Source: Planctomycetota bacterium (GTDB lineage: Bacteria > Planctomycetota > UBA1135 > UBA2386). From it: a DNA stretch of 64,000 nucleotides. Both the position numbers and the translations under genes were made by a program. How positions within the stretch are numbered: the stretch's first letter is position 1; every line of letters begins with the position of its first letter. Where the stretch lies: contig OZ245006.1 of assembly GCA_965223545.1 (NCBI GenBank), forward strand, positions 4,672,001 through 4,736,000, read 5' to 3'. Positions 1 to 64,000 of the stretch are shown here, one piece after another. The notes beneath the pieces were generated by a model. The model was not told where the DNA came from, searched no databases, and saw only the letters and a program-made list of their open reading frames with translations.

Positions 1-193
1 GGCGGTCCTGGGGGTCCTGCGCGATGGAGGAGGTCGGGGTCGCGGCCCTGGGCTGCAGCACACCGGCGATCGATGCCGGTGCCGTCGATTCCGTAGTCGC
101 GAAGACCCAAGCAGCTCCAGTGCAAAGGGTTGTGGCGATTGTGGCGAGAGTGATCAAGGGGCGGTTCGCGGTGCGAGTCGGGCGGAGTGCCAT
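1..193 (-). CDS. Partial CDS (5' end), probable secreted protein running off the left edge
   Basis: ATG at 193 preceded by AAGGA on the minus strand. Open frame MALRPTRTANRPLITLATIATTLCTGAAWVFA... is signal-peptide-like. Not in the ORF track because there is no stop in the window. Confidence 0.6.
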   Translation of the reverse strand, partial: MALRPTRTANRPLITLATIATTLCTGAAWVFATTESTAPASIAGVLQPRAATPTSSIAQDPQDR

Positions 194-416
194 GGTTCGT
201 GATCCTTCGGGCAGTTGCGGTGGGCGCGGGCATCGCGCCCGTTCGCGGGACGGAACGCGATGCGCGAGCGGATCGACCGGCGATTCCGGTGGTTCGCGCG
301 CCGTTTTTAGGCGGGACTCACCGCGCCTTTCTTGGGGGTTCACAAACGGGACCTAGGTTCCGCGCCGCAGCGAACGAGTCGCTGCGACTCCCCAATCCTT
401 TGCACCGGAAACCTCA

Positions 417-2300
417 GTGAATCCCCGCACTCTCTATCGGTCCATCGTTCCCCTCGCCGTCGCCGCGCTGGCGCATGGCCAAGAGGTCTTGGTCAGCAAC
501 GACATCGCGGTGTCGACGACCTGGACCGCGAACAACATCTACAACCTGCAAGACCAGATCTACGTCCTGCCCGGCGCCACGCTCACCATCGAGGCCGGCA
601 CCGTCATCGCGAGCACGACCAACTTGGGCGGCAGCCTGGCGGTCGCGCGCGGCGCTCAGATCTTCGTCAAGGGCACCGAGCAGCGCCCCGTCATCATGAC
701 TTCGAAGGCCGACGTCGCCACTTGGACCGGGGGCGACCCGAAGACCGGCACTTGGCGTGAGGTCGCCAACGAGTGGGGCAACCTGACCATCATGGGGTCG
801 GCATACATCTCGGAGAACGCCACGATCGGCAATACGCCCAAGCCGAAGGCCAGCAACACCGCGGCGATGGAAGGTCTCATCGCCCAGCGCCCCGGCGATC
901 CCAACGTCCTCTACGGCGGTGGCAACGACGATGACGACAGCGGCTCGATCAGCTACCTGTCGCTGCGCTACGGCGGCAAGGTCATCGCCTTGACGAACGA
1001 ACTCAACGGGCTGTCGCTGGGTGGCATCGGTCGCGAGACCGACATCCACCACGTCGAAATCATGAACAACGTCGACGACGGCATCGAAGTCTGGGGCGGC
1101 ACCGTCAATCTCAAGTACTTCAGCATATGGAATGTCGGCGATGACAGCTTCGACGTCGACCAGGGGTGGCGGGGCAAGGCCCAGTTCGGCCTGATCGTGC
1201 AGGGGCACAGCCTCGATGCGAGCCAGGGATCCGGTGTCGGTGACAACGCGTTCGAGACCGACGGCGCCGAGGACTCCGACTGGCAGCCGGTAACCACGGC
1301 ATCGATCTACAACTGCACCGTGATCGGTCAGCCGGCCGATGGTGACGGCTTGACCGCTTGGCGTGACAACGCCCGCGTGCAGTACCGCAACTGCATCTTC
1401 ATGGATGGCGGCGAGCAGGTCGTCCGCTTCGACGACAAGGACGGCGACGGCGCCAATGGCTACGGCTTCAACGGAACCCTGTCGTGGCCCGCGACTTGGA
1501 CCACGAGTCATACCGTGACCTCGCCGGTCAACGCGCCGGCCAACCCGGCGGCGTTCTATCGCGCGCAGACCTCCGGCATGCTGGCAGAGATCGTCGACAG
1601 CGTGTTCTACAACAACGCCCACTCCTCCGCCTACACCGAGGCGAACGCGCGCGGCGTGTTCGCGGCGGCGAACAACAACGTCCGAGAGCCCGCCAGTTCG
1701 CCGATCGTGTCGATCACGCGCGGCGCGCCGGTGCTCAAGGGCGGCAAAGTCCTGTTCCCGGTCACCTTCCTCGATCCGCGCCCTGCCGGGGACGCGCTCA
1801 GCAGCGCTGCGTTTGCCAGCGCCGACGGCTTCCTGTCGTCCGCCGCCTACCGCGGCGCGTTTGCTTCAGGCAACAACTGGCTTTGTGGATGGACGGCTTC
1901 GGAGGCCTTCGGCTTCACTCCGGCCGAGCGTTGGTGCGACCTCGGCCTCGCCACCGCCGGCGTCAATGGCGATCCGGTCCTGGCTGGTTCCGGACCGCTG
2001 ACCGCTGGCAGCACCGCGACCCTGGACCTGAGCAACGCGGCCCCGCTGACGCCGACCGCCCTCGCCATCGGCCCGGCACGCCTGAACCTGCCGATCGTCG
2101 GCGCCATCCTCGTGCCCAACGTCGCCCTCGGCGGCACGATTCCGCTGGGCACGACTGCGAGCGGCGACTTCGGCTTGAACTTCCGTTGGCCGGCGGGGGT
2201 CCCGTCCGGCGCGGCCTTCTACTTCCAGTACTTCATTCTCGACGCCGCCGGTCCGGCCGGCTTCTCGGCGTCGAACGCGGTGTCCGCCACCGCGCCTTGA
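417..2300 (+). CDS. Secreted TBDR-associated protein (parallel beta-helix-like, Asp/Gly/Asn-rich) with shared C-terminal domain
   Basis: Signal peptide (AHG-Q). Motifs ATLTIEAGTVI, YGGGNDDDDSGSISYLSLRYGG, NELNGLSLGGIG, DDGIEVWGG, GDDSFDVDQGW. C-terminal domain from ~1932. Confidence 0.8.
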   Translation: MNPRTLYRSIVPLAVAALAHGQEVLVSNDIAVSTTWTANNIYNLQDQIYVLPGATLTIEAGTVIASTTNLGGSLAVARGAQIFVKGTEQRPVIMTSKADVATWTGGDPKTGTWREVANEWGNLTIMGSAYISENATIGNTPKPKASNTAAMEGLIAQRPGDPNVLYGGGNDDDDSGSISYLSLRYGGKVIALTNELNGLSLGGIGRETDIHHVEIMNNVDDGIEVWGGTVNLKYFSIWNVGDDSFDVDQGWRGKAQFGLIVQGHSLDASQGSGVGDNAFETDGAEDSDWQPVTTASIYNCTVIGQPADGDGLTAWRDNARVQYRNCIFMDGGEQVVRFDDKDGDGANGYGFNGTLSWPATWTTSHTVTSPVNAPANPAAFYRAQTSGMLAEIVDSVFYNNAHSSAYTEANARGVFAAANNNVREPASSPIVSITRGAPVLKGGKVLFPVTFLDPRPAGDALSSAAFASADGFLSSAAYRGAFASGNNWLCGWTASEAFGFTPAERWCDLGLATAGVNGDPVLAGSGPLTAGSTATLDLSNAAPLTPTALAIGPARLNLPIVGAILVPNVALGGTIPLGTTASGDFGLNFRWPAGVPSGAAFYFQYFILDAAGPAGFSASNAVSATAP

Positions 2301-2318
2301 TTGCTGACTCCGACCTCC

Positions 2319-2342
2319 ATCCGTCCGGCCAAGAGGACGGAT
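2319..2342 (+). other. Intra-operon stem-loop after first gene
   Basis: ATCCGTCC-GGCCAAGA-GGACGGAT, perfect 8-bp stem, no U tract. Confidence 0.4.
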
Positions 2343-2432
2343 CCTGAACCGTCGCGATGCCGTGCTGTGGCCCCATTGGCCGCCGCGCGGCTTTCCCCGC
2401 CGATTGACCCCGGTACCTCCCTCCCTCAATCC

Positions 2433-3593
2433 GTGCACTCTTCCCTCCGTTTCGCGCAACTCGCTGCGCTGTTGCTGTTCGTCTCGTGTGGTGGCCCCGA
2501 ATCTCCCAGTCCGGCCGCAGGCGCGCGCACGCTCCTGTCGCTGGCCGAACGCGCCGCGACTCTGGTGCCGGTAGATCCCCACGTAAAGACACGGGCACGG
2601 TTACAGGAGCAAGTCGCGCTCCTCTACCTGGATGCGGGCGACGTCGAGAGCGCGCGGGCGATCGCAGCCGATGTGCAGGGCTGGCGGCGCGGGTCGGTGC
2701 TCGCCGCTATCGCGGCGTCGGCGATCGAAGCTGGGCGGACCGAGGAGGCGCGCGCGGCCCTGGCCGCCGCCGACGCCACCGTCAGTACCTTGGCGCGAAA
2801 CCCGGTCGAGCAGCAATGGCGCATCGACCGGATCCGGCAGCACATCGACGCCGTCCGCTCCTTGCTCCGACCGGGAGAGGTGGCGGGCGAGGATGCGATC
2901 GCGCTCGGCATCGCGACCTCGACGCCGGAACAGGCGCGCGCTCTGCTCAGGGCTCACGAATCCGTACCCGTGACCGGCGACTTTGACGCGACCCGGCGGG
3001 TCATGGTGCTGTTTGGCCGTCTGCACGAGGATTGCACGGATCCGCAGCTGCGCGAAGAGCTGCGCCAACGCCTGCTGCAAGGTGCTGGCGACCTGCCCGG
3101 TGAGGCTAGGATCATGCTGTTCGTCGAAGTCGCCGCCGCGGCGCTGGACCACGGCGATCGCGAGGCGCCGGCGGAGCTACTGGAGCAGGCAGCACGGGTC
3201 CTCGATGGCGGCGATTGGCTGCCTGACCACCGCATTCGCCTCGCGGCGCGGATCGAAGCCACGCGCTATCGCCTCGCTGATGCGGCGCAGGTCCACAACG
3301 CGATCCGTGAGCTGTACGCCGACTATCGAGCGGCCCGCGAGCGGATTATCGACATCGACCGTGCCGACGCCCTGCGCGCGATCGGCAAGGCGCTCGCCAC
3401 CGCCGGTGACCGTGCCAGGGCGACCGAGGTCTTCGACGAAGCGCTGACCGCGGGCTTTGCCAATCCTAACGCCCGACCTCGGGCCGAGGACTTGGTCGCC
3501 ACCTGTGCGGCCTTGCTGAACAGCGCCATCACAACGCCCGTGCTGATCGACCGGGTGCGGCAACAAGTCGACGCGCTGCGCGACCCATGGTGA
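2433..3593 (+). CDS. Helical-repeat (TPR-like) lipoprotein
   Basis: GTG start gives MHSSLRFAQLAALLLFVSCGG (lipobox-like Cys). Ala/Leu-rich helical repeats. Overlaps the TBDR start. Confidence 0.65.
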   Translation: MHSSLRFAQLAALLLFVSCGGPESPSPAAGARTLLSLAERAATLVPVDPHVKTRARLQEQVALLYLDAGDVESARAIAADVQGWRRGSVLAAIAASAIEAGRTEEARAALAAADATVSTLARNPVEQQWRIDRIRQHIDAVRSLLRPGEVAGEDAIALGIATSTPEQARALLRAHESVPVTGDFDATRRVMVLFGRLHEDCTDPQLREELRQRLLQGAGDLPGEARIMLFVEVAAAALDHGDREAPAELLEQAARVLDGGDWLPDHRIRLAARIEATRYRLADAAQVHNAIRELYADYRAARERIIDIDRADALRAIGKALATAGDRARATEVFDEALTAGFANPNARPRAEDLVATCAALLNSAITTPVLIDRVRQQVDALRDPW

Positions 3594-6562
3594 TACCCGG
3601 CGCCAACCACGAGCGGAGTGGTCCGTTGTTGATCGCGTTATTCACCCTGTCGTCGTTCGCGGCCGCCCAGCAGGCCTCGCCGGGTCGGCTGCGGGGCACG
3701 GTGCGCGACGCCGAGCTGCAGTTGCCGTTGGGCAATGCACGGGTCGCGATCGTCGAACTCGGGCGCTCCACCGTCACCGACGAGGCCGGCAACTACTCGC
3801 TCGACCGGGTTTCGGCGGGAACGTACACGGTCGTCATCTCCAAGAGCGGATATGTCCGGGCGGTGCGCGCTGGCGTTGTGATCAACAGCGCGGCGATGAC
3901 CGAGATCGATGTCGCGCTGCCGCCGGTGGTGGTCGAGGTGCCGGAGTTCGTGGTCGAGGACTTGCTGGATCTTGATGCCGGCAGCGAGGTCGCCTTGCTG
4001 GATCTGCGCTTCGAGAGCCCGTCGGTAATGGACTCGATCGGTGCCGACATGATGGGACGCGCCGGTGTGTCGGATGCGGCCAGCGCGCTGCGGATCGTCG
4101 CCGGCGCGACCGTGCGCGACGGCAAGTCGGCGGTGATCCGCGGGCTGCCCGATCGCTACGTCAGCTCGCAGGTCAACGCCATGCGTTTGCCCAGTGCCGA
4201 CGAGGACAAGCGTGCGGTGGAGCTCGATCAATTCCCCGGTGCCGTGGTCGAGAGCATCCAGGTCTCCAAGACCTTCACTCCCGACCAGCAAGGCGACGCG
4301 TCGGGGGGCGCCGTCGACGTGCGGTTGGTGGGTGTGCCCAGCGTCCCGTTCTTTTTCGATCTCAAGCTGCAGACGACCTACGACTCACAGGCCACAGGCC
4401 GCAGCCGGTTCTTGACCTACGAAGGTGGGGGCGTCCACGCCTGGGGTCGCGGGGTGGAAGACCGCGCACCGCAGCTGGAGAGCCTCGGCGAGAACTGGAC
4501 CGGCGCGGTCGGCGTGCAGCGGGCCGAAGCCCCGGAGGAGTACAAGCTGTCTACCTCTCTCGGTGGCTCTCTCGACGTCGGCGACTACGTCGTCGGCGGG
4601 TTCGCCAGCTTCGTCTACGAGCGCGACAGCGCGTTCGACGATTCGGGCATCGACGATTCGATGTGGGTCGAGCGGCCCGGAGCTCCGATGACGCCCAAGG
4701 CGTTCCAGGGCAGCGTCGGCGAGGGCGACTTCAAGACCGGGTTGTTCGACGTCACGCGCGGCTCGCAATCGGTGCAGTGGGGTGGGGTCGCCGGAGTCGG
4801 CATCGCCACCGAGAGTCAGTCGATCGATCTGACCTACTTCTATACGCGAACCGCCGAGGACGCGGCGGTGCTGGCCGAGGACACTCGCGGCAAGCAGTTC
4901 TTCTTTCCCGGCCACGACCCGAACGACCCCAACACCCCCGGGCACAGCGAGCCCGATGCGGCACCCTACCTTCGGCTCGAGACCCTGCAGTACACCGAGC
5001 GCATCGCCGAGACGCTGCAGCTGCGCGGCAGCCATGAGATGGCGCTGGACCTCGGGGTCTTCGACTCGCCGACGCTGCGATGGTCGGTCGCCGACAGCGC
5101 CGCGACGGCCCGCCAACCCGACAAGCGGCAATTTGGCTCGCAGTTCCGTCCGGCGCGCAGCTTCGGGCCGCTGACGATTCCGGCGACCCAGCTTCCGTTC
5201 AAGCCGAGCGCCAACTTCACGCTCGGCAACCTGCAGCGCATCTACAAGACGATCGAGGAGGAGAGCCAGCAGTACTCCGGAGACCTCGACCTGCCCTTCG
5301 GCGACTGGGCGGATGGCGAGGGTGCCCTTCGTTTCGGCGTGTATCGCGACAAGGTGCGCCGCACGTTCGACCAAGACACGTTCAGCAATTTCGGCGACAA
5401 CAGCAGCTTCAACGCGCCGTTCGAGCAACTGTGGAGCGCGGCCTTCCCGTTCGAGAGTCACCCGATCACCGCCTCCGAGAGCGATGTCGATTACGTCGGT
5501 GATCAGCGCATCGATGCCTGGTATGCGATGACTGAGCTCCCGGTGCTGGATGACCTGACCATCGTGGGCGGCGTACGCTTCGAGTCGACCGAGATCGGCA
5601 TCGTCAACGACGCCGAATCCGAGGCGACCTGGTTTCCGGCAGGGTCGCTGGCGCAGACTCAGCTCAATCCGGGCGACGCCGACGTCGACTTTCGTCAAGC
5701 GGATGCTCTGCCCGCGATCACGTTGATCTATCGCCCGCTGGATCGACTGACCCTCCGCGCGGCCTACAGCGAGACAGTGGCGCGCCCGACGTTCAAGGAG
5801 CTCACCCCGATCTTGCAGCAGGAGTTCCTCGGTGGACCGATCTTCATCGGCAACCCGGAGCTCGGCATGAGCGCTCTGCAGAACTTCGACCTGCGCATCG
5901 ACTTCGAGCCGTACGCCGGCGGCCTCTGGTCAGCTTCGTGGTTTCGCAAGAACATCGACAAACCGATCGAGTACGTGCAGAAGATCGCGTCCTTCGATTA
6001 CACGACGGCGGAGAACTACCCGAGGGGAGTGCTGAAGGGGGTCGAGCTCGAGGCGCGTCAAGCCCTCGGCCACTACTGGGAGGGTCTCGAAGGGACCAGT
6101 ATCGGCGCCAACGCCACGTTCATCGATGCGACCGTGACGCTGCCAGCCGACGAGGCCGCCGCCTTCAATCTGCCCAACATCCAGGCACCGATGACCGAGC
6201 GCGACATGACCAACGCGCCCGAGCACTTGTACAACCTGTTCTTGACCCTCGATCTGGAGCGTACCGGAACGCGTCTCGGCCTGTTCTACACGGTGCAGGG
6301 CGACACCTTGGTTGCCGGCGCGGGCCAGTCCACAGGCAACTTCGTACCCAGTGTGTACGCGACCGGGTTCGACACCCTCAACTTCACTCTTGCGCAGCAG
6401 CTGAGCCCGTACCTCTCACTGCAGTTCCGCGCCAAGAACCTCACGAATCCAACGATCCGAGAGGTCTATCGCTCACCGTACATCGGCGGCGACGTCACCA
6501 ACACGGCCCGACGCGCCGGTACCGAGTTCTCCATCTCCATCGGTGGTGAAGTCTCGTTCTGA
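3587..6562 (+). CDS. TonB-dependent receptor with N-terminal carboxypeptidase-regulatory-like domain
   Basis: Plug motifs IRGLPDRY and VESIQVSKTFTPD, barrel motif RAAYSETVARPTFKEL, AKNLTN, C-terminal Phe. Confidence 0.92.
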   Translation: MVIPGANHERSGPLLIALFTLSSFAAAQQASPGRLRGTVRDAELQLPLGNARVAIVELGRSTVTDEAGNYSLDRVSAGTYTVVISKSGYVRAVRAGVVINSAAMTEIDVALPPVVVEVPEFVVEDLLDLDAGSEVALLDLRFESPSVMDSIGADMMGRAGVSDAASALRIVAGATVRDGKSAVIRGLPDRYVSSQVNAMRLPSADEDKRAVELDQFPGAVVESIQVSKTFTPDQQGDASGGAVDVRLVGVPSVPFFFDLKLQTTYDSQATGRSRFLTYEGGGVHAWGRGVEDRAPQLESLGENWTGAVGVQRAEAPEEYKLSTSLGGSLDVGDYVVGGFASFVYERDSAFDDSGIDDSMWVERPGAPMTPKAFQGSVGEGDFKTGLFDVTRGSQSVQWGGVAGVGIATESQSIDLTYFYTRTAEDAAVLAEDTRGKQFFFPGHDPNDPNTPGHSEPDAAPYLRLETLQYTERIAETLQLRGSHEMALDLGVFDSPTLRWSVADSAATARQPDKRQFGSQFRPARSFGPLTIPATQLPFKPSANFTLGNLQRIYKTIEEESQQYSGDLDLPFGDWADGEGALRFGVYRDKVRRTFDQDTFSNFGDNSSFNAPFEQLWSAAFPFESHPITASESDVDYVGDQRIDAWYAMTELPVLDDLTIVGGVRFESTEIGIVNDAESEATWFPAGSLAQTQLNPGDADVDFRQADALPAITLIYRPLDRLTLRAAYSETVARPTFKELTPILQQEFLGGPIFIGNPELGMSALQNFDLRIDFEPYAGGLWSASWFRKNIDKPIEYVQKIASFDYTTAENYPRGVLKGVELEARQALGHYWEGLEGTSIGANATFIDATVTLPADEAAAFNLPNIQAPMTERDMTNAPEHLYNLFLTLDLERTGTRLGLFYTVQGDTLVAGAGQSTGNFVPSVYATGFDTLNFTLAQQLSPYLSLQFRAKNLTNPTIREVYRSPYIGGDVTNTARRAGTEFSISIGGEVSF

Positions 6563-6590
6563 CCGAGCAAGTGCCATCCAGGTCCGACCC

Positions 6591-7439
6591 ATGAATAGCT
6601 ATACTCCCCGCCGCCACGGCCCCAGGGCATTTCATCACGGGCGCGTTCTCGGCGTCGTCGCCGCACTAGTAACGAGCGCGAGCGCGGTCGCCCAAGCTCC
6701 CGGCGCAGCCAATCCGGCTGCGCGCGTCGACGAGACGCGTTCCGTACTCGAGCAATGGGTGCAGTTGCGCCGCATGATCTCGGCCGAGAAGCGCGACTGG
6801 CGTCTCGGCAAGGAGGTCTTGGAGACCCGAAGCCAAGTCCTGCAACGCGAGATCGACGACGTTCGCGAACGCATCGACGAGGCGTCGGCCAATCTCAGCG
6901 AGGCCGATCGAACCCGCGAGGAGTTACAACGGGTGCAGGAGCGACAGCGTGCGAGCCGAGATGCAATTGTCGCCGCGTTGACCGAGGCCGAAGGCGCGCT
7001 GCGCGCCTTGCTGTCCCGCCTGCCGCCACCGCTCCGCGACCGGCTGTCGGCACCGATCGCAGTGGTCGCTTCCGATGCGGGGACTGCGGCGGGCGGCGCC
7101 GCGAAGTCGGTGGCTCAGCGGATGGCCGCGGTGGTCGCCATTCTGACCGAGTGCGAGCGGTTCAACCGCGAGATCACGCTCGCGCACGAGCTGCGCGAGC
7201 TGGACGACGGCCGCAGTGCCGAGGTGCGCGTGCTGTACTTGGGACTCGGCCAGGCGTTCTACGTCACCGCCAGCGATGACGCCGCCGGCGTTGGAGCCCC
7301 CACCGAAAACGGATGGGCCTGGGTGGCGGCGAACGATGCCGCGGGGGTCATTAGAAAGGCGATCGACGTCTACGAGCAGACCTCGCCAGCGGCGTTCGTC
7401 CACCTACCCGTTTCGGTTCGAACGGGGGCAACCCGATGA
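6591..7439 (+). CDS. DUF3450-family coiled-coil protein (TtpB-like TonB accessory)
   Basis: Signal peptide, long coiled coil, EVRVLYLGLGQAFYV and FVHLPV ending. Sits between TBDR and the large ExbB. Confidence 0.75.
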   Translation: MNSYTPRRHGPRAFHHGRVLGVVAALVTSASAVAQAPGAANPAARVDETRSVLEQWVQLRRMISAEKRDWRLGKEVLETRSQVLQREIDDVRERIDEASANLSEADRTREELQRVQERQRASRDAIVAALTEAEGALRALLSRLPPPLRDRLSAPIAVVASDAGTAAGGAAKSVAQRMAAVVAILTECERFNREITLAHELRELDDGRSAEVRVLYLGLGQAFYVTASDDAAGVGAPTENGWAWVAANDAAGVIRKAIDVYEQTSPAAFVHLPVSVRTGATR

Positions 7440-9016
7440 CATCGTTTCTCAGGCCGGGCCCGGTCCGGATAGTCGCCGCGCTGGCCGCCGGCTGTCTGCT
7501 GCCCGCCCAGGAAGCCGAGCAGATCACCCCGGCTGACAAGGCTCTAACGTCGGTCGCGACCGACGTGCGTGGCAAGATGCAAGAGGCGGTCGCCGAGCTG
7601 GAGCAACTCCGCGCGCTGATCGCGGAGCAGCGCCTGCCGTTGGACCGCGGCCTGCGGGAGCGGGAGGACGAGTTGTTGCGCTTGCGCACGCAATATCAAG
7701 AGCGCGTGCGCACTCTCGACAGCACGGCTTTGTCGCTCAACACGCTGCGCGACGAGAACAACCGCGGCAAGGCGGAGGCGGAGTACGTCGAGGGCCTTCT
7801 CTTGGCCTACACACGGTCGTTCGAAGCCGGCTTGCACATCGCCGAGTACGCTCGGTACGCGGATGCGTTGAGGATCGTCCGAGACCTGGATCAGGCGGCG
7901 CCCGGCGACGACGAGGCCCCGTGGTCCTCGTTGTTCGAGGTCCTCGACACCGGCGTGCGCCGCCTTGAAGGATCCATCGGCGGGGCTCGGTTCTCCGGTC
8001 GTGCACTCGACGGAGATGGCATTGCCCAGCAAGGCGAGTTCGTCCTGGTCGGTCCTGTCGCGACGTTCGTCGCCGCCAACCGTCGTGCCGCCGGCTCGGT
8101 CGAGCAGCGGCTCGGTTCGTCCGAGCCGACCGCGGTACCGTTTCCGGACGACGAGGACGGCGCGGCGGCCCGCGCGTGGGTGGAGAGCGGCACCGGCCCG
8201 ATGCCGGTCGACGCCACGCTCGGCAACGCCCAGATCGTGGCGGCGACCCGAGAAACCCTATGGCAGCACGTGCAGAAGGGTGGACCGGTAATGGTACCGA
8301 TTATCGTGATGGCGGGCTGTGCGTTGCTCGTCGCCATCTACAAGTGGCTGGCCTTGTCTCTCCTTCGGCGGCCTGCCAAAGCGAGAATGGAGGCGCTGCT
8401 CCGGGCCGTCGACAAGGGCAATCGAGAGGCGGCTGCCGCCGAGGTCGCCAAGATTCGAGGACCGATCGGTGCGATGCTCGCCGACGGAGTCGCCCATCTG
8501 AGCGAACCTCGCCAGCTGGTCGAGGAGGTCATGTACGAGTCGCTGCTCCGCGCTCGACTCCAGCTGCAGCGGCTGCTGCCGTTCATCGCGATCTGCGCGG
8601 CGGCGGCACCCCTGCTGGGCTTGCTCGGCACCGTGACCGGCATCATCAACACCTTCAAGCAGATCACGGTGTTCGGTTCGGGCGACGTCAGGATGCTGTC
8701 GGGCGGAATTTCGGAGGCGCTGATCACTACCAAGTTCGGTCTGATAGTCGCGATCCCCTCGCTCCTCCTGCACGCGTACCTTTCCCGCAAGGCGCGCCGC
8801 GTGACCGACGAGATGGAATCGGCGGGAATGGCGCTGCTGAACCGGTTGCCGTCCACCACCGACCGGCCGCCTGCTGGCGCGGTGGATGTGCCGGCGACGG
8901 CGTTGCCGGCGTCGTCGGAGATCAAGCGCCAGGTCGGCGAGATTCTGGTCGAGATGCTCGGCCCCCTGCATCCGCGCGGGAACGCCGACAAGCGCCAACC
9001 GTCACGGGTCGGTTGA
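7436..9016 (+). CDS. exbB: Large MotA/TolQ/ExbB-family protein (TtpC-like) with periplasmic coiled coil
   Basis: KGGPVM, APLLGLLGTVTGII, GGISEALITT, plus a long N-terminal extension. Confidence 0.88.
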   Translation: MTSFLRPGPVRIVAALAAGCLLPAQEAEQITPADKALTSVATDVRGKMQEAVAELEQLRALIAEQRLPLDRGLREREDELLRLRTQYQERVRTLDSTALSLNTLRDENNRGKAEAEYVEGLLLAYTRSFEAGLHIAEYARYADALRIVRDLDQAAPGDDEAPWSSLFEVLDTGVRRLEGSIGGARFSGRALDGDGIAQQGEFVLVGPVATFVAANRRAAGSVEQRLGSSEPTAVPFPDDEDGAAARAWVESGTGPMPVDATLGNAQIVAATRETLWQHVQKGGPVMVPIIVMAGCALLVAIYKWLALSLLRRPAKARMEALLRAVDKGNREAAAAEVAKIRGPIGAMLADGVAHLSEPRQLVEEVMYESLLRARLQLQRLLPFIAICAAAAPLLGLLGTVTGIINTFKQITVFGSGDVRMLSGGISEALITTKFGLIVAIPSLLLHAYLSRKARRVTDEMESAGMALLNRLPSTTDRPPAGAVDVPATALPASSEIKRQVGEILVEMLGPLHPRGNADKRQPSRVG

Positions 9017-9023
9017 ACCGTCG

Positions 9024-9776
9024 ATGATCGCCACTCTTGTCGAAGTCAACGCGACCGTCCGGGGCCAGCCGGCAGCGCTGCCATCGGCGGACGATCCGCT
9101 TTCTTGGTCGGGGTTCGTGCAGCAGGCGTGGCTCACGTGGCAGGACGGCGGCTGGGCGATGGTCGCCATTGCCGCCATCGCGCTGATCCTGTTCAGCGTC
9201 GGGTTCCGCTTGCTACTCGAGCTGCGACGACAGGGCACCCTGGTCCTCGAGGAGGACACCTGGCGGACATGGATCGACGATCCGGAGACCCGGCACGGCC
9301 GGCTCGGGGCGCTGTTGGATGCGGCGCTCCGCGACTGCAACCTCGAGCGAGTCGGCACCGTGTTCTCCGAGTATCAGAGCTTGGAGGCGGGCAGTACGCG
9401 CCGCGACTTGCGCATCATGCGGGTCTGCGTCGCCGCAGCACCGCTCGTCGGGCTGCTCGGCACCGTCACCGGCATGCTCTCCACGTTCTCGGCGCTATCC
9501 GCTGGCGGTGCCAGCGAGCAGACCATGACGATGATCGCGGGCGGAATCTCCGAAGCCCTGATCACCACCGAGACCGGCCTGGTTGTGGCTCTGCCCGGGT
9601 TGTTCTTCCTGCACCACTTGCAGCGCAGCGATGCCCGTTGGCGCGCCGCGCTTGCCCATCTCGAGAGTGCCTGTGCACAAGCGGTCCATTGCCAGCTGCT
9701 CCGCCGTGGCCGTGAGCGAAGCCGCGAACGAGCGATGGCGTTGATCGCCGACCGCCTGTTGCAAGCGGTCTCTTGA
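9024..9776 (+). CDS. exbB: MotA/TolQ/ExbB proton channel protein
   Basis: APLVGLLGTVTGML, GGISEALITTETGLVVALP. Confidence 0.88.
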   Translation: MIATLVEVNATVRGQPAALPSADDPLSWSGFVQQAWLTWQDGGWAMVAIAAIALILFSVGFRLLLELRRQGTLVLEEDTWRTWIDDPETRHGRLGALLDAALRDCNLERVGTVFSEYQSLEAGSTRRDLRIMRVCVAAAPLVGLLGTVTGMLSTFSALSAGGASEQTMTMIAGGISEALITTETGLVVALPGLFFLHHLQRSDARWRAALAHLESACAQAVHCQLLRRGRERSRERAMALIADRLLQAVS

Positions 9777-9830
9777 GCGTCACCAGCCGTACCTACTTCT
9801 GAGTTTCCTGACCCCAGATTGAGCTATCCA

Positions 9831-10244
9831 ATGCGCCGTTTCCGCAACAGCTCAGTCGATGACGAAGCCGAGGCCGGCATCGACATGTCGCCGCTCATCG
9901 ACTGTGTCTTCATCTTGCTGATCTTCTTCATCGTGACGACCGTGTTCGTCGAGGAGACGGGCGTCGAGGTCGACCGCCCTCAAGCTGCCTCCGCGGCGCA
10001 GCTCGAGAGCAATAGCATCCTGATTGCGCTCACCGAGACCGGTGAGATCGTGTATGGGGAGCGCGAGATCGGTGTCGGCGGAATCCAGCCGCTGGTCAAG
10101 CGACTGCTGGCAAAGGAAGACCTGCCGGTCATCATCCAGGCCGACGGTGACTCCATGTCCGGCTTGCTGGTGAGGATTGTCGATGAGGCCAAGCTGGCCG
10201 GGGCGAAGAAGGTCAGTGTCGCGACCCGAGCCGGACAGGGATGA
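9831..10244 (+). CDS. exbD: Biopolymer transporter ExbD
   Basis: IDMSPLIDCVFILLIFFIVTTVF; VIIQAD. Confidence 0.93.
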   Translation: MRRFRNSSVDDEAEAGIDMSPLIDCVFILLIFFIVTTVFVEETGVEVDRPQAASAAQLESNSILIALTETGEIVYGEREIGVGGIQPLVKRLLAKEDLPVIIQADGDSMSGLLVRIVDEAKLAGAKKVSVATRAGQG

Positions 10245-10909
10245 GCCGCGCTTCGACGAGGCGCCGCCCTTGGCGGCAGCGGCTGGTCGTCGCCGCAGCC
10301 GCGATCACCAGCACCGTCGGTGTCTTTGCCGTGCTGCCTCTGCTGCAAACGATGCGCGCCGCACCCAAGCCGGACTACGTGCTGCGAGACCTCGACATCA
10401 CCAGCCTGCCGCCGCCACCGCCACCGCCGCCACCTCCGGATCCCGAACCGGAGCCGGAGCCGGAGCCGCCACCGGACTTGATCGAGCCGGTCACGGCCGA
10501 TGCTCTGGGGCCGCTGCAGCTCGATCTCGGTGGAGCTGGCGGCAGCGGATGGTTGGGCAGCGGCTTGCTCGCCGGCATGGCCCGCCTGGGTCAGTCCGGT
10601 GGTGCCGCGGAAGCCGGGCTGGGGCTCGACGGTCTCGAGCAAGCGCCCAGGCCGATTGCGCCGCAGGCCTCTCCTGCGCTGACCGGGGCGCTGCGGCGCA
10701 AGCTGCCCGCCGAGGTCTTGGTGCGCATCACGGTGGGGCCCGATGGCAGCGTCGAGGGAGTCAAGGTGCTCGGCTCCAGCGACCCCGACTTCGAGGCGTC
10801 CGTCACTGCCGCCGTCGAGCGGTGGAAGTACGAGCCGGGAATCCGAAACGGCAAACCCGACCGCTTTCGCTTGCGACAAAACGTACACCTGAGAAGGCCC
10901 AGACAATGA
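10241..10909 (+). CDS. tonB: Energy transducer TonB
   Basis: N-terminal TM segment, poly-Pro/EP linker, C-terminal AVERWKYEPGIRNGKP. Confidence 0.88.
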   Translation: MSRASTRRRPWRQRLVVAAAAITSTVGVFAVLPLLQTMRAAPKPDYVLRDLDITSLPPPPPPPPPPDPEPEPEPEPPPDLIEPVTADALGPLQLDLGGAGGSGWLGSGLLAGMARLGQSGGAAEAGLGLDGLEQAPRPIAPQASPALTGALRRKLPAEVLVRITVGPDGSVEGVKVLGSSDPDFEASVTAAVERWKYEPGIRNGKPDRFRLRQNVHLRRPRQ

Positions 10910-12333
10910 AGGACGTTTTCAGCATGGTTCTCGTTGGTCCGGCGCTGCTGATCGCCTGTGCCACGCCACAACCGCCCCTGGCGATTCCGCCGGTCGGGGA
11001 TCAAGTGCCGACTGCCGAGGAGAACGCCGGTCCCGGCGACGGCAGGCCAAGCGTCGAGATGATCGCGCGTACTCAGCGCCAGCTTCTCGCCAGCCTGGCT
11101 CCGATCAGCGCGTTCGAGCCGGACGCGAGCGAAGCCGATCGCGCGTCGCTGGCCGATGCGCTCTCGTTGCTTGCCACCGATGGGCCTGTCGCCGCGGCCG
11201 CCGCGATCGAGGCGTCGCGCGAGGAAACCGTCAGTCCGACCCTCGAGTTCAATCTCGGCACCATGCGATTCCAGCAGGGCGATCTCGACGCGGCAGCGGT
11301 TGCGTTCGAGCGCGCGATCGCGGAGTTTCCCCGCTTTCGTAGGGCGTGGCAAAACCTCGGCCAAGTGCACTACCGGGCGCATCGCTACGCGCCAGCCGCG
11401 CACGCGTTCGCGCGGGTGCTCGAGCTCGGCGGCAAGGACGCGCTCACCTACGGGTTGTTGGGCGCCTGTCACAGCAAGCGCGGCCACCACGTGGCGGCGG
11501 AAACCGCGTTCCGTGCCGCGATGATGATGCAGCCCGCCGCGCGTGACTGGAAGTTCGGGCTCGCCCACAGCCTGGTCGCGCAGCGGCGCTACGCGGAGGC
11601 CGCGGCTCTGTTCGGCGACATGATTGTCGAGCAGCCGGACAACGCGGACTACTGGCTCGCGCAGGGTGAGGCCTACGCGCAGCTGGGGCAACCGATGCGC
11701 GCCGCGGCAAACTTCGAGGTCGTCGACCGTCTCGGATCCGCTACGTCGGACTGCTTGCACAACCTCGGCGACATCTACGCCAACGAGCAACTGTACGACC
11801 TGGCGGTCGATGCGCACACGCGCGGTCTGGAGAGGGACAGCGTCGGCGACGTCGAACGGGCGTTGCGCGCGGCGGTCCACTTGGTGAGTAACGATGCGGT
11901 GGACGAAAGCCGTCGATTGGTGGATGCGGTCGAACACCGCCGTGGCGAGCTGTGGACCGAGGACGAGCGCGCTGAAGTGCTCCGCGTTCGGGCCCGCATC
12001 GCGGTCGCGGAGGGCGCGGCAGAAGAGCAGGTCGAGATCCTCGAGGAGATCGTCGCTCTCGATCCACTCGACGGCGACGCACTCATCATGCTCGGCCGGC
12101 ACTATGGCCGCAACGGCGACGTAGAACGCGCTGTGCTCACTCTCGAGCGGGCCGCGGCGCTGGCGGACTTCGAGGCGCGCGCCGTGCTTCGGCACGCGCA
12201 GGTTCTGGTCGAAGCGCAGCGCTACGCCGACGCCTTGCCGTTGCTGCGACGGGCGCAGAACCTCGACCCGCGGGAGGCGATTCAACGCTATCTAGAGCAG
12301 GTTGAGCGGGCGGCCGGAAGTGGTCGGGGATGA
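10906..12333 (+). CDS. TPR lipoprotein (TtpD-like)
   Basis: ATGA overlap with tonB, LLIAC lipobox, many TPRs. Confidence 0.82.
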   Translation: MKDVFSMVLVGPALLIACATPQPPLAIPPVGDQVPTAEENAGPGDGRPSVEMIARTQRQLLASLAPISAFEPDASEADRASLADALSLLATDGPVAAAAAIEASREETVSPTLEFNLGTMRFQQGDLDAAAVAFERAIAEFPRFRRAWQNLGQVHYRAHRYAPAAHAFARVLELGGKDALTYGLLGACHSKRGHHVAAETAFRAAMMMQPAARDWKFGLAHSLVAQRRYAEAAALFGDMIVEQPDNADYWLAQGEAYAQLGQPMRAAANFEVVDRLGSATSDCLHNLGDIYANEQLYDLAVDAHTRGLERDSVGDVERALRAAVHLVSNDAVDESRRLVDAVEHRRGELWTEDERAEVLRVRARIAVAEGAAEEQVEILEEIVALDPLDGDALIMLGRHYGRNGDVERAVLTLERAAALADFEARAVLRHAQVLVEAQRYADALPLLRRAQNLDPREAIQRYLEQVERAAGSGRG

Positions 12334-12440
12334 AGAGCGGGCGTCCGGGTGGCGCGCGACCAGGCTGAAGCGGTGGGTTGCCGAATTGGGCGCTGTATGG
12401 TGAGTTCGGAACTGCGTTCGAGTTGCTCCAAGGACTGCGT

Positions 12441-14846
12441 ATGCCCCACCGACTCCTGCCGGCGCTGTCCGTCGCCGCTCTCTGTTCCTGCGTCGGCGTC
12501 GAGAACAAGGCGCCCTCGGCGGATGCCGTCGAGCTACCTACGGTCAGTGGTGTCGAGCTCCAGCCGCTGATGGCTCAGCTGGCGCGGTTGCGTCAGGGGC
12601 TCGCGGCGCTCGGCAGCCCGCTACCGCCCGCGGCGGAGGCGCAGCTCGACGCGTTGGCGGCGGCACCGCCGACCGCAGACGTTCTGACCGAAGTGCAGAC
12701 CGTGCTCGACCGCTCGTGTCTGGCGATGGTGCACATCAATCCGGAGGCCAGGGTCTCGGTCCGGCGGGGTCCGGCCGCGGCCGAGCTGATGCAGGAGGGC
12801 TGGAGGAGCTTCCTGATCAAGGTGCACAACGAGGCGGCGGTGACGATGCCGCTCAGGGTCGACAGCCCCAACGCCCTGCCCCGCTATCGGCCCGCGACCA
12901 ACGCTTCCCGCCCACCCGCCGCGCCGGACCTGCATGACGCCGAGCTGATGCAGCGCTTCTTGGCGCTGCACGTCGTGCGCGAACGCCCGTTCGCCAGGAG
13001 ATTGTCCGGGCTCGCCCTCGAATACGTCGTCGTGCAGTTGCACACGCGCGCCGTGGGGCCGCGCGAGGTCCGCCTGGCCTTCGACGTCGGCTCGGGCACC
13101 TCCGACCTCGCGTTCCGCAGTTCCCTGGACGTGCTGTTCGAGTGCGTGCCGGCGGTGAAGACCGTGCTCGGAGTGCGGGACTCCGATGGCCGCCCGACCA
13201 TGGCGTCGTTCTTGATCACCGAGGCGGGGCGGTCGGCGGCGCGCGGCAAGCACATCTATCCGCTGCCGTCGCGCCGCCTCGCCCGCGACGACGAGTATCC
13301 CGACTTCTTCTTCCAACCGCACGTCTACCGGCAGGATGGCGAGCACGTCTACTTGCCGCCGGGCAGCTACGACATCACCGTGCGCCGCGGGCCCGAGAGC
13401 TTGCCGCGGACGCGGCGCGCGGTCATTCCCGAGGGAGTCCAGACGCACCGGCTCGATTTCGAAGTCGAGCGATGGGTGCACATGGCAGCGCTCGGTTGGT
13501 ACAGCGTCGATCACCACGTCCACGCCGCCGGATGCAGCCACTACGACGCGCCGGCGCAGGGGGTGGAGCCGGGTGACATCTGGCGCCAAGGCGTCGGTGA
13601 GGACCTCAACGTCTCGTCGATCTTGACGTGGGGCCCGTGCTGGTATCACCAGAAGGAGTTCTTCGACGGGCGGGTGCACCGGCTGTCGACGGCGGACAAC
13701 GTGATGCGATTCGACGTCGAGGTGTCCGGCTTCCCGTCGTCGCACGCGGGCCACGTGTGTCTCCTGCGCCTGCGCGAGGACGACTACCCGGGCGCGGGCG
13801 AGATCGAGGATTGGCCGAGCTGGACGCTGCCGGTACTGCGGTGGGCCAGGCAGCAGGGTGGCGTCGTCGGCTACGCGCATTCGGCCCTGGGGCTGGTGCC
13901 GGAGGAGAAGACGACCGTGCTGCCGAACTACGAGATCCCGCCCTTCGACGGCATCGGGGCCAACGAGTACATCGTCACGGTCGCGCACGACGCGGTCGAC
14001 TTCATCTCGGCCGGCGATACGCCGCCGGTGGCGGAGCTCAACATCTGGTACCACACTTTGAACTGCGGCTTCCGCGCGCGCATTGCTGGCGAGACCGATT
14101 TTCCGTGCCTGTCCGACGCCCGCGTCGGGCAGGCGCGCAGCTACGTGCGGCTCGACGGCGCACTCGATTTCGATGCGTGCGTCGACGCCATTCGCCGCGG
14201 CCGCAGCTACGTCTCCGACGGCGCGGCACACATCATCGACTTTCGCGCCGACGGCGCCGAGCTGGGAGTCGACGGCAGTGAGCTGCGTCTCGATCGCGCC
14301 AAGACGGTGCGCATCGAGGCGCGCGTCGCCGCGCACATGGGAGCCGCGCCCGAGCAGATGTCGCCGCCGAGTTGGTCGGCGGCGATGGACCCGGGGCAGG
14401 GCAAGGCGATGGATCGCGACGACTGGTTCACTCTGTTCGAGCAGCGCCCCTTCTGGAGCCTGGAGAAAGCCCGCATCTCCGAGACGGACAAGGTACCGGT
14501 CGAGCTCGTGGTCAACGGCGAGGCGGTGGCGCGGCGCGAGGTCGTCGCCGACGGTGCGTGGAACACGCTCGAGTTCGACATCGACATCGCGCGCTCGAGC
14601 TGGCTCGCGCTGCGCGTGTTCCCCAGCTGCCACACCAATCCGATCTTCGTCGTCGTCGGCGATCAGCCGATCCGCGCGTCCGAGGCCAGTGCCGCCTGGT
14701 GCCGGGACGGGGTCGAGCGTTGCTGGGCTGCAAAGAAGGACGCCATCCGCGCCGCCGAGCGCGACGACGCCAAGCGCGCCTACGACCACGCGCGCGCGGT
14801 CTACGAGCGAATCCGGCTCGAAGCGCGCGCCGCCGCGAACCCATGA
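12441..14846 (+). CDS. CehA/McbA-family PHP-like metallohydrolase, lipoprotein
   Basis: LCSC lipobox, DHHVHAAGCSHY, SSHAGHV, YAHS, GETDFPC, HTNPIFV. Confidence 0.8.
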   Translation: MPHRLLPALSVAALCSCVGVENKAPSADAVELPTVSGVELQPLMAQLARLRQGLAALGSPLPPAAEAQLDALAAAPPTADVLTEVQTVLDRSCLAMVHINPEARVSVRRGPAAAELMQEGWRSFLIKVHNEAAVTMPLRVDSPNALPRYRPATNASRPPAAPDLHDAELMQRFLALHVVRERPFARRLSGLALEYVVVQLHTRAVGPREVRLAFDVGSGTSDLAFRSSLDVLFECVPAVKTVLGVRDSDGRPTMASFLITEAGRSAARGKHIYPLPSRRLARDDEYPDFFFQPHVYRQDGEHVYLPPGSYDITVRRGPESLPRTRRAVIPEGVQTHRLDFEVERWVHMAALGWYSVDHHVHAAGCSHYDAPAQGVEPGDIWRQGVGEDLNVSSILTWGPCWYHQKEFFDGRVHRLSTADNVMRFDVEVSGFPSSHAGHVCLLRLREDDYPGAGEIEDWPSWTLPVLRWARQQGGVVGYAHSALGLVPEEKTTVLPNYEIPPFDGIGANEYIVTVAHDAVDFISAGDTPPVAELNIWYHTLNCGFRARIAGETDFPCLSDARVGQARSYVRLDGALDFDACVDAIRRGRSYVSDGAAHIIDFRADGAELGVDGSELRLDRAKTVRIEARVAAHMGAAPEQMSPPSWSAAMDPGQGKAMDRDDWFTLFEQRPFWSLEKARISETDKVPVELVVNGEAVARREVVADGAWNTLEFDIDIARSSWLALRVFPSCHTNPIFVVVGDQPIRASEASAAWCRDGVERCWAAKKDAIRAAERDDAKRAYDHARAVYERIRLEARAAANP

Positions 14847-14847
14847 C

Positions 14848-14879
14848 GAAGTACCGAGCCTGACTCGATTTTCTCGCTA
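14848..14879. repeat. 32-bp REP-like palindromic element, copy A
   Basis: GAAGTACCGAG-CCTGA-CTCGATTTTCTCGCTA; 29/32 identical to 43135-43166. Confidence 0.8.
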
Positions 14880-14901
14880 TCCGCTGTGGCCGTGCGATCG
14901 A

Positions 14902-15510
14902 TCAATCCGCGCCGGGCCGCAGCAGCCCGGCCAGTTTGACCAGCCCGCGCGCGACCAACCCGCGCACCGCGATCTCGGTCCGGCCGGTTTCCTCCGCGAT
15001 CTGCGCGTAGGTCAGCCCGGCGATGCGCGACAGCGCGATGACCTGCTGCTGGTGCTCGGGGAGCTGCCCGAAGGCGGCCTCGATGCGCTCGCATTCTTCG
15101 CGCTGCATCATCACCCGGCTGGGAGTGCCCAGCGTGGCGTAGGCGGCGGCGAGTTCGGGAGCCACGGCCCGCTCGCCGTCGACGGCGTCGGCGGCCACCT
15201 CTCGGTCGGCGTCGCGCTTGTCACGATGATGGAACCGGTGGCGGTCGACCACCTTGTTGGCGGCCGCGGTGAACAGCCAGTTCTTGAACGCCGCCTCGCC
15301 GCGGTAGCGGTAATCACCGGCATCCGCGAGCACTTCTCGGCAGACAGACTGGACGACGTCGGTCGTCGATTCCCGCGCACCGAAGGCATTTCCAGCCCGC
15401 AGCCGCACGAACGCGTGCAGCGCGGGCAGATGGCGCACCAGCAACTCGTCGATCGCGCCCTTGTCGCCGCGGGTGGCGCGGCTGACCAGCTCGGGAGATG
15501 CCTCGTCCAT
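14902..15510 (-). CDS. ECF sigma-70 factor (planctomycete type)
   Basis: Region 2 DVVQSV...AFKNWLFTAAANKVVD; region 4 LPEHQQQVIALSRIAGLTYAQIA. Confidence 0.9.
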   Translation of the reverse strand: MDEASPELVSRATRGDKGAIDELLVRHLPALHAFVRLRAGNAFGARESTTDVVQSVCREVLADAGDYRYRGEAAFKNWLFTAAANKVVDRHRFHHRDKRDADREVAADAVDGERAVAPELAAAYATLGTPSRVMMQREECERIEAAFGQLPEHQQQVIALSRIAGLTYAQIAEETGRTEIAVRGLVARGLVKLAGLLRPGAD

Positions 15511-15622
15511 GGCGTAGTCAAGATAGGGCTGGGTCGCCTCGACGGAAAGGCGCCAGCGCGTTGCGGGTTTCGCGCTCGGATCCCGCCGCCTATCGTGCGG
15601 TGCCCTTCCGAGTGCTGCACCC

Positions 15623-17353
15623 ATGCTGATCCTCTCCCTCCGCCTCGCGCTCGCGGTGGCGCTGTCGGCCGCGTTGGCCGCGCAGCCCGGCAACGTCTTG
15701 ATCGTCGTCGCCGACGACGTCGGCGTCGAGAACATCGGCTCCTACGGGGTCGGCGCAACCCCGCCGCCGACACCCAATCTCGATGCGCTCGCCGGGCGCG
15801 GCGTTTTGTTTCGCAACGCCTGGTCGTTTCCGGTGTGCTCGCCGACGCGTGCCTGCGTGATGACCGGGCGCTACGCGTTCCGCACCGGGGTCGGCGCATC
15901 GACGCTGTCCAACTCCAACGTCTTGGCGCGCTCGGAGGTGACGATCCCAGAACAGCTCGACGCCGAGCAGTCGGGATACACGCACGCGGCGATCGGCAAG
16001 TGGCACCTCTCCGATGAGCGCAACGGTGGTGCACTCGGTCCCAACATCGCCGGGTTCGGCCACTACGCCGGCACCATCCAGGGGATCGGCGACTACTACC
16101 GCTATCCGCTCACCATCAATGGCAGCACCCGCTGGGTCTCCGGCTACAACACGACGCGATTCGTCGACGAAGCGCTCGCGTGGATGCAGACCGCGCCGGA
16201 GCCGTGGGTGTGCTACCTGGCACTGAACGCCGCGCACAAGCCGTTCCACGCGCCGCCGGCCGCCTTGCATTCCTACGACCTCACCGGCCTCAACCCGGAC
16301 ACCACCCCGATCCCGTTCTACAAGGCTTCCATCGAGGCGATGGACTCGGAGATCGGCAGGTTGCTGGGTGGGCTCGGTGGCCTCGTGGCCCGCACCGACG
16401 TGCTGTTCTACGGTGACAACGGCACACCGTCGTTCGTCGCCGAGGCGCCATACACGCCCGCTACGGTGAAGGGCTCTCCCTACCAGGGAGGCATCCACGT
16501 GCCGCTCATCGTCGCCGGGCCTTCGGTGACCTCGGGTGGGCGAGAAGAACAAGCGCTGGTCGGCGCGGTGGATCTGTTCTCCACCGTGCTCGATCTGTGT
16601 GGCGTTTCGGACGAAGTGGCGTGGCGCGCGATCGACGGCATCAGCTTCGCACCGCACTTGCGGCAGCCGGGGCTGGCGTCGTCGCGCAGCTACGCGTTCG
16701 CCGAGAAGTTCCGCGGCCTGACGCCGTTCATCGTGCCCAACGGTTGGGTGGCTCTGCGCGACGCGCGCTACAAGCTGGTCGCCCCGGTATGGGCGCCGCA
16801 GGAGCTGTACGATCTCGCCGCCGACCCCTTCGAGGCGAACGATCTGCTCACCGGTACGCTGACCCCGACCGAGACCGCGGCTCTCCGCGGCCTGCGCACC
16901 GAGCTGGCCCGGCTGCGCAACCCGCGGGGGTCGTTGCAGCCGTTCGGGACCGCGGCCTGCCTCGGCTCGGCGGGCGTGCCAACGATCACCGGGCTGCAGC
17001 AGCCGGCGATCGGCGGGTCCTATGCGATCGAGCTGCAGAACGGTCCCGCGGGCACGGCGTGCGTGCTGGTGTTCGGCGAATCCAACACCGTTGCCGCGGG
17101 CCAACCCCTGCCGATGTCGCTCGCACCCCTCGGCGCCGGCCCGGGCTGCATGCTGCACACGTCGCTGGAATTCGCGGTGTCGATGGCGACCGACGGCAGT
17201 GGTCGTGCCGTGGCGCCGATCGCGATTCCGCCCGCGATCAGCTTGCTCGGGATGCGCGTCCACCACACCTGGGCGGTGGTCGATCCGGCCGCGCCCAGCA
17301 ACCCACTCGGTGTGACCACGACCTCGGGGATCACCGCCGAAGTGGGGCTGTAG
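15623..17353 (+). CDS. Secreted formylglycine-type sulfatase with shared C-terminal domain
   Basis: NVLIVVADD, CSPTRACVMTGR, GKWHL, GDNG; C-terminal domain from ~16934. Confidence 0.9.
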   Translation: MLILSLRLALAVALSAALAAQPGNVLIVVADDVGVENIGSYGVGATPPPTPNLDALAGRGVLFRNAWSFPVCSPTRACVMTGRYAFRTGVGASTLSNSNVLARSEVTIPEQLDAEQSGYTHAAIGKWHLSDERNGGALGPNIAGFGHYAGTIQGIGDYYRYPLTINGSTRWVSGYNTTRFVDEALAWMQTAPEPWVCYLALNAAHKPFHAPPAALHSYDLTGLNPDTTPIPFYKASIEAMDSEIGRLLGGLGGLVARTDVLFYGDNGTPSFVAEAPYTPATVKGSPYQGGIHVPLIVAGPSVTSGGREEQALVGAVDLFSTVLDLCGVSDEVAWRAIDGISFAPHLRQPGLASSRSYAFAEKFRGLTPFIVPNGWVALRDARYKLVAPVWAPQELYDLAADPFEANDLLTGTLTPTETAALRGLRTELARLRNPRGSLQPFGTAACLGSAGVPTITGLQQPAIGGSYAIELQNGPAGTACVLVFGESNTVAAGQPLPMSLAPLGAGPGCMLHTSLEFAVSMATDGSGRAVAPIAIPPAISLLGMRVHHTWAVVDPAAPSNPLGVTTTSGITAEVGL

Positions 17354-17369
17354 CCGACGGAACGCGCGC

Positions 17370-17732
17370 TTACAGCGAATGCTCCCGCACCAAGAAAGCG
17401 GATGAGTTGGCGTGGTCGACGAACTTGTTCTCGTCTTCGAGGAGGGCGGCGGCGAGCTTCTGCCCTGCCGGAGAGCTCATGGCTTCCACCATCTGCTCCT
17501 CTGACTCGAACCACACTTCGGCGACTCCATCGTACTCGGCTTGCAGCCCTCTCGACGCGCGAAACTCATCATTGAGGGGTGTCGTGATCGTGTGAGACTG
17601 CATGTACCGCTGCGCGCGCATGTCGTCGGCATGCGCTTGGAAGAACGGACCGTGCTGGTTGAGCCAGTAGTCCTGAAACTGCTCGCGCGTCATTTCGGGA
17701 TTGCGGCGCAAGCACATCACCAACTTGATCAT
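17370..17732 (-). CDS. EthD-domain protein
   Basis: MIKLVMCLRRNPEMTREQFQDYWLNQHGP...YDGVAEVWFES...LLEDENKFVD. Confidence 0.85.
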   Translation of the reverse strand: MIKLVMCLRRNPEMTREQFQDYWLNQHGPFFQAHADDMRAQRYMQSHTITTPLNDEFRASRGLQAEYDGVAEVWFESEEQMVEAMSSPAGQKLAAALLEDENKFVDHANSSAFLVREHSL

Positions 17733-17769
17733 GACGCGAGCGTAGATGAGGCGGCGCGGGCGCGCGAGG

Positions 17770-19046
<1,277 letters not shown>

Positions 19047-19050
<4 letters not shown>

Positions 19051-20315
19051 TGCGGCTCCTCCGGCTTCGCGTCGCCCGGCCGTCGGGTGACCCGCCGGGT
19101 GCGCTGCTCGAGCATCTCCTCCACCGCGGCGAGGTCACCGCCGCCGCGCGCCAGGGCGACCAGCGCGAAGTACAGCACGTCCGCGGTTTCCCACACGACG
19201 TCGGCGGGACCGTGCGCGTCGGCCAGCTCGCCGGCCTCCTCGATCAGCTTGGCCCGCAGCAGTGCTGGGTCGTCGAGCAGGCGGCGGGTGTACGAGTCAG
19301 CTGGTGCGGTTTGCACGCGGTCGGCCAGCGTGCGTGCCAAGGCGCCGAGCCCGCGCTCGTCGCCGAAACACGTCCGCGTGCCGAGGTGGCAGAAGCCATC
19401 GCCGTGCTGGCGGACGGTGAAGCGCAGGGCATCCCGGTCGCAGTCGAGATCGACGCGCAGCAGGTCCTGGCCATTGCCCGAGCTCTCGCCCTTCTGCCAC
19501 AGCCCGCGCTTGCGTGAGTGGTAGACGCCGCGTCCACGTTCCAGCGCCGCGCGCAGGCTGGCCTCGTCGGAGTAGGCAAGGCCCAGCGCGACGCCGCGTT
19601 CGTCGGCCACCAACGTCGGCCACAGGCCGTCGCGCCGGTCGCTGCGCAGCATCGCCACCAGCGCGTCGGTCAAATCGAACGCCTTGGTGTAGAGCGCCAT
19701 GCCGACTTGCGCATCGGCGCCGAGCCGGTCGATGGCCGCCACTTCGGCGGCGCTCTGCACGCCGCCGGCGACGGTCACGCGCGCGCTGCCGGCGCGCTGC
19801 ACCAGGTCGGCGACACGGCCGTGGTCCATGCCGGTCATGCGGCCTTCGCGCTCGACGAAGGTCAGCAGAAAGCCCCCGACCAACGGTGCCAGCTCCTCGA
19901 TGCGCTGCTCGACGCGCACGCCCGTCCGCTTCTTCCAACCCTCGACGACGATCTCGCCGTCGACGGCGTCGAGGGCGGCGATGACGCGGTCGCGCGGAAG
20001 CTCGGCCAGCAGCTCGGGCCGCGCCGCTGTGCCGAGGATGATCTTGGCGGCGCCGCGATCGAGCCAGGCGCGTGCGGTGTCGAGGTCGCGGATGCCGCCG
20101 CCGACGCGGCACGGATGGCGCTGCACCAGCTCCTCGATCAGTGCGCTTTGATCACCCGCTCCCATCGCCGCGTCGAGATCGATGACGGCGATCTCGCCGA
20201 CCCGGGCGAAGTGCTCGGCCAGGGGGCGCGGGTCGCCGGCTTCGATCGCCTTCTCGGCGCCGCCGACCAGCTGGACGGTCTGTCCGCCCTGCAGATCGAT
20301 CGAGGGGATGATCAC
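19047..20315 (-). CDS. hisAIE: Trifunctional HisA-like isomerase / PR-AMP cyclohydrolase (HisI) / PR-ATP diphosphatase (HisE) fusion
   Basis: GTG start IIPSIDL...VGGGIR (HisA barrel); WQKGESSGN...DCDRD...FCH (HisI); SYTRRL...KLIEEAGE...ETADVLY (HisE). Confidence 0.9.
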
Positions 20316-21070
20316 GTGCGCACCTCCACGCCCCATTCGGCGAGGGCCTTCTTGACGTCGCCGACGGTCAGATCGCCGTCGTGGAAGATCGACGCCGCCA
20401 GCACCGCGTCGGCGCCGGCCTGCAGCGCCTCGAGCAAGTGCCTCGGTTCGTTGGCGCCGCCCGAGGCAATGATCGGCACGTTGACGGCGCCGGCCATGAG
20501 GCGCAGCAGCTCGAGGTCGTAGCCGGATCGCGTGCCGTCGCGGTCCCAACTGGTCAGCAGGATCTCGCCGGCGCCGCGCGCAACCGCGTCCCGCGCCCAC
20601 GCCGTCGCCTCGGTGCCGGTCTGCGTCTTGCCGGACAGAATGATCACTTCGTAACGGTTGCGCTCTGCAACGTACGCCGCGTCCAGCGCAAGCACCGTGC
20701 ACTGCCGGCCGAACCGCTCGGCCATCTCCGCCAGCAGCTCGGGTCGCTGGACCGCCGCGGTATTCACGCTGACCTTGTCCGCGCCGGCGTCGAGCAGGAC
20801 GGCGGCGTCGTCGGCACTGCGCACTCCACCGCCGACGGTCAGCGGAATCGACAGCTGCGCGCGCAGCGCGCGCACGGTCTCGATCGCGGTCTTGCGCCCC
20901 TCGGGAGAGGCGGACACGTCGAGCATCACCAGCTCGTCGGCGCCCTGCGCCTCGTAGGCGGCCGCCAGCTCGGTGGGCGAGCCGGCGTCGCGCAGTCCCT
21001 GGAACTGCACGCCTTTGACGACGCGCCCGTCGCGCACGTCGAGACACGGGATGATGCGCGCGGTCAGCAT
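20312..21070 (-). CDS. hisF: Imidazole glycerol phosphate synthase cyclase subunit
   Basis: [42 protein letters not shown]. Confidence 0.97.
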
Positions 21071-21666
21071 GCTTCGGTCTCCAGCCAGCGGCGCAACAAG
21101 TCGATGCCCCAGCGCCCCGACAGCTCGGGGTGGAACTGGCACGCCAGCACCGCGCCGTGCTCCATGGCGGCGACGAACCGTCCACCGTGGTCGGCGGTGG
21201 CGGCGTGCCAGCCTGGTGGCGCCGTCGGCAGGCGGTATGAGTTCGCGAAGTATGCGTAGCCGGGGCGCAGCAGCCGACAGTCGGCGGCCGGCGTGACGTG
21301 GTTCCAGCCGAACTGTGGTGCGCGCACGCCGGCATCGAAGTGAGCGACGTCGCCGGCGACGCAGCCGAGGCCGTCGACGCCCGGACTTTCTTCGCTGCGC
21401 TCGCACAGCAACTGCAGGCCGAGGCAGATCGCGAGGGTCGGTCGGCCAGCCGCGATGCGCGCCCGCAGCACTTGGCCCAGGTCCGCGCTGTGCAGCTCGC
21501 GCATGCCGGCGGCAAACGCGCCGACTCCGGGCAGCACCGCGTGGTCCGCGGCAGCGATGCGCTCCGGATCGCGTTCGAGTCGAGGCTTGCCGCCGGCGCG
21601 GCGCAGGCCGGCCAACACCGAGGCGGTGTTGGCCACTCCGGTGGGGATGACCGCGATCTCGCTCAC
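21064..21666 (-). CDS. hisH: Imidazole glycerol phosphate synthase glutaminase subunit
   Basis: LPGVGAF, ICLGLQ, QFHPELSG. Confidence 0.96.
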   Translation of the reverse strand: MSEIAVIPTGVANTASVLAGLRRAGGKPRLERDPERIAAADHAVLPGVGAFAAGMRELHSADLGQVLRARIAAGRPTLAICLGLQLLCERSEESPGVDGLGCVAGDVAHFDAGVRAPQFGWNHVTPAADCRLLRPGYAYFANSYRLPTAPPGWHAATADHGGRFVAAMEHGAVLACQFHPELSGRWGIDLLRRWLETEAC

Positions 21667-22250
21667 AGCGTTCCCTTGGTGCTCGGCACCGCATCGCCGC
21701 TGGTGCGCGCGACGGCCGTGCGCAGCGCCAACGCGGTCGCTTTGAAGGCGGCTTCGGCGCGGTGGTGGTCGTTCTCGCCCCGCAGCAAGTCGACGTGCAG
21801 GGTGGAGCGTGCGGCAATCGCCAACGACTGCAACACGTGCCGCAGGTTCTCGCAGGCGATGCCGCCGAGGGCCTCGCGCGTCAAGCCGAGGTGGATCTCG
21901 TGGTGCGGGCGCCCGGACAAGTCGACGACGGCGCGCGCCAGTGACTCGTCGAGCGGCGCGTAGGCATGGCCGAAGCGCGCGATGCCGCGCCGTTCGCCGA
22001 GCGCCTCGTCGAGGGCCTGGCCGAGCGCCAGCGCGCAGTCCTCGGCGGTGTGGTGGTCATCGATCTGTAGGTCGCCGTCGCAGCGCAAGACGAGGTCGAA
22101 GCCGGCGTGGTGCGCGAGTGCGGTGAGCATGTGATCCAGGAAGCCGATGCCGGTCCGTACGTCGATTTGGCGGTGGCCGTCCAGGCACAGCTCGACGCGG
22201 ATTCGGGTCTCTTTGGTGTCGCGAGTGACGGTGGCAGAGCGGGGGGTCAT
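21663..22250 (-). CDS. hisB: Imidazoleglycerol-phosphate dehydratase (monofunctional)
   Basis: RDTKET, GIGFLDHML, DDHHTAED, NDHHRAEAAFKA, PSTKG; ATGA overlap with hisC. Confidence 0.96.
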   Translation of the reverse strand: MTPRSATVTRDTKETRIRVELCLDGHRQIDVRTGIGFLDHMLTALAHHAGFDLVLRCDGDLQIDDHHTAEDCALALGQALDEALGERRGIARFGHAYAPLDESLARAVVDLSGRPHHEIHLGLTREALGGIACENLRHVLQSLAIAARSTLHVDLLRGENDHHRAEAAFKATALALRTAVARTSGDAVPSTKGTL

Positions 22251-23992
22251 GGACACAGCTCCTCGATTTGGTCGACGTGGTCGAGCACGCGTGCGGCGCC
22301 GGCGCGCAGCAGGATTTCGCCGGCCTCACCATCGGCCGGTCCCTCGCCTGGTGCCAGCACTCCCAGCGGCACGACGCCTGCGGCGCGGGCAGCGCGCACG
22401 TCGTCCGGCGTGTCGCCGACCAACCATGCGTGCTCGACGTCGAGTGCGGCGAGCGCGGCGCGCACCGGCGCGGGATCCGGCTTTAGGGGCGCGTCCTCCA
22501 TGCAGATCACGGTGGCGAACACGTCCTCGAGCCCGTGATCGTGTAGGAATCGCTCGGCGTCGGCGCGCGGTCTGCCGGTGACGACCCCGAGGCGCGCGCG
22601 CCGCGCCAGCCGACGCAGACGGGCCGGATCCGGTAGCAGGGTCTCTTCGCGGTGCAGGCCCGGCTGATCTTCGTCGCCCTGGTAGAGCTTCTCGAACGCC
22701 TCGGTCACCTGGGCCAGCGTCGCGTCCCCGCCGGCGGCCGACACCAGCCGGTGGGTGAGCACCCAGTCGTTGTTGGCATCACCCGCCGCCTTGGCGGCGC
22801 GGATCGCCGCGGCGTCCACATCGACGCCGAAGTGCGCCGCCGTCTGCGTGATCGCTGCGCGGTACGAGCGCGACACATCCGCCAGCACGCCGTCCATGTC
22901 GAACAGCACGGCCTGCGGCCGGCACGTGGCGCGCAGTGCGTGGCCCAGCCGGGCGAATGCGGCGCCATCGCCCGGACAAGTGATGCGCACCGCGTCGGCG
23001 AGCGCATCGTCGCCGGGGAACACGCGCACCGCGATGCCGAGGCCGGCGAGGCCGTCGCGCAGCCATACCGGGTCGCCGGTGCGCGCCAGCGCGAAGTTGC
23101 CCTGACTGTCCGGGGTCTCCATGCCGAGATCGCGCAGCACCGCCTGCAATGCGCGGCGTTCGTCGCGCACCACGCCGACGTGATGGCGCGCGCGTTCTTC
23201 GCCGTCGCGCAGAGCGCGTTCGGCAAGGGCCAAGGACAGGCCGGACACCGAGAACGGTCCACCCGCCGCCCGCATCGGCCGCAGCAGGGCCGGCGGTCCG
23301 GCCCCGTAGCCGATCCGCAGGCCGGCGAGCCCCCACGCTTTGGAGACCGTGCGGACGACGATCGCGTTGGGCAGGGCCAGGGCGGCGGCGGTCAGATCGA
23401 CGTCGGCGTACTCGGTGTAGGCGAGGTCGACGATCAGCACGGCGTGCGGCGCCGCGGCCGACAAGGTCTGCAGATCGGCGGCGGTGGCGACGGCGCCGGT
23501 GGGGTTGTTCGGCGAGACCACCGTGACGATCGCGGTGTCAGCGCCGATGCGGGACAGCACCTCGTCCAGCGGATACGACCCGCCGGGCCAGTCGACGCGG
23601 TCGACTGCCGCGCCAGCCAGCGCGGCGTAGTGTGCGAACATCACGAACGTCGGCTCCGGCAGGACGATGCGACGTCCGGGCGCCAGGTAGGCGCGGCAGG
23701 CTCGGTCGATCACTTCGTCTCCGCCGGCCGCGACGAAGACCCGGTCCGGGGCGATGCCCATGCGCTCGGCCAGCGCCCTCTCGAGCACGGCGGGGCGCGG
23801 GTAGCTCCGCAACAAGCGCGGTGCGTCGGCGGCCAGGTCGGCGAACAATGCGGCGGGGGGGTGATCGCCCTCGTTGCCGGACAAGACCAGATCGACCGGC
23901 GCCAGGTGGCGCGGCGGCGCGTAGGCGTGGAGTCCGGCGAGCGACGGCACCGGCTGCGGGCTGCCGGCGGCGGGCGGTCGCGGCGCGGTCAT
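22247..23992 (-). CDS. hisC: Histidinol-phosphate aminotransferase fused to C-terminal HAD phosphatase (TIGR01548-like)
   Basis: SPNNPTG, DLAYTEY, RTVSKAWGLAGLRIG; then FDMDGVLADVSRSY, NNDW, VTGRP, KPDP, GDTPDD. Confidence 0.9.
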   Translation of the reverse strand: MTAPRPPAAGSPQPVPSLAGLHAYAPPRHLAPVDLVLSGNEGDHPPAALFADLAADAPRLLRSYPRPAVLERALAERMGIAPDRVFVAAGGDEVIDRACRAYLAPGRRIVLPEPTFVMFAHYAALAGAAVDRVDWPGGSYPLDEVLSRIGADTAIVTVVSPNNPTGAVATAADLQTLSAAAPHAVLIVDLAYTEYADVDLTAAALALPNAIVVRTVSKAWGLAGLRIGYGAGPPALLRPMRAAGGPFSVSGLSLALAERALRDGEERARHHVGVVRDERRALQAVLRDLGMETPDSQGNFALARTGDPVWLRDGLAGLGIAVRVFPGDDALADAVRITCPGDGAAFARLGHALRATCRPQAVLFDMDGVLADVSRSYRAAITQTAAHFGVDVDAAAIRAAKAAGDANNDWVLTHRLVSAAGGDATLAQVTEAFEKLYQGDEDQPGLHREETLLPDPARLRRLARRARLGVVTGRPRADAERFLHDHGLEDVFATVICMEDAPLKPDPAPVRAALAALDVEHAWLVGDTPDDVRAARAAGVVPLGVLAPGEGPADGEAGEILLRAGAARVLDHVDQIEELCP

Positions 23993-24858
23993 GGCACGAT
24001 CTGCCCGAGCTTGCTGACCACGATGTCGGTGCCGCCATGGTTCTTGATGGCGAGGATCAACTGCGGCAGCTCCGCGCGCGGCACGGCTGCCTTGACCGCG
24101 AAGCCGTTCTCGCCGTGCAGCCGCGCGATGGTCGGTTCGCGCATGCAGGGCAGCACGGCGACCAGGCGCTCGAGGTTCTCCGGTGTGACGTTGACCTCGA
24201 GCATGACGCGCTTGCGCGCTTCGAGCACCGAACGCAGCAGCGTGGCCAGGTCCTCGATGCGCGCGCGGCGGTCCGGGTTGGCGAACGCTTTGCGACTGGC
24301 GTAGAGCCGGGTCGAAGAGCGCATCACCTCGTCGACGATCACCAGGCCGTTGGCCGCCAGCGTGGCGCCGGTGGCGGTGTTGTCCACGATCAGATCGGCG
24401 TCTTCCGGAGGGAACACCTCGGTGGCGCCGCGCGAGCGCACGAACCGATACGGCTGACCGCGCTGTTCGAGCCAGTCCACGGTGAGCTTCTCGTACTCCG
24501 AGACCACGACCAGCTCACCGTCCGGCAAGGCGCCGTCGCGCAGCAGCTCGCGCGGCGCGGCCGCCACCAGGCGCACGGGGTCGAGACCGGTGTCCAGCAC
24601 CTCGACGAGATCGGCGTCCAGCTCGCGGACCCAGTCCGCGCCGGCCAGGCCGACGTCGCGCGAGCCGGCGTGTAGCATCTCGATGATGTTGTGCGGCTTG
24701 AGGATCTTGACCTCGAAGCCGGGCACCGACAGCGTGGGGCGATAGCTGCGCGCGCCGGTGTGCATGTCGATTCCGGCCTCCGCCAGCAGGGCGGTGACCT
24801 TGGATTCCATTCGGCCCTTGGGAAGGGCGAGACGGATCGGCGTGGGCGACGCGCTCAT
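23989..24858 (-). CDS. hisG: ATP phosphoribosyltransferase, long form
   Basis: IRLALPKGRM, GATE, DLIVDNTATGATL, C-terminal regulatory domain (PTI). Confidence 0.95.
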   Translation of the reverse strand: MSASPTPIRLALPKGRMESKVTALLAEAGIDMHTGARSYRPTLSVPGFEVKILKPHNIIEMLHAGSRDVGLAGADWVRELDADLVEVLDTGLDPVRLVAAAPRELLRDGALPDGELVVVSEYEKLTVDWLEQRGQPYRFVRSRGATEVFPPEDADLIVDNTATGATLAANGLVIVDEVMRSSTRLYASRKAFANPDRRARIEDLATLLRSVLEARKRVMLEVNVTPENLERLVAVLPCMREPTIARLHGENGFAVKAAVPRAELPQLILAIKNHGGTDIVVSKLGQIVP

Positions 24859-24884
24859 GAGTAGGGTCGAGACAAGGGGCAGTT

Positions 24885-24916
24885 AAGTGAAACACGCCGG
24901 CGGGTGGGCCGGCGTG
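24885..24916 (-). terminator. Attenuator terminator upstream of hisG
   Basis: Minus strand CACGCCGGC-CCACCC-GCCGGCGTG followed by TTTCACTT. Confidence 0.75.
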
Positions 24917-24948
24917 CGGGGCAGCGAGAATGGGCAGTGCGCTCGCGC

Positions 24949-25014
24949 TCAGCAGGCCGGATCGGGAGGCCAATGCCGGCGATGATGGCGGTGCGATCGG
25001 GGCTGCAGGGTCAT
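24949..25014 (-). CDS. hisL: his operon leader peptide MTLQPRSHRHHRRHWPPDPAC
   Basis: Four His codons in seven, directly upstream of alternative hairpins and the terminator before hisG. Confidence 0.75.
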   Translation of the reverse strand: MTLQPRSHRHHRRHWPPDPAC

Positions 25015-25088
25015 GCGAGGCGCGACGGTAACGCGCGCTGCGGGCAATGCAATCCCCGCGGCGCGGCACCGGAACCGTCGGCCCGGGA

Positions 25089-27782
25089 TCAACGCTGTTG
25101 GGCGCGCCGCCGGTTTTCCGGCGCGCCGGTGCCCCATCGGGGTTCGATCAGCTGCCCCTCCCAGTCGGCGATGGCGGCGGTCAGTGCGGCGACCCGATCG
25201 GGGTGTGCACGCGCGAGATCCTCGACTTCGGCGGGATCGCGCCCGAGGTCGAACAGCTGCGGCGCGCCACCGTCGCCGCGATCGGGGACGTACAGCTTCC
25301 AGGCGCCGCGGCGGACGGCGACCGGCCCGGTGGAGCCGAGGTGGCGCCAGAACAGGTGGCGCTCGGGCAGCGTCCCGACCTCGCCCCGCAGGTGCGGCCC
25401 GAGGTCGATGCCGTCGAGCTGCCACTCCGGATCGACCGTGCCGCCGGCCGCGGCGACGAAGGTCGGCAGCAGATCGCGCGCCACCGCCGGGTCGTCGATG
25501 ACCGTGCCTGGCTCGATCACACCGGGCCAGCGAATACAGCAGGGCACGCGCGTGCCGCCTTCCCACAGGGTGCCCTTGGCGCCGCGCAAGGGCGTGTTGA
25601 TCGCGCCGGTCTTGGTCTGCCCCCCGTTGTCGTTGGTGAACACGACGAGCGTGCGCTCTTCGACGCCGGCGCGGCGCAAGGCATCCAACACGGTGCCGAC
25701 CGCGTCGTCCATGGCAACGACCAGCCCGGCGTACTTGCGTCGGCGCATCGGCTCGATCGCCGCCAGCGCTGCCAAGTCCTCGGGTTTGGCCTGCAGCGGC
25801 CCGTGCGGCGCGGTGAACGACACGAACAGGAAGAATGGCTCGTCGGCGTGTTCTTCGATGAAGCGTGCTGCCGCCGCCGCCAGTCGATCGGTCAGGTAGC
25901 CCTCTTCGGCGGTCGGGTCGCGGTCGTCCAGGATGACGCGGTGTGGCGTCGGCTCGTCATAGGGCCAGTAGCTGCGCGAACCCTGCAGACAGCCGTAGAA
26001 CCAGTCGAAGCCGCGCGCGTTGGGGTGGTACCCGTCCGGGTAGCCGAGGTGCCATTTGCCGACGCAGGCCGTGGCGTAGCCGAGTGCGCGCATCCGGTCA
26101 GCGATGGTGGCCTCGTCGAGCGGCAACCCACCGTCTCGGTAGCCCGGTGGGATGTTGCACTCGTGGCCGAAGCGCTGCTGGTAGCGACCGGTAACGAGGC
26201 CGGCGCGCGACGGCGAACACACCGGTGCAGACATGTAGAAGTCGGTCAGCCGCGCGCCGCCCGTGGCGATCGTGTCGATGTGCGGAGTCAGGCCGGCCAT
26301 CGCCGCGTCGGTGTGTTCCTGAAAGCCGAAGTCGGCGTAGCCCGCGTCGTCCGCCAGCAGCAGCACGACGTTCGGTGGCTTGCGTTCGGGCTGGCTCTCC
26401 TCGCCGATGCAGACCACGTGGCCGCGGGTGCGGAACAGGAGCGTGCCCTCGGCGATCGCCGGGGTCGCCATGCAGATCTCGTTCAAGGTCCCACGCGCGG
26501 CGAGCTCGAACTTGGCCGCCGCGGCGACGACGAACACCTCGCCCTCTTCGTTGGTGAAGTAGACCGCCCCGTCGCCGGCGACGGGCGAGGCGCTCATCCC
26601 GGCCGACCCGTCGCCGAGTCGTTCGCGGTAGAGCTCCTCGCCGGTCTTCGCGTCGAAGGCGGCGACGACGCCGTTGTCCTGGCCGAACCAGGCGATGTCG
26701 CGATAGACGATCGGCGTCTGCATGTAGGTGCCCCGCCGCGACACGGTCCAAGCGACGTGCTCGCCGGGTTGTTCCGCAGTCGGTACGCCGAGGTCGCCGG
26801 CGGCATCTGCGCGCACCGCGAAGATCGGCTTGAGCGGATGGTTGCGCTGCAGCGGCCGGTGATTGCTGGTGAGGTAGACCAACCCCTCGGCGAGGACCGG
26901 AGTCGGCACCGGGATGCCGCCGCCGCCCGCCATGCGCCACACCTCGGCACCGTCGGTGAGCCGGTACGCGCCCATGTGCTTGCATCCGTTGACGACGATG
27001 AGTGCGTCGCTTCCGGCACGGATCGCGGTCGGCGTCGCCCAGCCGGGCACGTCGTCGCGCGCGACGCGCCAGCGCTCGGCCCCGGTCTGCAGATCGAACG
27101 CAGCGAGGAACGGCGCCTGCTTGACGTCGGCCTGCACGATGACCAGTCCGCCGGCGATGATCGGTGAGCTGGCGAAGCCCCAGTGCAGGTCCATCGAGTC
27201 GTGCGGACCGACGTCGAGCGCGCCGAGGTCGGTGTTCCACAGCAGCTCGCCTTCGACCGAGTAGCAATACAGGCCGCCGGTGGCGAACAGAGCGCACACG
27301 CGTTCTCCATCGGTGACGGGGGTCGAGTTGGCGTGCGTCGCCTTGGTGTGCCGTGCGAACGCGGGTTGCCCGCGGACCGCGGTCCGCCGCCATTCGATCG
27401 CACCGGTCCGGCGGTTCAGGCAGAACAGGGCGAACTCGTGTTCGACCATGTCGTCCGCCGAGTCACCGGCACCGTAGAGGCCGATCTTCAGCTCGGGGTC
27501 GTGGTCGGTGGCGATGGCAGAGACGACGAACACGCGGTTGCCGGCGACCACCGGTGAGGCGTGCGACAAACCCGGGATCGGTGTGCGCCAGCGCACGTTC
27601 TCGTTCTTACCGACATCGAAGTTGCGCGGCAGACGATGGCCGTCGCCGATCCCGCTGGCCTGCGCGCCGCGGAACTGCGGCCACTCCTGCGCGGCTACCG
27701 GCGTTTGGCCTGTTGTCAGGAGCAGGGTCGTGGCGCACGCCAACAGCGCGTGGCGTGGATTCCGGCGGAATGGAATGGGCAT
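25089..27782 (-). CDS. Secreted PQQ-like beta-propeller + sulfatase fusion
   Basis: Signal peptide, EWPQFRG and repeated SSP/W blade motifs; then PNVVLLLADDAG, CSPSRAGLVTGR, GKWHLG. Confidence 0.88.
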   Translation of the reverse strand: MPIPFRRNPRHALLACATTLLLTTGQTPVAAQEWPQFRGAQASGIGDGHRLPRNFDVGKNENVRWRTPIPGLSHASPVVAGNRVFVVSAIATDHDPELKIGLYGAGDSADDMVEHEFALFCLNRRTGAIEWRRTAVRGQPAFARHTKATHANSTPVTDGERVCALFATGGLYCYSVEGELLWNTDLGALDVGPHDSMDLHWGFASSPIIAGGLVIVQADVKQAPFLAAFDLQTGAERWRVARDDVPGWATPTAIRAGSDALIVVNGCKHMGAYRLTDGAEVWRMAGGGGIPVPTPVLAEGLVYLTSNHRPLQRNHPLKPIFAVRADAAGDLGVPTAEQPGEHVAWTVSRRGTYMQTPIVYRDIAWFGQDNGVVAAFDAKTGEELYRERLGDGSAGMSASPVAGDGAVYFTNEEGEVFVVAAAAKFELAARGTLNEICMATPAIAEGTLLFRTRGHVVCIGEESQPERKPPNVVLLLADDAGYADFGFQEHTDAAMAGLTPHIDTIATGGARLTDFYMSAPVCSPSRAGLVTGRYQQRFGHECNIPPGYRDGGLPLDEATIADRMRALGYATACVGKWHLGYPDGYHPNARGFDWFYGCLQGSRSYWPYDEPTPHRVILDDRDPTAEEGYLTDRLAAAAARFIEEHADEPFFLFVSFTAPHGPLQAKPEDLAALAAIEPMRRRKYAGLVVAMDDAVGTVLDALRRAGVEERTLVVFTNDNGGQTKTGAINTPLRGAKGTLWEGGTRVPCCIRWPGVIEPGTVIDDPAVARDLLPTFVAAAGGTVDPEWQLDGIDLGPHLRGEVGTLPERHLFWRHLGSTGPVAVRRGAWKLYVPDRGDGGAPQLFDLGRDPAEVEDLARAHPDRVAALTAAIADWEGQLIEPRWGTGAPENRRRAQQR

Positions 27783-27944
27783 CGATGGCTTCTTGGGGAC
27801 GGCGACGACAAGCATCATAGAAGCGGCCGAGCCGGGAAGGATTCCTGCGTGATCAGGTGGCGTCCAGGCTACGAGAACAGTGTGGTTTCTCGCCCTGCCG
27901 ATCGATGCGCGTCCCGCGCCGCATCGCAGAGTCGATTGCGTGCC

Positions 27945-28715
27945 GTGATCGAGCGGAGTGCTCGACCCTGGACCGAGGCGGAGCTGTGCGCGCCCGCGCT
28001 GGTGGTCGCGCCGCATCCGGACGACGAGACCCTGGGTTGTGGAGCGACCATTGCCGCCAAGCGTCGCGCCGGAGCGCCGCTGGAGATCGTCTTCCTCACC
28101 GACGGCACTGCTTCGCACCGCCGTTTCATACCGGCTCCCGAGCTGCGCGCGCTGCGCCGCGACGAAGCGCTGGCGGCGGCAGGAGTGCTCGGGGTCGACC
28201 CCGCGGCGGTGCACTTCTTCGATTTTCCGGACGGTCAGTTGGCGCGGCATCGGCGCGCTGCCGCCGACCGGTTGCGAGCGTTCCTGGTCGAGCGCCGGGT
28301 GCAGCAACTGTTCGTGCCGTTGCGCCGCGATTGGCCCGGGGATCACGATATGGCCAACCGGATCTTCCGCGATGCTTCGGCCGGCATGGCCCTGTCGTGT
28401 GATGTGTTCGAGTATCCGGTGTGGTTCTGGATGCGCTGGCCTTGGGTGCCCAAGACCTCGCGTGGCATGCGCCGGTGGCTGGCCAAGACGCGGGACCACG
28501 CCCTGTGGCGCAGCGCGCTCCGGTACCGGTTGCGGGCCTACCTGGCGGACCGCGCGGCGTACGGCGCGAAGCGGGAGGCACTCCGCCAGCACCGGACGCA
28601 GATGGAGCGGCGCGGCAACGAGCCGAGTTGGCGCACGCTCGCCGACATGGGCGAAGGCGAGTTCTTGCCCGCGATCACCCAAGAGCTCGAGCTGTTCGGC
28701 CACTGGCGGTCCTGA
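27945..28715 (+). CDS. PIG-L/LmbE-family deacetylase
   Basis: VVAPHPDDETLGCG, LTDG, RRDEA, FPDG, DH, K..AL..H.TQ. Start uncertain. Confidence 0.88.
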   Translation: MIERSARPWTEAELCAPALVVAPHPDDETLGCGATIAAKRRAGAPLEIVFLTDGTASHRRFIPAPELRALRRDEALAAAGVLGVDPAAVHFFDFPDGQLARHRRAAADRLRAFLVERRVQQLFVPLRRDWPGDHDMANRIFRDASAGMALSCDVFEYPVWFWMRWPWVPKTSRGMRRWLAKTRDHALWRSALRYRLRAYLADRAAYGAKREALRQHRTQMERRGNEPSWRTLADMGEGEFLPAITQELELFGHWRS

Positions 28716-28724
28716 GGCATGTCG

Positions 28725-29840
28725 TCAGACCCACTCGAACCACTGTGCGGCGACCGACTTGAGTCGTAGGTCGCCGCCGTGGTCGCTGCGCCGGAGTGCC
28801 TCGATGAGCTTGATGCCGTGCACCGAACCGGCCCGCGCGGCGCGCTCGGCGAGGACTGGCCACGATGCGGTGGAGGCGCGGACGTGGGCGCCCGGCGTGA
28901 AGGGAACACCGTACGCGGCGAAGGTCGCGACCACCGCTTGGCGCGCGTAGGCGATCAGTCGCGCGCCACTGTTCCGGTCCAGCTCGGGCAGCAGCAGGCC
29001 CGCGGCGGCCGGGCCGGTGACCGTGTGCAGGAGCCAAATGCGATTGCGCTCGGCAACCAGCATCTCCAGGAACCCTGTGGCGGCGGCACGCACGACCACG
29101 TTGAGCTCCGCCGCCGGGTCGCGATCGGTTTGGGCAGCGGCAGCGATCGTCGCCAACGGCACGGTGGTGAGCCGGTCCATCGCGTGGTGGAAGTCGACGT
29201 CCTCGGGGTCGTCGCGCCACGGCGATTGCAACGTGGCCAGAACCGTGACCAGGTCTCGGTCGTCCCGAGGTCGTGCCGGCGCGGGAAGCTCGGCGTAGCG
29301 GGCGGCCCAGTAGGCCAGGCCGATGGCGAGCTCGTGCCGGCGCGGAGCACTGTCTCGATGGCGCAGGGCGCGCACCGCGTGCGCGGTGCGCAGCACGCCG
29401 TGGAACATCGCCGCGGCCAATGCCGGTGCCAGGCGCGGCACCCACCGGCGCACCGTCGACCGCCACGACGACCGCTCGATCTCCGCCGTGAAGAAGTCCC
29501 GCCAGTCGCCGAACCGGTCGTAGTGGCCGAGTGCGTCCAGCGGCGCGGTCAATCGTCCATGCCGCGGAATCGAGCCCGGGTAGAGGGCAGCACCCGTGTG
29601 CCACGGTTCGGCGATGAAGGCCTCGTGGCCCATGGCTTCCAGGGCTTCGGCGGCCATCGTGTAGTGGTTGGTCCCGCCGGCGTTCTCCGGCATGACTTCC
29701 GCGTGAGCGGCCAACAGGCGGTCGAGCCGATCGGGATCGGGGTGCTCGGAATCCTGCTGTGGCGCGCCGCTGTTGGTCGTCTGGCAGCCCGTCAACAGCG
29801 CGCCGCCGGTGGCCAAGAAGTGACGGCGATCGATCTGCAC
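28725..29840 (-). CDS. Questin oxidase-like (DUF4243) protein with Tat-lipoprotein signal
   Basis: IDRRHFL...LLTGC; NHYTMAAEAL, FHGVLRTAHA, LLHTVTG, HGIKL. Confidence 0.72.
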   Translation of the reverse strand: MQIDRRHFLATGGALLTGCQTTNSGAPQQDSEHPDPDRLDRLLAAHAEVMPENAGGTNHYTMAAEALEAMGHEAFIAEPWHTGAALYPGSIPRHGRLTAPLDALGHYDRFGDWRDFFTAEIERSSWRSTVRRWVPRLAPALAAAMFHGVLRTAHAVRALRHRDSAPRRHELAIGLAYWAARYAELPAPARPRDDRDLVTVLATLQSPWRDDPEDVDFHHAMDRLTTVPLATIAAAAQTDRDPAAELNVVVRAAATGFLEMLVAERNRIWLLHTVTGPAAAGLLLPELDRNSGARLIAYARQAVVATFAAYGVPFTPGAHVRASTASWPVLAERAARAGSVHGIKLIEALRRSDHGGDLRLKSVAAQWFEWV

Positions 29841-29910
29841 GCGCCCAATCCTACGGCAGCGCGCCGCCGGCAAACATTCGCGACCTCGCGGTGCGCACCG
29901 CTGTGGCATC

Positions 29911-30900
29911 ATGACCGGTGCGATGGCAACGACAGCAGCGATGGGTAGCCGTGCGCGGAGTGGCGTCGTGGCGTTGGCAGCGACCGCGCTCGGGGTCGCC
30001 GCCGTGGCGCAAGAGCCGGCAGTCGAGCCTGCGCAAGAAGGCGCGCAGAACGCGCTGCCGACGGGTTGGCGGTGGGAGTTCGAGCCACGCGCACTCTCGC
30101 GTCCGCTGACCGAGCGCCCCTTCGATCGGCTGACGCGGTTCGGCGCGTTCACCGCGGCCATGCTGCATGGCGGCCGGCAGCGCGTGCGCATGGTGCAGAC
30201 GGTCGGTCTCGAGCTCGAGGGTGCCCGTGCGCTCGAGTTTCGCGTGGTCGCGCAAGCCGAGGACGGCGCGCCGCTGCGGGCGGTGCAGCGCTCGACGATG
30301 GCCAATCCGTTCGCGCGGGTCATCGACTTCGCCGTGCTCACCGAGGATCCGGACGACGTCGCGAGCATCGGTTTGGCCGTGCTCGACTTCGACGGTCGCG
30401 TCGCGGCCTCGGCGTCCGCAGCGGAAGCGGCGCGGGCGGCCGGAGCGCGCGTGCTGCCGCTGCCGGTGATCGGCCAGGCCTACGACTTCGCCCTGCCGAC
30501 GCTGGCCGGTGGCCAGTTCACCGCCAGCGAGTGGCGCGACAAGGTGTTGATGATCGACGCTTGGGCGACCTGGTGAGGCCCGTGCATGGCGAAGATGCCG
30601 GAGCTGGTCGAGCTCCGCGCGAAGTTGGGAGACCGCCTGGTCGTGCTCGGGATCAACTTCGACGACGACGTCGAGGTGGCGCGCGCCGCGATCGCGGAGC
30701 ACGGCCTGAACTGGCCGCAAGTGCACGCGCCGACCGCAGCCGCCGGGGGTGAGTTCTGGGAGCGGGTCACCGGGATCCGGGGCCTGCCGCGCGTCTTCAT
30801 CGTCGACGGGGCGGGAGTGCTGCGCGCCGACGTCTACCCGCACGATCTCGCGGCCGCGGTCGAGCCGTTCTTGCCATCAGGCGCCGCCGATAGGCGCTGA
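29911..30900 (+). CDS. Exported TlpA/thioredoxin-like selenoprotein (UGPC motif; Sec at TGA 30574-30576)
   Basis: ORFs 29911-30576 and 30586-30900 are in the same frame and join as IDAWATW-U-GPCMAKMPEL...GINFD...GLPRVFIVD. SECIS-like hairpin downstream of the TGA. Confidence 0.88.
30599..30617 (+). promoter_or_regulatory. Candidate bacterial SECIS element
   Basis: CGGAGCT-GGTCG-AGCTCCG; G-starting loop 29 nt after the UGA. Confidence 0.7.
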
Positions 30901-30972
30901 AGGCCCGACTGGCCTGAATCGCACCACTACCGGGCGGAAGGCTGCGGAACTTCGCCCGAGACGCTCCGGAAG

Positions 30973-30988
30973 TGCAAAATTCCTTGCA
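30973..30988. promoter_or_regulatory. Putative BlaI-family operator 1
   Basis: TGCA-AAATTCCT-TGCA in an AT-rich patch upstream of the DUF2911 gene. Confidence 0.55.
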
Positions 30989-31025
30989 CACAATGGTGGT
31001 CGGCGTCCGTTCCATGTGCGCAAAC

Positions 31026-31041
31026 TGCACAAATTCTTACA
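31026..31041. promoter_or_regulatory. Putative BlaI-family operator 2
   Basis: TGCA-CAAATTCT-TACA, 12 nt before ATG 31054. Confidence 0.55.
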
Positions 31042-31053
31042 GACAAGATCGCG

Positions 31054-32730
31054 ATGGAGGCCAACGACATGTCGATTCGAACGAGCCCGGCTGCGGCGCT
31101 GCTCGCTGCGGTGGTGTTGACGGTGCAGGCGGTGCTGCCCGCGCAGGATGGCTCCCCGGCCGCGCGGTTCGCCGAGCGCTACTGGGTCTGGGACGCCGCG
31201 CTGAAGCAGTCCTTTCAGGTGATCGCGGAGTGCGAGGCCGCGGCGGCGCCCGACACGCTCGACGACGCGTTCGCCAGTCTCGGTCCGGCAGGGCCGTGGT
31301 GGCCGGTGCCGGGCGAACTGCCGGCGACGTTGGAGACCTTCGTGGGGTTGGACTTCGACGGCGTCGCGGTCGCCCCGGGGCGATACAAGGTCTCGCTCCG
31401 ACGCGGGGGCGACGCGTGGTGGCTCGGGCTCGGCCCCGTGGGAGCCGAACCCGAGCTGGCGCTGGCCTTGCGCTCCGACGATCTCGACGCGGAGCAACCG
31501 CTCGCCCTGCAGGTCGATCAGCGGACCCCCGCGGGGTTCCGGCTGTCCCTGGCGTGGGGGTTCCAGCGCTTGTCGGCGCATGCTCGCGTCGCCTGGGGTG
31601 ACGACCGGGCCGAGGTCGCGGAGCGGCTGTCGGTCATGGGGGGCCGCACGCCGCGGTTGGTCAGCGCGGTGCGACAGGGCACCGGGGAGCGGATGGCCGT
31701 GGCGTACTCGACGGTGCCGTGGAAGCCCGAGCTCGCCGAGCCCGGTGCACTGCAGGCGGCCGCGGAGGAGACCCGCTGGCGGATCGGCAAGAACTTCTGG
31801 ACCACCATCGAGACCGACCGCGCCCTCCGCGCGGGGGCGCACTGGGCCCCCGCGGGTCGCTACTACGCCAGCGTCGACTACACCGCGGACGCGGGCTGGC
31901 AGCTGTGCCTGCACGACCCCGCCACCGTGCGCAACCGGTCGCTCGACGCCTACTGGGCCGCGGACGCGCCGGTCGATCACCGCGTGCCCCTGCGTCTCGA
32001 GAGCGGCGCGCCGTTGGTCGAGCAGCTGTCGCTTGCGCTGCGCCGGGTCAACGTCCATCCGCGTGCCGCCGCGCTGGAGATCGCTTGGGGCCCGCACCGC
32101 TTGGTTGCGGACCTGCGCTTCGAGCGCGCCGCCAACGAAACGCCGGTGGCCGGCATCAGCCACGGCTGGGCCGGCACGGAGGAGCGCGGCTCGACGCGCA
32201 TCATCTTCTTCGATCGCACGCCGCCGCCGAACTGGAACACGTCGCCCGGCCAGGTGGCCATCGAGTACGGCCGCGCCGTGTGGAAGGAGAAGTACGCCAG
32301 CCGGGTCGACCACATCCTCGAACACGGGGCGCCCGAGTTTCAGAACGGGGCCCGACGGCGGTGGCGCCTGGGCCAGAACCAGTGGACCAACCTGGACACC
32401 CGCTTCCCGCTCCGGTTCGGCGATGTCGTGATCCCGACCGGCTACTACTACCTCTTGCTGGAGGCCGGCGACGACGGTTTCCAACTGGCGTTCGTCGAAC
32501 CCGACAGTCTCGACGGCATGCTGTTCGACGCCTGGCACGCCGACCGTCGACCGATGCCGCGCGGCACCCTCGTCCCGCTCCAACACGAGCGCACCAACGA
32601 GGTCGCGGACACCCTCGACATCCGCTTCGAGCACCCAGGCGACGATCCCCGCGACGCGGTTCTGCGCATCGCTTTTGGTCCGCATCTCCTCTCCACCAAC
32701 CTCTGGTTGGAATTCGAGCCCACCCGATAG
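31054..32730 (+). CDS. Secreted protein with tandem DUF2911-like domains
   Basis: Signal peptide. Repeats VAYSTVPWK..WRIGKNFWTTIETD..PAGRY and IEYGRAVWK..WRLGQNQWTNLDT..PTGYY. Confidence 0.7.
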   Translation: MEANDMSIRTSPAAALLAAVVLTVQAVLPAQDGSPAARFAERYWVWDAALKQSFQVIAECEAAAAPDTLDDAFASLGPAGPWWPVPGELPATLETFVGLDFDGVAVAPGRYKVSLRRGGDAWWLGLGPVGAEPELALALRSDDLDAEQPLALQVDQRTPAGFRLSLAWGFQRLSAHARVAWGDDRAEVAERLSVMGGRTPRLVSAVRQGTGERMAVAYSTVPWKPELAEPGALQAAAEETRWRIGKNFWTTIETDRALRAGAHWAPAGRYYASVDYTADAGWQLCLHDPATVRNRSLDAYWAADAPVDHRVPLRLESGAPLVEQLSLALRRVNVHPRAAALEIAWGPHRLVADLRFERAANETPVAGISHGWAGTEERGSTRIIFFDRTPPPNWNTSPGQVAIEYGRAVWKEKYASRVDHILEHGAPEFQNGARRRWRLGQNQWTNLDTRFPLRFGDVVIPTGYYYLLLEAGDDGFQLAFVEPDSLDGMLFDAWHADRRPMPRGTLVPLQHERTNEVADTLDIRFEHPGDDPRDAVLRIAFGPHLLSTNLWLEFEPTR

Positions 32731-32750
32731 TACGGAGCCAGGCTCCGATT
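32729..32750. repeat. REP-like palindromic element, divergent copy C
   Basis: AGTAC-GGAGCCAGGCTCC-GATT between convergent stops; similar to copies A and B. Confidence 0.55.
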
Positions 32751-32763
32751 CATCACTCCGCCA

Positions 32764-34242
32764 CTAGCGCGCCGCGTCGATCCGCACCCACGCGCGCCGC
32801 GCGGCCTCGCGCACCGAGGGATCGGGGTCCGACAGCCGCCGTTCGAGTTGTTGCGCTGGGGTCACTGCGAGCGGCGTTCCGATGCTGTCCAGCACCGAGT
32901 CGAGCGTGATCCCGCTGAACCGCTGCATCGTGCGTGTCATCTCGATCGCGTGCAGGTCCATCGAGAAGTGTGGCATCGGCGTGGTGAAGCGGCTGAGGCT
33001 GAGTGCCGCGAGGCGCCGCACGCGCGGGTCTTCGTCGTCGAGGCAGGTGCTGACGACGACGTAGGCCGGCACGCAGCCGATCCGCGCCAACGCCCAAACC
33101 GCCGCAGCCCGCACTCCTGGATCGGGGTCGCGCACGCGCCGCACGACCTCGTAGAACGTGCGCCGCTCAGCGAGCTCGCCGAGCCGCAACAGTGCGCGTT
33201 CGCGCGCGGCCGGATCCTCGGCACCGAGCTCGGCCATCAACGACGCTTCCTCTGCGGGCGACACGGCGGGGGTGCCGCCGGCGTCGATCGTGGCGACGGC
33301 CGCGAAACCCGGCAGCAAGAGCCACAGCGCGCTGCGCGCCCACGCGTTTCGCCTCGACGTAGCCACGCGCACCGGTGTCAACAACGCGCGCACGCGGCGA
33401 TCGAGATCGTGCGCGATCGCGGGCGCCAGGCCGGGTCTGGCCCTGCGGCTGCGGCGCGCCATCGCCACCAACGCATCGGCATACGCCAGGCGGTCGGTCG
33501 GATCGCGGACCGCGCGCTCATCGGCAGCTCGTTCGCGCAAGTGCACGACCCGCCGCGCCAGCACCCAAGCCGCCGGATGAAACCACAGCACCGCGCACGC
33601 CAGGCGCACGACCACGTTGCTGACATCATCGCGGCGTGCGAGGTGCGCGAACTCGTGGCGCAACACCCAAGCCGCTTGCCGCAACGGCCAACGCCCGGCG
33701 GCCGGCGGCACCAAGACCATGGGCCGCAGCACGCCGAATGCGATCGGTGAGCGCAGACCTTCGGCGACGCGCACCGTCACCGCGGAACCGCTCGGTGCCA
33801 GCCGTGCCGCCAGCCGTCGCAGCGCGCGCGGCGCGGGCGTCGACCGCCGCCGCAGCCGTTCGAGCATCAGCAGCTGGGCCACCAGATGCGCCACGACAAG
33901 CGCGCCACCCCAGGCCCACCCCCACAGCACCCAAGGCGCCGCCCCGCTCCACCACGTCGTCGTCGGTCGCAGCTCCGTCACCGTCAGTGCGTCGGCGGCG
34001 AGCAGCTCGGCCACCGGCACCGGCTCGTGCCAGCGGGGATCGGCGAACAGCGGCAACGGCCCGGGGCCCAACAGCTCCACCATCGGTGCCAATGCCGCGA
34101 AGAAGAGGGCGGCGACGCACAGCGCGTGCCGCCATGCCGGAGCGATCCCGCCGCGCGCCGCCAGCGCATCGCAAGCGAGCGCGATCGCCAGCACCGCGGT
34201 GCCACGCACCAAGACCGCTTCGACCCAGGGATCGCCGATCAT
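32764..34242 (-). CDS. BlaR1-like M56 metallopeptidase with C-terminal HEAT repeats
   Basis: TM segments, SPIAFGVLRP, HEFAHLARRD, WFHP, E.AAD; HEAT motifs DPDPGVRAAA. Confidence 0.9.
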   Translation of the reverse strand: MIGDPWVEAVLVRGTAVLAIALACDALAARGGIAPAWRHALCVAALFFAALAPMVELLGPGPLPLFADPRWHEPVPVAELLAADALTVTELRPTTTWWSGAAPWVLWGWAWGGALVVAHLVAQLLMLERLRRRSTPAPRALRRLAARLAPSGSAVTVRVAEGLRSPIAFGVLRPMVLVPPAAGRWPLRQAAWVLRHEFAHLARRDDVSNVVVRLACAVLWFHPAAWVLARRVVHLRERAADERAVRDPTDRLAYADALVAMARRSRRARPGLAPAIAHDLDRRVRALLTPVRVATSRRNAWARSALWLLLPGFAAVATIDAGGTPAVSPAEEASLMAELGAEDPAARERALLRLGELAERRTFYEVVRRVRDPDPGVRAAAVWALARIGCVPAYVVVSTCLDDEDPRVRRLAALSLSRFTTPMPHFSMDLHAIEMTRTMQRFSGITLDSVLDSIGTPLAVTPAQQLERRLSDPDPSVREAARRAWVRIDAAR

Positions 34243-34631
34243 GACCGCCGCGCGCGCCGCGCCTGGCTGATCAACCGCTGCAGCTGATCGAGGTCCGCAT
34301 CGGACAGATCTTGGCTCTGCAGGTCGAGGAGCGTCGAGACCACGCCGGGCGCCGAGCCGTCGAAGAACGTCTCCATCACGTGGCGCAGGGCCGAGCGCTG
34401 CGCGCGATCGCGCCGCACGCGCGGCGCGTAGACGTAGCGTTTGCCGTCGCGCCGGTGCGCGACGTGTCCCTTCCGCTCGAGCACCCCCAGCGTCACCCGC
34501 ACCGAGTTGTAGCTCACGGCATCGCGCAGGCCCTCGACGACGTCCGCCACGGTTGCGGGTGCGCGGCGGTGCAGCACCGCCATGATCTGGCGCTCGCGCA
34601 TGCTCAGGTCGTGGTCGATCGGCCGTGGCAC
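34239..34631 (-). CDS. BlaI/MecI/CopY-family repressor
   Basis: LSMRERQIMAVL, SYNSVRVTLGVLERKG, FFDGS; overlaps the M56 start. Confidence 0.93.
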   Translation of the reverse strand: MPRPIDHDLSMRERQIMAVLHRRAPATVADVVEGLRDAVSYNSVRVTLGVLERKGHVAHRRDGKRYVYAPRVRRDRAQRSALRHVMETFFDGSAPGVVSTLLDLQSQDLSDADLDQLQRLISQARRARRS

Positions 34632-34642
34632 GACGCCATCAT

Positions 34643-34658
34643 TGCATAAAATCCTTCA
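34643..34658. promoter_or_regulatory. Putative BlaI autoregulatory operator
   Basis: TGCA-TAAAATCC-TTCA, 11 nt upstream of the blaI-like start. Confidence 0.55.
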
Positions 34659-34685
34659 TTTCGAGGCGCTCGACCGGCCGGGAAA

Positions 34686-35645
34686 TCAACCCGTCACCAA
34701 GGCCGCCGCCTCCGATGCGCAGCCCCACGCCAGGGTCATGCCGCAGCCGCCGTGGCCGTAGTTGTGCACCACCGTGCGTCCCGCCGCCGTCGTCCCGCGC
34801 TCGAGGCGCACGGCCGGGCGGCCAGGGCGCGCCGCGGCGGCGACGCTGACCACCCGCGCCGCGCGCAGCTCCGGCAGCATCGCCTCGCAGCGGGCGCGAA
34901 TCGAAGCGGTCATCGCCGGGTCAGCGGGTGTTTCGCGGCCGCGCTCGGCGCACCCGCCGAGCACGACGTCGCCGCTGCGCGGCACCACGTAGGTCACTCC
35001 GCCGGGGTGGTCGTCGTCGAGAACAGCGCTCTCCACCGACACGCCAGTGACCCGCACGACCTGACCCCAGAGCGGGAACATCGTGCCGTCGGCGACGAGC
35101 TCGCGCGCACCCAGCCCACTGCAGTGCACCACTACACAGCCCTCGCCGGCGAGATCCGCGGCCTCGTCCAGGGTTGTCAGCGCGCGGGTCACGCGGCGGA
35201 CCCCGGCGCCTTCCAGGCGCGTCTCGAGCGCTTCGAGGTAGGCCGGCATCTCCGCCAGCGGTGCGTCGAGCGCGAAGCCATCGACGCACCCTGCGGGGAG
35301 CGCGGCGACGGGCAGATGGAGAAACCCCTCGACCGCTCCGCACCAGCGCGGTGGCGGCGTCGGTCGGCGAAAGCCGGCGACCACCCGCGTCATCCGCACC
35401 GGCCAGTCGCCGCGGCGGGCTTGGGCCGCGTAGATCTCATAGCTCGCCGCCGCCCACGCTTCGACGCGGTCCGCCGGCTGCGCGGCGTAGGGAAACCAGA
35501 TCGCCGCCGCGACCGCCGACGTCGTCGCGGAACCGGAATCGCGCGCCACGACGGTGACCTCGACGCCGCGTTCGGCCAGCCGCAGAGCTGTGGTGAGACC
35601 GGCGATGCCGGCGCCGACGACCAGGGCGCGAACCATGACCCGCAT
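34686..35645 (-). CDS. D-amino-acid oxidase family flavoprotein
   Basis: VVGAGIAG, TSAVAAAIW, RPGR, VVHNYGHGGCGMTLAWGCA. Confidence 0.9.
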   Translation of the reverse strand: MRVMVRALVVGAGIAGLTTALRLAERGVEVTVVARDSGSATTSAVAAAIWFPYAAQPADRVEAWAAASYEIYAAQARRGDWPVRMTRVVAGFRRPTPPPRWCGAVEGFLHLPVAALPAGCVDGFALDAPLAEMPAYLEALETRLEGAGVRRVTRALTTLDEAADLAGEGCVVVHCSGLGARELVADGTMFPLWGQVVRVTGVSVESAVLDDDHPGGVTYVVPRSGDVVLGGCAERGRETPADPAMTASIRARCEAMLPELRAARVVSVAAAARPGRPAVRLERGTTAAGRTVVHNYGHGGCGMTLAWGCASEAAALVTG

Positions 35646-35697
35646 CTTTTGCTGCCGCGGCCCGCGGCGCAAGCCGTGCCGTCGGTCTGCCTGTGCG

Positions 35698-37143
35698 TCA
35701 CCGCCGCTCGAAGCGCGGTGCTCCGCCGCCATCGCCGCCCTGCGGCGGCGATCGGACGAACTCGGGAGCGAACGCGTCGGCCGGCGGCAGCAGGGGTTCG
35801 CCGCGCACGACGAAGCGCTCGTAGTCGGCGCGCGCTGCCAGGCCGTGGCGTTCGAGCAGGTCAAACAGATCGGCCTCGCCGATTGTCCCGCCCCGCGCCT
35901 CGGCGGCATCGATGAAAGCGTCGACCACGCGGTCCAACGGCGGCCCGCCGTGTGCCGCGAGCTGCCGATCCCATCGCAGCGCGAGCAACGGGCCGCGCGT
36001 GTAGTTGAGGCGTTCGTGATGATTGGTGTAGTCGCCGGCGGCCAGCGCGGCGGCAACCTCCTCGAGCGACGCGTGGCGCATCGGGTTGCGCGCCAACTCG
36101 CTCAGGTCGCGGTTGAACGCCGCCACCAGAGCGTCTTCGTCGATCAGGCCGGCAGCGCGCAGACAGACGCGCGTGCAGTACTCGACGAACCCCTCGATGA
36201 ACCAGTCGAGGCGGTACTCGTCGACGCCGTGCTCGCCCTTCCTGCGCCATTCCTCGACCGCAGCTCGTCCGGGGATCCAGTGGTGCAGTGTCTCGTGAGC
36301 GACCAGCAGCAACAGCCGATCGATCCCTGTGTCCGGGTCGACGAAGCAGGCGAAGGCGTTGTCGATGGCGACGCCGGCGCGGTACTTCGGTCGCCCGGTG
36401 ATGCAGATCGCGTAGCTGTCCAGCCCGAATGGACCGAAGCGCTCGGCCAGCATCTCGACCGCGGCGCGCACCGCGCTCCGGACGTGGGCGCGATCCTCGA
36501 ACGCGCCGGTGACCAGCACCGACACCGCCGTGCCCGCGCACTCGAACTCGGCCAGCGGTGCGCGCGCGCCGGCGACCAGGACCTCGATCTCGTCGTCGGT
36601 GCGCTCGGCGTCTAGATTGGTGAGTACCGACCAGCCGGCGGGCACGTCGGCAAACCGAAGCCGCGGGCGCTGCGCGCCCGCGCCCCCGTCCGCGACGCGG
36701 ACACGCCATTGGCCGTCGAAGAGGTGAAAGTGGTCGGCCGACACCGCGGGCCGGTAGGCCCGGTCCGGGTGCAGTGTGGGGTCCCAATCGATCTCGTAGT
36801 GCAGCGTGAGGTCCGCGCTGGGCGGGTGGCGTACGACCCGGTCGGCACCCTCACCCGCCACCAGGCTGCCGCCCTCGACGCGCAGTTCGCGCACGTGGTC
36901 GAACATCCGTGGCACGCCGTATCGGTCCTCCGGCAGCCGAATCCGGGTCTGGCCCGAGCCATGTCCCCGAAACTGCATCGAGATCGCCAGCCGCGTGCGG
37001 TCGGCAGCCGGTTCTGGCCGGAGGACGTAGGTAACGGTCTCGTGGGTGGTTGTGCCGGCTGGTTCGGTCTTGCCCGGCGCCGCGCACGCCGCCAACCAAG
37101 AGAAGGCCGTGGCCCCGAGCCCGGCGCGGGAGAGGGTTCTCAT
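35698..37143 (-). CDS. M61/M1-like gluzincin metallopeptidase, lipoprotein
   Basis: LAAC lipobox, AHETLHHW, WFIEGFVEY, YTRG. Confidence 0.82.
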   Translation of the reverse strand: MRTLSRAGLGATAFSWLAACAAPGKTEPAGTTTHETVTYVLRPEPAADRTRLAISMQFRGHGSGQTRIRLPEDRYGVPRMFDHVRELRVEGGSLVAGEGADRVVRHPPSADLTLHYEIDWDPTLHPDRAYRPAVSADHFHLFDGQWRVRVADGGAGAQRPRLRFADVPAGWSVLTNLDAERTDDEIEVLVAGARAPLAEFECAGTAVSVLVTGAFEDRAHVRSAVRAAVEMLAERFGPFGLDSYAICITGRPKYRAGVAIDNAFACFVDPDTGIDRLLLLVAHETLHHWIPGRAAVEEWRRKGEHGVDEYRLDWFIEGFVEYCTRVCLRAAGLIDEDALVAAFNRDLSELARNPMRHASLEEVAAALAAGDYTNHHERLNYTRGPLLALRWDRQLAAHGGPPLDRVVDAFIDAAEARGGTIGEADLFDLLERHGLAARADYERFVVRGEPLLPPADAFAPEFVRSPPQGGDGGGAPRFERR

Positions 37144-37374
37144 CGAACCCGTCCTTCGTGCGGACTGGGCTGCGATTGCCGAGAAGATTCGGTGGGCGGC
37201 CGGTTCGCCTAAAGGCGGCCCCCCGGGGGGTGGTCGATACCTTCGGAGAGGGCTCCGGCACGCCGCGCGCGGTTTTCCGATGGATCCGCGGCGGGGGGTC
37301 GGACAACCTCTCCGACGGGCCGTCGCGGGCACGCGCCAAGCGGCCTCCGAGCACTCAAAGAGCCGCTAGAAACC

Positions 37375-38397
37375 ATGAAACACTGCAAAGCTGAGTACAT
37401 CTGGCTCGACGGCACGCAGCCGTCGGCGCTCATGCGTTCGAAGACCAAGATCCTGGCCGACGGCGAGCAGCCGCCGGTATGGGGGTTCGACGGTTCGTCC
37501 ACGAACCAGGCGCCGGGGCGCAACTCGGACTGCGTGCTGCAGCCCGTGTGCACGATGCCGGACCCGCTGCGCGGCGCGCCGCATGTCCTCGTCCTGTGCG
37601 AAGTGCTGCTGACCGACATGACGCCGCACCCGACCAACACCCGGGCCGCTTGCCACGAGGTCGCACAGCGCTACGCCGCTGAGGAGTGTCTGTTCGGGCT
37701 GGAGCAGGAATACACCTTCATGAGCGAGTCGGGGACGCCACTGGGGTTCCCGGCCCGTGGCTATCCGGCGCCCCAGGGGCCGTATTACTGCGGTGTTGGC
37801 GGCAGTCAGATCTTCGGTCGCGACATCGTCGAGAAGCACTTGGACAGCTGCCTCGCCGCCGGCATCCAGATTTCGGGGATCAACGCCGAGGTGATGCCGG
37901 GTCAGTGGGAGTTTCAGGTCGGACCGCTCGGGCCGGTGGAAGTCGCCGATCAACTGGTGCTGGCGCGCTGGCTGCTGTGCAGGATCGCCGAGGACTTCCA
38001 CTGTGATGCGACCTTCGACCCCAAGCCGGCGAAGGGCGATTGGAACGGTGCAGGGTGCCACTCCAACTTCTCGACCAAGGCGATGCGCGGGAGCTACGAA
38101 GCGTGTGTCGCCGCGTGTGAGGCACTCGGCGCGCGCGCGCAGGAGCACGTGCGGCACTACGGTCACGGCATCGAGGATCGCTTGACCGGCCACCATGAGA
38201 CCCAACGGTGGGACACGTATTCTTACGGGGTGTCCGACCGCGGTGCGTCGGTGCGCATCCCGTGGCAGGTCGAGCGGGACGGCAAGGGCTACATCGAGGA
38301 TCGGCGGCCCAACGCCAACTGCGATCCGTACTCCGTCACCCGGTTGATCACGGAAACCGTGTGCTCGGCAGAGCGTGGTGCCCCGGTGACGGCCTGA
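37375..38397 (+). CDS. glnII: Glutamine synthetase type II
   Basis: AEYIWLDG, WGFDGSST, EQEY, QGPYYCGVG, NAEVMPGQWEFQ, DWNGAGCH, RLTGHHET, EDRRP; 340 aa. Confidence 0.95.
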   Translation: MKHCKAEYIWLDGTQPSALMRSKTKILADGEQPPVWGFDGSSTNQAPGRNSDCVLQPVCTMPDPLRGAPHVLVLCEVLLTDMTPHPTNTRAACHEVAQRYAAEECLFGLEQEYTFMSESGTPLGFPARGYPAPQGPYYCGVGGSQIFGRDIVEKHLDSCLAAGIQISGINAEVMPGQWEFQVGPLGPVEVADQLVLARWLLCRIAEDFHCDATFDPKPAKGDWNGAGCHSNFSTKAMRGSYEACVAACEALGARAQEHVRHYGHGIEDRLTGHHETQRWDTYSYGVSDRGASVRIPWQVERDGKGYIEDRRPNANCDPYSVTRLITETVCSAERGAPVTA

Positions 38398-38458
38398 CGG
38401 GTTCCTGTCGCGGAGCCTGCATCGTTCTTCGCGATGGTGGCGTGTTCCGAGAAGAATC

Positions 38459-38515
38459 TTCGCTGATAATCCGAATTTGGCGACAGGGCGTTCGTCAGAT
38501 GCGATCATCAGCGAA
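38459..38515. promoter_or_regulatory. Long imperfect inverted repeat abutting the Lrp start codon
   Basis: TTCGCTGATAATC...GATCATCAGCGAA (12/13), with an inner TTTGGCGA/TCGTCAGA stem using G-U pairs. Confidence 0.5.
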
Positions 38516-38988
38516 TGATTGATTCCGTCGACCGCAAACTCCTCGGCCTGCTGCAGGCCGATGCCCGAGTGTCCAACGCCGCCCTGGCGCGCGATCTGGG
38601 CATGGCGCCCTCGGCGGTGCACCAGCGCGTGCGCCGGCTGGAGGAGCGGGGCGTGCTGCGCGGCTACACGGCGCGGGTCGATCCCGATTCGGTCGGCCGC
38701 GGTCTGCTCGCGTTCATCCATCTGCGCACCGAGGAGGCGCTGGACGACACCGACATTCCAGAGCGCGTCGCGCAGCTCCCCGGCGTGCTCGAAGTGCACG
38801 ACATCGCCGGCGAGGACTGTTACCTGGTCAAGGTGCGAGCCGCCGACCCGGCCGCGCTGCACCGGTTGATTCGGCGCGGCTTCGGTGGTGTCCCGGGCGT
38901 TCGCTCGACCAAGACGACGATCGTGCTGAAGACCTTTGCCGAGCGCTGCGAGGTCCCCCTCGCGGCGGAGGCGGACGACCTTCGCTGA
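38515..38988 (+). CDS. Lrp/AsnC-family transcriptional regulator
   Basis: IDSVDRKLL..LQADAR, RVRRLEERGVLRGY, IAGEDCYLVKV. Confidence 0.95.
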   Translation: MIDSVDRKLLGLLQADARVSNAALARDLGMAPSAVHQRVRRLEERGVLRGYTARVDPDSVGRGLLAFIHLRTEEALDDTDIPERVAQLPGVLEVHDIAGEDCYLVKVRAADPAALHRLIRRGFGGVPGVRSTKTTIVLKTFAERCEVPLAAEADDLR

Positions 38989-39037
38989 CCTACGCCCCCT
39001 TTCTTCCCACCCTCGACTCCAGAGGCGGAGATCTCCG

Positions 39038-40423
39038 TTGTACGCCATTCCTCCCTCTCCCGCTCTCAGCGCTGCCGTGTGCTGGGTGGCGCTCTCGCTG
39101 CCGGCCACGCTGGCTGCTCAGGACAAAGCTGCCGAAGCAGCGCGGCCGTGGACGCTGATGATCTACGGCGGCTCCGACAACGACAGCGAGCGCAGCTTCT
39201 GCCCGGACATGGCCGACATGCGCGACGCTCTGGCGACCGACGAGGCCAGCGCGGTGCTGTGCTTGGCCGATCGCTCCGCCAAGTACTCCGATCGGCCCGG
39301 ACCATTCGGCGAGGACTACACCGGCATGCGGCTGTACGAGCTCACGCGCGCCGTCGCGACGCGGCTCGACGGCGGCGACCTGTTGCCGTCGGCGCGCATC
39401 GACGCCGGCGCGACGGCGGATTCCGGCGACGCCCACAACGTGCGTGGGCTGGTGCGCTACGCCAAACGCAACTACCCGGCGCAGCGCTACGCCCTTCTGT
39501 TCTACAGCCACGGAAACGGTGCACAGTGGTGTCCGGACGAGGGCGAGGGGACGGCGCTGTTCCCGGCCGAGCTGAGCGCCGTTCTGGGCGAGGACGAACG
39601 CGTCGACCTCATGGTGTTCGACGTCTGCGAGATGGCCTCGATCGAGAACGCCTACCAGTGGCGCGCGCGCCCGGGCGCGTTCTCCGCCGACGTCATGGTG
39701 GCGACGCCGATGGCGGGCGTGCCGTTTCCTTGGGCCGATATCGTCAATGCGGGTGCGCTGGCGAGTGACGATGCCGTCGAGTTCGCGCGCATCGTCGTCG
39801 CCCAGACGGAGGCGCACCGCAGGCGAGAGGCCGGCATGCAGCACAGCGCGCGGGTGCGGCAGATGATCGACCGCGAGGCGATGGTCGGCGTCGACCTGCG
39901 CCGCATCGAGCCGGTGGTCGAGGCGCTGCAGCAGGTGGCGCGAGGACTGGCCGCGGCCGAGGACGGCCGGCAGCTGCTGGCTGCGATTGCCGGCGGGGAG
40001 CCAGCCGCCGCCGTCCGCTACGGCGGCCCGCTCGTCGATGTGCTCGACCTGGGTGCGCGATTGGCGGAGCGCGGCACTGGCGCGGCCGTACGCGAGGCGG
40101 GCGCGGCGCTGGCGGCGGCGGTCGACGACGCGGTGTTCGCCAGCTACGGGATGGACGCCTACGCGGCGGGGGAGGGCTTCCGCCCCGGCGCGCACGGCCT
40201 GCAGGTCACCCTGCCGCCCCTGGACACTCCCGCCGAGCCGCTATGGCGGCGCCTGCAGTGGTATACACCCCTGCAGCGGCGGGCAAAGGGCCGCAGCTAC
40301 GGCGAGTTGGAGATCTGCGCCGCGGGCGCCACCCCCGGCGATGGCCGCGTCGACAACTGGTTCGAGCTGCTCGATGCCTGGCTGGATCCGGGCGAAGACG
40401 ACCGCAACGGCTACCGGTACTGA
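39038..40423 (+). CDS. Secreted clostripain-family (C11) cysteine peptidase
   Basis: PWTLMIYGGSDND, YALLFYSHGNG (His), FDVCEMA (Cys). TTG start after GAGGCGGAG; start uncertain. Confidence 0.82.
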   Translation: MYAIPPSPALSAAVCWVALSLPATLAAQDKAAEAARPWTLMIYGGSDNDSERSFCPDMADMRDALATDEASAVLCLADRSAKYSDRPGPFGEDYTGMRLYELTRAVATRLDGGDLLPSARIDAGATADSGDAHNVRGLVRYAKRNYPAQRYALLFYSHGNGAQWCPDEGEGTALFPAELSAVLGEDERVDLMVFDVCEMASIENAYQWRARPGAFSADVMVATPMAGVPFPWADIVNAGALASDDAVEFARIVVAQTEAHRRREAGMQHSARVRQMIDREAMVGVDLRRIEPVVEALQQVARGLAAAEDGRQLLAAIAGGEPAAAVRYGGPLVDVLDLGARLAERGTGAAVREAGAALAAAVDDAVFASYGMDAYAAGEGFRPGAHGLQVTLPPLDTPAEPLWRRLQWYTPLQRRAKGRSYGELEICAAGATPGDGRVDNWFELLDAWLDPGEDDRNGYRY

Positions 40424-40475
40424 CCGGCGTTTTCGTCGCCGCCGCGACGTGCGATGATGGCGGCCAGATTTCGTC

Positions 40476-42044
40476 ATGATCCACTGCCGTTGCCCCCTCG
40501 CTCTCTTCGCCTTCGCGGTCTTCGCCGCCGTGCCGGTCGCGGCGCAGGCCGCACACTCCCCGCCCGGAAGCGGCGTCACGATCAAGCCCCCCAAGGGCTG
40601 GCTCTGGCAGCCCGCCGCCGACGAGCGCGGCCAGGTGGTGCTCAGCTTCGCCGCGCCCCGGGCACTGGCGATGCGCTCGCGCGGCTCGCATTTGCCGGTG
40701 CTGCGCGTCGCGCGCCTGGCCGATGAAGAGCCCGCGCCGGCCGACATCGACGGACTGCCGGGCCGGGTCACGGGCCACGACGTCACCGACTACTTGCAGG
40801 GGGTCTACGGCAACGGCATGTTCGTCGCCGAGCGCACCGACGGGGAAATCGGGGGGCACCCTGCGGTGCTGTTCACCGCGCGGACCGCGCGCGACGAGAA
40901 CAAGATCGCGTGCTACGGCGCGCTCGTCCGCGGTCCACAGCGGATCATGGCCGAGTTCGAGATCGACAACGATCAGCTGGCGAAGCACCAAAAGGTGTTC
41001 GACCTCGCGATTGCCTCGTTGCGGATCGAAGCCCCCTCCGATACCGCGGCGCCGGTCGCTCCGTGGCAGGCGGATGCCGGCGACTGGCAGGCGATGGACG
41101 CCGCCGCGCGCCGCCGCGCGCGGCAGGCGCACGCGGAAGCGTGTGTGGAGGCGGCGGCGAAGGCCGATGAGCCCGGCTGGAAAGCGCACAAGAGCAAGTT
41201 CTGGACGGTGCGCAGCGCCGCTGGCGGCGGCGAGACCAAGAAGGCGATCAAGGCCGCCGAGGCCGCGCGCGCTTGGTGCGAGAAGACCTTCGCCGGCATC
41301 GGCGACGGTGGCCCCTTGCCGGCCGTGCTGCGCGTCTTCTCATCGCCCGACCACTACTCGGTGTTCAAGGCGAGGCTTAACGAGCAGCGAGAGTTCTCAC
41401 CCGAGCGGCGCGAGCTCTACTTCTACGAAGACCCCAACGCCGGTACCGCGGACGGCTGGGGCATGATGTTCCGCGCGGTGCTGTGGCAGTGGATCGACGA
41501 TGCCGCCCCGGGTTCGTTCGCGCACCTGCCGCGCTGGCTGGACAGCGGGCTGTCGGAGTACTTGCGCAGCAGCAAGCTCAAGGGCCGCAACATCGAGTTC
41601 CTCTCCAGCGAGGTCGAGAGCGGGCGCATCGACTACCAGCAGCGCAACGAGACCATGCCGGCGTTGTGGAACCTGGTCCAGGAGTCGATGCAGCCGAGCC
41701 CCGAGAACGGCGCTGTCGAGGAGCGCTGGGGATACACCCCGGAATGCGCGCGTCTGGTGCGCTGGGTGGTGGATCACGACGGCAGCAAGGCGTTCGGCAT
41801 GGAGTCGATGCTGTCGCGCTACATCGCGGGAGTCGCGGAAGCCGCGGCGGCGGTCGGCCCCGATCCGACCTTGCGCATCGACACGATGGCGCTCGACGCC
41901 GCGCAGGCCAAAACCCGACGCGAGCGCTACTACGCCTGGCGCGACCAGTTGCTCGTCGCCATCAACGACCGCGTCGTGCCGCTGGAGACGGACGCTTGGC
42001 AGGCTGCCAACGCCGCCTGGCTGCAGTTCAACAAGGACTTCTGA
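40476..42044 (+). CDS. Secreted hypothetical protein with degenerate peptidase-MA/DUF1570-like domain
   Basis: Signal peptide. LPRWLDSGLSEY resembles PxWxxEGxAEY, but no HExxH is present. Confidence 0.55.
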   Translation: MIHCRCPLALFAFAVFAAVPVAAQAAHSPPGSGVTIKPPKGWLWQPAADERGQVVLSFAAPRALAMRSRGSHLPVLRVARLADEEPAPADIDGLPGRVTGHDVTDYLQGVYGNGMFVAERTDGEIGGHPAVLFTARTARDENKIACYGALVRGPQRIMAEFEIDNDQLAKHQKVFDLAIASLRIEAPSDTAAPVAPWQADAGDWQAMDAAARRRARQAHAEACVEAAAKADEPGWKAHKSKFWTVRSAAGGGETKKAIKAAEAARAWCEKTFAGIGDGGPLPAVLRVFSSPDHYSVFKARLNEQREFSPERRELYFYEDPNAGTADGWGMMFRAVLWQWIDDAAPGSFAHLPRWLDSGLSEYLRSSKLKGRNIEFLSSEVESGRIDYQQRNETMPALWNLVQESMQPSPENGAVEERWGYTPECARLVRWVVDHDGSKAFGMESMLSRYIAGVAEAAAAVGPDPTLRIDTMALDAAQAKTRRERYYAWRDQLLVAINDRVVPLETDAWQAANAAWLQFNKDF

Positions 42045-42046
42045 CC

Positions 42047-43129
42047 TCAGCTGCGCGGCGCGCGCGCGATGTGTACCGGTCCTTGAACGTGCACCGTGCG
42101 CTGCGGAAACGGGATCTCGATCCCGGCGGCGTTGAGCCGGGTGTAGATCTCGGTGAGCAAGGCGTCGACGCAGCGTCCGCGCAGCTCCGGGTTCTCGATC
42201 CACACCATCAGCTCGAAATCGAGCGACGACTCGCCGAGGGCGCGGAATCGCACGCGCGGCTCGGGGTCCTGTTGCGCGTAGTCGACGGCCTCGGCGGCGG
42301 CGTGCAGAATGGCGCGCACCGCCTCGATGTCTGAGCCGTAGGCGACACCGACCGGCACGCGCACCCGCGACTTGGTCCACCGTCCGCCCGCCTCGTTGAT
42401 GATCTTGGCGGCGGCGATCTGCGCGTTGGGCAGCGTGATCTCGATATCGTCGCGGGTCAGCAACCGCGTGCTGCGCAGCCCGATCTTGGTCACTTCGCCG
42501 CGCTCGCCGGAGTCGAGGTTGATGTAGTCGCCGATCTTGTACGGCGCGTCGACGATGATGAAGAAGCCGCCGAACAGGTTGGCCAGGGTGTCCTTGGCGG
42601 CAAAGCCGAGCGCCAGGCCGGCGACGCCAGCCGAGGCCAGCCACGGTGCGACGTCCAGGTTCCATACCCGCAGCAGCGCGTAGACCAGGAGCAACACCAG
42701 GAGTGCGCGGCCGACGTTGTCGATCAAGGGCACCGTGCGGGCGTCGAGCCATTGCACACGGTCGGCGAGCCGGCCGATGGCGTCGAGCACCGGCCGGCAC
42801 ATGCGCCACAGTGCGCCGAACCACAGCAGCACCCCGAGCGTCTGCGTGATCCGGGCGACGACCTCGAGTGCTGCCGGCGACAGTCCCAACTCGCGCGCGG
42901 CCAAGAACACGCCGATCAAGACGGCGGTGACGAACACCGGCCGGGCGCATGAGCGGATCAGCGTGTCATCGAGCTCGGTGACGCTGTGCCGGGTGATCCG
43001 GCCGACGACACCGGTCAACAACAGCCGCGCGATGCCACCGGCGACCACCGCGATGCCGAGGATCACCAAGGCGCGCATCCACGGCTCGGGCAACGCCTCG
43101 TGCAGCACCGCGATCCATCGTTCGATCAT
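42047..43129 (-). CDS. mscS: Small-conductance mechanosensitive channel family protein
   Basis: GLALGFAAKDTLANLFGG, PYKIGDYI, IGLRST, GIEIPFPQR. Confidence 0.93.
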   Translation of the reverse strand: MIERWIAVLHEALPEPWMRALVILGIAVVAGGIARLLLTGVVGRITRHSVTELDDTLIRSCARPVFVTAVLIGVFLAARELGLSPAALEVVARITQTLGVLLWFGALWRMCRPVLDAIGRLADRVQWLDARTVPLIDNVGRALLVLLLVYALLRVWNLDVAPWLASAGVAGLALGFAAKDTLANLFGGFFIIVDAPYKIGDYINLDSGERGEVTKIGLRSTRLLTRDDIEITLPNAQIAAAKIINEAGGRWTKSRVRVPVGVAYGSDIEAVRAILHAAAEAVDYAQQDPEPRVRFRALGESSLDFELMVWIENPELRGRCVDALLTEIYTRLNAAGIEIPFPQRTVHVQGPVHIARAPRS

Positions 43130-43134
43130 GTCGA

Positions 43135-43166
43135 GAAGTACCGAGTCAGGCTCGATTTTCTCGCTA
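43135..43166. repeat. 32-bp REP-like palindromic element, copy B (core inverted relative to A)
   Basis: GAAGTACCGAG-TCAGG-CTCGATTTTCTCGCTA. Confidence 0.8.
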
Positions 43167-43198
43167 CCGCTGCCGTCGCCGCAACAGTTCGCTCCGCA

Positions 43199-43837
43199 TC
43201 AATCCCGCGTTCCGCCTTGCGGCCGGATGCCGGCGGCGCGCAGGCGCAGCACCAGCTTGGCCTGCGCCTCGCACAGCGCCTGGCGCGCGGTCTCGGCCGA
43301 CGCATAGCCCAGCTCGCCGGCGATCTCCGGGAAAGTCTTGTTCTCCATCAGCCGCAGCTCGAGCAGTGCGCGGTGGCGTGGCGGGAAGCCGTCGAGCACG
43401 GCGCGCACCGCGCTGGCCTGTTCCGACAACGCGGCCGCCAGCGGTGGGCCGTCCAGAGTCGGTGCCGTGGGTTCCGCGGCCCGCGGGGCGTCGACTCGGC
43501 GGCGCAGATCGCGGCGCTTGGATTCGTGGAACCGCACGGCGCTCAGCAAGTTGTTGCGCACGATCGTCGCCAGATAGCGCACGAACGCGCCCTCGGCCGG
43601 AAAGTCGGTGTCCTCGAGGTTGCGGATCGCGTCGGTGAGCACGTCCTGCACCACATCGCTGGTGCTGAACAGCGGCAGGATCCAGCGGTGTTGCGCGCGG
43701 AACCGTCCCTCGAGTTCGCGGTGGACGATCGCGCGCACGCGGTCGTGGACGCGCAGCACGAGGGCGTCCTGCGCCTCGCGCTCCCCTGCACGGGCGGCCG
43801 GAATCAGCGCCAGCAGGTCGGCTTCGGAGTCGGCCAT
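43199..43837 (-). CDS. ECF sigma-70 factor (planctomycete type)
   Basis: STSDVVQDV, AFVRYLATIVRN, RRD.RR, KTFPEIAGELG. Confidence 0.88.
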   Translation of the reverse strand: MADSEADLLALIPAARAGEREAQDALVLRVHDRVRAIVHRELEGRFRAQHRWILPLFSTSDVVQDVLTDAIRNLEDTDFPAEGAFVRYLATIVRNNLLSAVRFHESKRRDLRRRVDAPRAAEPTAPTLDGPPLAAALSEQASAVRAVLDGFPPRHRALLELRLMENKTFPEIAGELGYASAETARQALCEAQAKLVLRLRAAGIRPQGGTRD

Positions 43838-43852
43838 CGTTGCGCTCGGCGT

Positions 43853-45325
43853 TCAGAGGCGGACGAAGTGCGGCCACGCCTCGCCGACCGTCGTCGCGTC
43901 GCCGGCAAACCAGCGCAACATCACGGTGGCGCCGTACCACGCCGGCACCGGCGCGAACTGCAGCGTGCCGGCCTGCGGATCACCGCACAGCACGTTCGCG
44001 GGATTGCGTACCACGGCATCGGCCTGCACGAACGGCACCACGCTGGCGAGCGGTGTCACGAGTAGCACGGCGGCCCCGGGGTTGGCGACGTTGCCCGGCC
44101 AGCCGATCAGCGGCGAGACGAAGCGCAGCAGGCCCGTCGAGTGGTCGAACTCCCGGAATGCCGCCGCGCTCAGCACCGGCTTGCGAAACAACCCGGTCGT
44201 CGCCTGGGGCGTGCCGTGCACGTAGAACGCGTTGTTTGGGCGCCCGCCGGCGAGGGTCGACCGCCGTGGAACGCTCGGATCCATCGAGCAGATCGCGTCG
44301 ATGTCGTCGACGCCGATCAGGCCGATCGTCGACGACAGCGGCGTACCGGTCGAGGTGGTGTACGGCACCGGGATCGCGGTGCGGCAGCCGGGCGCCCAGG
44401 AGAAGAACATCAGTGGGTCGCGGGGCACGATGCGAATGTCGGTCGAGAACAGCATCTGCTGCCCGTCGATGTCGATTCCCAGGCCGTCGATGTCTTCCTT
44501 GTCCGACAGGGACAGGTCGGCGTAGCTGCGCCACACGCGTGGACACGTCCAGATGCCTGCGGTCGGCAGCCAGCTCACGCAGAGGATCGTGGCCCCGCTG
44601 GGCAGTGGACCGGTCTGCGACGAGAACCACTGCGCCGGCGCCAGCTTGGCGCTCGCGCTGGTCAGCGAGAAGTAGATGTTGGTCTGCGCCAGCATCATGC
44701 CACCGCCGCGTGGGTCGACCGTCGTGTTGCCGACGCGGTCGTCGAGCGCGTGGTAGGGCACGAACATATCGAAGCCCGCCACGTCACCGCGCAACCCCAC
44801 CTCGGCCGCGTCGTACGCTCGCTCGGTTTGCCCCACCAACGCCGCTGGAATCGCCAGCTCGCTGCCCGGCAGCACGTAGGAGTAGATGTCGGCCTCGACC
44901 GAGGAGCCCGCCGCGCGCTCGGCCGCGATGCGCGAACCGCGCCTTCCCCCGGTGCCGCGGGTCAGGGACAACGTCACCGCCGCCCACCGGCCGGGCGGCA
45001 CCATCGCGCGGCCGGCGCAGTCGCCGATGACCCAATCCTCGCCGATCGAGATCGCGTCGACCTCGAGCGGAGTCCGCGTGCACTTGCGCAGCAGCTGCTG
45101 CAGATCGAAGTCGGGTCGCAGCGGTGGCAGCCCGCCGGGCCAGGCGCCGGGCGCCTTGCCGTCGAGTCCGGCACGCTTGTGGTACATCTGGTCGGGGGCC
45201 AGCGCACCGCTACCGTGCACCATGAACGCGCCCGGCACGCCGGCGAACGGTCCGGCTGACTCCGGGCACTGTGCGGCGACCGCGCCGCTGGCGACGAGGA
45301 GGGATACGAAGGGAGCTGCGCGCAC
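43853..45325 (-). CDS. Secreted hypothetical protein with D-[IV]-D-[AG] repeats and possible divergent C-terminal domain
   Basis: Signal peptide VAA-QC; EVDAIS, DIDGLG, DIDAIC repeats. Start uncertain. Confidence 0.65.
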   Translation of the reverse strand: MRAAPFVSLLVASGAVAAQCPESAGPFAGVPGAFMVHGSGALAPDQMYHKRAGLDGKAPGAWPGGLPPLRPDFDLQQLLRKCTRTPLEVDAISIGEDWVIGDCAGRAMVPPGRWAAVTLSLTRGTGGRRGSRIAAERAAGSSVEADIYSYVLPGSELAIPAALVGQTERAYDAAEVGLRGDVAGFDMFVPYHALDDRVGNTTVDPRGGGMMLAQTNIYFSLTSASAKLAPAQWFSSQTGPLPSGATILCVSWLPTAGIWTCPRVWRSYADLSLSDKEDIDGLGIDIDGQQMLFSTDIRIVPRDPLMFFSWAPGCRTAIPVPYTTSTGTPLSSTIGLIGVDDIDAICSMDPSVPRRSTLAGGRPNNAFYVHGTPQATTGLFRKPVLSAAAFREFDHSTGLLRFVSPLIGWPGNVANPGAAVLLVTPLASVVPFVQADAVVRNPANVLCGDPQAGTLQFAPVPAWYGATVMLRWFAGDATTVGEAWPHFVRL

Positions 45326-45451
45326 GGTAGGCCTCGTGAGTTGCGGGATTGGCGTCCAGGTACAACGCCGGAGCGCTGCCGGACCCCAGGACAAATCCGC
45401 CGAGAATCCCGCGATCCTACCAAGACGCGCGCGCCGCTGCCGCGCAGGCCG

Positions 45452-47068
45452 CTACTGCAGCCCCTTCACCACGGCGTTGGAGGCGGACAGCCCCTGTGGC
45501 CCGCCGGCATCGAGCACCCAGGATTGGATCGAGAGCTCGGTGGCCACCGGGACGAACGTCGGCATTCGCGCCACCAACCCCGCGCTTCCCAGCGCATCAG
45601 TGATCAGCGGGACGAGCGCGGTCCAGTGCGGCACCAGGGTGCCACCGGCGAACGGTAGGTTGACGCGGGCGTTGCCGAGCACGTGCACGCCCGGCGCCGT
45701 GGCGAGCGCGCCGGTCAGCGCGAGGGACAGCGGTGCCGACGGCTGCAGGTAGCCGCGGACCTCGAGGGCCGGCGTCCCGGCGCTGCCGGCGAGGCCGGCC
45801 GGCACCGTCATCCATTTCTCCCGCACCAGCCGCATCAGTCGGCCCGCGCCGCCGTTGACGACGATCTCGCCCAGCGAGTCGAGCCCCAGCCCGAGCGCGC
45901 GGGTGCCGAAGCAGGGCGCCTCGTAGATCCAGCCCAACCGACCGTCGGGCTCGTAGCGGATCACCGTCGTGCCCAGGCCGCGGGGCGCGGTGGGCGAGCA
46001 GCCGGGAGTCCCCGACAAGCCGCTGGCGTAGACGCCGCCGTCCGGCCCGACCGCGATCGCGGTGCCGAACTCGTCGTTGAAGTCGAAGCCGTCGTGGGTC
46101 GTGCCCCACAACAGATTGCCGGCCGGATCGAACTTCGCGACCAACCAGTCCTGGTAGCCGTACCGCCCGGTACCCCAGCCGATGGCGACGACGTTGCCGG
46201 CGGCGTCCATCGCCAAGCGCTGCAGATTGCCGAATGCGCTGTGCGGCGTGCGGTGCACCGCCGCCCACTGCTTGATTCCGGCCGCGTCCCAGTGCACCAA
46301 CGTCCCGCCCGCTCGCGAGTCCAGGCCACACGCGAACACCGAGCCATCGGCGGCGAGCAGCACGTCGTGGCCACCGCGAACGGGGCTGTGGACGTCGCCG
46401 AACACCTCGCGACCGTTCTCGTCATAGACCACCACCGCCATCGTGACGTTGGTGCTGCCACTGACAGCGACCCTGCCGGACGGGCTGACCGCCATCGCTT
46501 GCGGCGTGTCCTGATTGAGGCCGAAGTCCCGCTGGTTGCGCCACACCTCGTTGCCGTCGGGGTCGTACTTGATCGTCAGGAAGTCGTCGCGGCGCCCGGT
46601 GAGATCGAACACGCGGCCGAAGACGTAGACGTTGTCGGCGGCGTCCACCTCGACGCGGTATCCCTCGTTCGACGCCGGCGCGACCACGCTCCACAGCTCG
46701 GTTCCGTTGGCGCTGAACTTCACCGTCATCATGCCGCCGGGCACCGTCGTGCCGCCGTTGCGGTGGCCAGTGACGATAATGCTTCCGCGAGAGTCGACCG
46801 TCATCCAGCGGGAGTGTTCGTTCACCAGCGGGCTGCCGGAGCTCTGCTCCCAGATGAGGTTGCCGCGAGGGTCGAACTTGCGCGCGTAGAAGTCCTTCAG
46901 CGGCCCACTCCCGTCGACGCAGATGTTGTTCTGGAAGTCGAAGCGGAAGCGTGTGGCCCAGGATTGGATGCGCCAATCTTCCGTCACCGGCTGGGTCGCT
47001 GGTCGGACGGAGAGTGCGAGGGCAAACAGCGCGGCGAGCGCGCACCGGGCGGCGGTAGGAGGCGTCAT
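45452..47068 (-). CDS. Secreted SBBP-like beta-propeller protein with shared C-terminal domain
   Basis: Repeated K[FY]DxxGNxxW and VDxxxN blades; C-terminal ...QSWVLDAGGPQGLSASNAV. Confidence 0.8.
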   Translation of the reverse strand: MTPPTAARCALAALFALALSVRPATQPVTEDWRIQSWATRFRFDFQNNICVDGSGPLKDFYARKFDPRGNLIWEQSSGSPLVNEHSRWMTVDSRGSIIVTGHRNGGTTVPGGMMTVKFSANGTELWSVVAPASNEGYRVEVDAADNVYVFGRVFDLTGRRDDFLTIKYDPDGNEVWRNQRDFGLNQDTPQAMAVSPSGRVAVSGSTNVTMAVVVYDENGREVFGDVHSPVRGGHDVLLAADGSVFACGLDSRAGGTLVHWDAAGIKQWAAVHRTPHSAFGNLQRLAMDAAGNVVAIGWGTGRYGYQDWLVAKFDPAGNLLWGTTHDGFDFNDEFGTAIAVGPDGGVYASGLSGTPGCSPTAPRGLGTTVIRYEPDGRLGWIYEAPCFGTRALGLGLDSLGEIVVNGGAGRLMRLVREKWMTVPAGLAGSAGTPALEVRGYLQPSAPLSLALTGALATAPGVHVLGNARVNLPFAGGTLVPHWTALVPLITDALGSAGLVARMPTFVPVATELSIQSWVLDAGGPQGLSASNAVVKGLQ

Positions 47069-47304
47069 TGCGGACTCCGATTCTGAAACCAGGTGGAGGT
47101 GGCCGCGTGCAGCGGCCGCTTCACCGGTGAGCGAACACCGTGCCGCAATACCGGTCGGCGTCGGTGTGCCCCGCGCGCCGCGCTTCTGTCCGGTCGTCGA
47201 ACACAGGGGTGGCCGGCTTCGAGGCACTTGGCCCACATCGGTGTTGGCGGCACGAGCGTTGCGCCGATGGCACTCGTTCTTCTTCCGAGTCCTGAACCCA
47301 CGAG

Positions 47305-48231
47305 GTGATCTCCGTGCGCCGAACCGCATTCGTTGCTGCCGTCTCGCTGCCCTTGGCAGCGGTTCCCGCTGTCGCGCAGTCGTGCACGAAGGTCATGGCC
47401 GAAGCCAACATGGGGCAGCCGCACCGGGCGACCCAGTTCACGCCGACGACCGTGGCGTTCCTGGTGCCGGGAGACCCGGCGGCGAAGACGATCTGCGCCA
47501 TCGAGCTCTACTGCTACACCCGCAACGCGGCCCCGGTGCAGCTGCCGGTCTGGATCTACGACCGCGCGCCCAGCGGTGCGCCGGGCAATCCCCTGGCCAG
47601 CGGCACGATGCTAGTGGACACCGCGGCCGCCGTCTATCGCGCTTCGATCAGGGCGTCATTGCCAGCCGGCGCCGACTTCTTCATCGCCTTCGACAACGCC
47701 GCCGGCAACCTGGCCCCGCCGGTGTCACGGACCGGCGTGGTCGGCACGCACTACCACTCGGGGCCCAACTGGGCGGGACCGTACGGCAGTGGAGCCTGGA
47801 TGTACCGTGTGTACGACGACAGCGGTGTGCAAGCCGCGACGTTCACCACGGTCGGTTCCGGCTGCGCCGGTTCGCTCGGCGTGCCGCGCATCGGCAACGT
47901 CGGCCAGCCCGTCACCGGATCGATCTTTCAGGTGACGTTGGCGAACGCGCCCGCGACCGGCCCGGTGGCACACGTGATCGGTACCGTCGCGACCGCGCTC
48001 GATCTCGGCCCGTTGGGTGCGCCGGGCTGTACCGCCGAGCAGCTGCCGATCGTCGCCCTGCCGCGGAGCACGACGCCGACTGGCGCCGCCGCGGTGGCCT
48101 ACCGCGTGCCTGCGGACCCCGCGCTGATCGGCGCCGTGCTGCGCATGCAGTGGGTCGTGGTCGACCCGCCCGCCAATCCGCTGGGAGTCGTGGTCAGCAA
48201 GGGCGGGGTCGCGCAGGTCGGCGACTTCTGA
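47305..48231 (+). CDS. Secreted hypothetical protein with shared C-terminal domain
   Basis: Signal peptide AVA-Q; C-terminal GSGCAGSLGVP...QWVVVDPPANPLGVVVS. Confidence 0.75.
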   Translation: MISVRRTAFVAAVSLPLAAVPAVAQSCTKVMAEANMGQPHRATQFTPTTVAFLVPGDPAAKTICAIELYCYTRNAAPVQLPVWIYDRAPSGAPGNPLASGTMLVDTAAAVYRASIRASLPAGADFFIAFDNAAGNLAPPVSRTGVVGTHYHSGPNWAGPYGSGAWMYRVYDDSGVQAATFTTVGSGCAGSLGVPRIGNVGQPVTGSIFQVTLANAPATGPVAHVIGTVATALDLGPLGAPGCTAEQLPIVALPRSTTPTGAAAVAYRVPADPALIGAVLRMQWVVVDPPANPLGVVVSKGGVAQVGDF

Positions 48232-48246
48232 CCGAGTGGGACGAGC

Positions 48247-50784
48247 TCAACGAAAGCCGAGCTCCAGCCCGTTGGTGTAGCCGATGCCCGAGGCGCGCGC
48301 GCCGTCGACGATGAAGCACTGCAAGAACACCTGTGCGCCACTGGCGGCAGGCGGCACCGGCCACGACAGGGAGGCCTTGCCCGCGCCCGCTCCGGCGCCC
48401 GCCAGTGCCAGGGGAACGGCGACCAGCGGGGGCGCCACCAGCAGCTGAGTGCCCGGCAACGGGGTGCCAGGCAGCGCTGCGCGCGCGGTGCCGAACACGA
48501 GCGCGGCGGGCGCGCCGCCGAGTGCGCCCGTCACCCGCAGCTCGGTCACCTCGCCGACCCGGAACGGGCCGCTGGCTCCCAATGCCGGCACCGCCCCGCC
48601 GGTGCCCTGGGTCGCCGTCCCATATTGCTGGCGGAAGCCGCCGTCGAGCGTCGTTCCCCGCACCATGCGGTCGCCGGCCCACGCATCCTGGTCACCATCG
48701 CCATCGGTGTCGAAGACGAGCTGGAACGGAATGGCTTGCAAGAACGGCGCGTGCCAGCCGCCGCCCACCTTGCCGCGGATCACCCAGGTCGTGTCCGGCG
48801 CGAAGTTCTCCTCACCGGCGAGGATGTCGGGAGCTCCGTCCTGGTCGACGTCGGTGCACGCCAAGCGCAAGAAGCGCAGGATGCGGGTGGGGATCGTGTG
48901 GGTGCCGAAGGTTCGGTTTCCCAGGTTCTCGTAGACGATGACCGCCCCCGTCGTGGCTTGGCAGACGTCGAGGTCGCCGTCGCCGTCGGCATCGGCGATC
49001 AGGTCGCGACCCAACGTCCCGATCGCGGTCGGGCTCGGATCCCAGATGCCCGCGCCGCTGCCCCAGTAGAGCTGGTGGTCCAGGGTCAGCACGTCGATCC
49101 AGCCGTCGCCGTCGACGTCGGCAGCGGCGGACGGCCGATCGGAGAACGCGGTGGCCGGACCCTGGCTGAAGAAGCCACTGCCGTCGTTGATGCCGGCGAA
49201 CGCCGTCGCCTGATCCGGCACTAGGTCGAGATCGCCGTCACCATCCAGATCCACCGTCAGCACCTGGCCGGGCAAGCCGCGGCTGGGTGGTGCGGTCAAG
49301 AGGCTCACGCCGGGGGCGGCCGCCGGCCCGCCGTCGACGAGCAGGCCGCCGCCCTCGTTGCGAAGCAGCACCAGCTGGAAGAAGAGCCCGCCATCTTGCT
49401 GAGGCGCGATCTGGTCGTCGTCGCCATCGCCGTCGAAGTCACCGGCCCACGCGCTCGACTCGAGGCTGGGGATCGGCGGTCGGGTGGGTTGAAGGACGCG
49501 CATCCAGCCGGCCCCATCGTTGATCAGATACTGCACTCGGCTGCCCAGGGGCACCCGCACGTCCAGGTCGCCGTCGCCGTCGAAGTCGAGTTCGTTGCCG
49601 CTGAAGGTCTGTGGCGAGCCGCTGAACGGCTGCGGCACCCGCCGGAAGCCGTCCTGGTTGAGCAGCACGCTGCGGCCGGCCAGCAGGTCTGGGTCGCCGT
49701 CGCCATCGAGGTCGGCGAGGCCGGCGAGGCCGGAGCTTCCCAGCGCGGGGATCGACCAGAAAGTGCTGAACTGGCCGGTGCCGTCGTTGAGCGAGACCAG
49801 AAACGGAGTGCGGCGGAGGTTGGCGCCGCTCAGAGGCATGCGAAACGATGGGTTGCAGGCAGCCGCGTCGAGGTCGCCGTCGCCGTCGAGGTCGGCGAGT
49901 TGCTCGCACGCGACGAGATTCTGCACGGGTTCGGCGACGAAGGTCGGCCCGGTGGCGCGCTGCACCGCGCTCCTCGCGGCGCCGTCGGAGACCACGATGT
50001 CCAGATCGGCGTCGCCATCGATGTCCCCGACGGCCGCAAGGTACACGCCGAACGACGCGGAGACCCCGTGGAGCCAAGACGCCGTGGAGCTGAGCGAAGC
50101 ACCATCGAAGTCGTAGATCGTGCACTGGCGCGCATCGGTGACCAACAGCTCGGTCTTGCCGTCGCGATCGAGGTCGACGACGTCGATGTCGAACGCCGCG
50201 CCGGTCGCGCTGGCCGCGATCGGGAACGAGGTGCCGCGGTTGAGGCGGATGCGGAATCCAGTGCCCGACACGGGGTCGTGGCCGGCGACGATGAGATCGT
50301 CGGCGCCATCGCCGTCCAGGTCGGCGGTGATGATCCTGCTCGCGGCCGCCGTGGTCGTCCACGCGGCCATCGGCACGGGTTGGCCGGTCGCGCGCGATTG
50401 GAGCAACATGGTCGTGCCGTCGTCGAAGATCAGTGCTACGTCGGCGCGCCCGTCGCCGTCGAAGTCGCCGGTACCCGATGCGGCGAGGGTATTGACGAAG
50501 GTCATCGACCACGCTGCGTCGAACCACCCCGAGCCGTCGTTGAACCAGGCGGAGACCTTTGACCCGGTGGCCGTCAGCATCCAGCCGACAGCGTCGAGGT
50601 CGCCGTCCGCGTCGAGGTCCGCGGTGTGCAGCGCGCGCTCGGTCTCATCGAAGGCGATCACCGGCGCGTCGAACGGCGGCTCTGGTCGCTGCGCTCCTGC
50701 GAGGTCGGTGCCGAGGAGGACGCCGAGTGCGGCGAGCGGAAGGAGGGTGGGCGGCGGTGGCCCCGGCGTGCGTTCACAGGACAT
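48247..50784 (-). CDS. Secreted FG-GAP/VCBS-repeat protein with shared C-terminal domain
   Basis: Many DxDGDGDxD Ca-binding repeats; C-terminal ...FLQCFIVDG..SGIGYTNGL. Confidence 0.9.
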   Translation of the reverse strand: MSCERTPGPPPPTLLPLAALGVLLGTDLAGAQRPEPPFDAPVIAFDETERALHTADLDADGDLDAVGWMLTATGSKVSAWFNDGSGWFDAAWSMTFVNTLAASGTGDFDGDGRADVALIFDDGTTMLLQSRATGQPVPMAAWTTTAAASRIITADLDGDGADDLIVAGHDPVSGTGFRIRLNRGTSFPIAASATGAAFDIDVVDLDRDGKTELLVTDARQCTIYDFDGASLSSTASWLHGVSASFGVYLAAVGDIDGDADLDIVVSDGAARSAVQRATGPTFVAEPVQNLVACEQLADLDGDGDLDAAACNPSFRMPLSGANLRRTPFLVSLNDGTGQFSTFWSIPALGSSGLAGLADLDGDGDPDLLAGRSVLLNQDGFRRVPQPFSGSPQTFSGNELDFDGDGDLDVRVPLGSRVQYLINDGAGWMRVLQPTRPPIPSLESSAWAGDFDGDGDDDQIAPQQDGGLFFQLVLLRNEGGGLLVDGGPAAAPGVSLLTAPPSRGLPGQVLTVDLDGDGDLDLVPDQATAFAGINDGSGFFSQGPATAFSDRPSAAADVDGDGWIDVLTLDHQLYWGSGAGIWDPSPTAIGTLGRDLIADADGDGDLDVCQATTGAVIVYENLGNRTFGTHTIPTRILRFLRLACTDVDQDGAPDILAGEENFAPDTTWVIRGKVGGGWHAPFLQAIPFQLVFDTDGDGDQDAWAGDRMVRGTTLDGGFRQQYGTATQGTGGAVPALGASGPFRVGEVTELRVTGALGGAPAALVFGTARAALPGTPLPGTQLLVAPPLVAVPLALAGAGAGAGKASLSWPVPPAASGAQVFLQCFIVDGARASGIGYTNGLELGFR

Positions 50785-50885
50785 CGATCAGCTCCTCCGG
50801 AGGGCGTGGCCGCTGGCGCCACGCGGGGCCGACCATTGTAGCGCGTCGTGCGGCTCGGTGTCGGTGGGCCTAAGATCGGGGGCGC

Positions 50886-52289
50886 ATGGTGGGCGCATCG
50901 GTGGACCGGCCGCGCGGGTGGCGTGCACTGGGTCGCGGCGCGGTCGTGAGCGGCGTCGTTCTCGGTGCGGCCTTCGTGCTCTCTTGGCTCGGTCGAGACG
51001 GCGGTGCGATCTGGTCATCACCGCTCGTGCCGCCGGCGACGACGACGCCGAAGCAGGTCGACCCCGCCGCTCGTGCACCAGCTGTGCCTTTGCTGTCGGA
51101 CGAGGAGGCCGCCGAGGCCGGCGCGCGCTCCGACCCACCTGCACCACGGATCCCGGTTGCGGCTGCGGACTCGGCCGGGGGATCCGGTGCGGTTGCCACT
51201 CCGGCCCACGTCGGTCTCGTGCGCTTCGCGGTGCGCGATTCCACTGGTGCGTCGCCGGACGCGGTCACGATCCGGTTTGGCAGCGTGGACCGCTGGGGCG
51301 AGTACCACGGCGCGGCGGCGGCAACCACCCGCCTGACCGCCGGTGTGTACGACCTGATCGTGTCGCTCGGCGGACACGAGCCGCTTTCGCGGGCCGGCGT
51401 CGAGGTGCGACCGCAACACGTCACCGACTTGGGAGTGTTGCAGTTGGTGCGCGGAGCGGGCGCGATCGGCGGCACGATCGCCGGTCCGGCCGTGGCTGCC
51501 GACGAGTCCGTCCGGGTGGCGCTCTTCGGCCGCGGCCGTGCGCGGTGTGGGCTGTGCCCGACCTCGGCGGTCGAGCGCGATGGTCACGCCGCTTGTTGTG
51601 GCTACTCCGAGCGCTCGACTTCGCGCAGCGTGGATGCCGACCGACGCTTCCTCTTCCGCGGCCTGGCGGCCGGCGTCTATCACCTCGTGGTGCGCATCGG
51701 CACCGCCCGTCATCCGGTGGTCCGCACCGTGGAGTTGGCGCGCGGAGACACCGAAATGGTCACGATCACTCGAGAAGCGGAGCACTCGGTATCGCTGCGG
51801 CTGCTGCGTGCAGACGGCGCTCCGTACTTTGCGCGCGCGGATCGCGGCATCCGGTCGGTCAGCGCGGAGGATCTCGTCGAAGAGTCCGAAGGTCATGAGG
51901 ACTCGTTCTTGGTGTTTCGTGCGCTCGAGGACGAGGCGCTGCTCGGGTCGGCGACGGCACAGGTGTATCTGGACCGGGGCGCCTGGATGACCGAGGTCTC
52001 GGTGAGCGAGGCCTGGGCGGTCGTAGCCGACCTCGAGGCGCCGATCGACCGCGCCCGCGGACCGCGGGATGAGCTGCGGTTTTCCTCCCCGCGCCCGCGC
52101 CCGGCAGTCTCGATCGACGCAGTCGGGCGCGATGCCAACCACTGGACGCTGGCGCCGTTGCCGGCACGGCAGCTTCGCATCGAGGTGGCTTTCCGCGGCG
52201 ATGCGGGGGCCGCGGTGGTCGACCTTCGCCACGGCAACCGGGATGGCGTTGGTGTCGTCCTGCGCCCGCGGAGGCGGGCTGGTTCTTGA
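50886..52289 (+). CDS. Membrane-anchored protein with carboxypeptidase-regulatory-like (beta-sandwich) domains
   Basis: N-terminal TM segment, LTAGVYDLIV and FRGLAAGVYHL repeats, CGLC...CC insert. Confidence 0.62.
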   Translation: MVGASVDRPRGWRALGRGAVVSGVVLGAAFVLSWLGRDGGAIWSSPLVPPATTTPKQVDPAARAPAVPLLSDEEAAEAGARSDPPAPRIPVAAADSAGGSGAVATPAHVGLVRFAVRDSTGASPDAVTIRFGSVDRWGEYHGAAAATTRLTAGVYDLIVSLGGHEPLSRAGVEVRPQHVTDLGVLQLVRGAGAIGGTIAGPAVAADESVRVALFGRGRARCGLCPTSAVERDGHAACCGYSERSTSRSVDADRRFLFRGLAAGVYHLVVRIGTARHPVVRTVELARGDTEMVTITREAEHSVSLRLLRADGAPYFARADRGIRSVSAEDLVEESEGHEDSFLVFRALEDEALLGSATAQVYLDRGAWMTEVSVSEAWAVVADLEAPIDRARGPRDELRFSSPRPRPAVSIDAVGRDANHWTLAPLPARQLRIEVAFRGDAGAAVVDLRHGNRDGVGVVLRPRRRAGS

Positions 52290-52411
52290 GCGGCGCTGCG
52301 TCCGCCAAGCGGCGCAGAACAGCGAGATCCGCTCGGAAACACACCGGCGGCGCGAAGATTGCAGTCAGCCAAAACTGCGTGGTTTCGCCGTCTTCGGTCG
52401 CGCGCTGTCCT

Positions 52412-53707
52412 ATGGTCTCGCCCATGCACGTCACGCACCCACGTTCGGTGGCGACGCTGCGGCGCGCGTTCTCCCGCATCCGCGGCGAGACGAGACGCCT
52501 GGTCGACCCGCTCACGCCGGAGGACTGCATCGTCCAGACGATGCCCGACGTCAGTCCGACGCGGTGGCACTTGGCACACACGACGTGGTTCTTCGAGACG
52601 TTTGTCCTGGCGGCAGTGGAGGAGGACTACGAGCCCTTCGATCCCGCGTTCGCCTATCTGTTCAACTCGTACTACGAATCGGTCGGCAACCAGTATCCCC
52701 GCGCGCAGCGCGGCTTGCTGTCGCGCCCTGGCCTGGCGCGGGTCCTGGACTACCGCCGGGAGGTCGAGCAGCGCGTGTTGGCTTGGCTGGAGCGGGTCGA
52801 CCCGGAGCGCGACGCCGCCATGTTGGCGCGCATCGAGCTCGGGCTGCAGCACGAGCAGCAGCATCAAGAGCTGATCTTGACCGACATCAAGCACGTGCTG
52901 GGGCACAACCCGATCGGTCCGGTCTATCGCCACGACGCAATCGACGAGCGGCCGATCCAAGCACCACCGTTGCGCTACTCGCGGCATGCCGAGGGGTTGG
53001 CCGAGATCGGTGTTGCTCGTGACGCCAGGCACTTCTGCTTCGACAACGAGCGGCCGCGGCATCGCGTGTTCCAGCCGGCGTTCGAGTTCGCCAGCCGGCT
53101 CGTCACCAACTCCGAGTATCTCGAGTTCATGACAGACGGCGGCTACGAGCGGCCGGAGCTGTGGCTGGCGGACGGTTGGGCCACGGTGCGGCGCGACGGG
53201 TGGAACGCGCCACTGTATTGGCGCCGAGTGGATGGCGAGTGGCGTGAGTTCACGTTAGCGGGGGTCGTCTCGCTCCGGCCGGCGCGGCCGGTGTGCCACG
53301 TGAGTTATTACGAAGCGGATGCCTTCGCCCGCTGGGCGGGAGCCCGGTTGCCGACCGAGGCCGAGTGGGAGATCGCGGCGTCCGGATCGAGCACCGAGTC
53401 GCCGCCTGACGGCGCCGTGCACCCGCGCGCGGCCTCGGCCATGGAAGACCATGACCCGGTCCGTGCAACCCAGCTCTACGGCGATGTCTGGCAGTGGACC
53501 TCTAGCGCCTATGCTCCCTACCCGGGATACCGACCGCTGGCGGGCTCGCTCGGCGAGTACAACGGCAAGTTCATGAGCGGCCAGCAGGTGCTGCGGGGCA
53601 GCTCGTGCGCCACCCCGCTCGGTCACGCGCGCTCCAGCTACCGCAACTTCTTCTACCCCCACCAGCGCTGGCAGTTCGCGGGCCTGCGGTTGGCTCGCGA
53701 CGTGTGA
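52412..53707 (+). CDS. egtB: Ergothioneine biosynthesis sulfoxide synthase
   Basis: SPTRWHLAHTTWFFE, RAQRGLLSRP, HEQQHQEL, RLPTEAEWE, EYNGKFM, YRNFF. Confidence 0.93.
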   Translation: MVSPMHVTHPRSVATLRRAFSRIRGETRRLVDPLTPEDCIVQTMPDVSPTRWHLAHTTWFFETFVLAAVEEDYEPFDPAFAYLFNSYYESVGNQYPRAQRGLLSRPGLARVLDYRREVEQRVLAWLERVDPERDAAMLARIELGLQHEQQHQELILTDIKHVLGHNPIGPVYRHDAIDERPIQAPPLRYSRHAEGLAEIGVARDARHFCFDNERPRHRVFQPAFEFASRLVTNSEYLEFMTDGGYERPELWLADGWATVRRDGWNAPLYWRRVDGEWREFTLAGVVSLRPARPVCHVSYYEADAFARWAGARLPTEAEWEIAASGSSTESPPDGAVHPRAASAMEDHDPVRATQLYGDVWQWTSSAYAPYPGYRPLAGSLGEYNGKFMSGQQVLRGSSCATPLGHARSSYRNFFYPHQRWQFAGLRLARDV

Positions 53708-53731
53708 ACGCGCAAGACAGAGACAGTGCCG

Positions 53732-54001
53732 TCAGGATCGCCGGCGCCGGCTGTTGCCGCGTTCCGGAGGGGTCGGCCGACTCCCGTCGCTCGGGCTTGC
53801 GCGCCCGGCGAACTCCAGCAGGGCCTCGCCACCGAAGGTGAGATAGCCACCGATCAGCAAGCCCGGCGCCGCTGCCTTCGCGGCCAGCCAACCCGCCTCG
53901 TTGGCGATGAGGGCGGCGCTGAGCAGGCCGCTGATCGCGGTGGTGAGCATGTAGATGCCGATCACTTTGACCGCGAGCCACAGCCACTCATGTCTGTTCA
54001 T
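53732..54001 (-). CDS. Small two-TM membrane protein
   Basis: MNRHEWLWLAVKVIGIYML...; two hydrophobic segments. Confidence 0.55.
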   Translation of the reverse strand: MNRHEWLWLAVKVIGIYMLTTAISGLLSAALIANEAGWLAAKAAAPGLLIGGYLTFGGEALLEFAGRASPSDGSRPTPPERGNSRRRRS

Positions 54002-54084
54002 CGCCGGAGTGTAGTCTCGGCTCCGCCCGATATTCACTCTTGCGCGACACGCCCTCGCCGGTGTGGTCTCGCCGGCGCGCGACA

Positions 54085-55890
54085 CTAACGGTCCCGCGAT
54101 CGCACCCAGCGCAGGATGCGCGAACGCGGCAGCACGGCGGCAGGTTCGGGTGGGGCGAACCCGAGCGCGCGCAGCTCCGCTTCGCGGGCGAGGCGCCGGG
54201 CCTCGATGCCGCCGTGCGCGCGCAGGCGCCGGCGGGCGGGCGTGGAGTCGTTGCCGTCGGAGACGACGATCGAGTACGCGACGGGGGCGGTGGCGAGCCG
54301 CGCTTGGTCGAGAAACCGCGCGGGGTTCCGCATTCCCAAGCGCAGCAGGCGCGCGTGGATCAGCGGCCCGGCCTCGACCAGCACAGCGTCCTCGCGCGGC
54401 AGGTGCTCGGCGAGCCAGGCGGTGGCCGCGTCGATGTCGAGGTAGCCCAAGTGCCAGGGGTTGTCGACGTGGGGACGCAACGCGACCGCGCGCGTCGCCT
54501 GGCCGGCGGCGAGTACGCCGCAGACCGCGACAGCCAGTATGATGCCGAGCGGCCGCCCGCCGGCGGTCCACCGCGCGACCTGGGCGATGCCGGTGCCGGT
54601 GATGGTCGCGGCCGTGAGGAAGAGATAGGGCAGCGCCCACATCGGTGGCGCCAGCCCGGTCGCGGCGTAGACGAGGGCGTAGCCGCCGAGGGCGGCGCTG
54701 GCCAACGGCCAGCCGCGCACCAGTCCCGCGAAGAAGCACAGCAGCGCCGGGAAACGGAGTGCGGCTGGCAAGCAGTAGAGGTACTGCTCGCCGAGCTCGG
54801 CAAGCAGACCGGCGGCTGCCGCCAGCGAGTGCGTTTCGCGCCCCGCCAGCCACGCCAGCTGCACGCCGGTATCGTCCGTGCTCGGGGTCACAAAGAAGGC
54901 CGGCATGTAGGCCAAGGCGGCGAGAGCGGCACCGGCCAGCGCCGCGGTCGCGGCGCGCCGCAGCGCCGTGGTCGCGGCAGCCCCACCGCGTGGCGTCGCG
55001 CGCAGTCCGGCCAAGAGCACGACGCAGGCCAGCGGATAGGCCATCATCGGCACCGCGAACAGCCCGAGGGCGGCGACGGTGGCGAAGGCCCAGGCGGCGA
55101 CCGGCGGGGCGCGATCCGCGGTCGATCGCACCAGCAGCAACAACCCGGCGAACGCCGCGTTGATCATCGTGTAGCCGCGCGCGTTGGTGCACAGATCGAC
55201 GTGGTAGTACGACGTGGCGACCAGCGCGGCGACACAGAGCGCGGCCGAGGTGCCGCCGTGCCGGCGCACCGCGGCGGCGAGCAGCGCGATGGTGGCGAGT
55301 CCGAACAGGAAGGCCGGCAAGCGCAGCACCGGATCGCTTTCGCCCAAGACGAGCGTTGCCGTCCGGGCTGCCATGGAATGCAGGATGTGGTTGTTCGGAT
55401 CGGCGTAGTCGGTGGCGATCCGCACGTACGACGCGCGCACCGAATGCAAGAGCGTGTGTGCCTCGTCGACACGCAGGCCGAGCGAGAGGCGGGGCACGGT
55501 CAGCAGAGCTGCCAGCGCGATGATGGCGAGCAGCGCACCGCGCGCCGCCGTCCACCGCCAGCCGACGTCGTGCCAGGCGGTGCGCAGCTCGGCGGCGCGG
55601 GCGGCGAGCGTGGCGCGCAGCGCCGCGCGCCTGCGCACGCAGGTGGCCGCGGCACCGGCCGCCATCGCCGCGATCAACCAGAGCCACGGCCGTCGGCCTT
55701 CGATTTGATGCCACGTCCGGTCGTCGATGTGCCCATCCGCCGAAAGCGTCTCGAGCCAGCCGCGCACGTTGTCGGCGGGCGCGGCTGCTGCGACCGCCGC
55801 GACCAGGGCGACGATCGCACCGCCGGCGGCGAGCCACCACGGCGCCGACCGCCAGCGGCTAAGTTGCAACTGCCTCGACCGCGAGGGCAT
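54085..55890 (-). CDS. GT-C fold glycosyltransferase (family 39/PMT-like)
   Basis: DEAHT, NNHILHS, RLPAFLFG, NARGY; multiple TM helices. Confidence 0.8.
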   Translation of the reverse strand: MPSRSRQLQLSRWRSAPWWLAAGGAIVALVAAVAAAAPADNVRGWLETLSADGHIDDRTWHQIEGRRPWLWLIAAMAAGAAATCVRRRAALRATLAARAAELRTAWHDVGWRWTAARGALLAIIALAALLTVPRLSLGLRVDEAHTLLHSVRASYVRIATDYADPNNHILHSMAARTATLVLGESDPVLRLPAFLFGLATIALLAAAVRRHGGTSAALCVAALVATSYYHVDLCTNARGYTMINAAFAGLLLLVRSTADRAPPVAAWAFATVAALGLFAVPMMAYPLACVVLLAGLRATPRGGAAATTALRRAATAALAGAALAALAYMPAFFVTPSTDDTGVQLAWLAGRETHSLAAAAGLLAELGEQYLYCLPAALRFPALLCFFAGLVRGWPLASAALGGYALVYAATGLAPPMWALPYLFLTAATITGTGIAQVARWTAGGRPLGIILAVAVCGVLAAGQATRAVALRPHVDNPWHLGYLDIDAATAWLAEHLPREDAVLVEAGPLIHARLLRLGMRNPARFLDQARLATAPVAYSIVVSDGNDSTPARRRLRAHGGIEARRLAREAELRALGFAPPEPAAVLPRSRILRWVRSRDR

Positions 55891-55903
55891 GGTCACGGTG
55901 GGC

Positions 55904-58827
55904 TTACATCTCGTCCAGCGAGGGGCCGCGACCGAGCCGTTTGAAGCTCGCACGCTCGCGTGCGCCCAGAAACTCCAGCTCTTCTTCGAGCAGGGCCAGC
56001 AGGTGTCCTCCCTCGGTGGGCGCGCGGTTCTCGAACACCTGCCGGAGGGTCTCGCTGGCGGTTGGCACGGCACTCTCCTTCTTGGCGAGGTCCAGCAGCC
56101 AGTCGACCGAGTCGCACATCTGCGCGAACAGATAGATCGGGCCGCGCCACCACTCCTGCGTCAAGTAGCTGCGCAGACTGAGCGCTCGATTCTCGTGAAA
56201 GTGGCGCGCGACCATGTACTCCTGGTAGCGCAGGTGGCCAAACCCCAGCATGCCGTCATCGGTCATTGGCACGAGGACGTTGCAAGGGTCGGCGAGCTCG
56301 CCGACCGCGTCACGCAGCCGCCGCTGCCTTGCCTCCGGTGCGTCGGTGTCGACTACGCAGCGTTCCAGGGTCTCGATGGGGGCGTCCCGCAGACCCTGCT
56401 GGTGAAGCCAGAAGGCGATCTTGCGCGCGGCGAGCCACAAATCCTCGCGTAACGACGTCAGGCGTCGGAAGCCTCGCTGCGTGTCGTATGCGCCGAGCAG
56501 CAGATTCATCCGTTCTTGGTAGAGGCGAAGTTCCGTTTCTGGCAAAGGGACCGAGGCCTCTTGGAGGATGCAGAGCACCGTGGCGAGGAGTGGTGATTTC
56601 GTGATCTCCGCGACTTCGTGATTCTGTTCAAGGTGCGCCTGGATCCGCAAACTGTCATCGCCCGGGGTATTGGCGAACCAGCTTGCGATGAATGCGTCGC
56701 GCTGCTCGGTACGAAATGGCAGAAGGCGGATCGAGAAGAACGGGAGTTCCGCAACGTACGTGCCGGAGACCCGCGACGACGTGACGACCTGAACGGCGGG
56801 GAAGGTCTGTGCGAACTCGCGGATCTTCTCCAGGATCCAGGGCGCGCTCTTGATGGCCTCGTCGATGCCGTCGAGCAGAAGCACGCAGCGACTCTCGCAG
56901 AACGCTGTCTTGAAGGTTCGGGCGTCGACTCTCCCCCGGGTCAGAGTCGATAGGTAGTCGGTGAGCTGAGTGCACAGATCGGGGTCGGTCCTGGTTCGTG
57001 GAGTGTCCTTGTCTTCGCCACCGCGAGCGCTGGCCACCAGCTGGGCGAGCGGCACGAACAGCGGTAGGTCAACCGTTTCGGAGGTGAGCAGCGTTTCAGC
57101 GTACATCTGGAGTGCCGTGGTCTTGCCGGAGCCCGCCGGTCCGAGAACGGCGAAATTGACGCAGTGGCAAAGACCCGGTCCAGCGGCACTGTCAGCCGAA
57201 ACTCGCTCGTCCGCGGCTCGTCGCGGTGTGGGCAAAGCACGAGCTGACTCATCCGATCTCCACCGAACACAGTATCGATGGACTCGAACAACGTGGCGCA
57301 CTCGGTGATGAACCCCCGCAGCCGATGCACAGCTGGAAGCTGCTCGTTGTATGCGGCGACCGATTCTCGTAGCCACGCGCGCCTGTCTCGCAGGAACTCG
57401 ACAAGCTCGGTGCCATCGAACCGAACCTCGACGTCTGCGACGCGGGCGTGATGAAAGAGTGCACACTCGTCGATGGCGGCGAGCAAGCGGCGGAGACCGG
57501 GCACCAGGCCGGCCGGCGCAGCGGTCTCTTCCCGGGTCCCGGTACTTGGCTCAACCAGCGCGCTGATCGCCGTCACACACTCGTCGTAGGTTTGCAAGAA
57601 CAGCGGTGCGCCGCATTGGGCGACCGCCTGGATGCTCAGCGAGCGGGCGCGTACGTAGAGTTGGAAGTACGCCCAGAAGTCTGGGTTGTGCACGCCAGCG
57701 CGGGCGTGGTCGATCAAGCCCTTGGCGGCGTGGTCAGCGATGTCGATCACGGCCTGGACCTTGCCTATAAGTTGCCTCGTCAGTGGCCGGGGCACGAGGG
57801 TGCGATGGCGCTGCGCCAGCGGCCGCAGCAACCGCGCAAAGTCACCTTTTCCAGTAGTCGCCGTGTGCCAGGACTTGCCGAGAACCAGCGGTTTGCCGTC
57901 GAAGACTTCGTCATCGCAGCTCGCCAGAGCCTGCGCGAATGCGCCGCCGACTTCGAGGTACCTCGGGACCATCGTCTTGGGATCCCTCGCCGCGTCGATC
58001 GCCGCTTGCATCTTCGTCGGCAGCGTGCGCCACGCGATATCTGTGACCCGCACGCCCCAGTCGTTGCGCGCGACCTCGAGTCGATCGCGCTCGTCGTCTT
58101 CCCCGGCGAGCCATAGGTGGGCGTTGATCCAGAAGCGCTCCTCCCTCGCCTCTATCTCTGAGGCGAGGTACTTCGTCACTCCGGGTCGGGCGACGAGAAA
58201 ATCGATGTCGGTATAGATGTCCTTGGCCTGGCGCGGACGTGTGCCTCCTACCGCACCGACGAGGGCTCGATTGTCCAAATGGTCGCGGATGTAGCGCGCC
58301 ATGTCCGTGCTGATCCCCGCGAGGCTGCGAGCAAGAGTGGGGAGCTTCTTTTGGATCAGTTTCGCCAGGACTTGCCCGTCGACGATCTTGAGGTTGCGCG
58401 AACGCAGGCTGGCGATTGGCTCAAACCGTGATTCGAGGACCTTGGTGTCGACCGTGAACGGAGTCACGAAGTACACCGCAGATGGTCTGACCCGGTCGCC
58501 TTCCAGTGTGGGCAGGGTTTTCTCTGCGGCCTGCGACAGCTGGGTCACGATTTCCGAGAACGACCGCTGATCGGAGGCGCGGCGCGTCGGTTGATAGCGC
58601 TTCACCTGAACGACGGCGACCGTCCGGTTCTCGAGCTCGTCGGTGCCCCAGCAGACGAGGTCTTTGCCTTCTTCGTCCACCCCCCCGTAGTACTCCACTC
58701 GCTCGTAGCCGAGCTGTCGGAACAATGGGATCAAGACAGAGCGCGTAAGGTCATACTCGCTCATCTCGATCAAGGCATCGATGATGATCGCACTCGGAGC
58801 TTGCTGCGTTCCCTTGGGGTTGCCCAT
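55904..58827 (-). pseudogene. Frameshifted restriction-endonuclease-like (Mrr/PD-(D/E)xK) + NACHT NTPase gene, ~970 aa if repaired
   Basis: N-terminal EEGKD..VQVK. At 57161-57162 the minus strand reads ACT GC GTC AAT (1 nt missing), then VNFAVLGPAGSGKTT (Walker A), LLLDGIDE (Walker B), SPLL, FGHLRYQEY. Confidence 0.8.
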
Positions 58828-59134
58828 CCGGTTCGTGGGTGCGTCGGTGGCGTTGTTCCCTGCGCCGACCGCGGCATGGTAGCCGACAACCTTGGCTTGT
58901 GCGGCTGTTCAGGATCTCGGAAACCGGTGACTTGCGATTCCCGCACCGACGGTTCGTTGCGTCGGCATTGGCTCTGTCGGCGTGTTTGACGAGGGCGCCG
59001 CGCAGCACTGACGGCCGGAAGTGCGCGGCGCGACGCCAGCGGACTGGCGTCCCTAGCGGCCCGTTCCCGCGGTCCGGCAGCGACTTTCCTTCGCGGCTGC
59101 GCGCCGCGGTGGCGACCGATGGCGCGCAGTCCGG

Positions 59135-61750
59135 TCAGCGCCCGCGACGGGCCTGGATCGCGGCCCGCGTCTCGCGGTCGGTGACTTCCAGCAGGGCGCG
59201 GTAGCGCGCGATCTCGTCGTCGTTGCCCTTGACGAGGTCCATTGCCATGCGGATGACCAGTGCGCGCAGCATCCCCATGGCTTCGGCGTCGATGCCCTCT
59301 GCCGGCAGCAATCCCCACAGCATGCCCAGGAAGTGGGGCTCCAGCACCGAGCCTTGCATCAGCAGCATTTGCATGCCGTGCGCGGCGGCTTGCTCGTCAT
59401 CGGCGCCCCGTAGCCCTCTGGCGATGTCGGCGTACACCTGCGACCGCTTTCGGTAGGTGGCCGGCGCGTGCGCGGCGGCGTGTTCGTAGTGCTCGGCGGC
59501 TTGTTGGGCGTGCGCGCCATCGATGGTGCCGAGCTCGTTCCTGGCGTGGACCACTTGCATCAGCCGGATCGAGCCGAGCAGGTAGGGCTTCTTCCAGCGC
59601 AAGCCCTCGAAGTCTTGCTCCGCGGCTGGCACCGCGACGGCGGCTGCCAGGTCGTAGGCCCGGTCGAACTCGCCGCGGTCGCGATGCAGCTGGGCGAGTG
59701 AGTACATCGAGTTCCAGAAGTGTGGCCGCACGGCCACGGCTTGGCGCAGGTACTCCTCGGCCAGGTCGAGGTCGCCCTGCCGGCGATGGACGATGCCGAG
59801 ATTGAGCAGCGGCCCGTGGCGGTCGGGGCGCAGCGCGAGCGACTCCTCCAGCGCCGTCTCGGCCTCGTCGTAGCGGCCCAACGACAGCAGTGCCGTGCCC
59901 ACCGCGAAGCGCGTGCGCGCGGTGGGACGGCCGTAGCGCCCCTCGAGCTGCAGCGCCTCGGTCAGCAGCGGGCCGAATTGTTGGCGCGCGAGCAGCACGA
60001 TGAGGTGCAGGTCGCGCGCCGGCAGGTAGTGCTGCAGAGCCGGCGCCAGGGCGGCCTCGGCGCGCTCCGCAAAGCCCGGGACGTGCCGGTTGCGCAGCTC
60101 GTGAAACGCTTGCACGTAGCGCTCGGCGTGGCTGCGCGGCGCTGGTAGCTCGTCGAAGCGCACCGCTTCGGTGCCACGGTCGCCGGCCGGAACCGCCAGA
60201 TAGCGCTGCGCCAGCGCGCGGAAGTACTCGCTCTCGTTCTGCTCGGCCAGGATCTCGAAGTCCGCCGCCGCGGCGTTGGCGGTGCCCTGGTCGAGATGGA
60301 TCGCGGCGCGCCACAGTCGCGCAGGCAGGTCGTGGGGAGCCAGCTCGAGCAGCTCGGTCAGCAGAGCGATCTGCTCTTCGTGCTCGGTGGATAGGCTCGC
60401 GACCAGGCGTTGCGAAGGCTGGCCTTCGACGCAGAGATGGGCGGGCAGGGTGGCGTGGATCTCGTCGACGCGCTCGGCGTCACGCCGCGCTTGCGCGTCG
60501 CTCAGCAGCCATAGCGTCACGGGGGCGAGAACGGCGGTGAGGCCGAGGCCGGCAACCGCCGCAGCCCGCGCTGGCCGACGCTGCACCCGGCGCCAGGCGC
60601 GGCCCCAGCGGGTGATCGGCCGGGCCCGCACCGGTAGGTGGGCGAGGAACGCCTGGAGATCGTCGCGCAGGGCCGGCATCGCCGGGTAGCGGCGGCCGGG
60701 GGCGCGCTCCATGCCATGATCGATGATCGCCGCCAGGTCGCGCGGCAGCCGCGGGGTCAGCGCCGATGCCGGCACCGGGTCCTCGGTGACCAGTCGGTGC
60801 AGTACTTCGTGCACGTCGCCGAAGAACGGTGGCCGGCCGGCGACAAGGTGGTAGAGCGTCGCCATCAGGCTCCACACGTCGCCGCTGGCGTCGGGCTGCC
60901 ACTGGCCGGCGGCTTGCTCGGGCGGCATGTACCACGGAGTGCCCAGCACCGTCTCGCTCGCCGTCAGGCGACCGTCATCCGGGCGCGCGGCGATGCCGAA
61001 ATCGAGCAGCACAGCACGGTAGTCGGCGACGATGAAGATGTTGGATGGCTTGATGTCGCGGTGGAAAACGCCGCGCGCGTGCGCGGTCGCGAGGCCGTCC
61101 GCGAGCTCGGCCGCCCAGCGCGCCGCGAGCCGCCGCCACGAGCTCTCGGGAGGTAGTGTGTCGAGCAACGCGGCGACCCAGCGGGTGTCGTCGTCACCGG
61201 CCGTGCCGTTCAACCGCGCCTCGCGCTCGGCGAGCAGCGCCGAAAGGGAGACGCCGGCCAGCTCCTCCATGACCAAGAATGGCAGCCCGGCGTCGCTGCG
61301 GCCCCGATCGAAGACGGCGACGATGTGGGGATGCTGCAGCGTCGCCAACAGCTCGGCCTCGCGCGCGAAGCGCTGCTCGGCGATCTCGTCGGGAAAGGCG
61401 CGCGCCATCACTTTGACGGCGACGTCGCGCTTCAGCTCGAGATCGTGGGCGCGATAGACCGCGCCCATCGCGCCCATTCCCAGGCGCTCTTGCAAGCGGT
61501 AGCGGCCCGAGAGCAGCTCGCCGGCGAGCGGATCGACGGTGTTGGCGTCGCGAAGCAGGGTGGCATCGCCGAGCTGGAGCGCGTCGCGCAGCGGGTCGAT
61601 CAGCTCGGGGTGCGACGCGCACAGGCGGTGGGGATCGACGGCTTCGCCCTGCTCGATCAGCGTCATTGCCTCGCGCAGATAGCGCGCCAGCAGCGTCTCG
61701 TCCCCCGCGATCGGAGCGTCGTCGCCTGGCTCACGTGTGGGAGGGCCCAT
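59135..61750 (-). CDS. Hanks-type Ser/Thr protein kinase with TM segment and TPRs
   Basis: LGMGAMGAVY, VAVK, HRDIKPSN, DFG, GTPWYMPPEQ. Confidence 0.93.
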   Translation of the reverse strand: MGPPTREPGDDAPIAGDETLLARYLREAMTLIEQGEAVDPHRLCASHPELIDPLRDALQLGDATLLRDANTVDPLAGELLSGRYRLQERLGMGAMGAVYRAHDLELKRDVAVKVMARAFPDEIAEQRFAREAELLATLQHPHIVAVFDRGRSDAGLPFLVMEELAGVSLSALLAEREARLNGTAGDDDTRWVAALLDTLPPESSWRRLAARWAAELADGLATAHARGVFHRDIKPSNIFIVADYRAVLLDFGIAARPDDGRLTASETVLGTPWYMPPEQAAGQWQPDASGDVWSLMATLYHLVAGRPPFFGDVHEVLHRLVTEDPVPASALTPRLPRDLAAIIDHGMERAPGRRYPAMPALRDDLQAFLAHLPVRARPITRWGRAWRRVQRRPARAAAVAGLGLTAVLAPVTLWLLSDAQARRDAERVDEIHATLPAHLCVEGQPSQRLVASLSTEHEEQIALLTELLELAPHDLPARLWRAAIHLDQGTANAAAADFEILAEQNESEYFRALAQRYLAVPAGDRGTEAVRFDELPAPRSHAERYVQAFHELRNRHVPGFAERAEAALAPALQHYLPARDLHLIVLLARQQFGPLLTEALQLEGRYGRPTARTRFAVGTALLSLGRYDEAETALEESLALRPDRHGPLLNLGIVHRRQGDLDLAEEYLRQAVAVRPHFWNSMYSLAQLHRDRGEFDRAYDLAAAVAVPAAEQDFEGLRWKKPYLLGSIRLMQVVHARNELGTIDGAHAQQAAEHYEHAAAHAPATYRKRSQVYADIARGLRGADDEQAAAHGMQMLLMQGSVLEPHFLGMLWGLLPAEGIDAEAMGMLRALVIRMAMDLVKGNDDEIARYRALLEVTDRETRAAIQARRGR

Positions 61751-61821
61751 CGCCCCGTCATACCACGACCGGGCCACGGACAGGGAGCGCCACCGCGAGA
61801 GCTCGGGAACTCGTTCTTGGG

Positions 61822-62772
61822 TCAGAGGGTCTGTTCGTCATACCTCGCGCGAGCCTCGCGCAGGAGCCGCTCCCAGTCGAACGCCGGCCCTGGATCCTGC
61901 TTGTTGGTCTGCACGTGGTAGTGGCCGACGATGCCGGAGAACGCGTGGAGGGCGTCGGGTTCCATCCGTTCGGCGGTGACGTTGCCGTCGGCTCCGCGCG
62001 GGATCTGCAGCTCCACCTTGGGCAGGACACGGGCCAGCGTCGCGGTCAGTCTCGCCAGGGCCTCGTACTGCTGCGGCGTGAAGTCGAACTGATAGACCTC
62101 GCGACCGTTGATCGTGCCGCGGTGCAGGGTGTCCGTCGCGGGGCGCGGCACGAACTCCGGTGTGCGCACACCCGGGTCGCCGAGGAACGCCGGATAGCGG
62201 ATGAAGCGTCCGGCCGCATCCTCGTCGTACCACCGCCGCATCGCCGGATGCCCGGGCTGCGGATAGGCGCCCGGGTGCGCGATCTCGATGCCGATGGAGT
62301 GGTCGTTGGCGATGGTTGCGTGCCAGGCGCGTTCCTGCAGGTCCAGCGTCTGGTAGAGCGTGCCGTCGACGTCGAGCATGAAGTGCACCGACAGGTTGCG
62401 TTCGTCTTGCAGCACCTTGAAGCACTGTCGGGAGACACCGGCGACGTCGTAGTGCAGGACGAACAGGTGGACGACCGCGCGCAGGTCCTCGAGGGTCCAG
62501 CCGCGTTCGGCGACGCGCGCGGCGATCGGGGCGGGCAGGTTGCGGCGTGTGCCGTAGCGGCGGCTCTCGGTTTCGTCGGCGCGCAGCGGTCGGAAACGCG
62601 GCACCGTGGAGTAGGCGTCGTAGCCACCGGGGTCGGTCCACAGCACCACCGGCGTGCCGGTGTGGAAGCGCTGGCCGCAGACTACGATCTCGTCGCCTAC
62701 GGTCGCTGTGGCATGGCAACCGGCGAGTGCTGCGGCGAGCAGCGCCGCGCAGATCTGCGCTCCGCGGTTCAA
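61822..62772 (-). CDS. N-acetylmuramoyl-L-alanine amidase (Amidase_2), lipoprotein
   Basis: LAGC lipobox, VLHY, SVHF, RAWHA, SIGIE, VGH, KQDPG. TTG start overlaps the upstream stop. Confidence 0.88.
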   Translation of the reverse strand: MNRGAQICAALLAAALAGCHATATVGDEIVVCGQRFHTGTPVVLWTDPGGYDAYSTVPRFRPLRADETESRRYGTRRNLPAPIAARVAERGWTLEDLRAVVHLFVLHYDVAGVSRQCFKVLQDERNLSVHFMLDVDGTLYQTLDLQERAWHATIANDHSIGIEIAHPGAYPQPGHPAMRRWYDEDAAGRFIRYPAFLGDPGVRTPEFVPRPATDTLHRGTINGREVYQFDFTPQQYEALARLTATLARVLPKVELQIPRGADGNVTAERMEPDALHAFSGIVGHYHVQTNKQDPGPAFDWERLLREARARYDEQTL

Positions 62773-63440
62773 CGGCGGCCGGCCACGGCGGCGCCGAGCG
62801 CACCGAACAAGCCACCGGCGATGACCGTGAAGATTGGCCAGATGGTGAGCTGAGGCGTGCACAACGCGAACAGCAACTCGTTGCCTTCAGCGGCGGGGAC
62901 GCCGACGGGCAGCTTGGTGTAGTGCGTGTCCCAACCGTTCTCCAGTGCTAGCCACGTGACGATGACGACGGGGATGCGTGCCGCGAATCCGTAGAGCAAC
63001 AGTGTTCGACCCAGGCGCCACCACGCCGACATGCCGACGAACAGGCTGATCACCGCGAGCAGCAGGAGATAGCCGAGGCCGCGGGGTTCGCCCGGGTTGT
63101 CGGCATCCGGTGTGAACACCAAGCCGAGTGCCGACAGACCGAAGAAGCCGCCGATCACGATGGCGAGTGCGACGATGAGCCTCACGAAGACCGCAGGTAG
63201 GTGATCCGGCTCGCCGTAGGCGCGGCGCAGCTTGAAGCCGAACCAGAAGCCGAACACGGGAATGAGCCAGGAGATTCCGACCCAGCCCGGCTTGGGTTCG
63301 CCGCCGGGCGCGACGTTGCTGAACAGCTGGTCGTTCCAACCCTGCAGCTCACCGACGAGCCGCAAAATGGTGACGACGAGCGAGATCAGCGCCGGGATGG
63401 CGATCAGCGACCAGGTCGAGGGGCGCGACTTGTCTGACAT
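62769..63440 (-). CDS. Hypothetical multi-pass membrane protein
   Basis: About six hydrophobic segments; coupled to the amidase. Confidence 0.75.
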   Translation of the reverse strand: MSDKSRPSTWSLIAIPALISLVVTILRLVGELQGWNDQLFSNVAPGGEPKPGWVGISWLIPVFGFWFGFKLRRAYGEPDHLPAVFVRLIVALAIVIGGFFGLSALGLVFTPDADNPGEPRGLGYLLLLAVISLFVGMSAWWRLGRTLLLYGFAARIPVVIVTWLALENGWDTHYTKLPVGVPAAEGNELLFALCTPQLTIWPIFTVIAGGLFGALGAAVAGRR

Positions 63441-63509
63441 GAGGCGGCACGATAGAGGAGAGTCCGTGCCCCAGCCAACGCAATGGGGCTTTCGTCACTT
63501 GGAGCGCAC

Positions 63510-63728
63510 ATGCACGTCGAGATCGAGTACTGCGGGGTTTGAGGCTTCGAGCCGCAGGCGACCAGTTTGGCCGCCGCCATCCACGGAGAGTTCCCCGACG
63601 CCGAGGTCCAGCTGATTCGAGGCGGCGGCGGTGTGTTCACCGTCGAGGTCGAGGGCCGCCGGCTGTGGGACAAGAAGCAGAGCGGGCGGTTTCCCGAGGA
63701 TGACGAAATCCTGCGTGAGCTGCGCTGA
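63510..63728 (+). CDS. Rdx-family SelW/SelT/SelH-like selenoprotein (CxxU; Sec at TGA 63540-63542), 72 aa
   Basis: GGAG RBS. MHVEIEYCGV-U-GFEPQATSLAAAIHGEFPDAEVQLIRGGGGVFTVEVEGRRLWDKKQSGRFPEDDEILRELR. Confidence 0.92.
63557..63575 (+). promoter_or_regulatory. Candidate bacterial SECIS element
   Basis: GGCG-A-CCA-GTT-TGG-C-CGCC; G-starting loop 22 nt after the UGA. Confidence 0.62.
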
Positions 63729-63804
63729 TGCGGACCGGCGCCGCGTGGGTGTCTCGAGTGCCGTTGTCTCGAGTGGAGGGGCCTCGGTCGCCGATGGAAG
63801 GCAC

Positions 63805-64000
63805 ATGGGCGCGCTGCAAGCGGTTGGTTTGGCGGTGCTCGTCGTCTGTAGCCTCGGCTGGGCCGGGGCCGTGGCGCGGCGGCTGCCATCCGATCTGAGC
63901 GACTACCGCACAGGTGATGATGCCGATCGCATCGCGATCGGCGTTCACTGGGTCATCGCGGTCTTGGCGTTGCTGGTGGGGATTGGCCTGGGCTGGCCGT
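63805..64000 (+). CDS. Partial CDS, small membrane protein
   Basis: GGAAGG RBS; MGALQAVGLAVLVVCSLGWAGAV... stays open to the window end. Confidence 0.55.
   Translation, partial: MGALQAVGLAVLVVCSLGWAGAVARRLPSDLSDYRTGDDADRIAIGVHWVIAVLALLVGIGLGWP

What the first reader, a model, noticed from the sequence alone, without database searches (positions are those of the whole stretch)
1932..48633. Shared ~120-aa C-terminal domain on 5-6 unrelated secreted proteins: candidate uncharacterised surface-sorting/secretion signal
Seen: five proteins with signal peptides and unrelated passengers end in the same module. They are the beta-helix protein (1932-2300), sulfatase (16934-17353), SBBP propeller (45452-45814), an unknown protein (47842-48231) and the FG-GAP protein (48247-48633). 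Approximate pattern: Gxxxx(x)GxxGxPx[LI]...[LI]x[LV]x[NG][AG]...[QT]xxxxD...G...[ST][NSK][AG], close to the C-terminus (e.g. FQYFILDAAGPAGFSASNAV, IQSWVLDAGGPQGLSASNAV, MQWVVVDPPANPLGVVVSKG, LQCFIVDGARASGIGYTNGL). 43853-45325 may be a divergent sixth. The lipoproteins in the window lack it. Known: the T9SS CTD and PEP-CTERM are terminal tags on diverse cargo. This module has no TM helix plus basic tail and is longer than a type A T9SS CTD. Inference: a lineage-specific export or anchoring domain, implying a dedicated translocon or anchoring partner.
Basis: partly seen in the sequence, partly recalled or inferred. Interest (0 to 1): 0.85.

Follow-up and report, generated by a model that had tools for sequence, protein, structure and literature searches.

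The report
Planctomycete export handle with candidate partner
Five proteins in this window, and about 400 in the genome of this planctomycete, carry one copy of the same uncatalogued 125-residue domain, which likely stays attached as a handle that gets them through the outer membrane and holds them at the cell surface, and an unnamed, predicted periplasmic protein encoded next to the type II secretion genes occurs in almost the same set of genomes and may be the partner that reads it.

Summary
Five unrelated passengers end in one ~125-aa domain; the sixth is at most a degenerate copy. The genome (Planctomycetota, 8.1 Mb) has 413 carriers, each with one copy, 373 at the C-terminus. The domain matches no Pfam, NCBIfam or PDB sequence. 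It is predicted as an Ig-like sandwich with a disulfide-stapled insert. It is not a T9SS signal: no PorV was found, and it also occurs N-terminally, internally and alone. It trades places with lipid anchors (paralogs) and dockerin-like tails (orthologs). Among 230 Planctomycetota genomes, 42 carry it in many copies. The scan had found the domain before, on this and other genomes. New here is a candidate partner: a 698-aa signal-peptide protein of no family, usually beside the gspD-J cluster. It is found full-length in 41 of those 42 genomes and 0 of the other 188. These genomes are kin, so it may be only a clade marker; binding is untested. Best reading: an uncleaved export-and-docking handle routed through type II secretion.

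The parts
1935..2294 (+). Shared domain, copy 1 (cysteine-less subtype), on the beta-helix protein 417-2300
   Evidence: profile E 6e-19
417..2300 (+). Its orthologs swap this tail for dockerin-like or short tails
2433..12333 (+). Context, not part of the domain: lipoprotein, TonB-dependent receptor (3587-6562), ExbB/TolQ (7436-9016), ExbD- and TonB-like genes, TPR lipoprotein. The receptor accompanies the beta-helix gene in 52 of 53 full-flank loci
16937..17344 (+). Shared domain, copy 2 (two cysteines), on the sulfatase 15623-17353
   Evidence: profile E 4e-24; PF00884 on the passenger
43853..45325 (-). Possible sixth carrier with a degenerate tail (about 43856-44230); unproven
   Evidence: no direct match; weak family-level match
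45464..45808 (-). Shared domain, copy 3 (cysteine-less), on the SBBP-like propeller 45452-47068
   Evidence: profile E 5e-17; NF047494 below cut-off on the passenger
47845..48219 (+). Shared domain, copy 4 (two cysteines), on the unknown protein 47305-48231; the copy that was modelled
   Evidence: profile E 6e-26; model pLDDT 97.6
48256..48630 (-). Shared domain, copy 5 (cysteine-less), on the FG-GAP protein 48247-50784
   Evidence: profile E 2e-23; PF13517 on the passenger

Best explanation
The module is an uncatalogued domain with a predicted Ig-like fold, present once on each of about 400 proteins of this genome, that likely stays attached as an export-and-docking handle: after predicted Sec export and folding in the periplasm it would be recognised, likely with help from a 698-residue protein encoded beside the type II secretion genes, passed through the type II channel, and then likely hold its passenger at the cell surface in place of a lipid anchor. 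Shown by the calls: the family, one copy per protein, free choice of terminus, swaps with lipoboxes and dockerin-like tails, no PorV, an intact gspD-J cluster, and the co-occurrence and gene linkage of the 698-aa protein ('X700', G000 C1:699861-701957, minus strand, outside the window). Inferred, with my odds: destination outside the outer membrane about 0.85; type II route about 0.6; retention on the surface about 0.6; X700 as direct partner about 0.35.
For: (1) 413 carriers at E<0.01 among about 5,760 called genes, all single-copy, 0 reversed-decoy hits. (2) Strict signal-peptide rule met by 299 of 401 carriers against 733 of 4,975 other proteins. Strict lipobox in 1 of 351 against 66 of 1,991. 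Both are home-made heuristics. (3) Passengers are Glu/Lys-poor: median 3.4% against 7.4% in other signal-peptide proteins. That low-charge, small-residue bias marks extracellular proteins is recalled knowledge. (4) Lipid-anchor swaps in one genome: C1:8009385 against lipoproteins 4277164, 5777335 and 7167276 (E 1e-14 to 5e-23); 4934992 and 4938098 against 354937, 357581 and 2160834 (E 3e-63 to 6e-108). (5) Of 75 complete tails on beta-helix orthologs, 50 are this domain, 9 a related Saltatorellus-type form (profile match 95%, E 4e-8), 7 dockerin-like and 9 other. (6) Position is free: 14 of 413 internal or N-terminal, at least 9 signal-peptide-plus-domain proteins, and 12 of 33 non-terminal in G011. 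(7) All-or-none spread: 42 of 230 genomes with 8 or more matches, 3 with one, 185 with none. (8) X700 full-length (E<=2.4e-100) in 41 of those 42 and 0 of the other 188; among the 79 genomes new to that call, 13 of 14 against 0 of 65. A gspJ homolog lies within 4.5 kb downstream in 11 of 12 stretches fetched, plus G000, G011 and G063. (9) gspD, E, F, G and pseudopilins are present; PorV is absent with a ringing control.
Against: No localisation, cleavage or binding was measured. Domain-positive genomes are kin: for two control genes spread through the phylum (92 and 141 of 151 genomes) they still fill the top 22 and 20 ranks, so X700 may be a clade marker. The X700 profile was built from 20 domain-positive genomes. 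More distant, longer X700 homologs (E 2e-60 to 5e-44) sit in four genomes with no domain match. One positive genome (G172, 890 contigs) lacks X700 at E 1e-40. X700 faces the gsp genes convergently, mostly with serS between, so it is not co-transcribed with them. It is unlinked in G053, and in the short flanks of G018 and one G055 copy. Only 3 of 16 Pfam-less shared candidates were profiled. Type II genes were not profiled across the phylum. 2 of the best 150 database relatives have two copies. Standalone copies have nothing to anchor.
Confidence: 0.5

Rival explanations
1. The domain anchors proteins by binding an outer-membrane lipid, glycan or general surface layer directly. It needs no dedicated protein partner, and X700 is only a marker of the same clade.
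For: Only 8% charged residues and mean hydropathy +0.50, against 17% and -0.08 in passengers. Swaps with lipoboxes. The top Foldseek rows include lipid-binding GM2-activator and NPC2 and the pocket protein neocarzinostatin, but only at E 0.005-0.02 and TM 0.3-0.4. Kinship inflates co-occurrence.
Against: Covariation suggests that much of the extra hydrophobic face is covered by the N-terminal arm and the insert (pairs Y3-L62, G4-Q99, A8-L113, L54-L69). The structural rows are chance-level. It does not explain how 400 folded proteins cross the outer membrane, nor the X700-gsp linkage kept when serS is lost (G033, G063).
Confidence: 0.2
2. The domain is a pure secretion signal, as in T9SS type A: it is read by the channel, then cut off, and the cargo is released or anchored by another means.
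For: 373 of 413 copies are terminal and all are single. Many Glu/Lys-poor exported non-carriers visibly end in further divergent copies (by eye). Ig-like sandwich like type A CTDs (PMC12618676). A rhomboid-like gene (motif recalled) lies upstream of X700 in several genomes.
Against: N-terminal, internal and standalone copies fit poorly with terminal cleavage. No PorV. No transmembrane tail for a rhomboid to cut. It replaces lipid anchors, which retain proteins.
Confidence: 0.15
3. The domain is an ordinary accessory module (carbohydrate-binding, adhesive or folding aid) that expanded in one lineage and has no role in sorting.
For: Generic Ig-like fold, best Z 8.5 (rmsd 2.3, 83 aligned); a CBM56 row at Z 7.2 is tied with many unrelated rows. 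Free position.
Against: No tandem copies in 413 of 413 here or 33 of 33 in G011, unlike typical CBM or Ig repeats (recalled). 167 passenger families. Near-exclusion from lipoproteins. All-or-none spread across genomes. Few conserved aromatic residues.
Confidence: 0.08
4. The domain keeps its carriers inside the periplasm, on peptidoglycan or the inner membrane.
For: Signal peptides and a disulfide only prove passage to the periplasm. X700 itself looks periplasmic (13% Glu+Lys).
Against: Passenger composition differs sharply from other signal-peptide proteins. Passengers include FG-GAP, Kelch-like and ELWxxDGT-like propellers, typical surface cargo elsewhere (recalled; motifs seen). The beta-helix carrier travels with an outer-membrane receptor.
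Confidence: 0.07

Closest known systems
T9SS type A C-terminal domain (TIGR04183, Por_Secre_tail) of Bacteroidota
   Same: One Ig-like beta-sandwich per protein on diverse Sec-exported cargo, mostly terminal (type A described in PMC12618676, passages read).
   Different: No sequence match. About 125 aa with a disulfide-stapled insert. Also N-terminal, internal and standalone. PorV not found.
GC-type dockerin tail (NF041540) of Phycisphaerae
   Same: Occupies the same slot on the same passenger: 7 of 75 ortholog tails are dockerin-like; three such proteins hit NF041540 below its cut-off.
   Different: Unrelated sequence and predicted fold (beta-sandwich, no EF-hand-like motif). The lineages differ: three Phycisphaerae genomes gave 0, 0 and 1 matches to the domain.
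GlyGly-CTERM/rhombosortase and PEP-CTERM/exosortase
   Same: A tag on unrelated cargo with a co-distributed partner gene; GlyGly-CTERM proteins reach the surface by type II secretion (PMC13393428, abstract read).
   Different: Those tags are short transmembrane motifs that are cut. This one is a folded soluble-type domain with no transmembrane helix or basic tail.
Type II-secreted surface lipoproteins (PulA, InvL with GspN)
   Same: Surface display through type II secretion, with an accessory factor for a class of cargo (PMC12802150, search listing only).
   Different: The carriers here are almost never lipoproteins; the domain stands where paralogs have the lipobox. X700 matches no known family.

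Membership tests
T9SS type A CTD | Match to TIGR04183 / Por_Secre_tail | tested here: not met
   0 of 6 window proteins and 0 of 71 domain copies in Pfam and NCBIfam; none in the genome, though the control was silent
T9SS type A CTD | PorV shuttle in the genome | tested here: not met
   PF19572: 0 candidates; control rang in B. thetaiotaomicron; genome 91% complete, 2 contigs
T9SS type A CTD | SprA translocon in the genome | tested here: inconclusive
   TIGR04189 not found, but the control rang nowhere
T9SS type A CTD | Ig-like beta-sandwich of the CTD type | tested here: inconclusive
   model is an Ig-like sandwich; best structural matches are generic (Z 8.5 at most)
T9SS type A CTD | Strictly C-terminal position | tested here: not met
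   14 of 413 here and 12 of 33 in G011 are not terminal
T9SS type A CTD | Cleavage after export | not testable with these tools
   needs proteomics
PEP-CTERM / GlyGly-CTERM | Motif plus transmembrane helix plus basic tail at the C-terminus | tested here: not met
   all-beta model; last residues are not a basic cluster; no PEP-like tail found by pattern in the genome
PEP-CTERM / GlyGly-CTERM | Co-distributed exosortase or rhombosortase | not tested
   a rhomboid-like gene lies upstream of X700 in several genomes; neither protease was profiled
Dockerin (PF00404, NF041540) | Duplicated EF-hand-like calcium motif and profile match | tested here: not met
   no match in 71 copies; no such motif in the consensus
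Dockerin (PF00404, NF041540) | Cohesin-type receptor in the genome | not tested
   no cohesin search was run
Carbohydrate-binding module | Match to a described CBM family | tested here: not met
   no Pfam match; no PDB sequence match below E 0.2
Carbohydrate-binding module | CBM-type fold or binding site | tested here: inconclusive
   CBM56 at Z 7.2 (rmsd 3.4, 90 aligned) tied with many unrelated Ig folds
Type II secretion substrate | Type II secretion genes present | tested here: met
   gspD, E, F, G and pseudopilins at C1:690314-698522, gspK at C1:1170056-1171612
Type II secretion substrate | Secretion depends on gspD/gspE | not testable with these tools
   needs a mutant

The most novel reading that the evidence does not exclude
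One branch of the Planctomycetota, including the cultured Saltatorellus ferox, uses an undescribed surface-display system. A folded, position-independent tag on up to 7% of all proteins is read by a dedicated periplasmic adaptor (X700), which feeds a conventional type II channel, and the tag then docks the cargo on the cell surface. That would be a modular, transplantable type II secretion signal, which has not been defined for that system (recalled).
Probability: 0.3. Interest if true: 0.9.

Novelty: new variant of a known kind. Interest (0 to 1): 0.72.

Why it matters
The family is very large (34,907 clusters at 50% identity), unnamed in the catalogues searched, and marks about 7% of this genome's proteins, so it would define the surface proteome of an abundant, barely cultured branch of Planctomycetota. 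How type II systems choose folded cargo is a long-standing open question (recalled). A single portable domain plus a single candidate adaptor gene makes it testable. Saltatorellus ferox, a cultured strain, has at least 150 copies of the related form and a full-length X700. If X700 is only a clade marker, the domain still deserves a family model and is a new anchor type.

Tried and rejected
Complex prediction of three copies of the domain gave no answer (score 0.01); it is no evidence either way, and it used the only job before X700 was found, so domain-X700 binding was not modelled. Twin large secretins with ExbB/ExbD/ExbD and TPR genes as a dedicated translocon: rejected, found in 123 of 151 genomes. 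The 966-aa TPR protein of that locus: 6 of 151, single-sequence query, uninformative. The pair of small secretins: 4 of 151 at E 1e-40, rejected, though G011 has a weaker homolog. Two Pfam-less control genes were phylum-wide; a third alignment (A9) was built but not searched. Foldseek found nothing at E<=0.001 for the domain, and no T9SS CTD, cohesin or S-layer chain stood out in the wide search; absence there excludes nothing. The X700 model matched only generic TPR-like helices (Z up to 13); its beta part was barely tested. Neighbours of standalone copies showed no shared gene. A codon-bias search for an abundant scaffold was uninformative. Two locus scans failed because the domain has no conserved word. 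The cluster look-up for names could not be made. No sequencing runs were searched. Paper searches for a description of the domain listed none that appeared to describe it; only listings were seen, and subscription journals are not covered.
Full report
Setting. The window is G000 C1:4672001-4736000 of an 8.1 Mb, 70% GC genome in 2 contigs, 91% complete. The nearest Atlas clusters and named homologs are Planctomycetota.

Observation. The five tails are homologous (pairwise E 3e-19 to 2e-4) while their passengers are not. Passengers are a sulfatase, an FG-GAP propeller, an SBBP-like propeller and two proteins with no hit in the Pfam copy held. The proposed sixth has no direct match. Its family gives a weak link: 1 of 13 homologs at E 0.0017, 50% profile probability over 27 columns against 0.1% for reversed tails. 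I call it a probable degenerate copy, unproven.

Family in this genome. A profile from the five tails found 149 ORFs and converged at 349-351 with no reversed-decoy hit. A deeper profile run on about 5,760 genes from my own simple gene caller gives 413 at E<0.01, again with no decoy hit. All have one copy: 373 end within 15 residues of the stop, 26 have a 16-80 residue extension, and 14 are internal or N-terminal. About 8 of those 14 follow the signal peptide directly, and at least 9 proteins are only signal peptide plus domain (read by eye). Passengers fall into 167 families. A strict signal-peptide rule fits 299 of 401 carriers and 733 of 4,975 others; a strict lipobox fits 1 of 351 and 66 of 1,991. 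These are my heuristics, not a trained predictor. Passengers have a median 3.4% Glu+Lys against 7.4% for other signal-peptide proteins; for sulfatases alone (4 with, 25 without) that gap was not significant for Glu+Lys (P 0.08) and was for Glu+Lys+Arg (P 0.01).

Anatomy. No match in Pfam or NCBIfam for 71 copies, none in PDB sequences, and no common Pfam family in 30 Atlas hits. The model (pLDDT 97.6) is a beta-sandwich with an N-terminal arm and an inserted hairpin. Structure searches give only generic Ig folds. Two cysteines occur together in 190, both lack in 61 and one lacks in 8 of 259 rows, and they are the top covarying pair, so a disulfide, and folding outside the cytoplasm, is likely. 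The most conserved residue is a glutamine (95%) that covaries with the arm, so it is probably structural. The domain has 8% charged residues.

What it replaces. In this genome, three carriers share 420-550 residues with paralogs that begin with a lipobox instead. Across 80 loci of the beta-helix gene, 75 had a complete tail of 25 residues or more: 50 this domain, 9 only the Saltatorellus-type form, 7 dockerin-like, 9 other; five loci were dropped as incomplete or very short. The Saltatorellus form is homologous, and S. ferox has 150 of 150 scored matches among 386 candidates. A TonB-dependent receptor lies beside the gene in 68 of 80 loci, 52 of 53 with full flanks.

Spread. 34,907 clusters at 50% identity match; of the best 150, 148 have one copy and 146 are terminal. 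In 230 Planctomycetota genomes, 42 have 8 or more matches, 3 have one and 185 none; only 18 candidates per genome were scored, so these are not copy numbers. Other phyla were not sampled, apart from one genome of unstated phylum with no match to the Saltatorellus form.

Machinery. PorV was not found, with a working control; the TIGR04183 and SprA searches were empty with silent controls. Six secretins exist, including a gspD-E-F-G-pseudopilin cluster. Three secretin-locus candidates failed as dedicated partners. I then compared G000 with 2.23 Mb of the roughly 2.7 Mb domain-positive genome G011. Of 2,744 exported or membrane non-carriers, 763 had a hit and 162 had an export signal in both. I scanned 81 of the 162, leaving out by eye those that looked like known enzymes or parts; 16 had no Pfam hit. 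G011 has 33 copies of the domain, 12 not terminal and at least 6 directly behind the signal peptide.

Candidate partner. One of the 16, X700 (698 aa, signal peptide, 13% Glu+Lys), lies just past the gsp cluster in both genomes. With 20 orthologs aligned, a full-length match at E<=2.4e-100 occurs in 28 of 28 domain-positive genomes, 8 of them held out, and 0 of 123 others. In the larger sample it is 41 of 42 against 0 of 188, and 13 of 14 against 0 of 65 among new genomes, one of which (G201) duplicates a genome already seen. S. ferox has it and two Phycisphaerae lack it. One genome picked up by X700 then proved to have 65 domain matches. gspJ lies within 4.5 kb downstream in 14 genomes, and not in G053 or the short flanks of G018 and one G055 copy. 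X700 has no Pfam, NCBIfam or real PDB match; its model has TPR-like helices at 20-235 and beta domains at 250-698. Against this: the positive genomes are relatives, filling the top 20-22 ranks even for phylum-wide control genes. Distant X700 homologs occur in four domain-negative genomes, its beta part occurs in shorter proteins in both groups, the linkage is convergent, and 13 of the 16 candidates were not profiled. No statistical test is given because kin are not independent.

Mechanism. Most likely the domain is an uncleaved handle for export through type II secretion and for docking at the surface (0.5). Rivals are direct envelope binding without a partner (0.2), a cleaved signal (0.15), an ordinary accessory module (0.08) and periplasmic retention (0.07). 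It works like a T9SS CTD or a dockerin but is a member of neither.

Literature and earlier notes. I saw passages of bioRxiv 10.1101/817700 and PMC12618676, the abstract of PMC13393428, and listings only for the rest. Six searches listed no paper that appears to describe the domain; supplements were not read, and those of the preprint could bear on this. The scan had already reported the domain many times, in this and other genomes; those notes are not independent support. Look-ups for X700 by sequence and by words returned nothing.

Noticed in passing
window 29968-30900 (+): A redoxin-like gene is split by an in-frame TGA at the first cysteine of its CxxC motif (reads W-U-G-P-C): a candidate selenoprotein. 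Two similar splits lie at G000 C1:6225459-6226607 and C1:5050935-5052047 (stop codon identity not checked there).
   Followed up: partly
L113:6990-17916 and on to G000 C1:7090901: Two large secretins with helical N-termini flank ExbD, ExbD, ExbB/MotA and two TPR genes, next to a MamK-like actin whose end resembles saltatorellin of S. ferox. The secretin type is found in 123 of 151 Planctomycetota: possibly a proton-driven secretin machine of unknown job.
   Followed up: partly
G000 C1:5016380-5026717, 6502522-6509526, 6975183-6979163: Three giant signal-peptide proteins (1,250-3,440 aa) lack the domain but share a different C-terminal region of at least 110 aa found on no other called gene.
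   Followed up: partly
L050, L064, L081 (tails after position about 11430-11490): Beta-helix orthologs end in yet another unnamed 87-residue tail, unrelated to the domain by profile.
   Followed up: no
L126 (G000 C1:1836502-1851773): A second pilin-like cluster with a 1,751-aa GspK-like protein, a 904-aa TPR-like protein and PilM/PilO-like genes (names by motif, recalled).
   Followed up: no
window 55904-58827 (-): Lower-GC stretch with two overlapping frames that look like one NACHT-type NTPase with a nuclease-like N-terminus, split by a frameshift (names recalled from motifs).
   Followed up: no
window 17770-24810 (-): Run of genes that looks like a histidine biosynthesis operon (by motifs, recalled).
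   Followed up: no
G000 C1:4668999-4669907 and 6739496-6741922: Near-identical 301-aa secreted proteins with unusual codon use, one just upstream of the window.
   Followed up: no
26 carriers genome-wide, e.g. G000 C1:1765253-1766671: A subgroup carries a 33-45 residue extension after the domain that ends in a hydrophobic strand-like motif.
   Followed up: no
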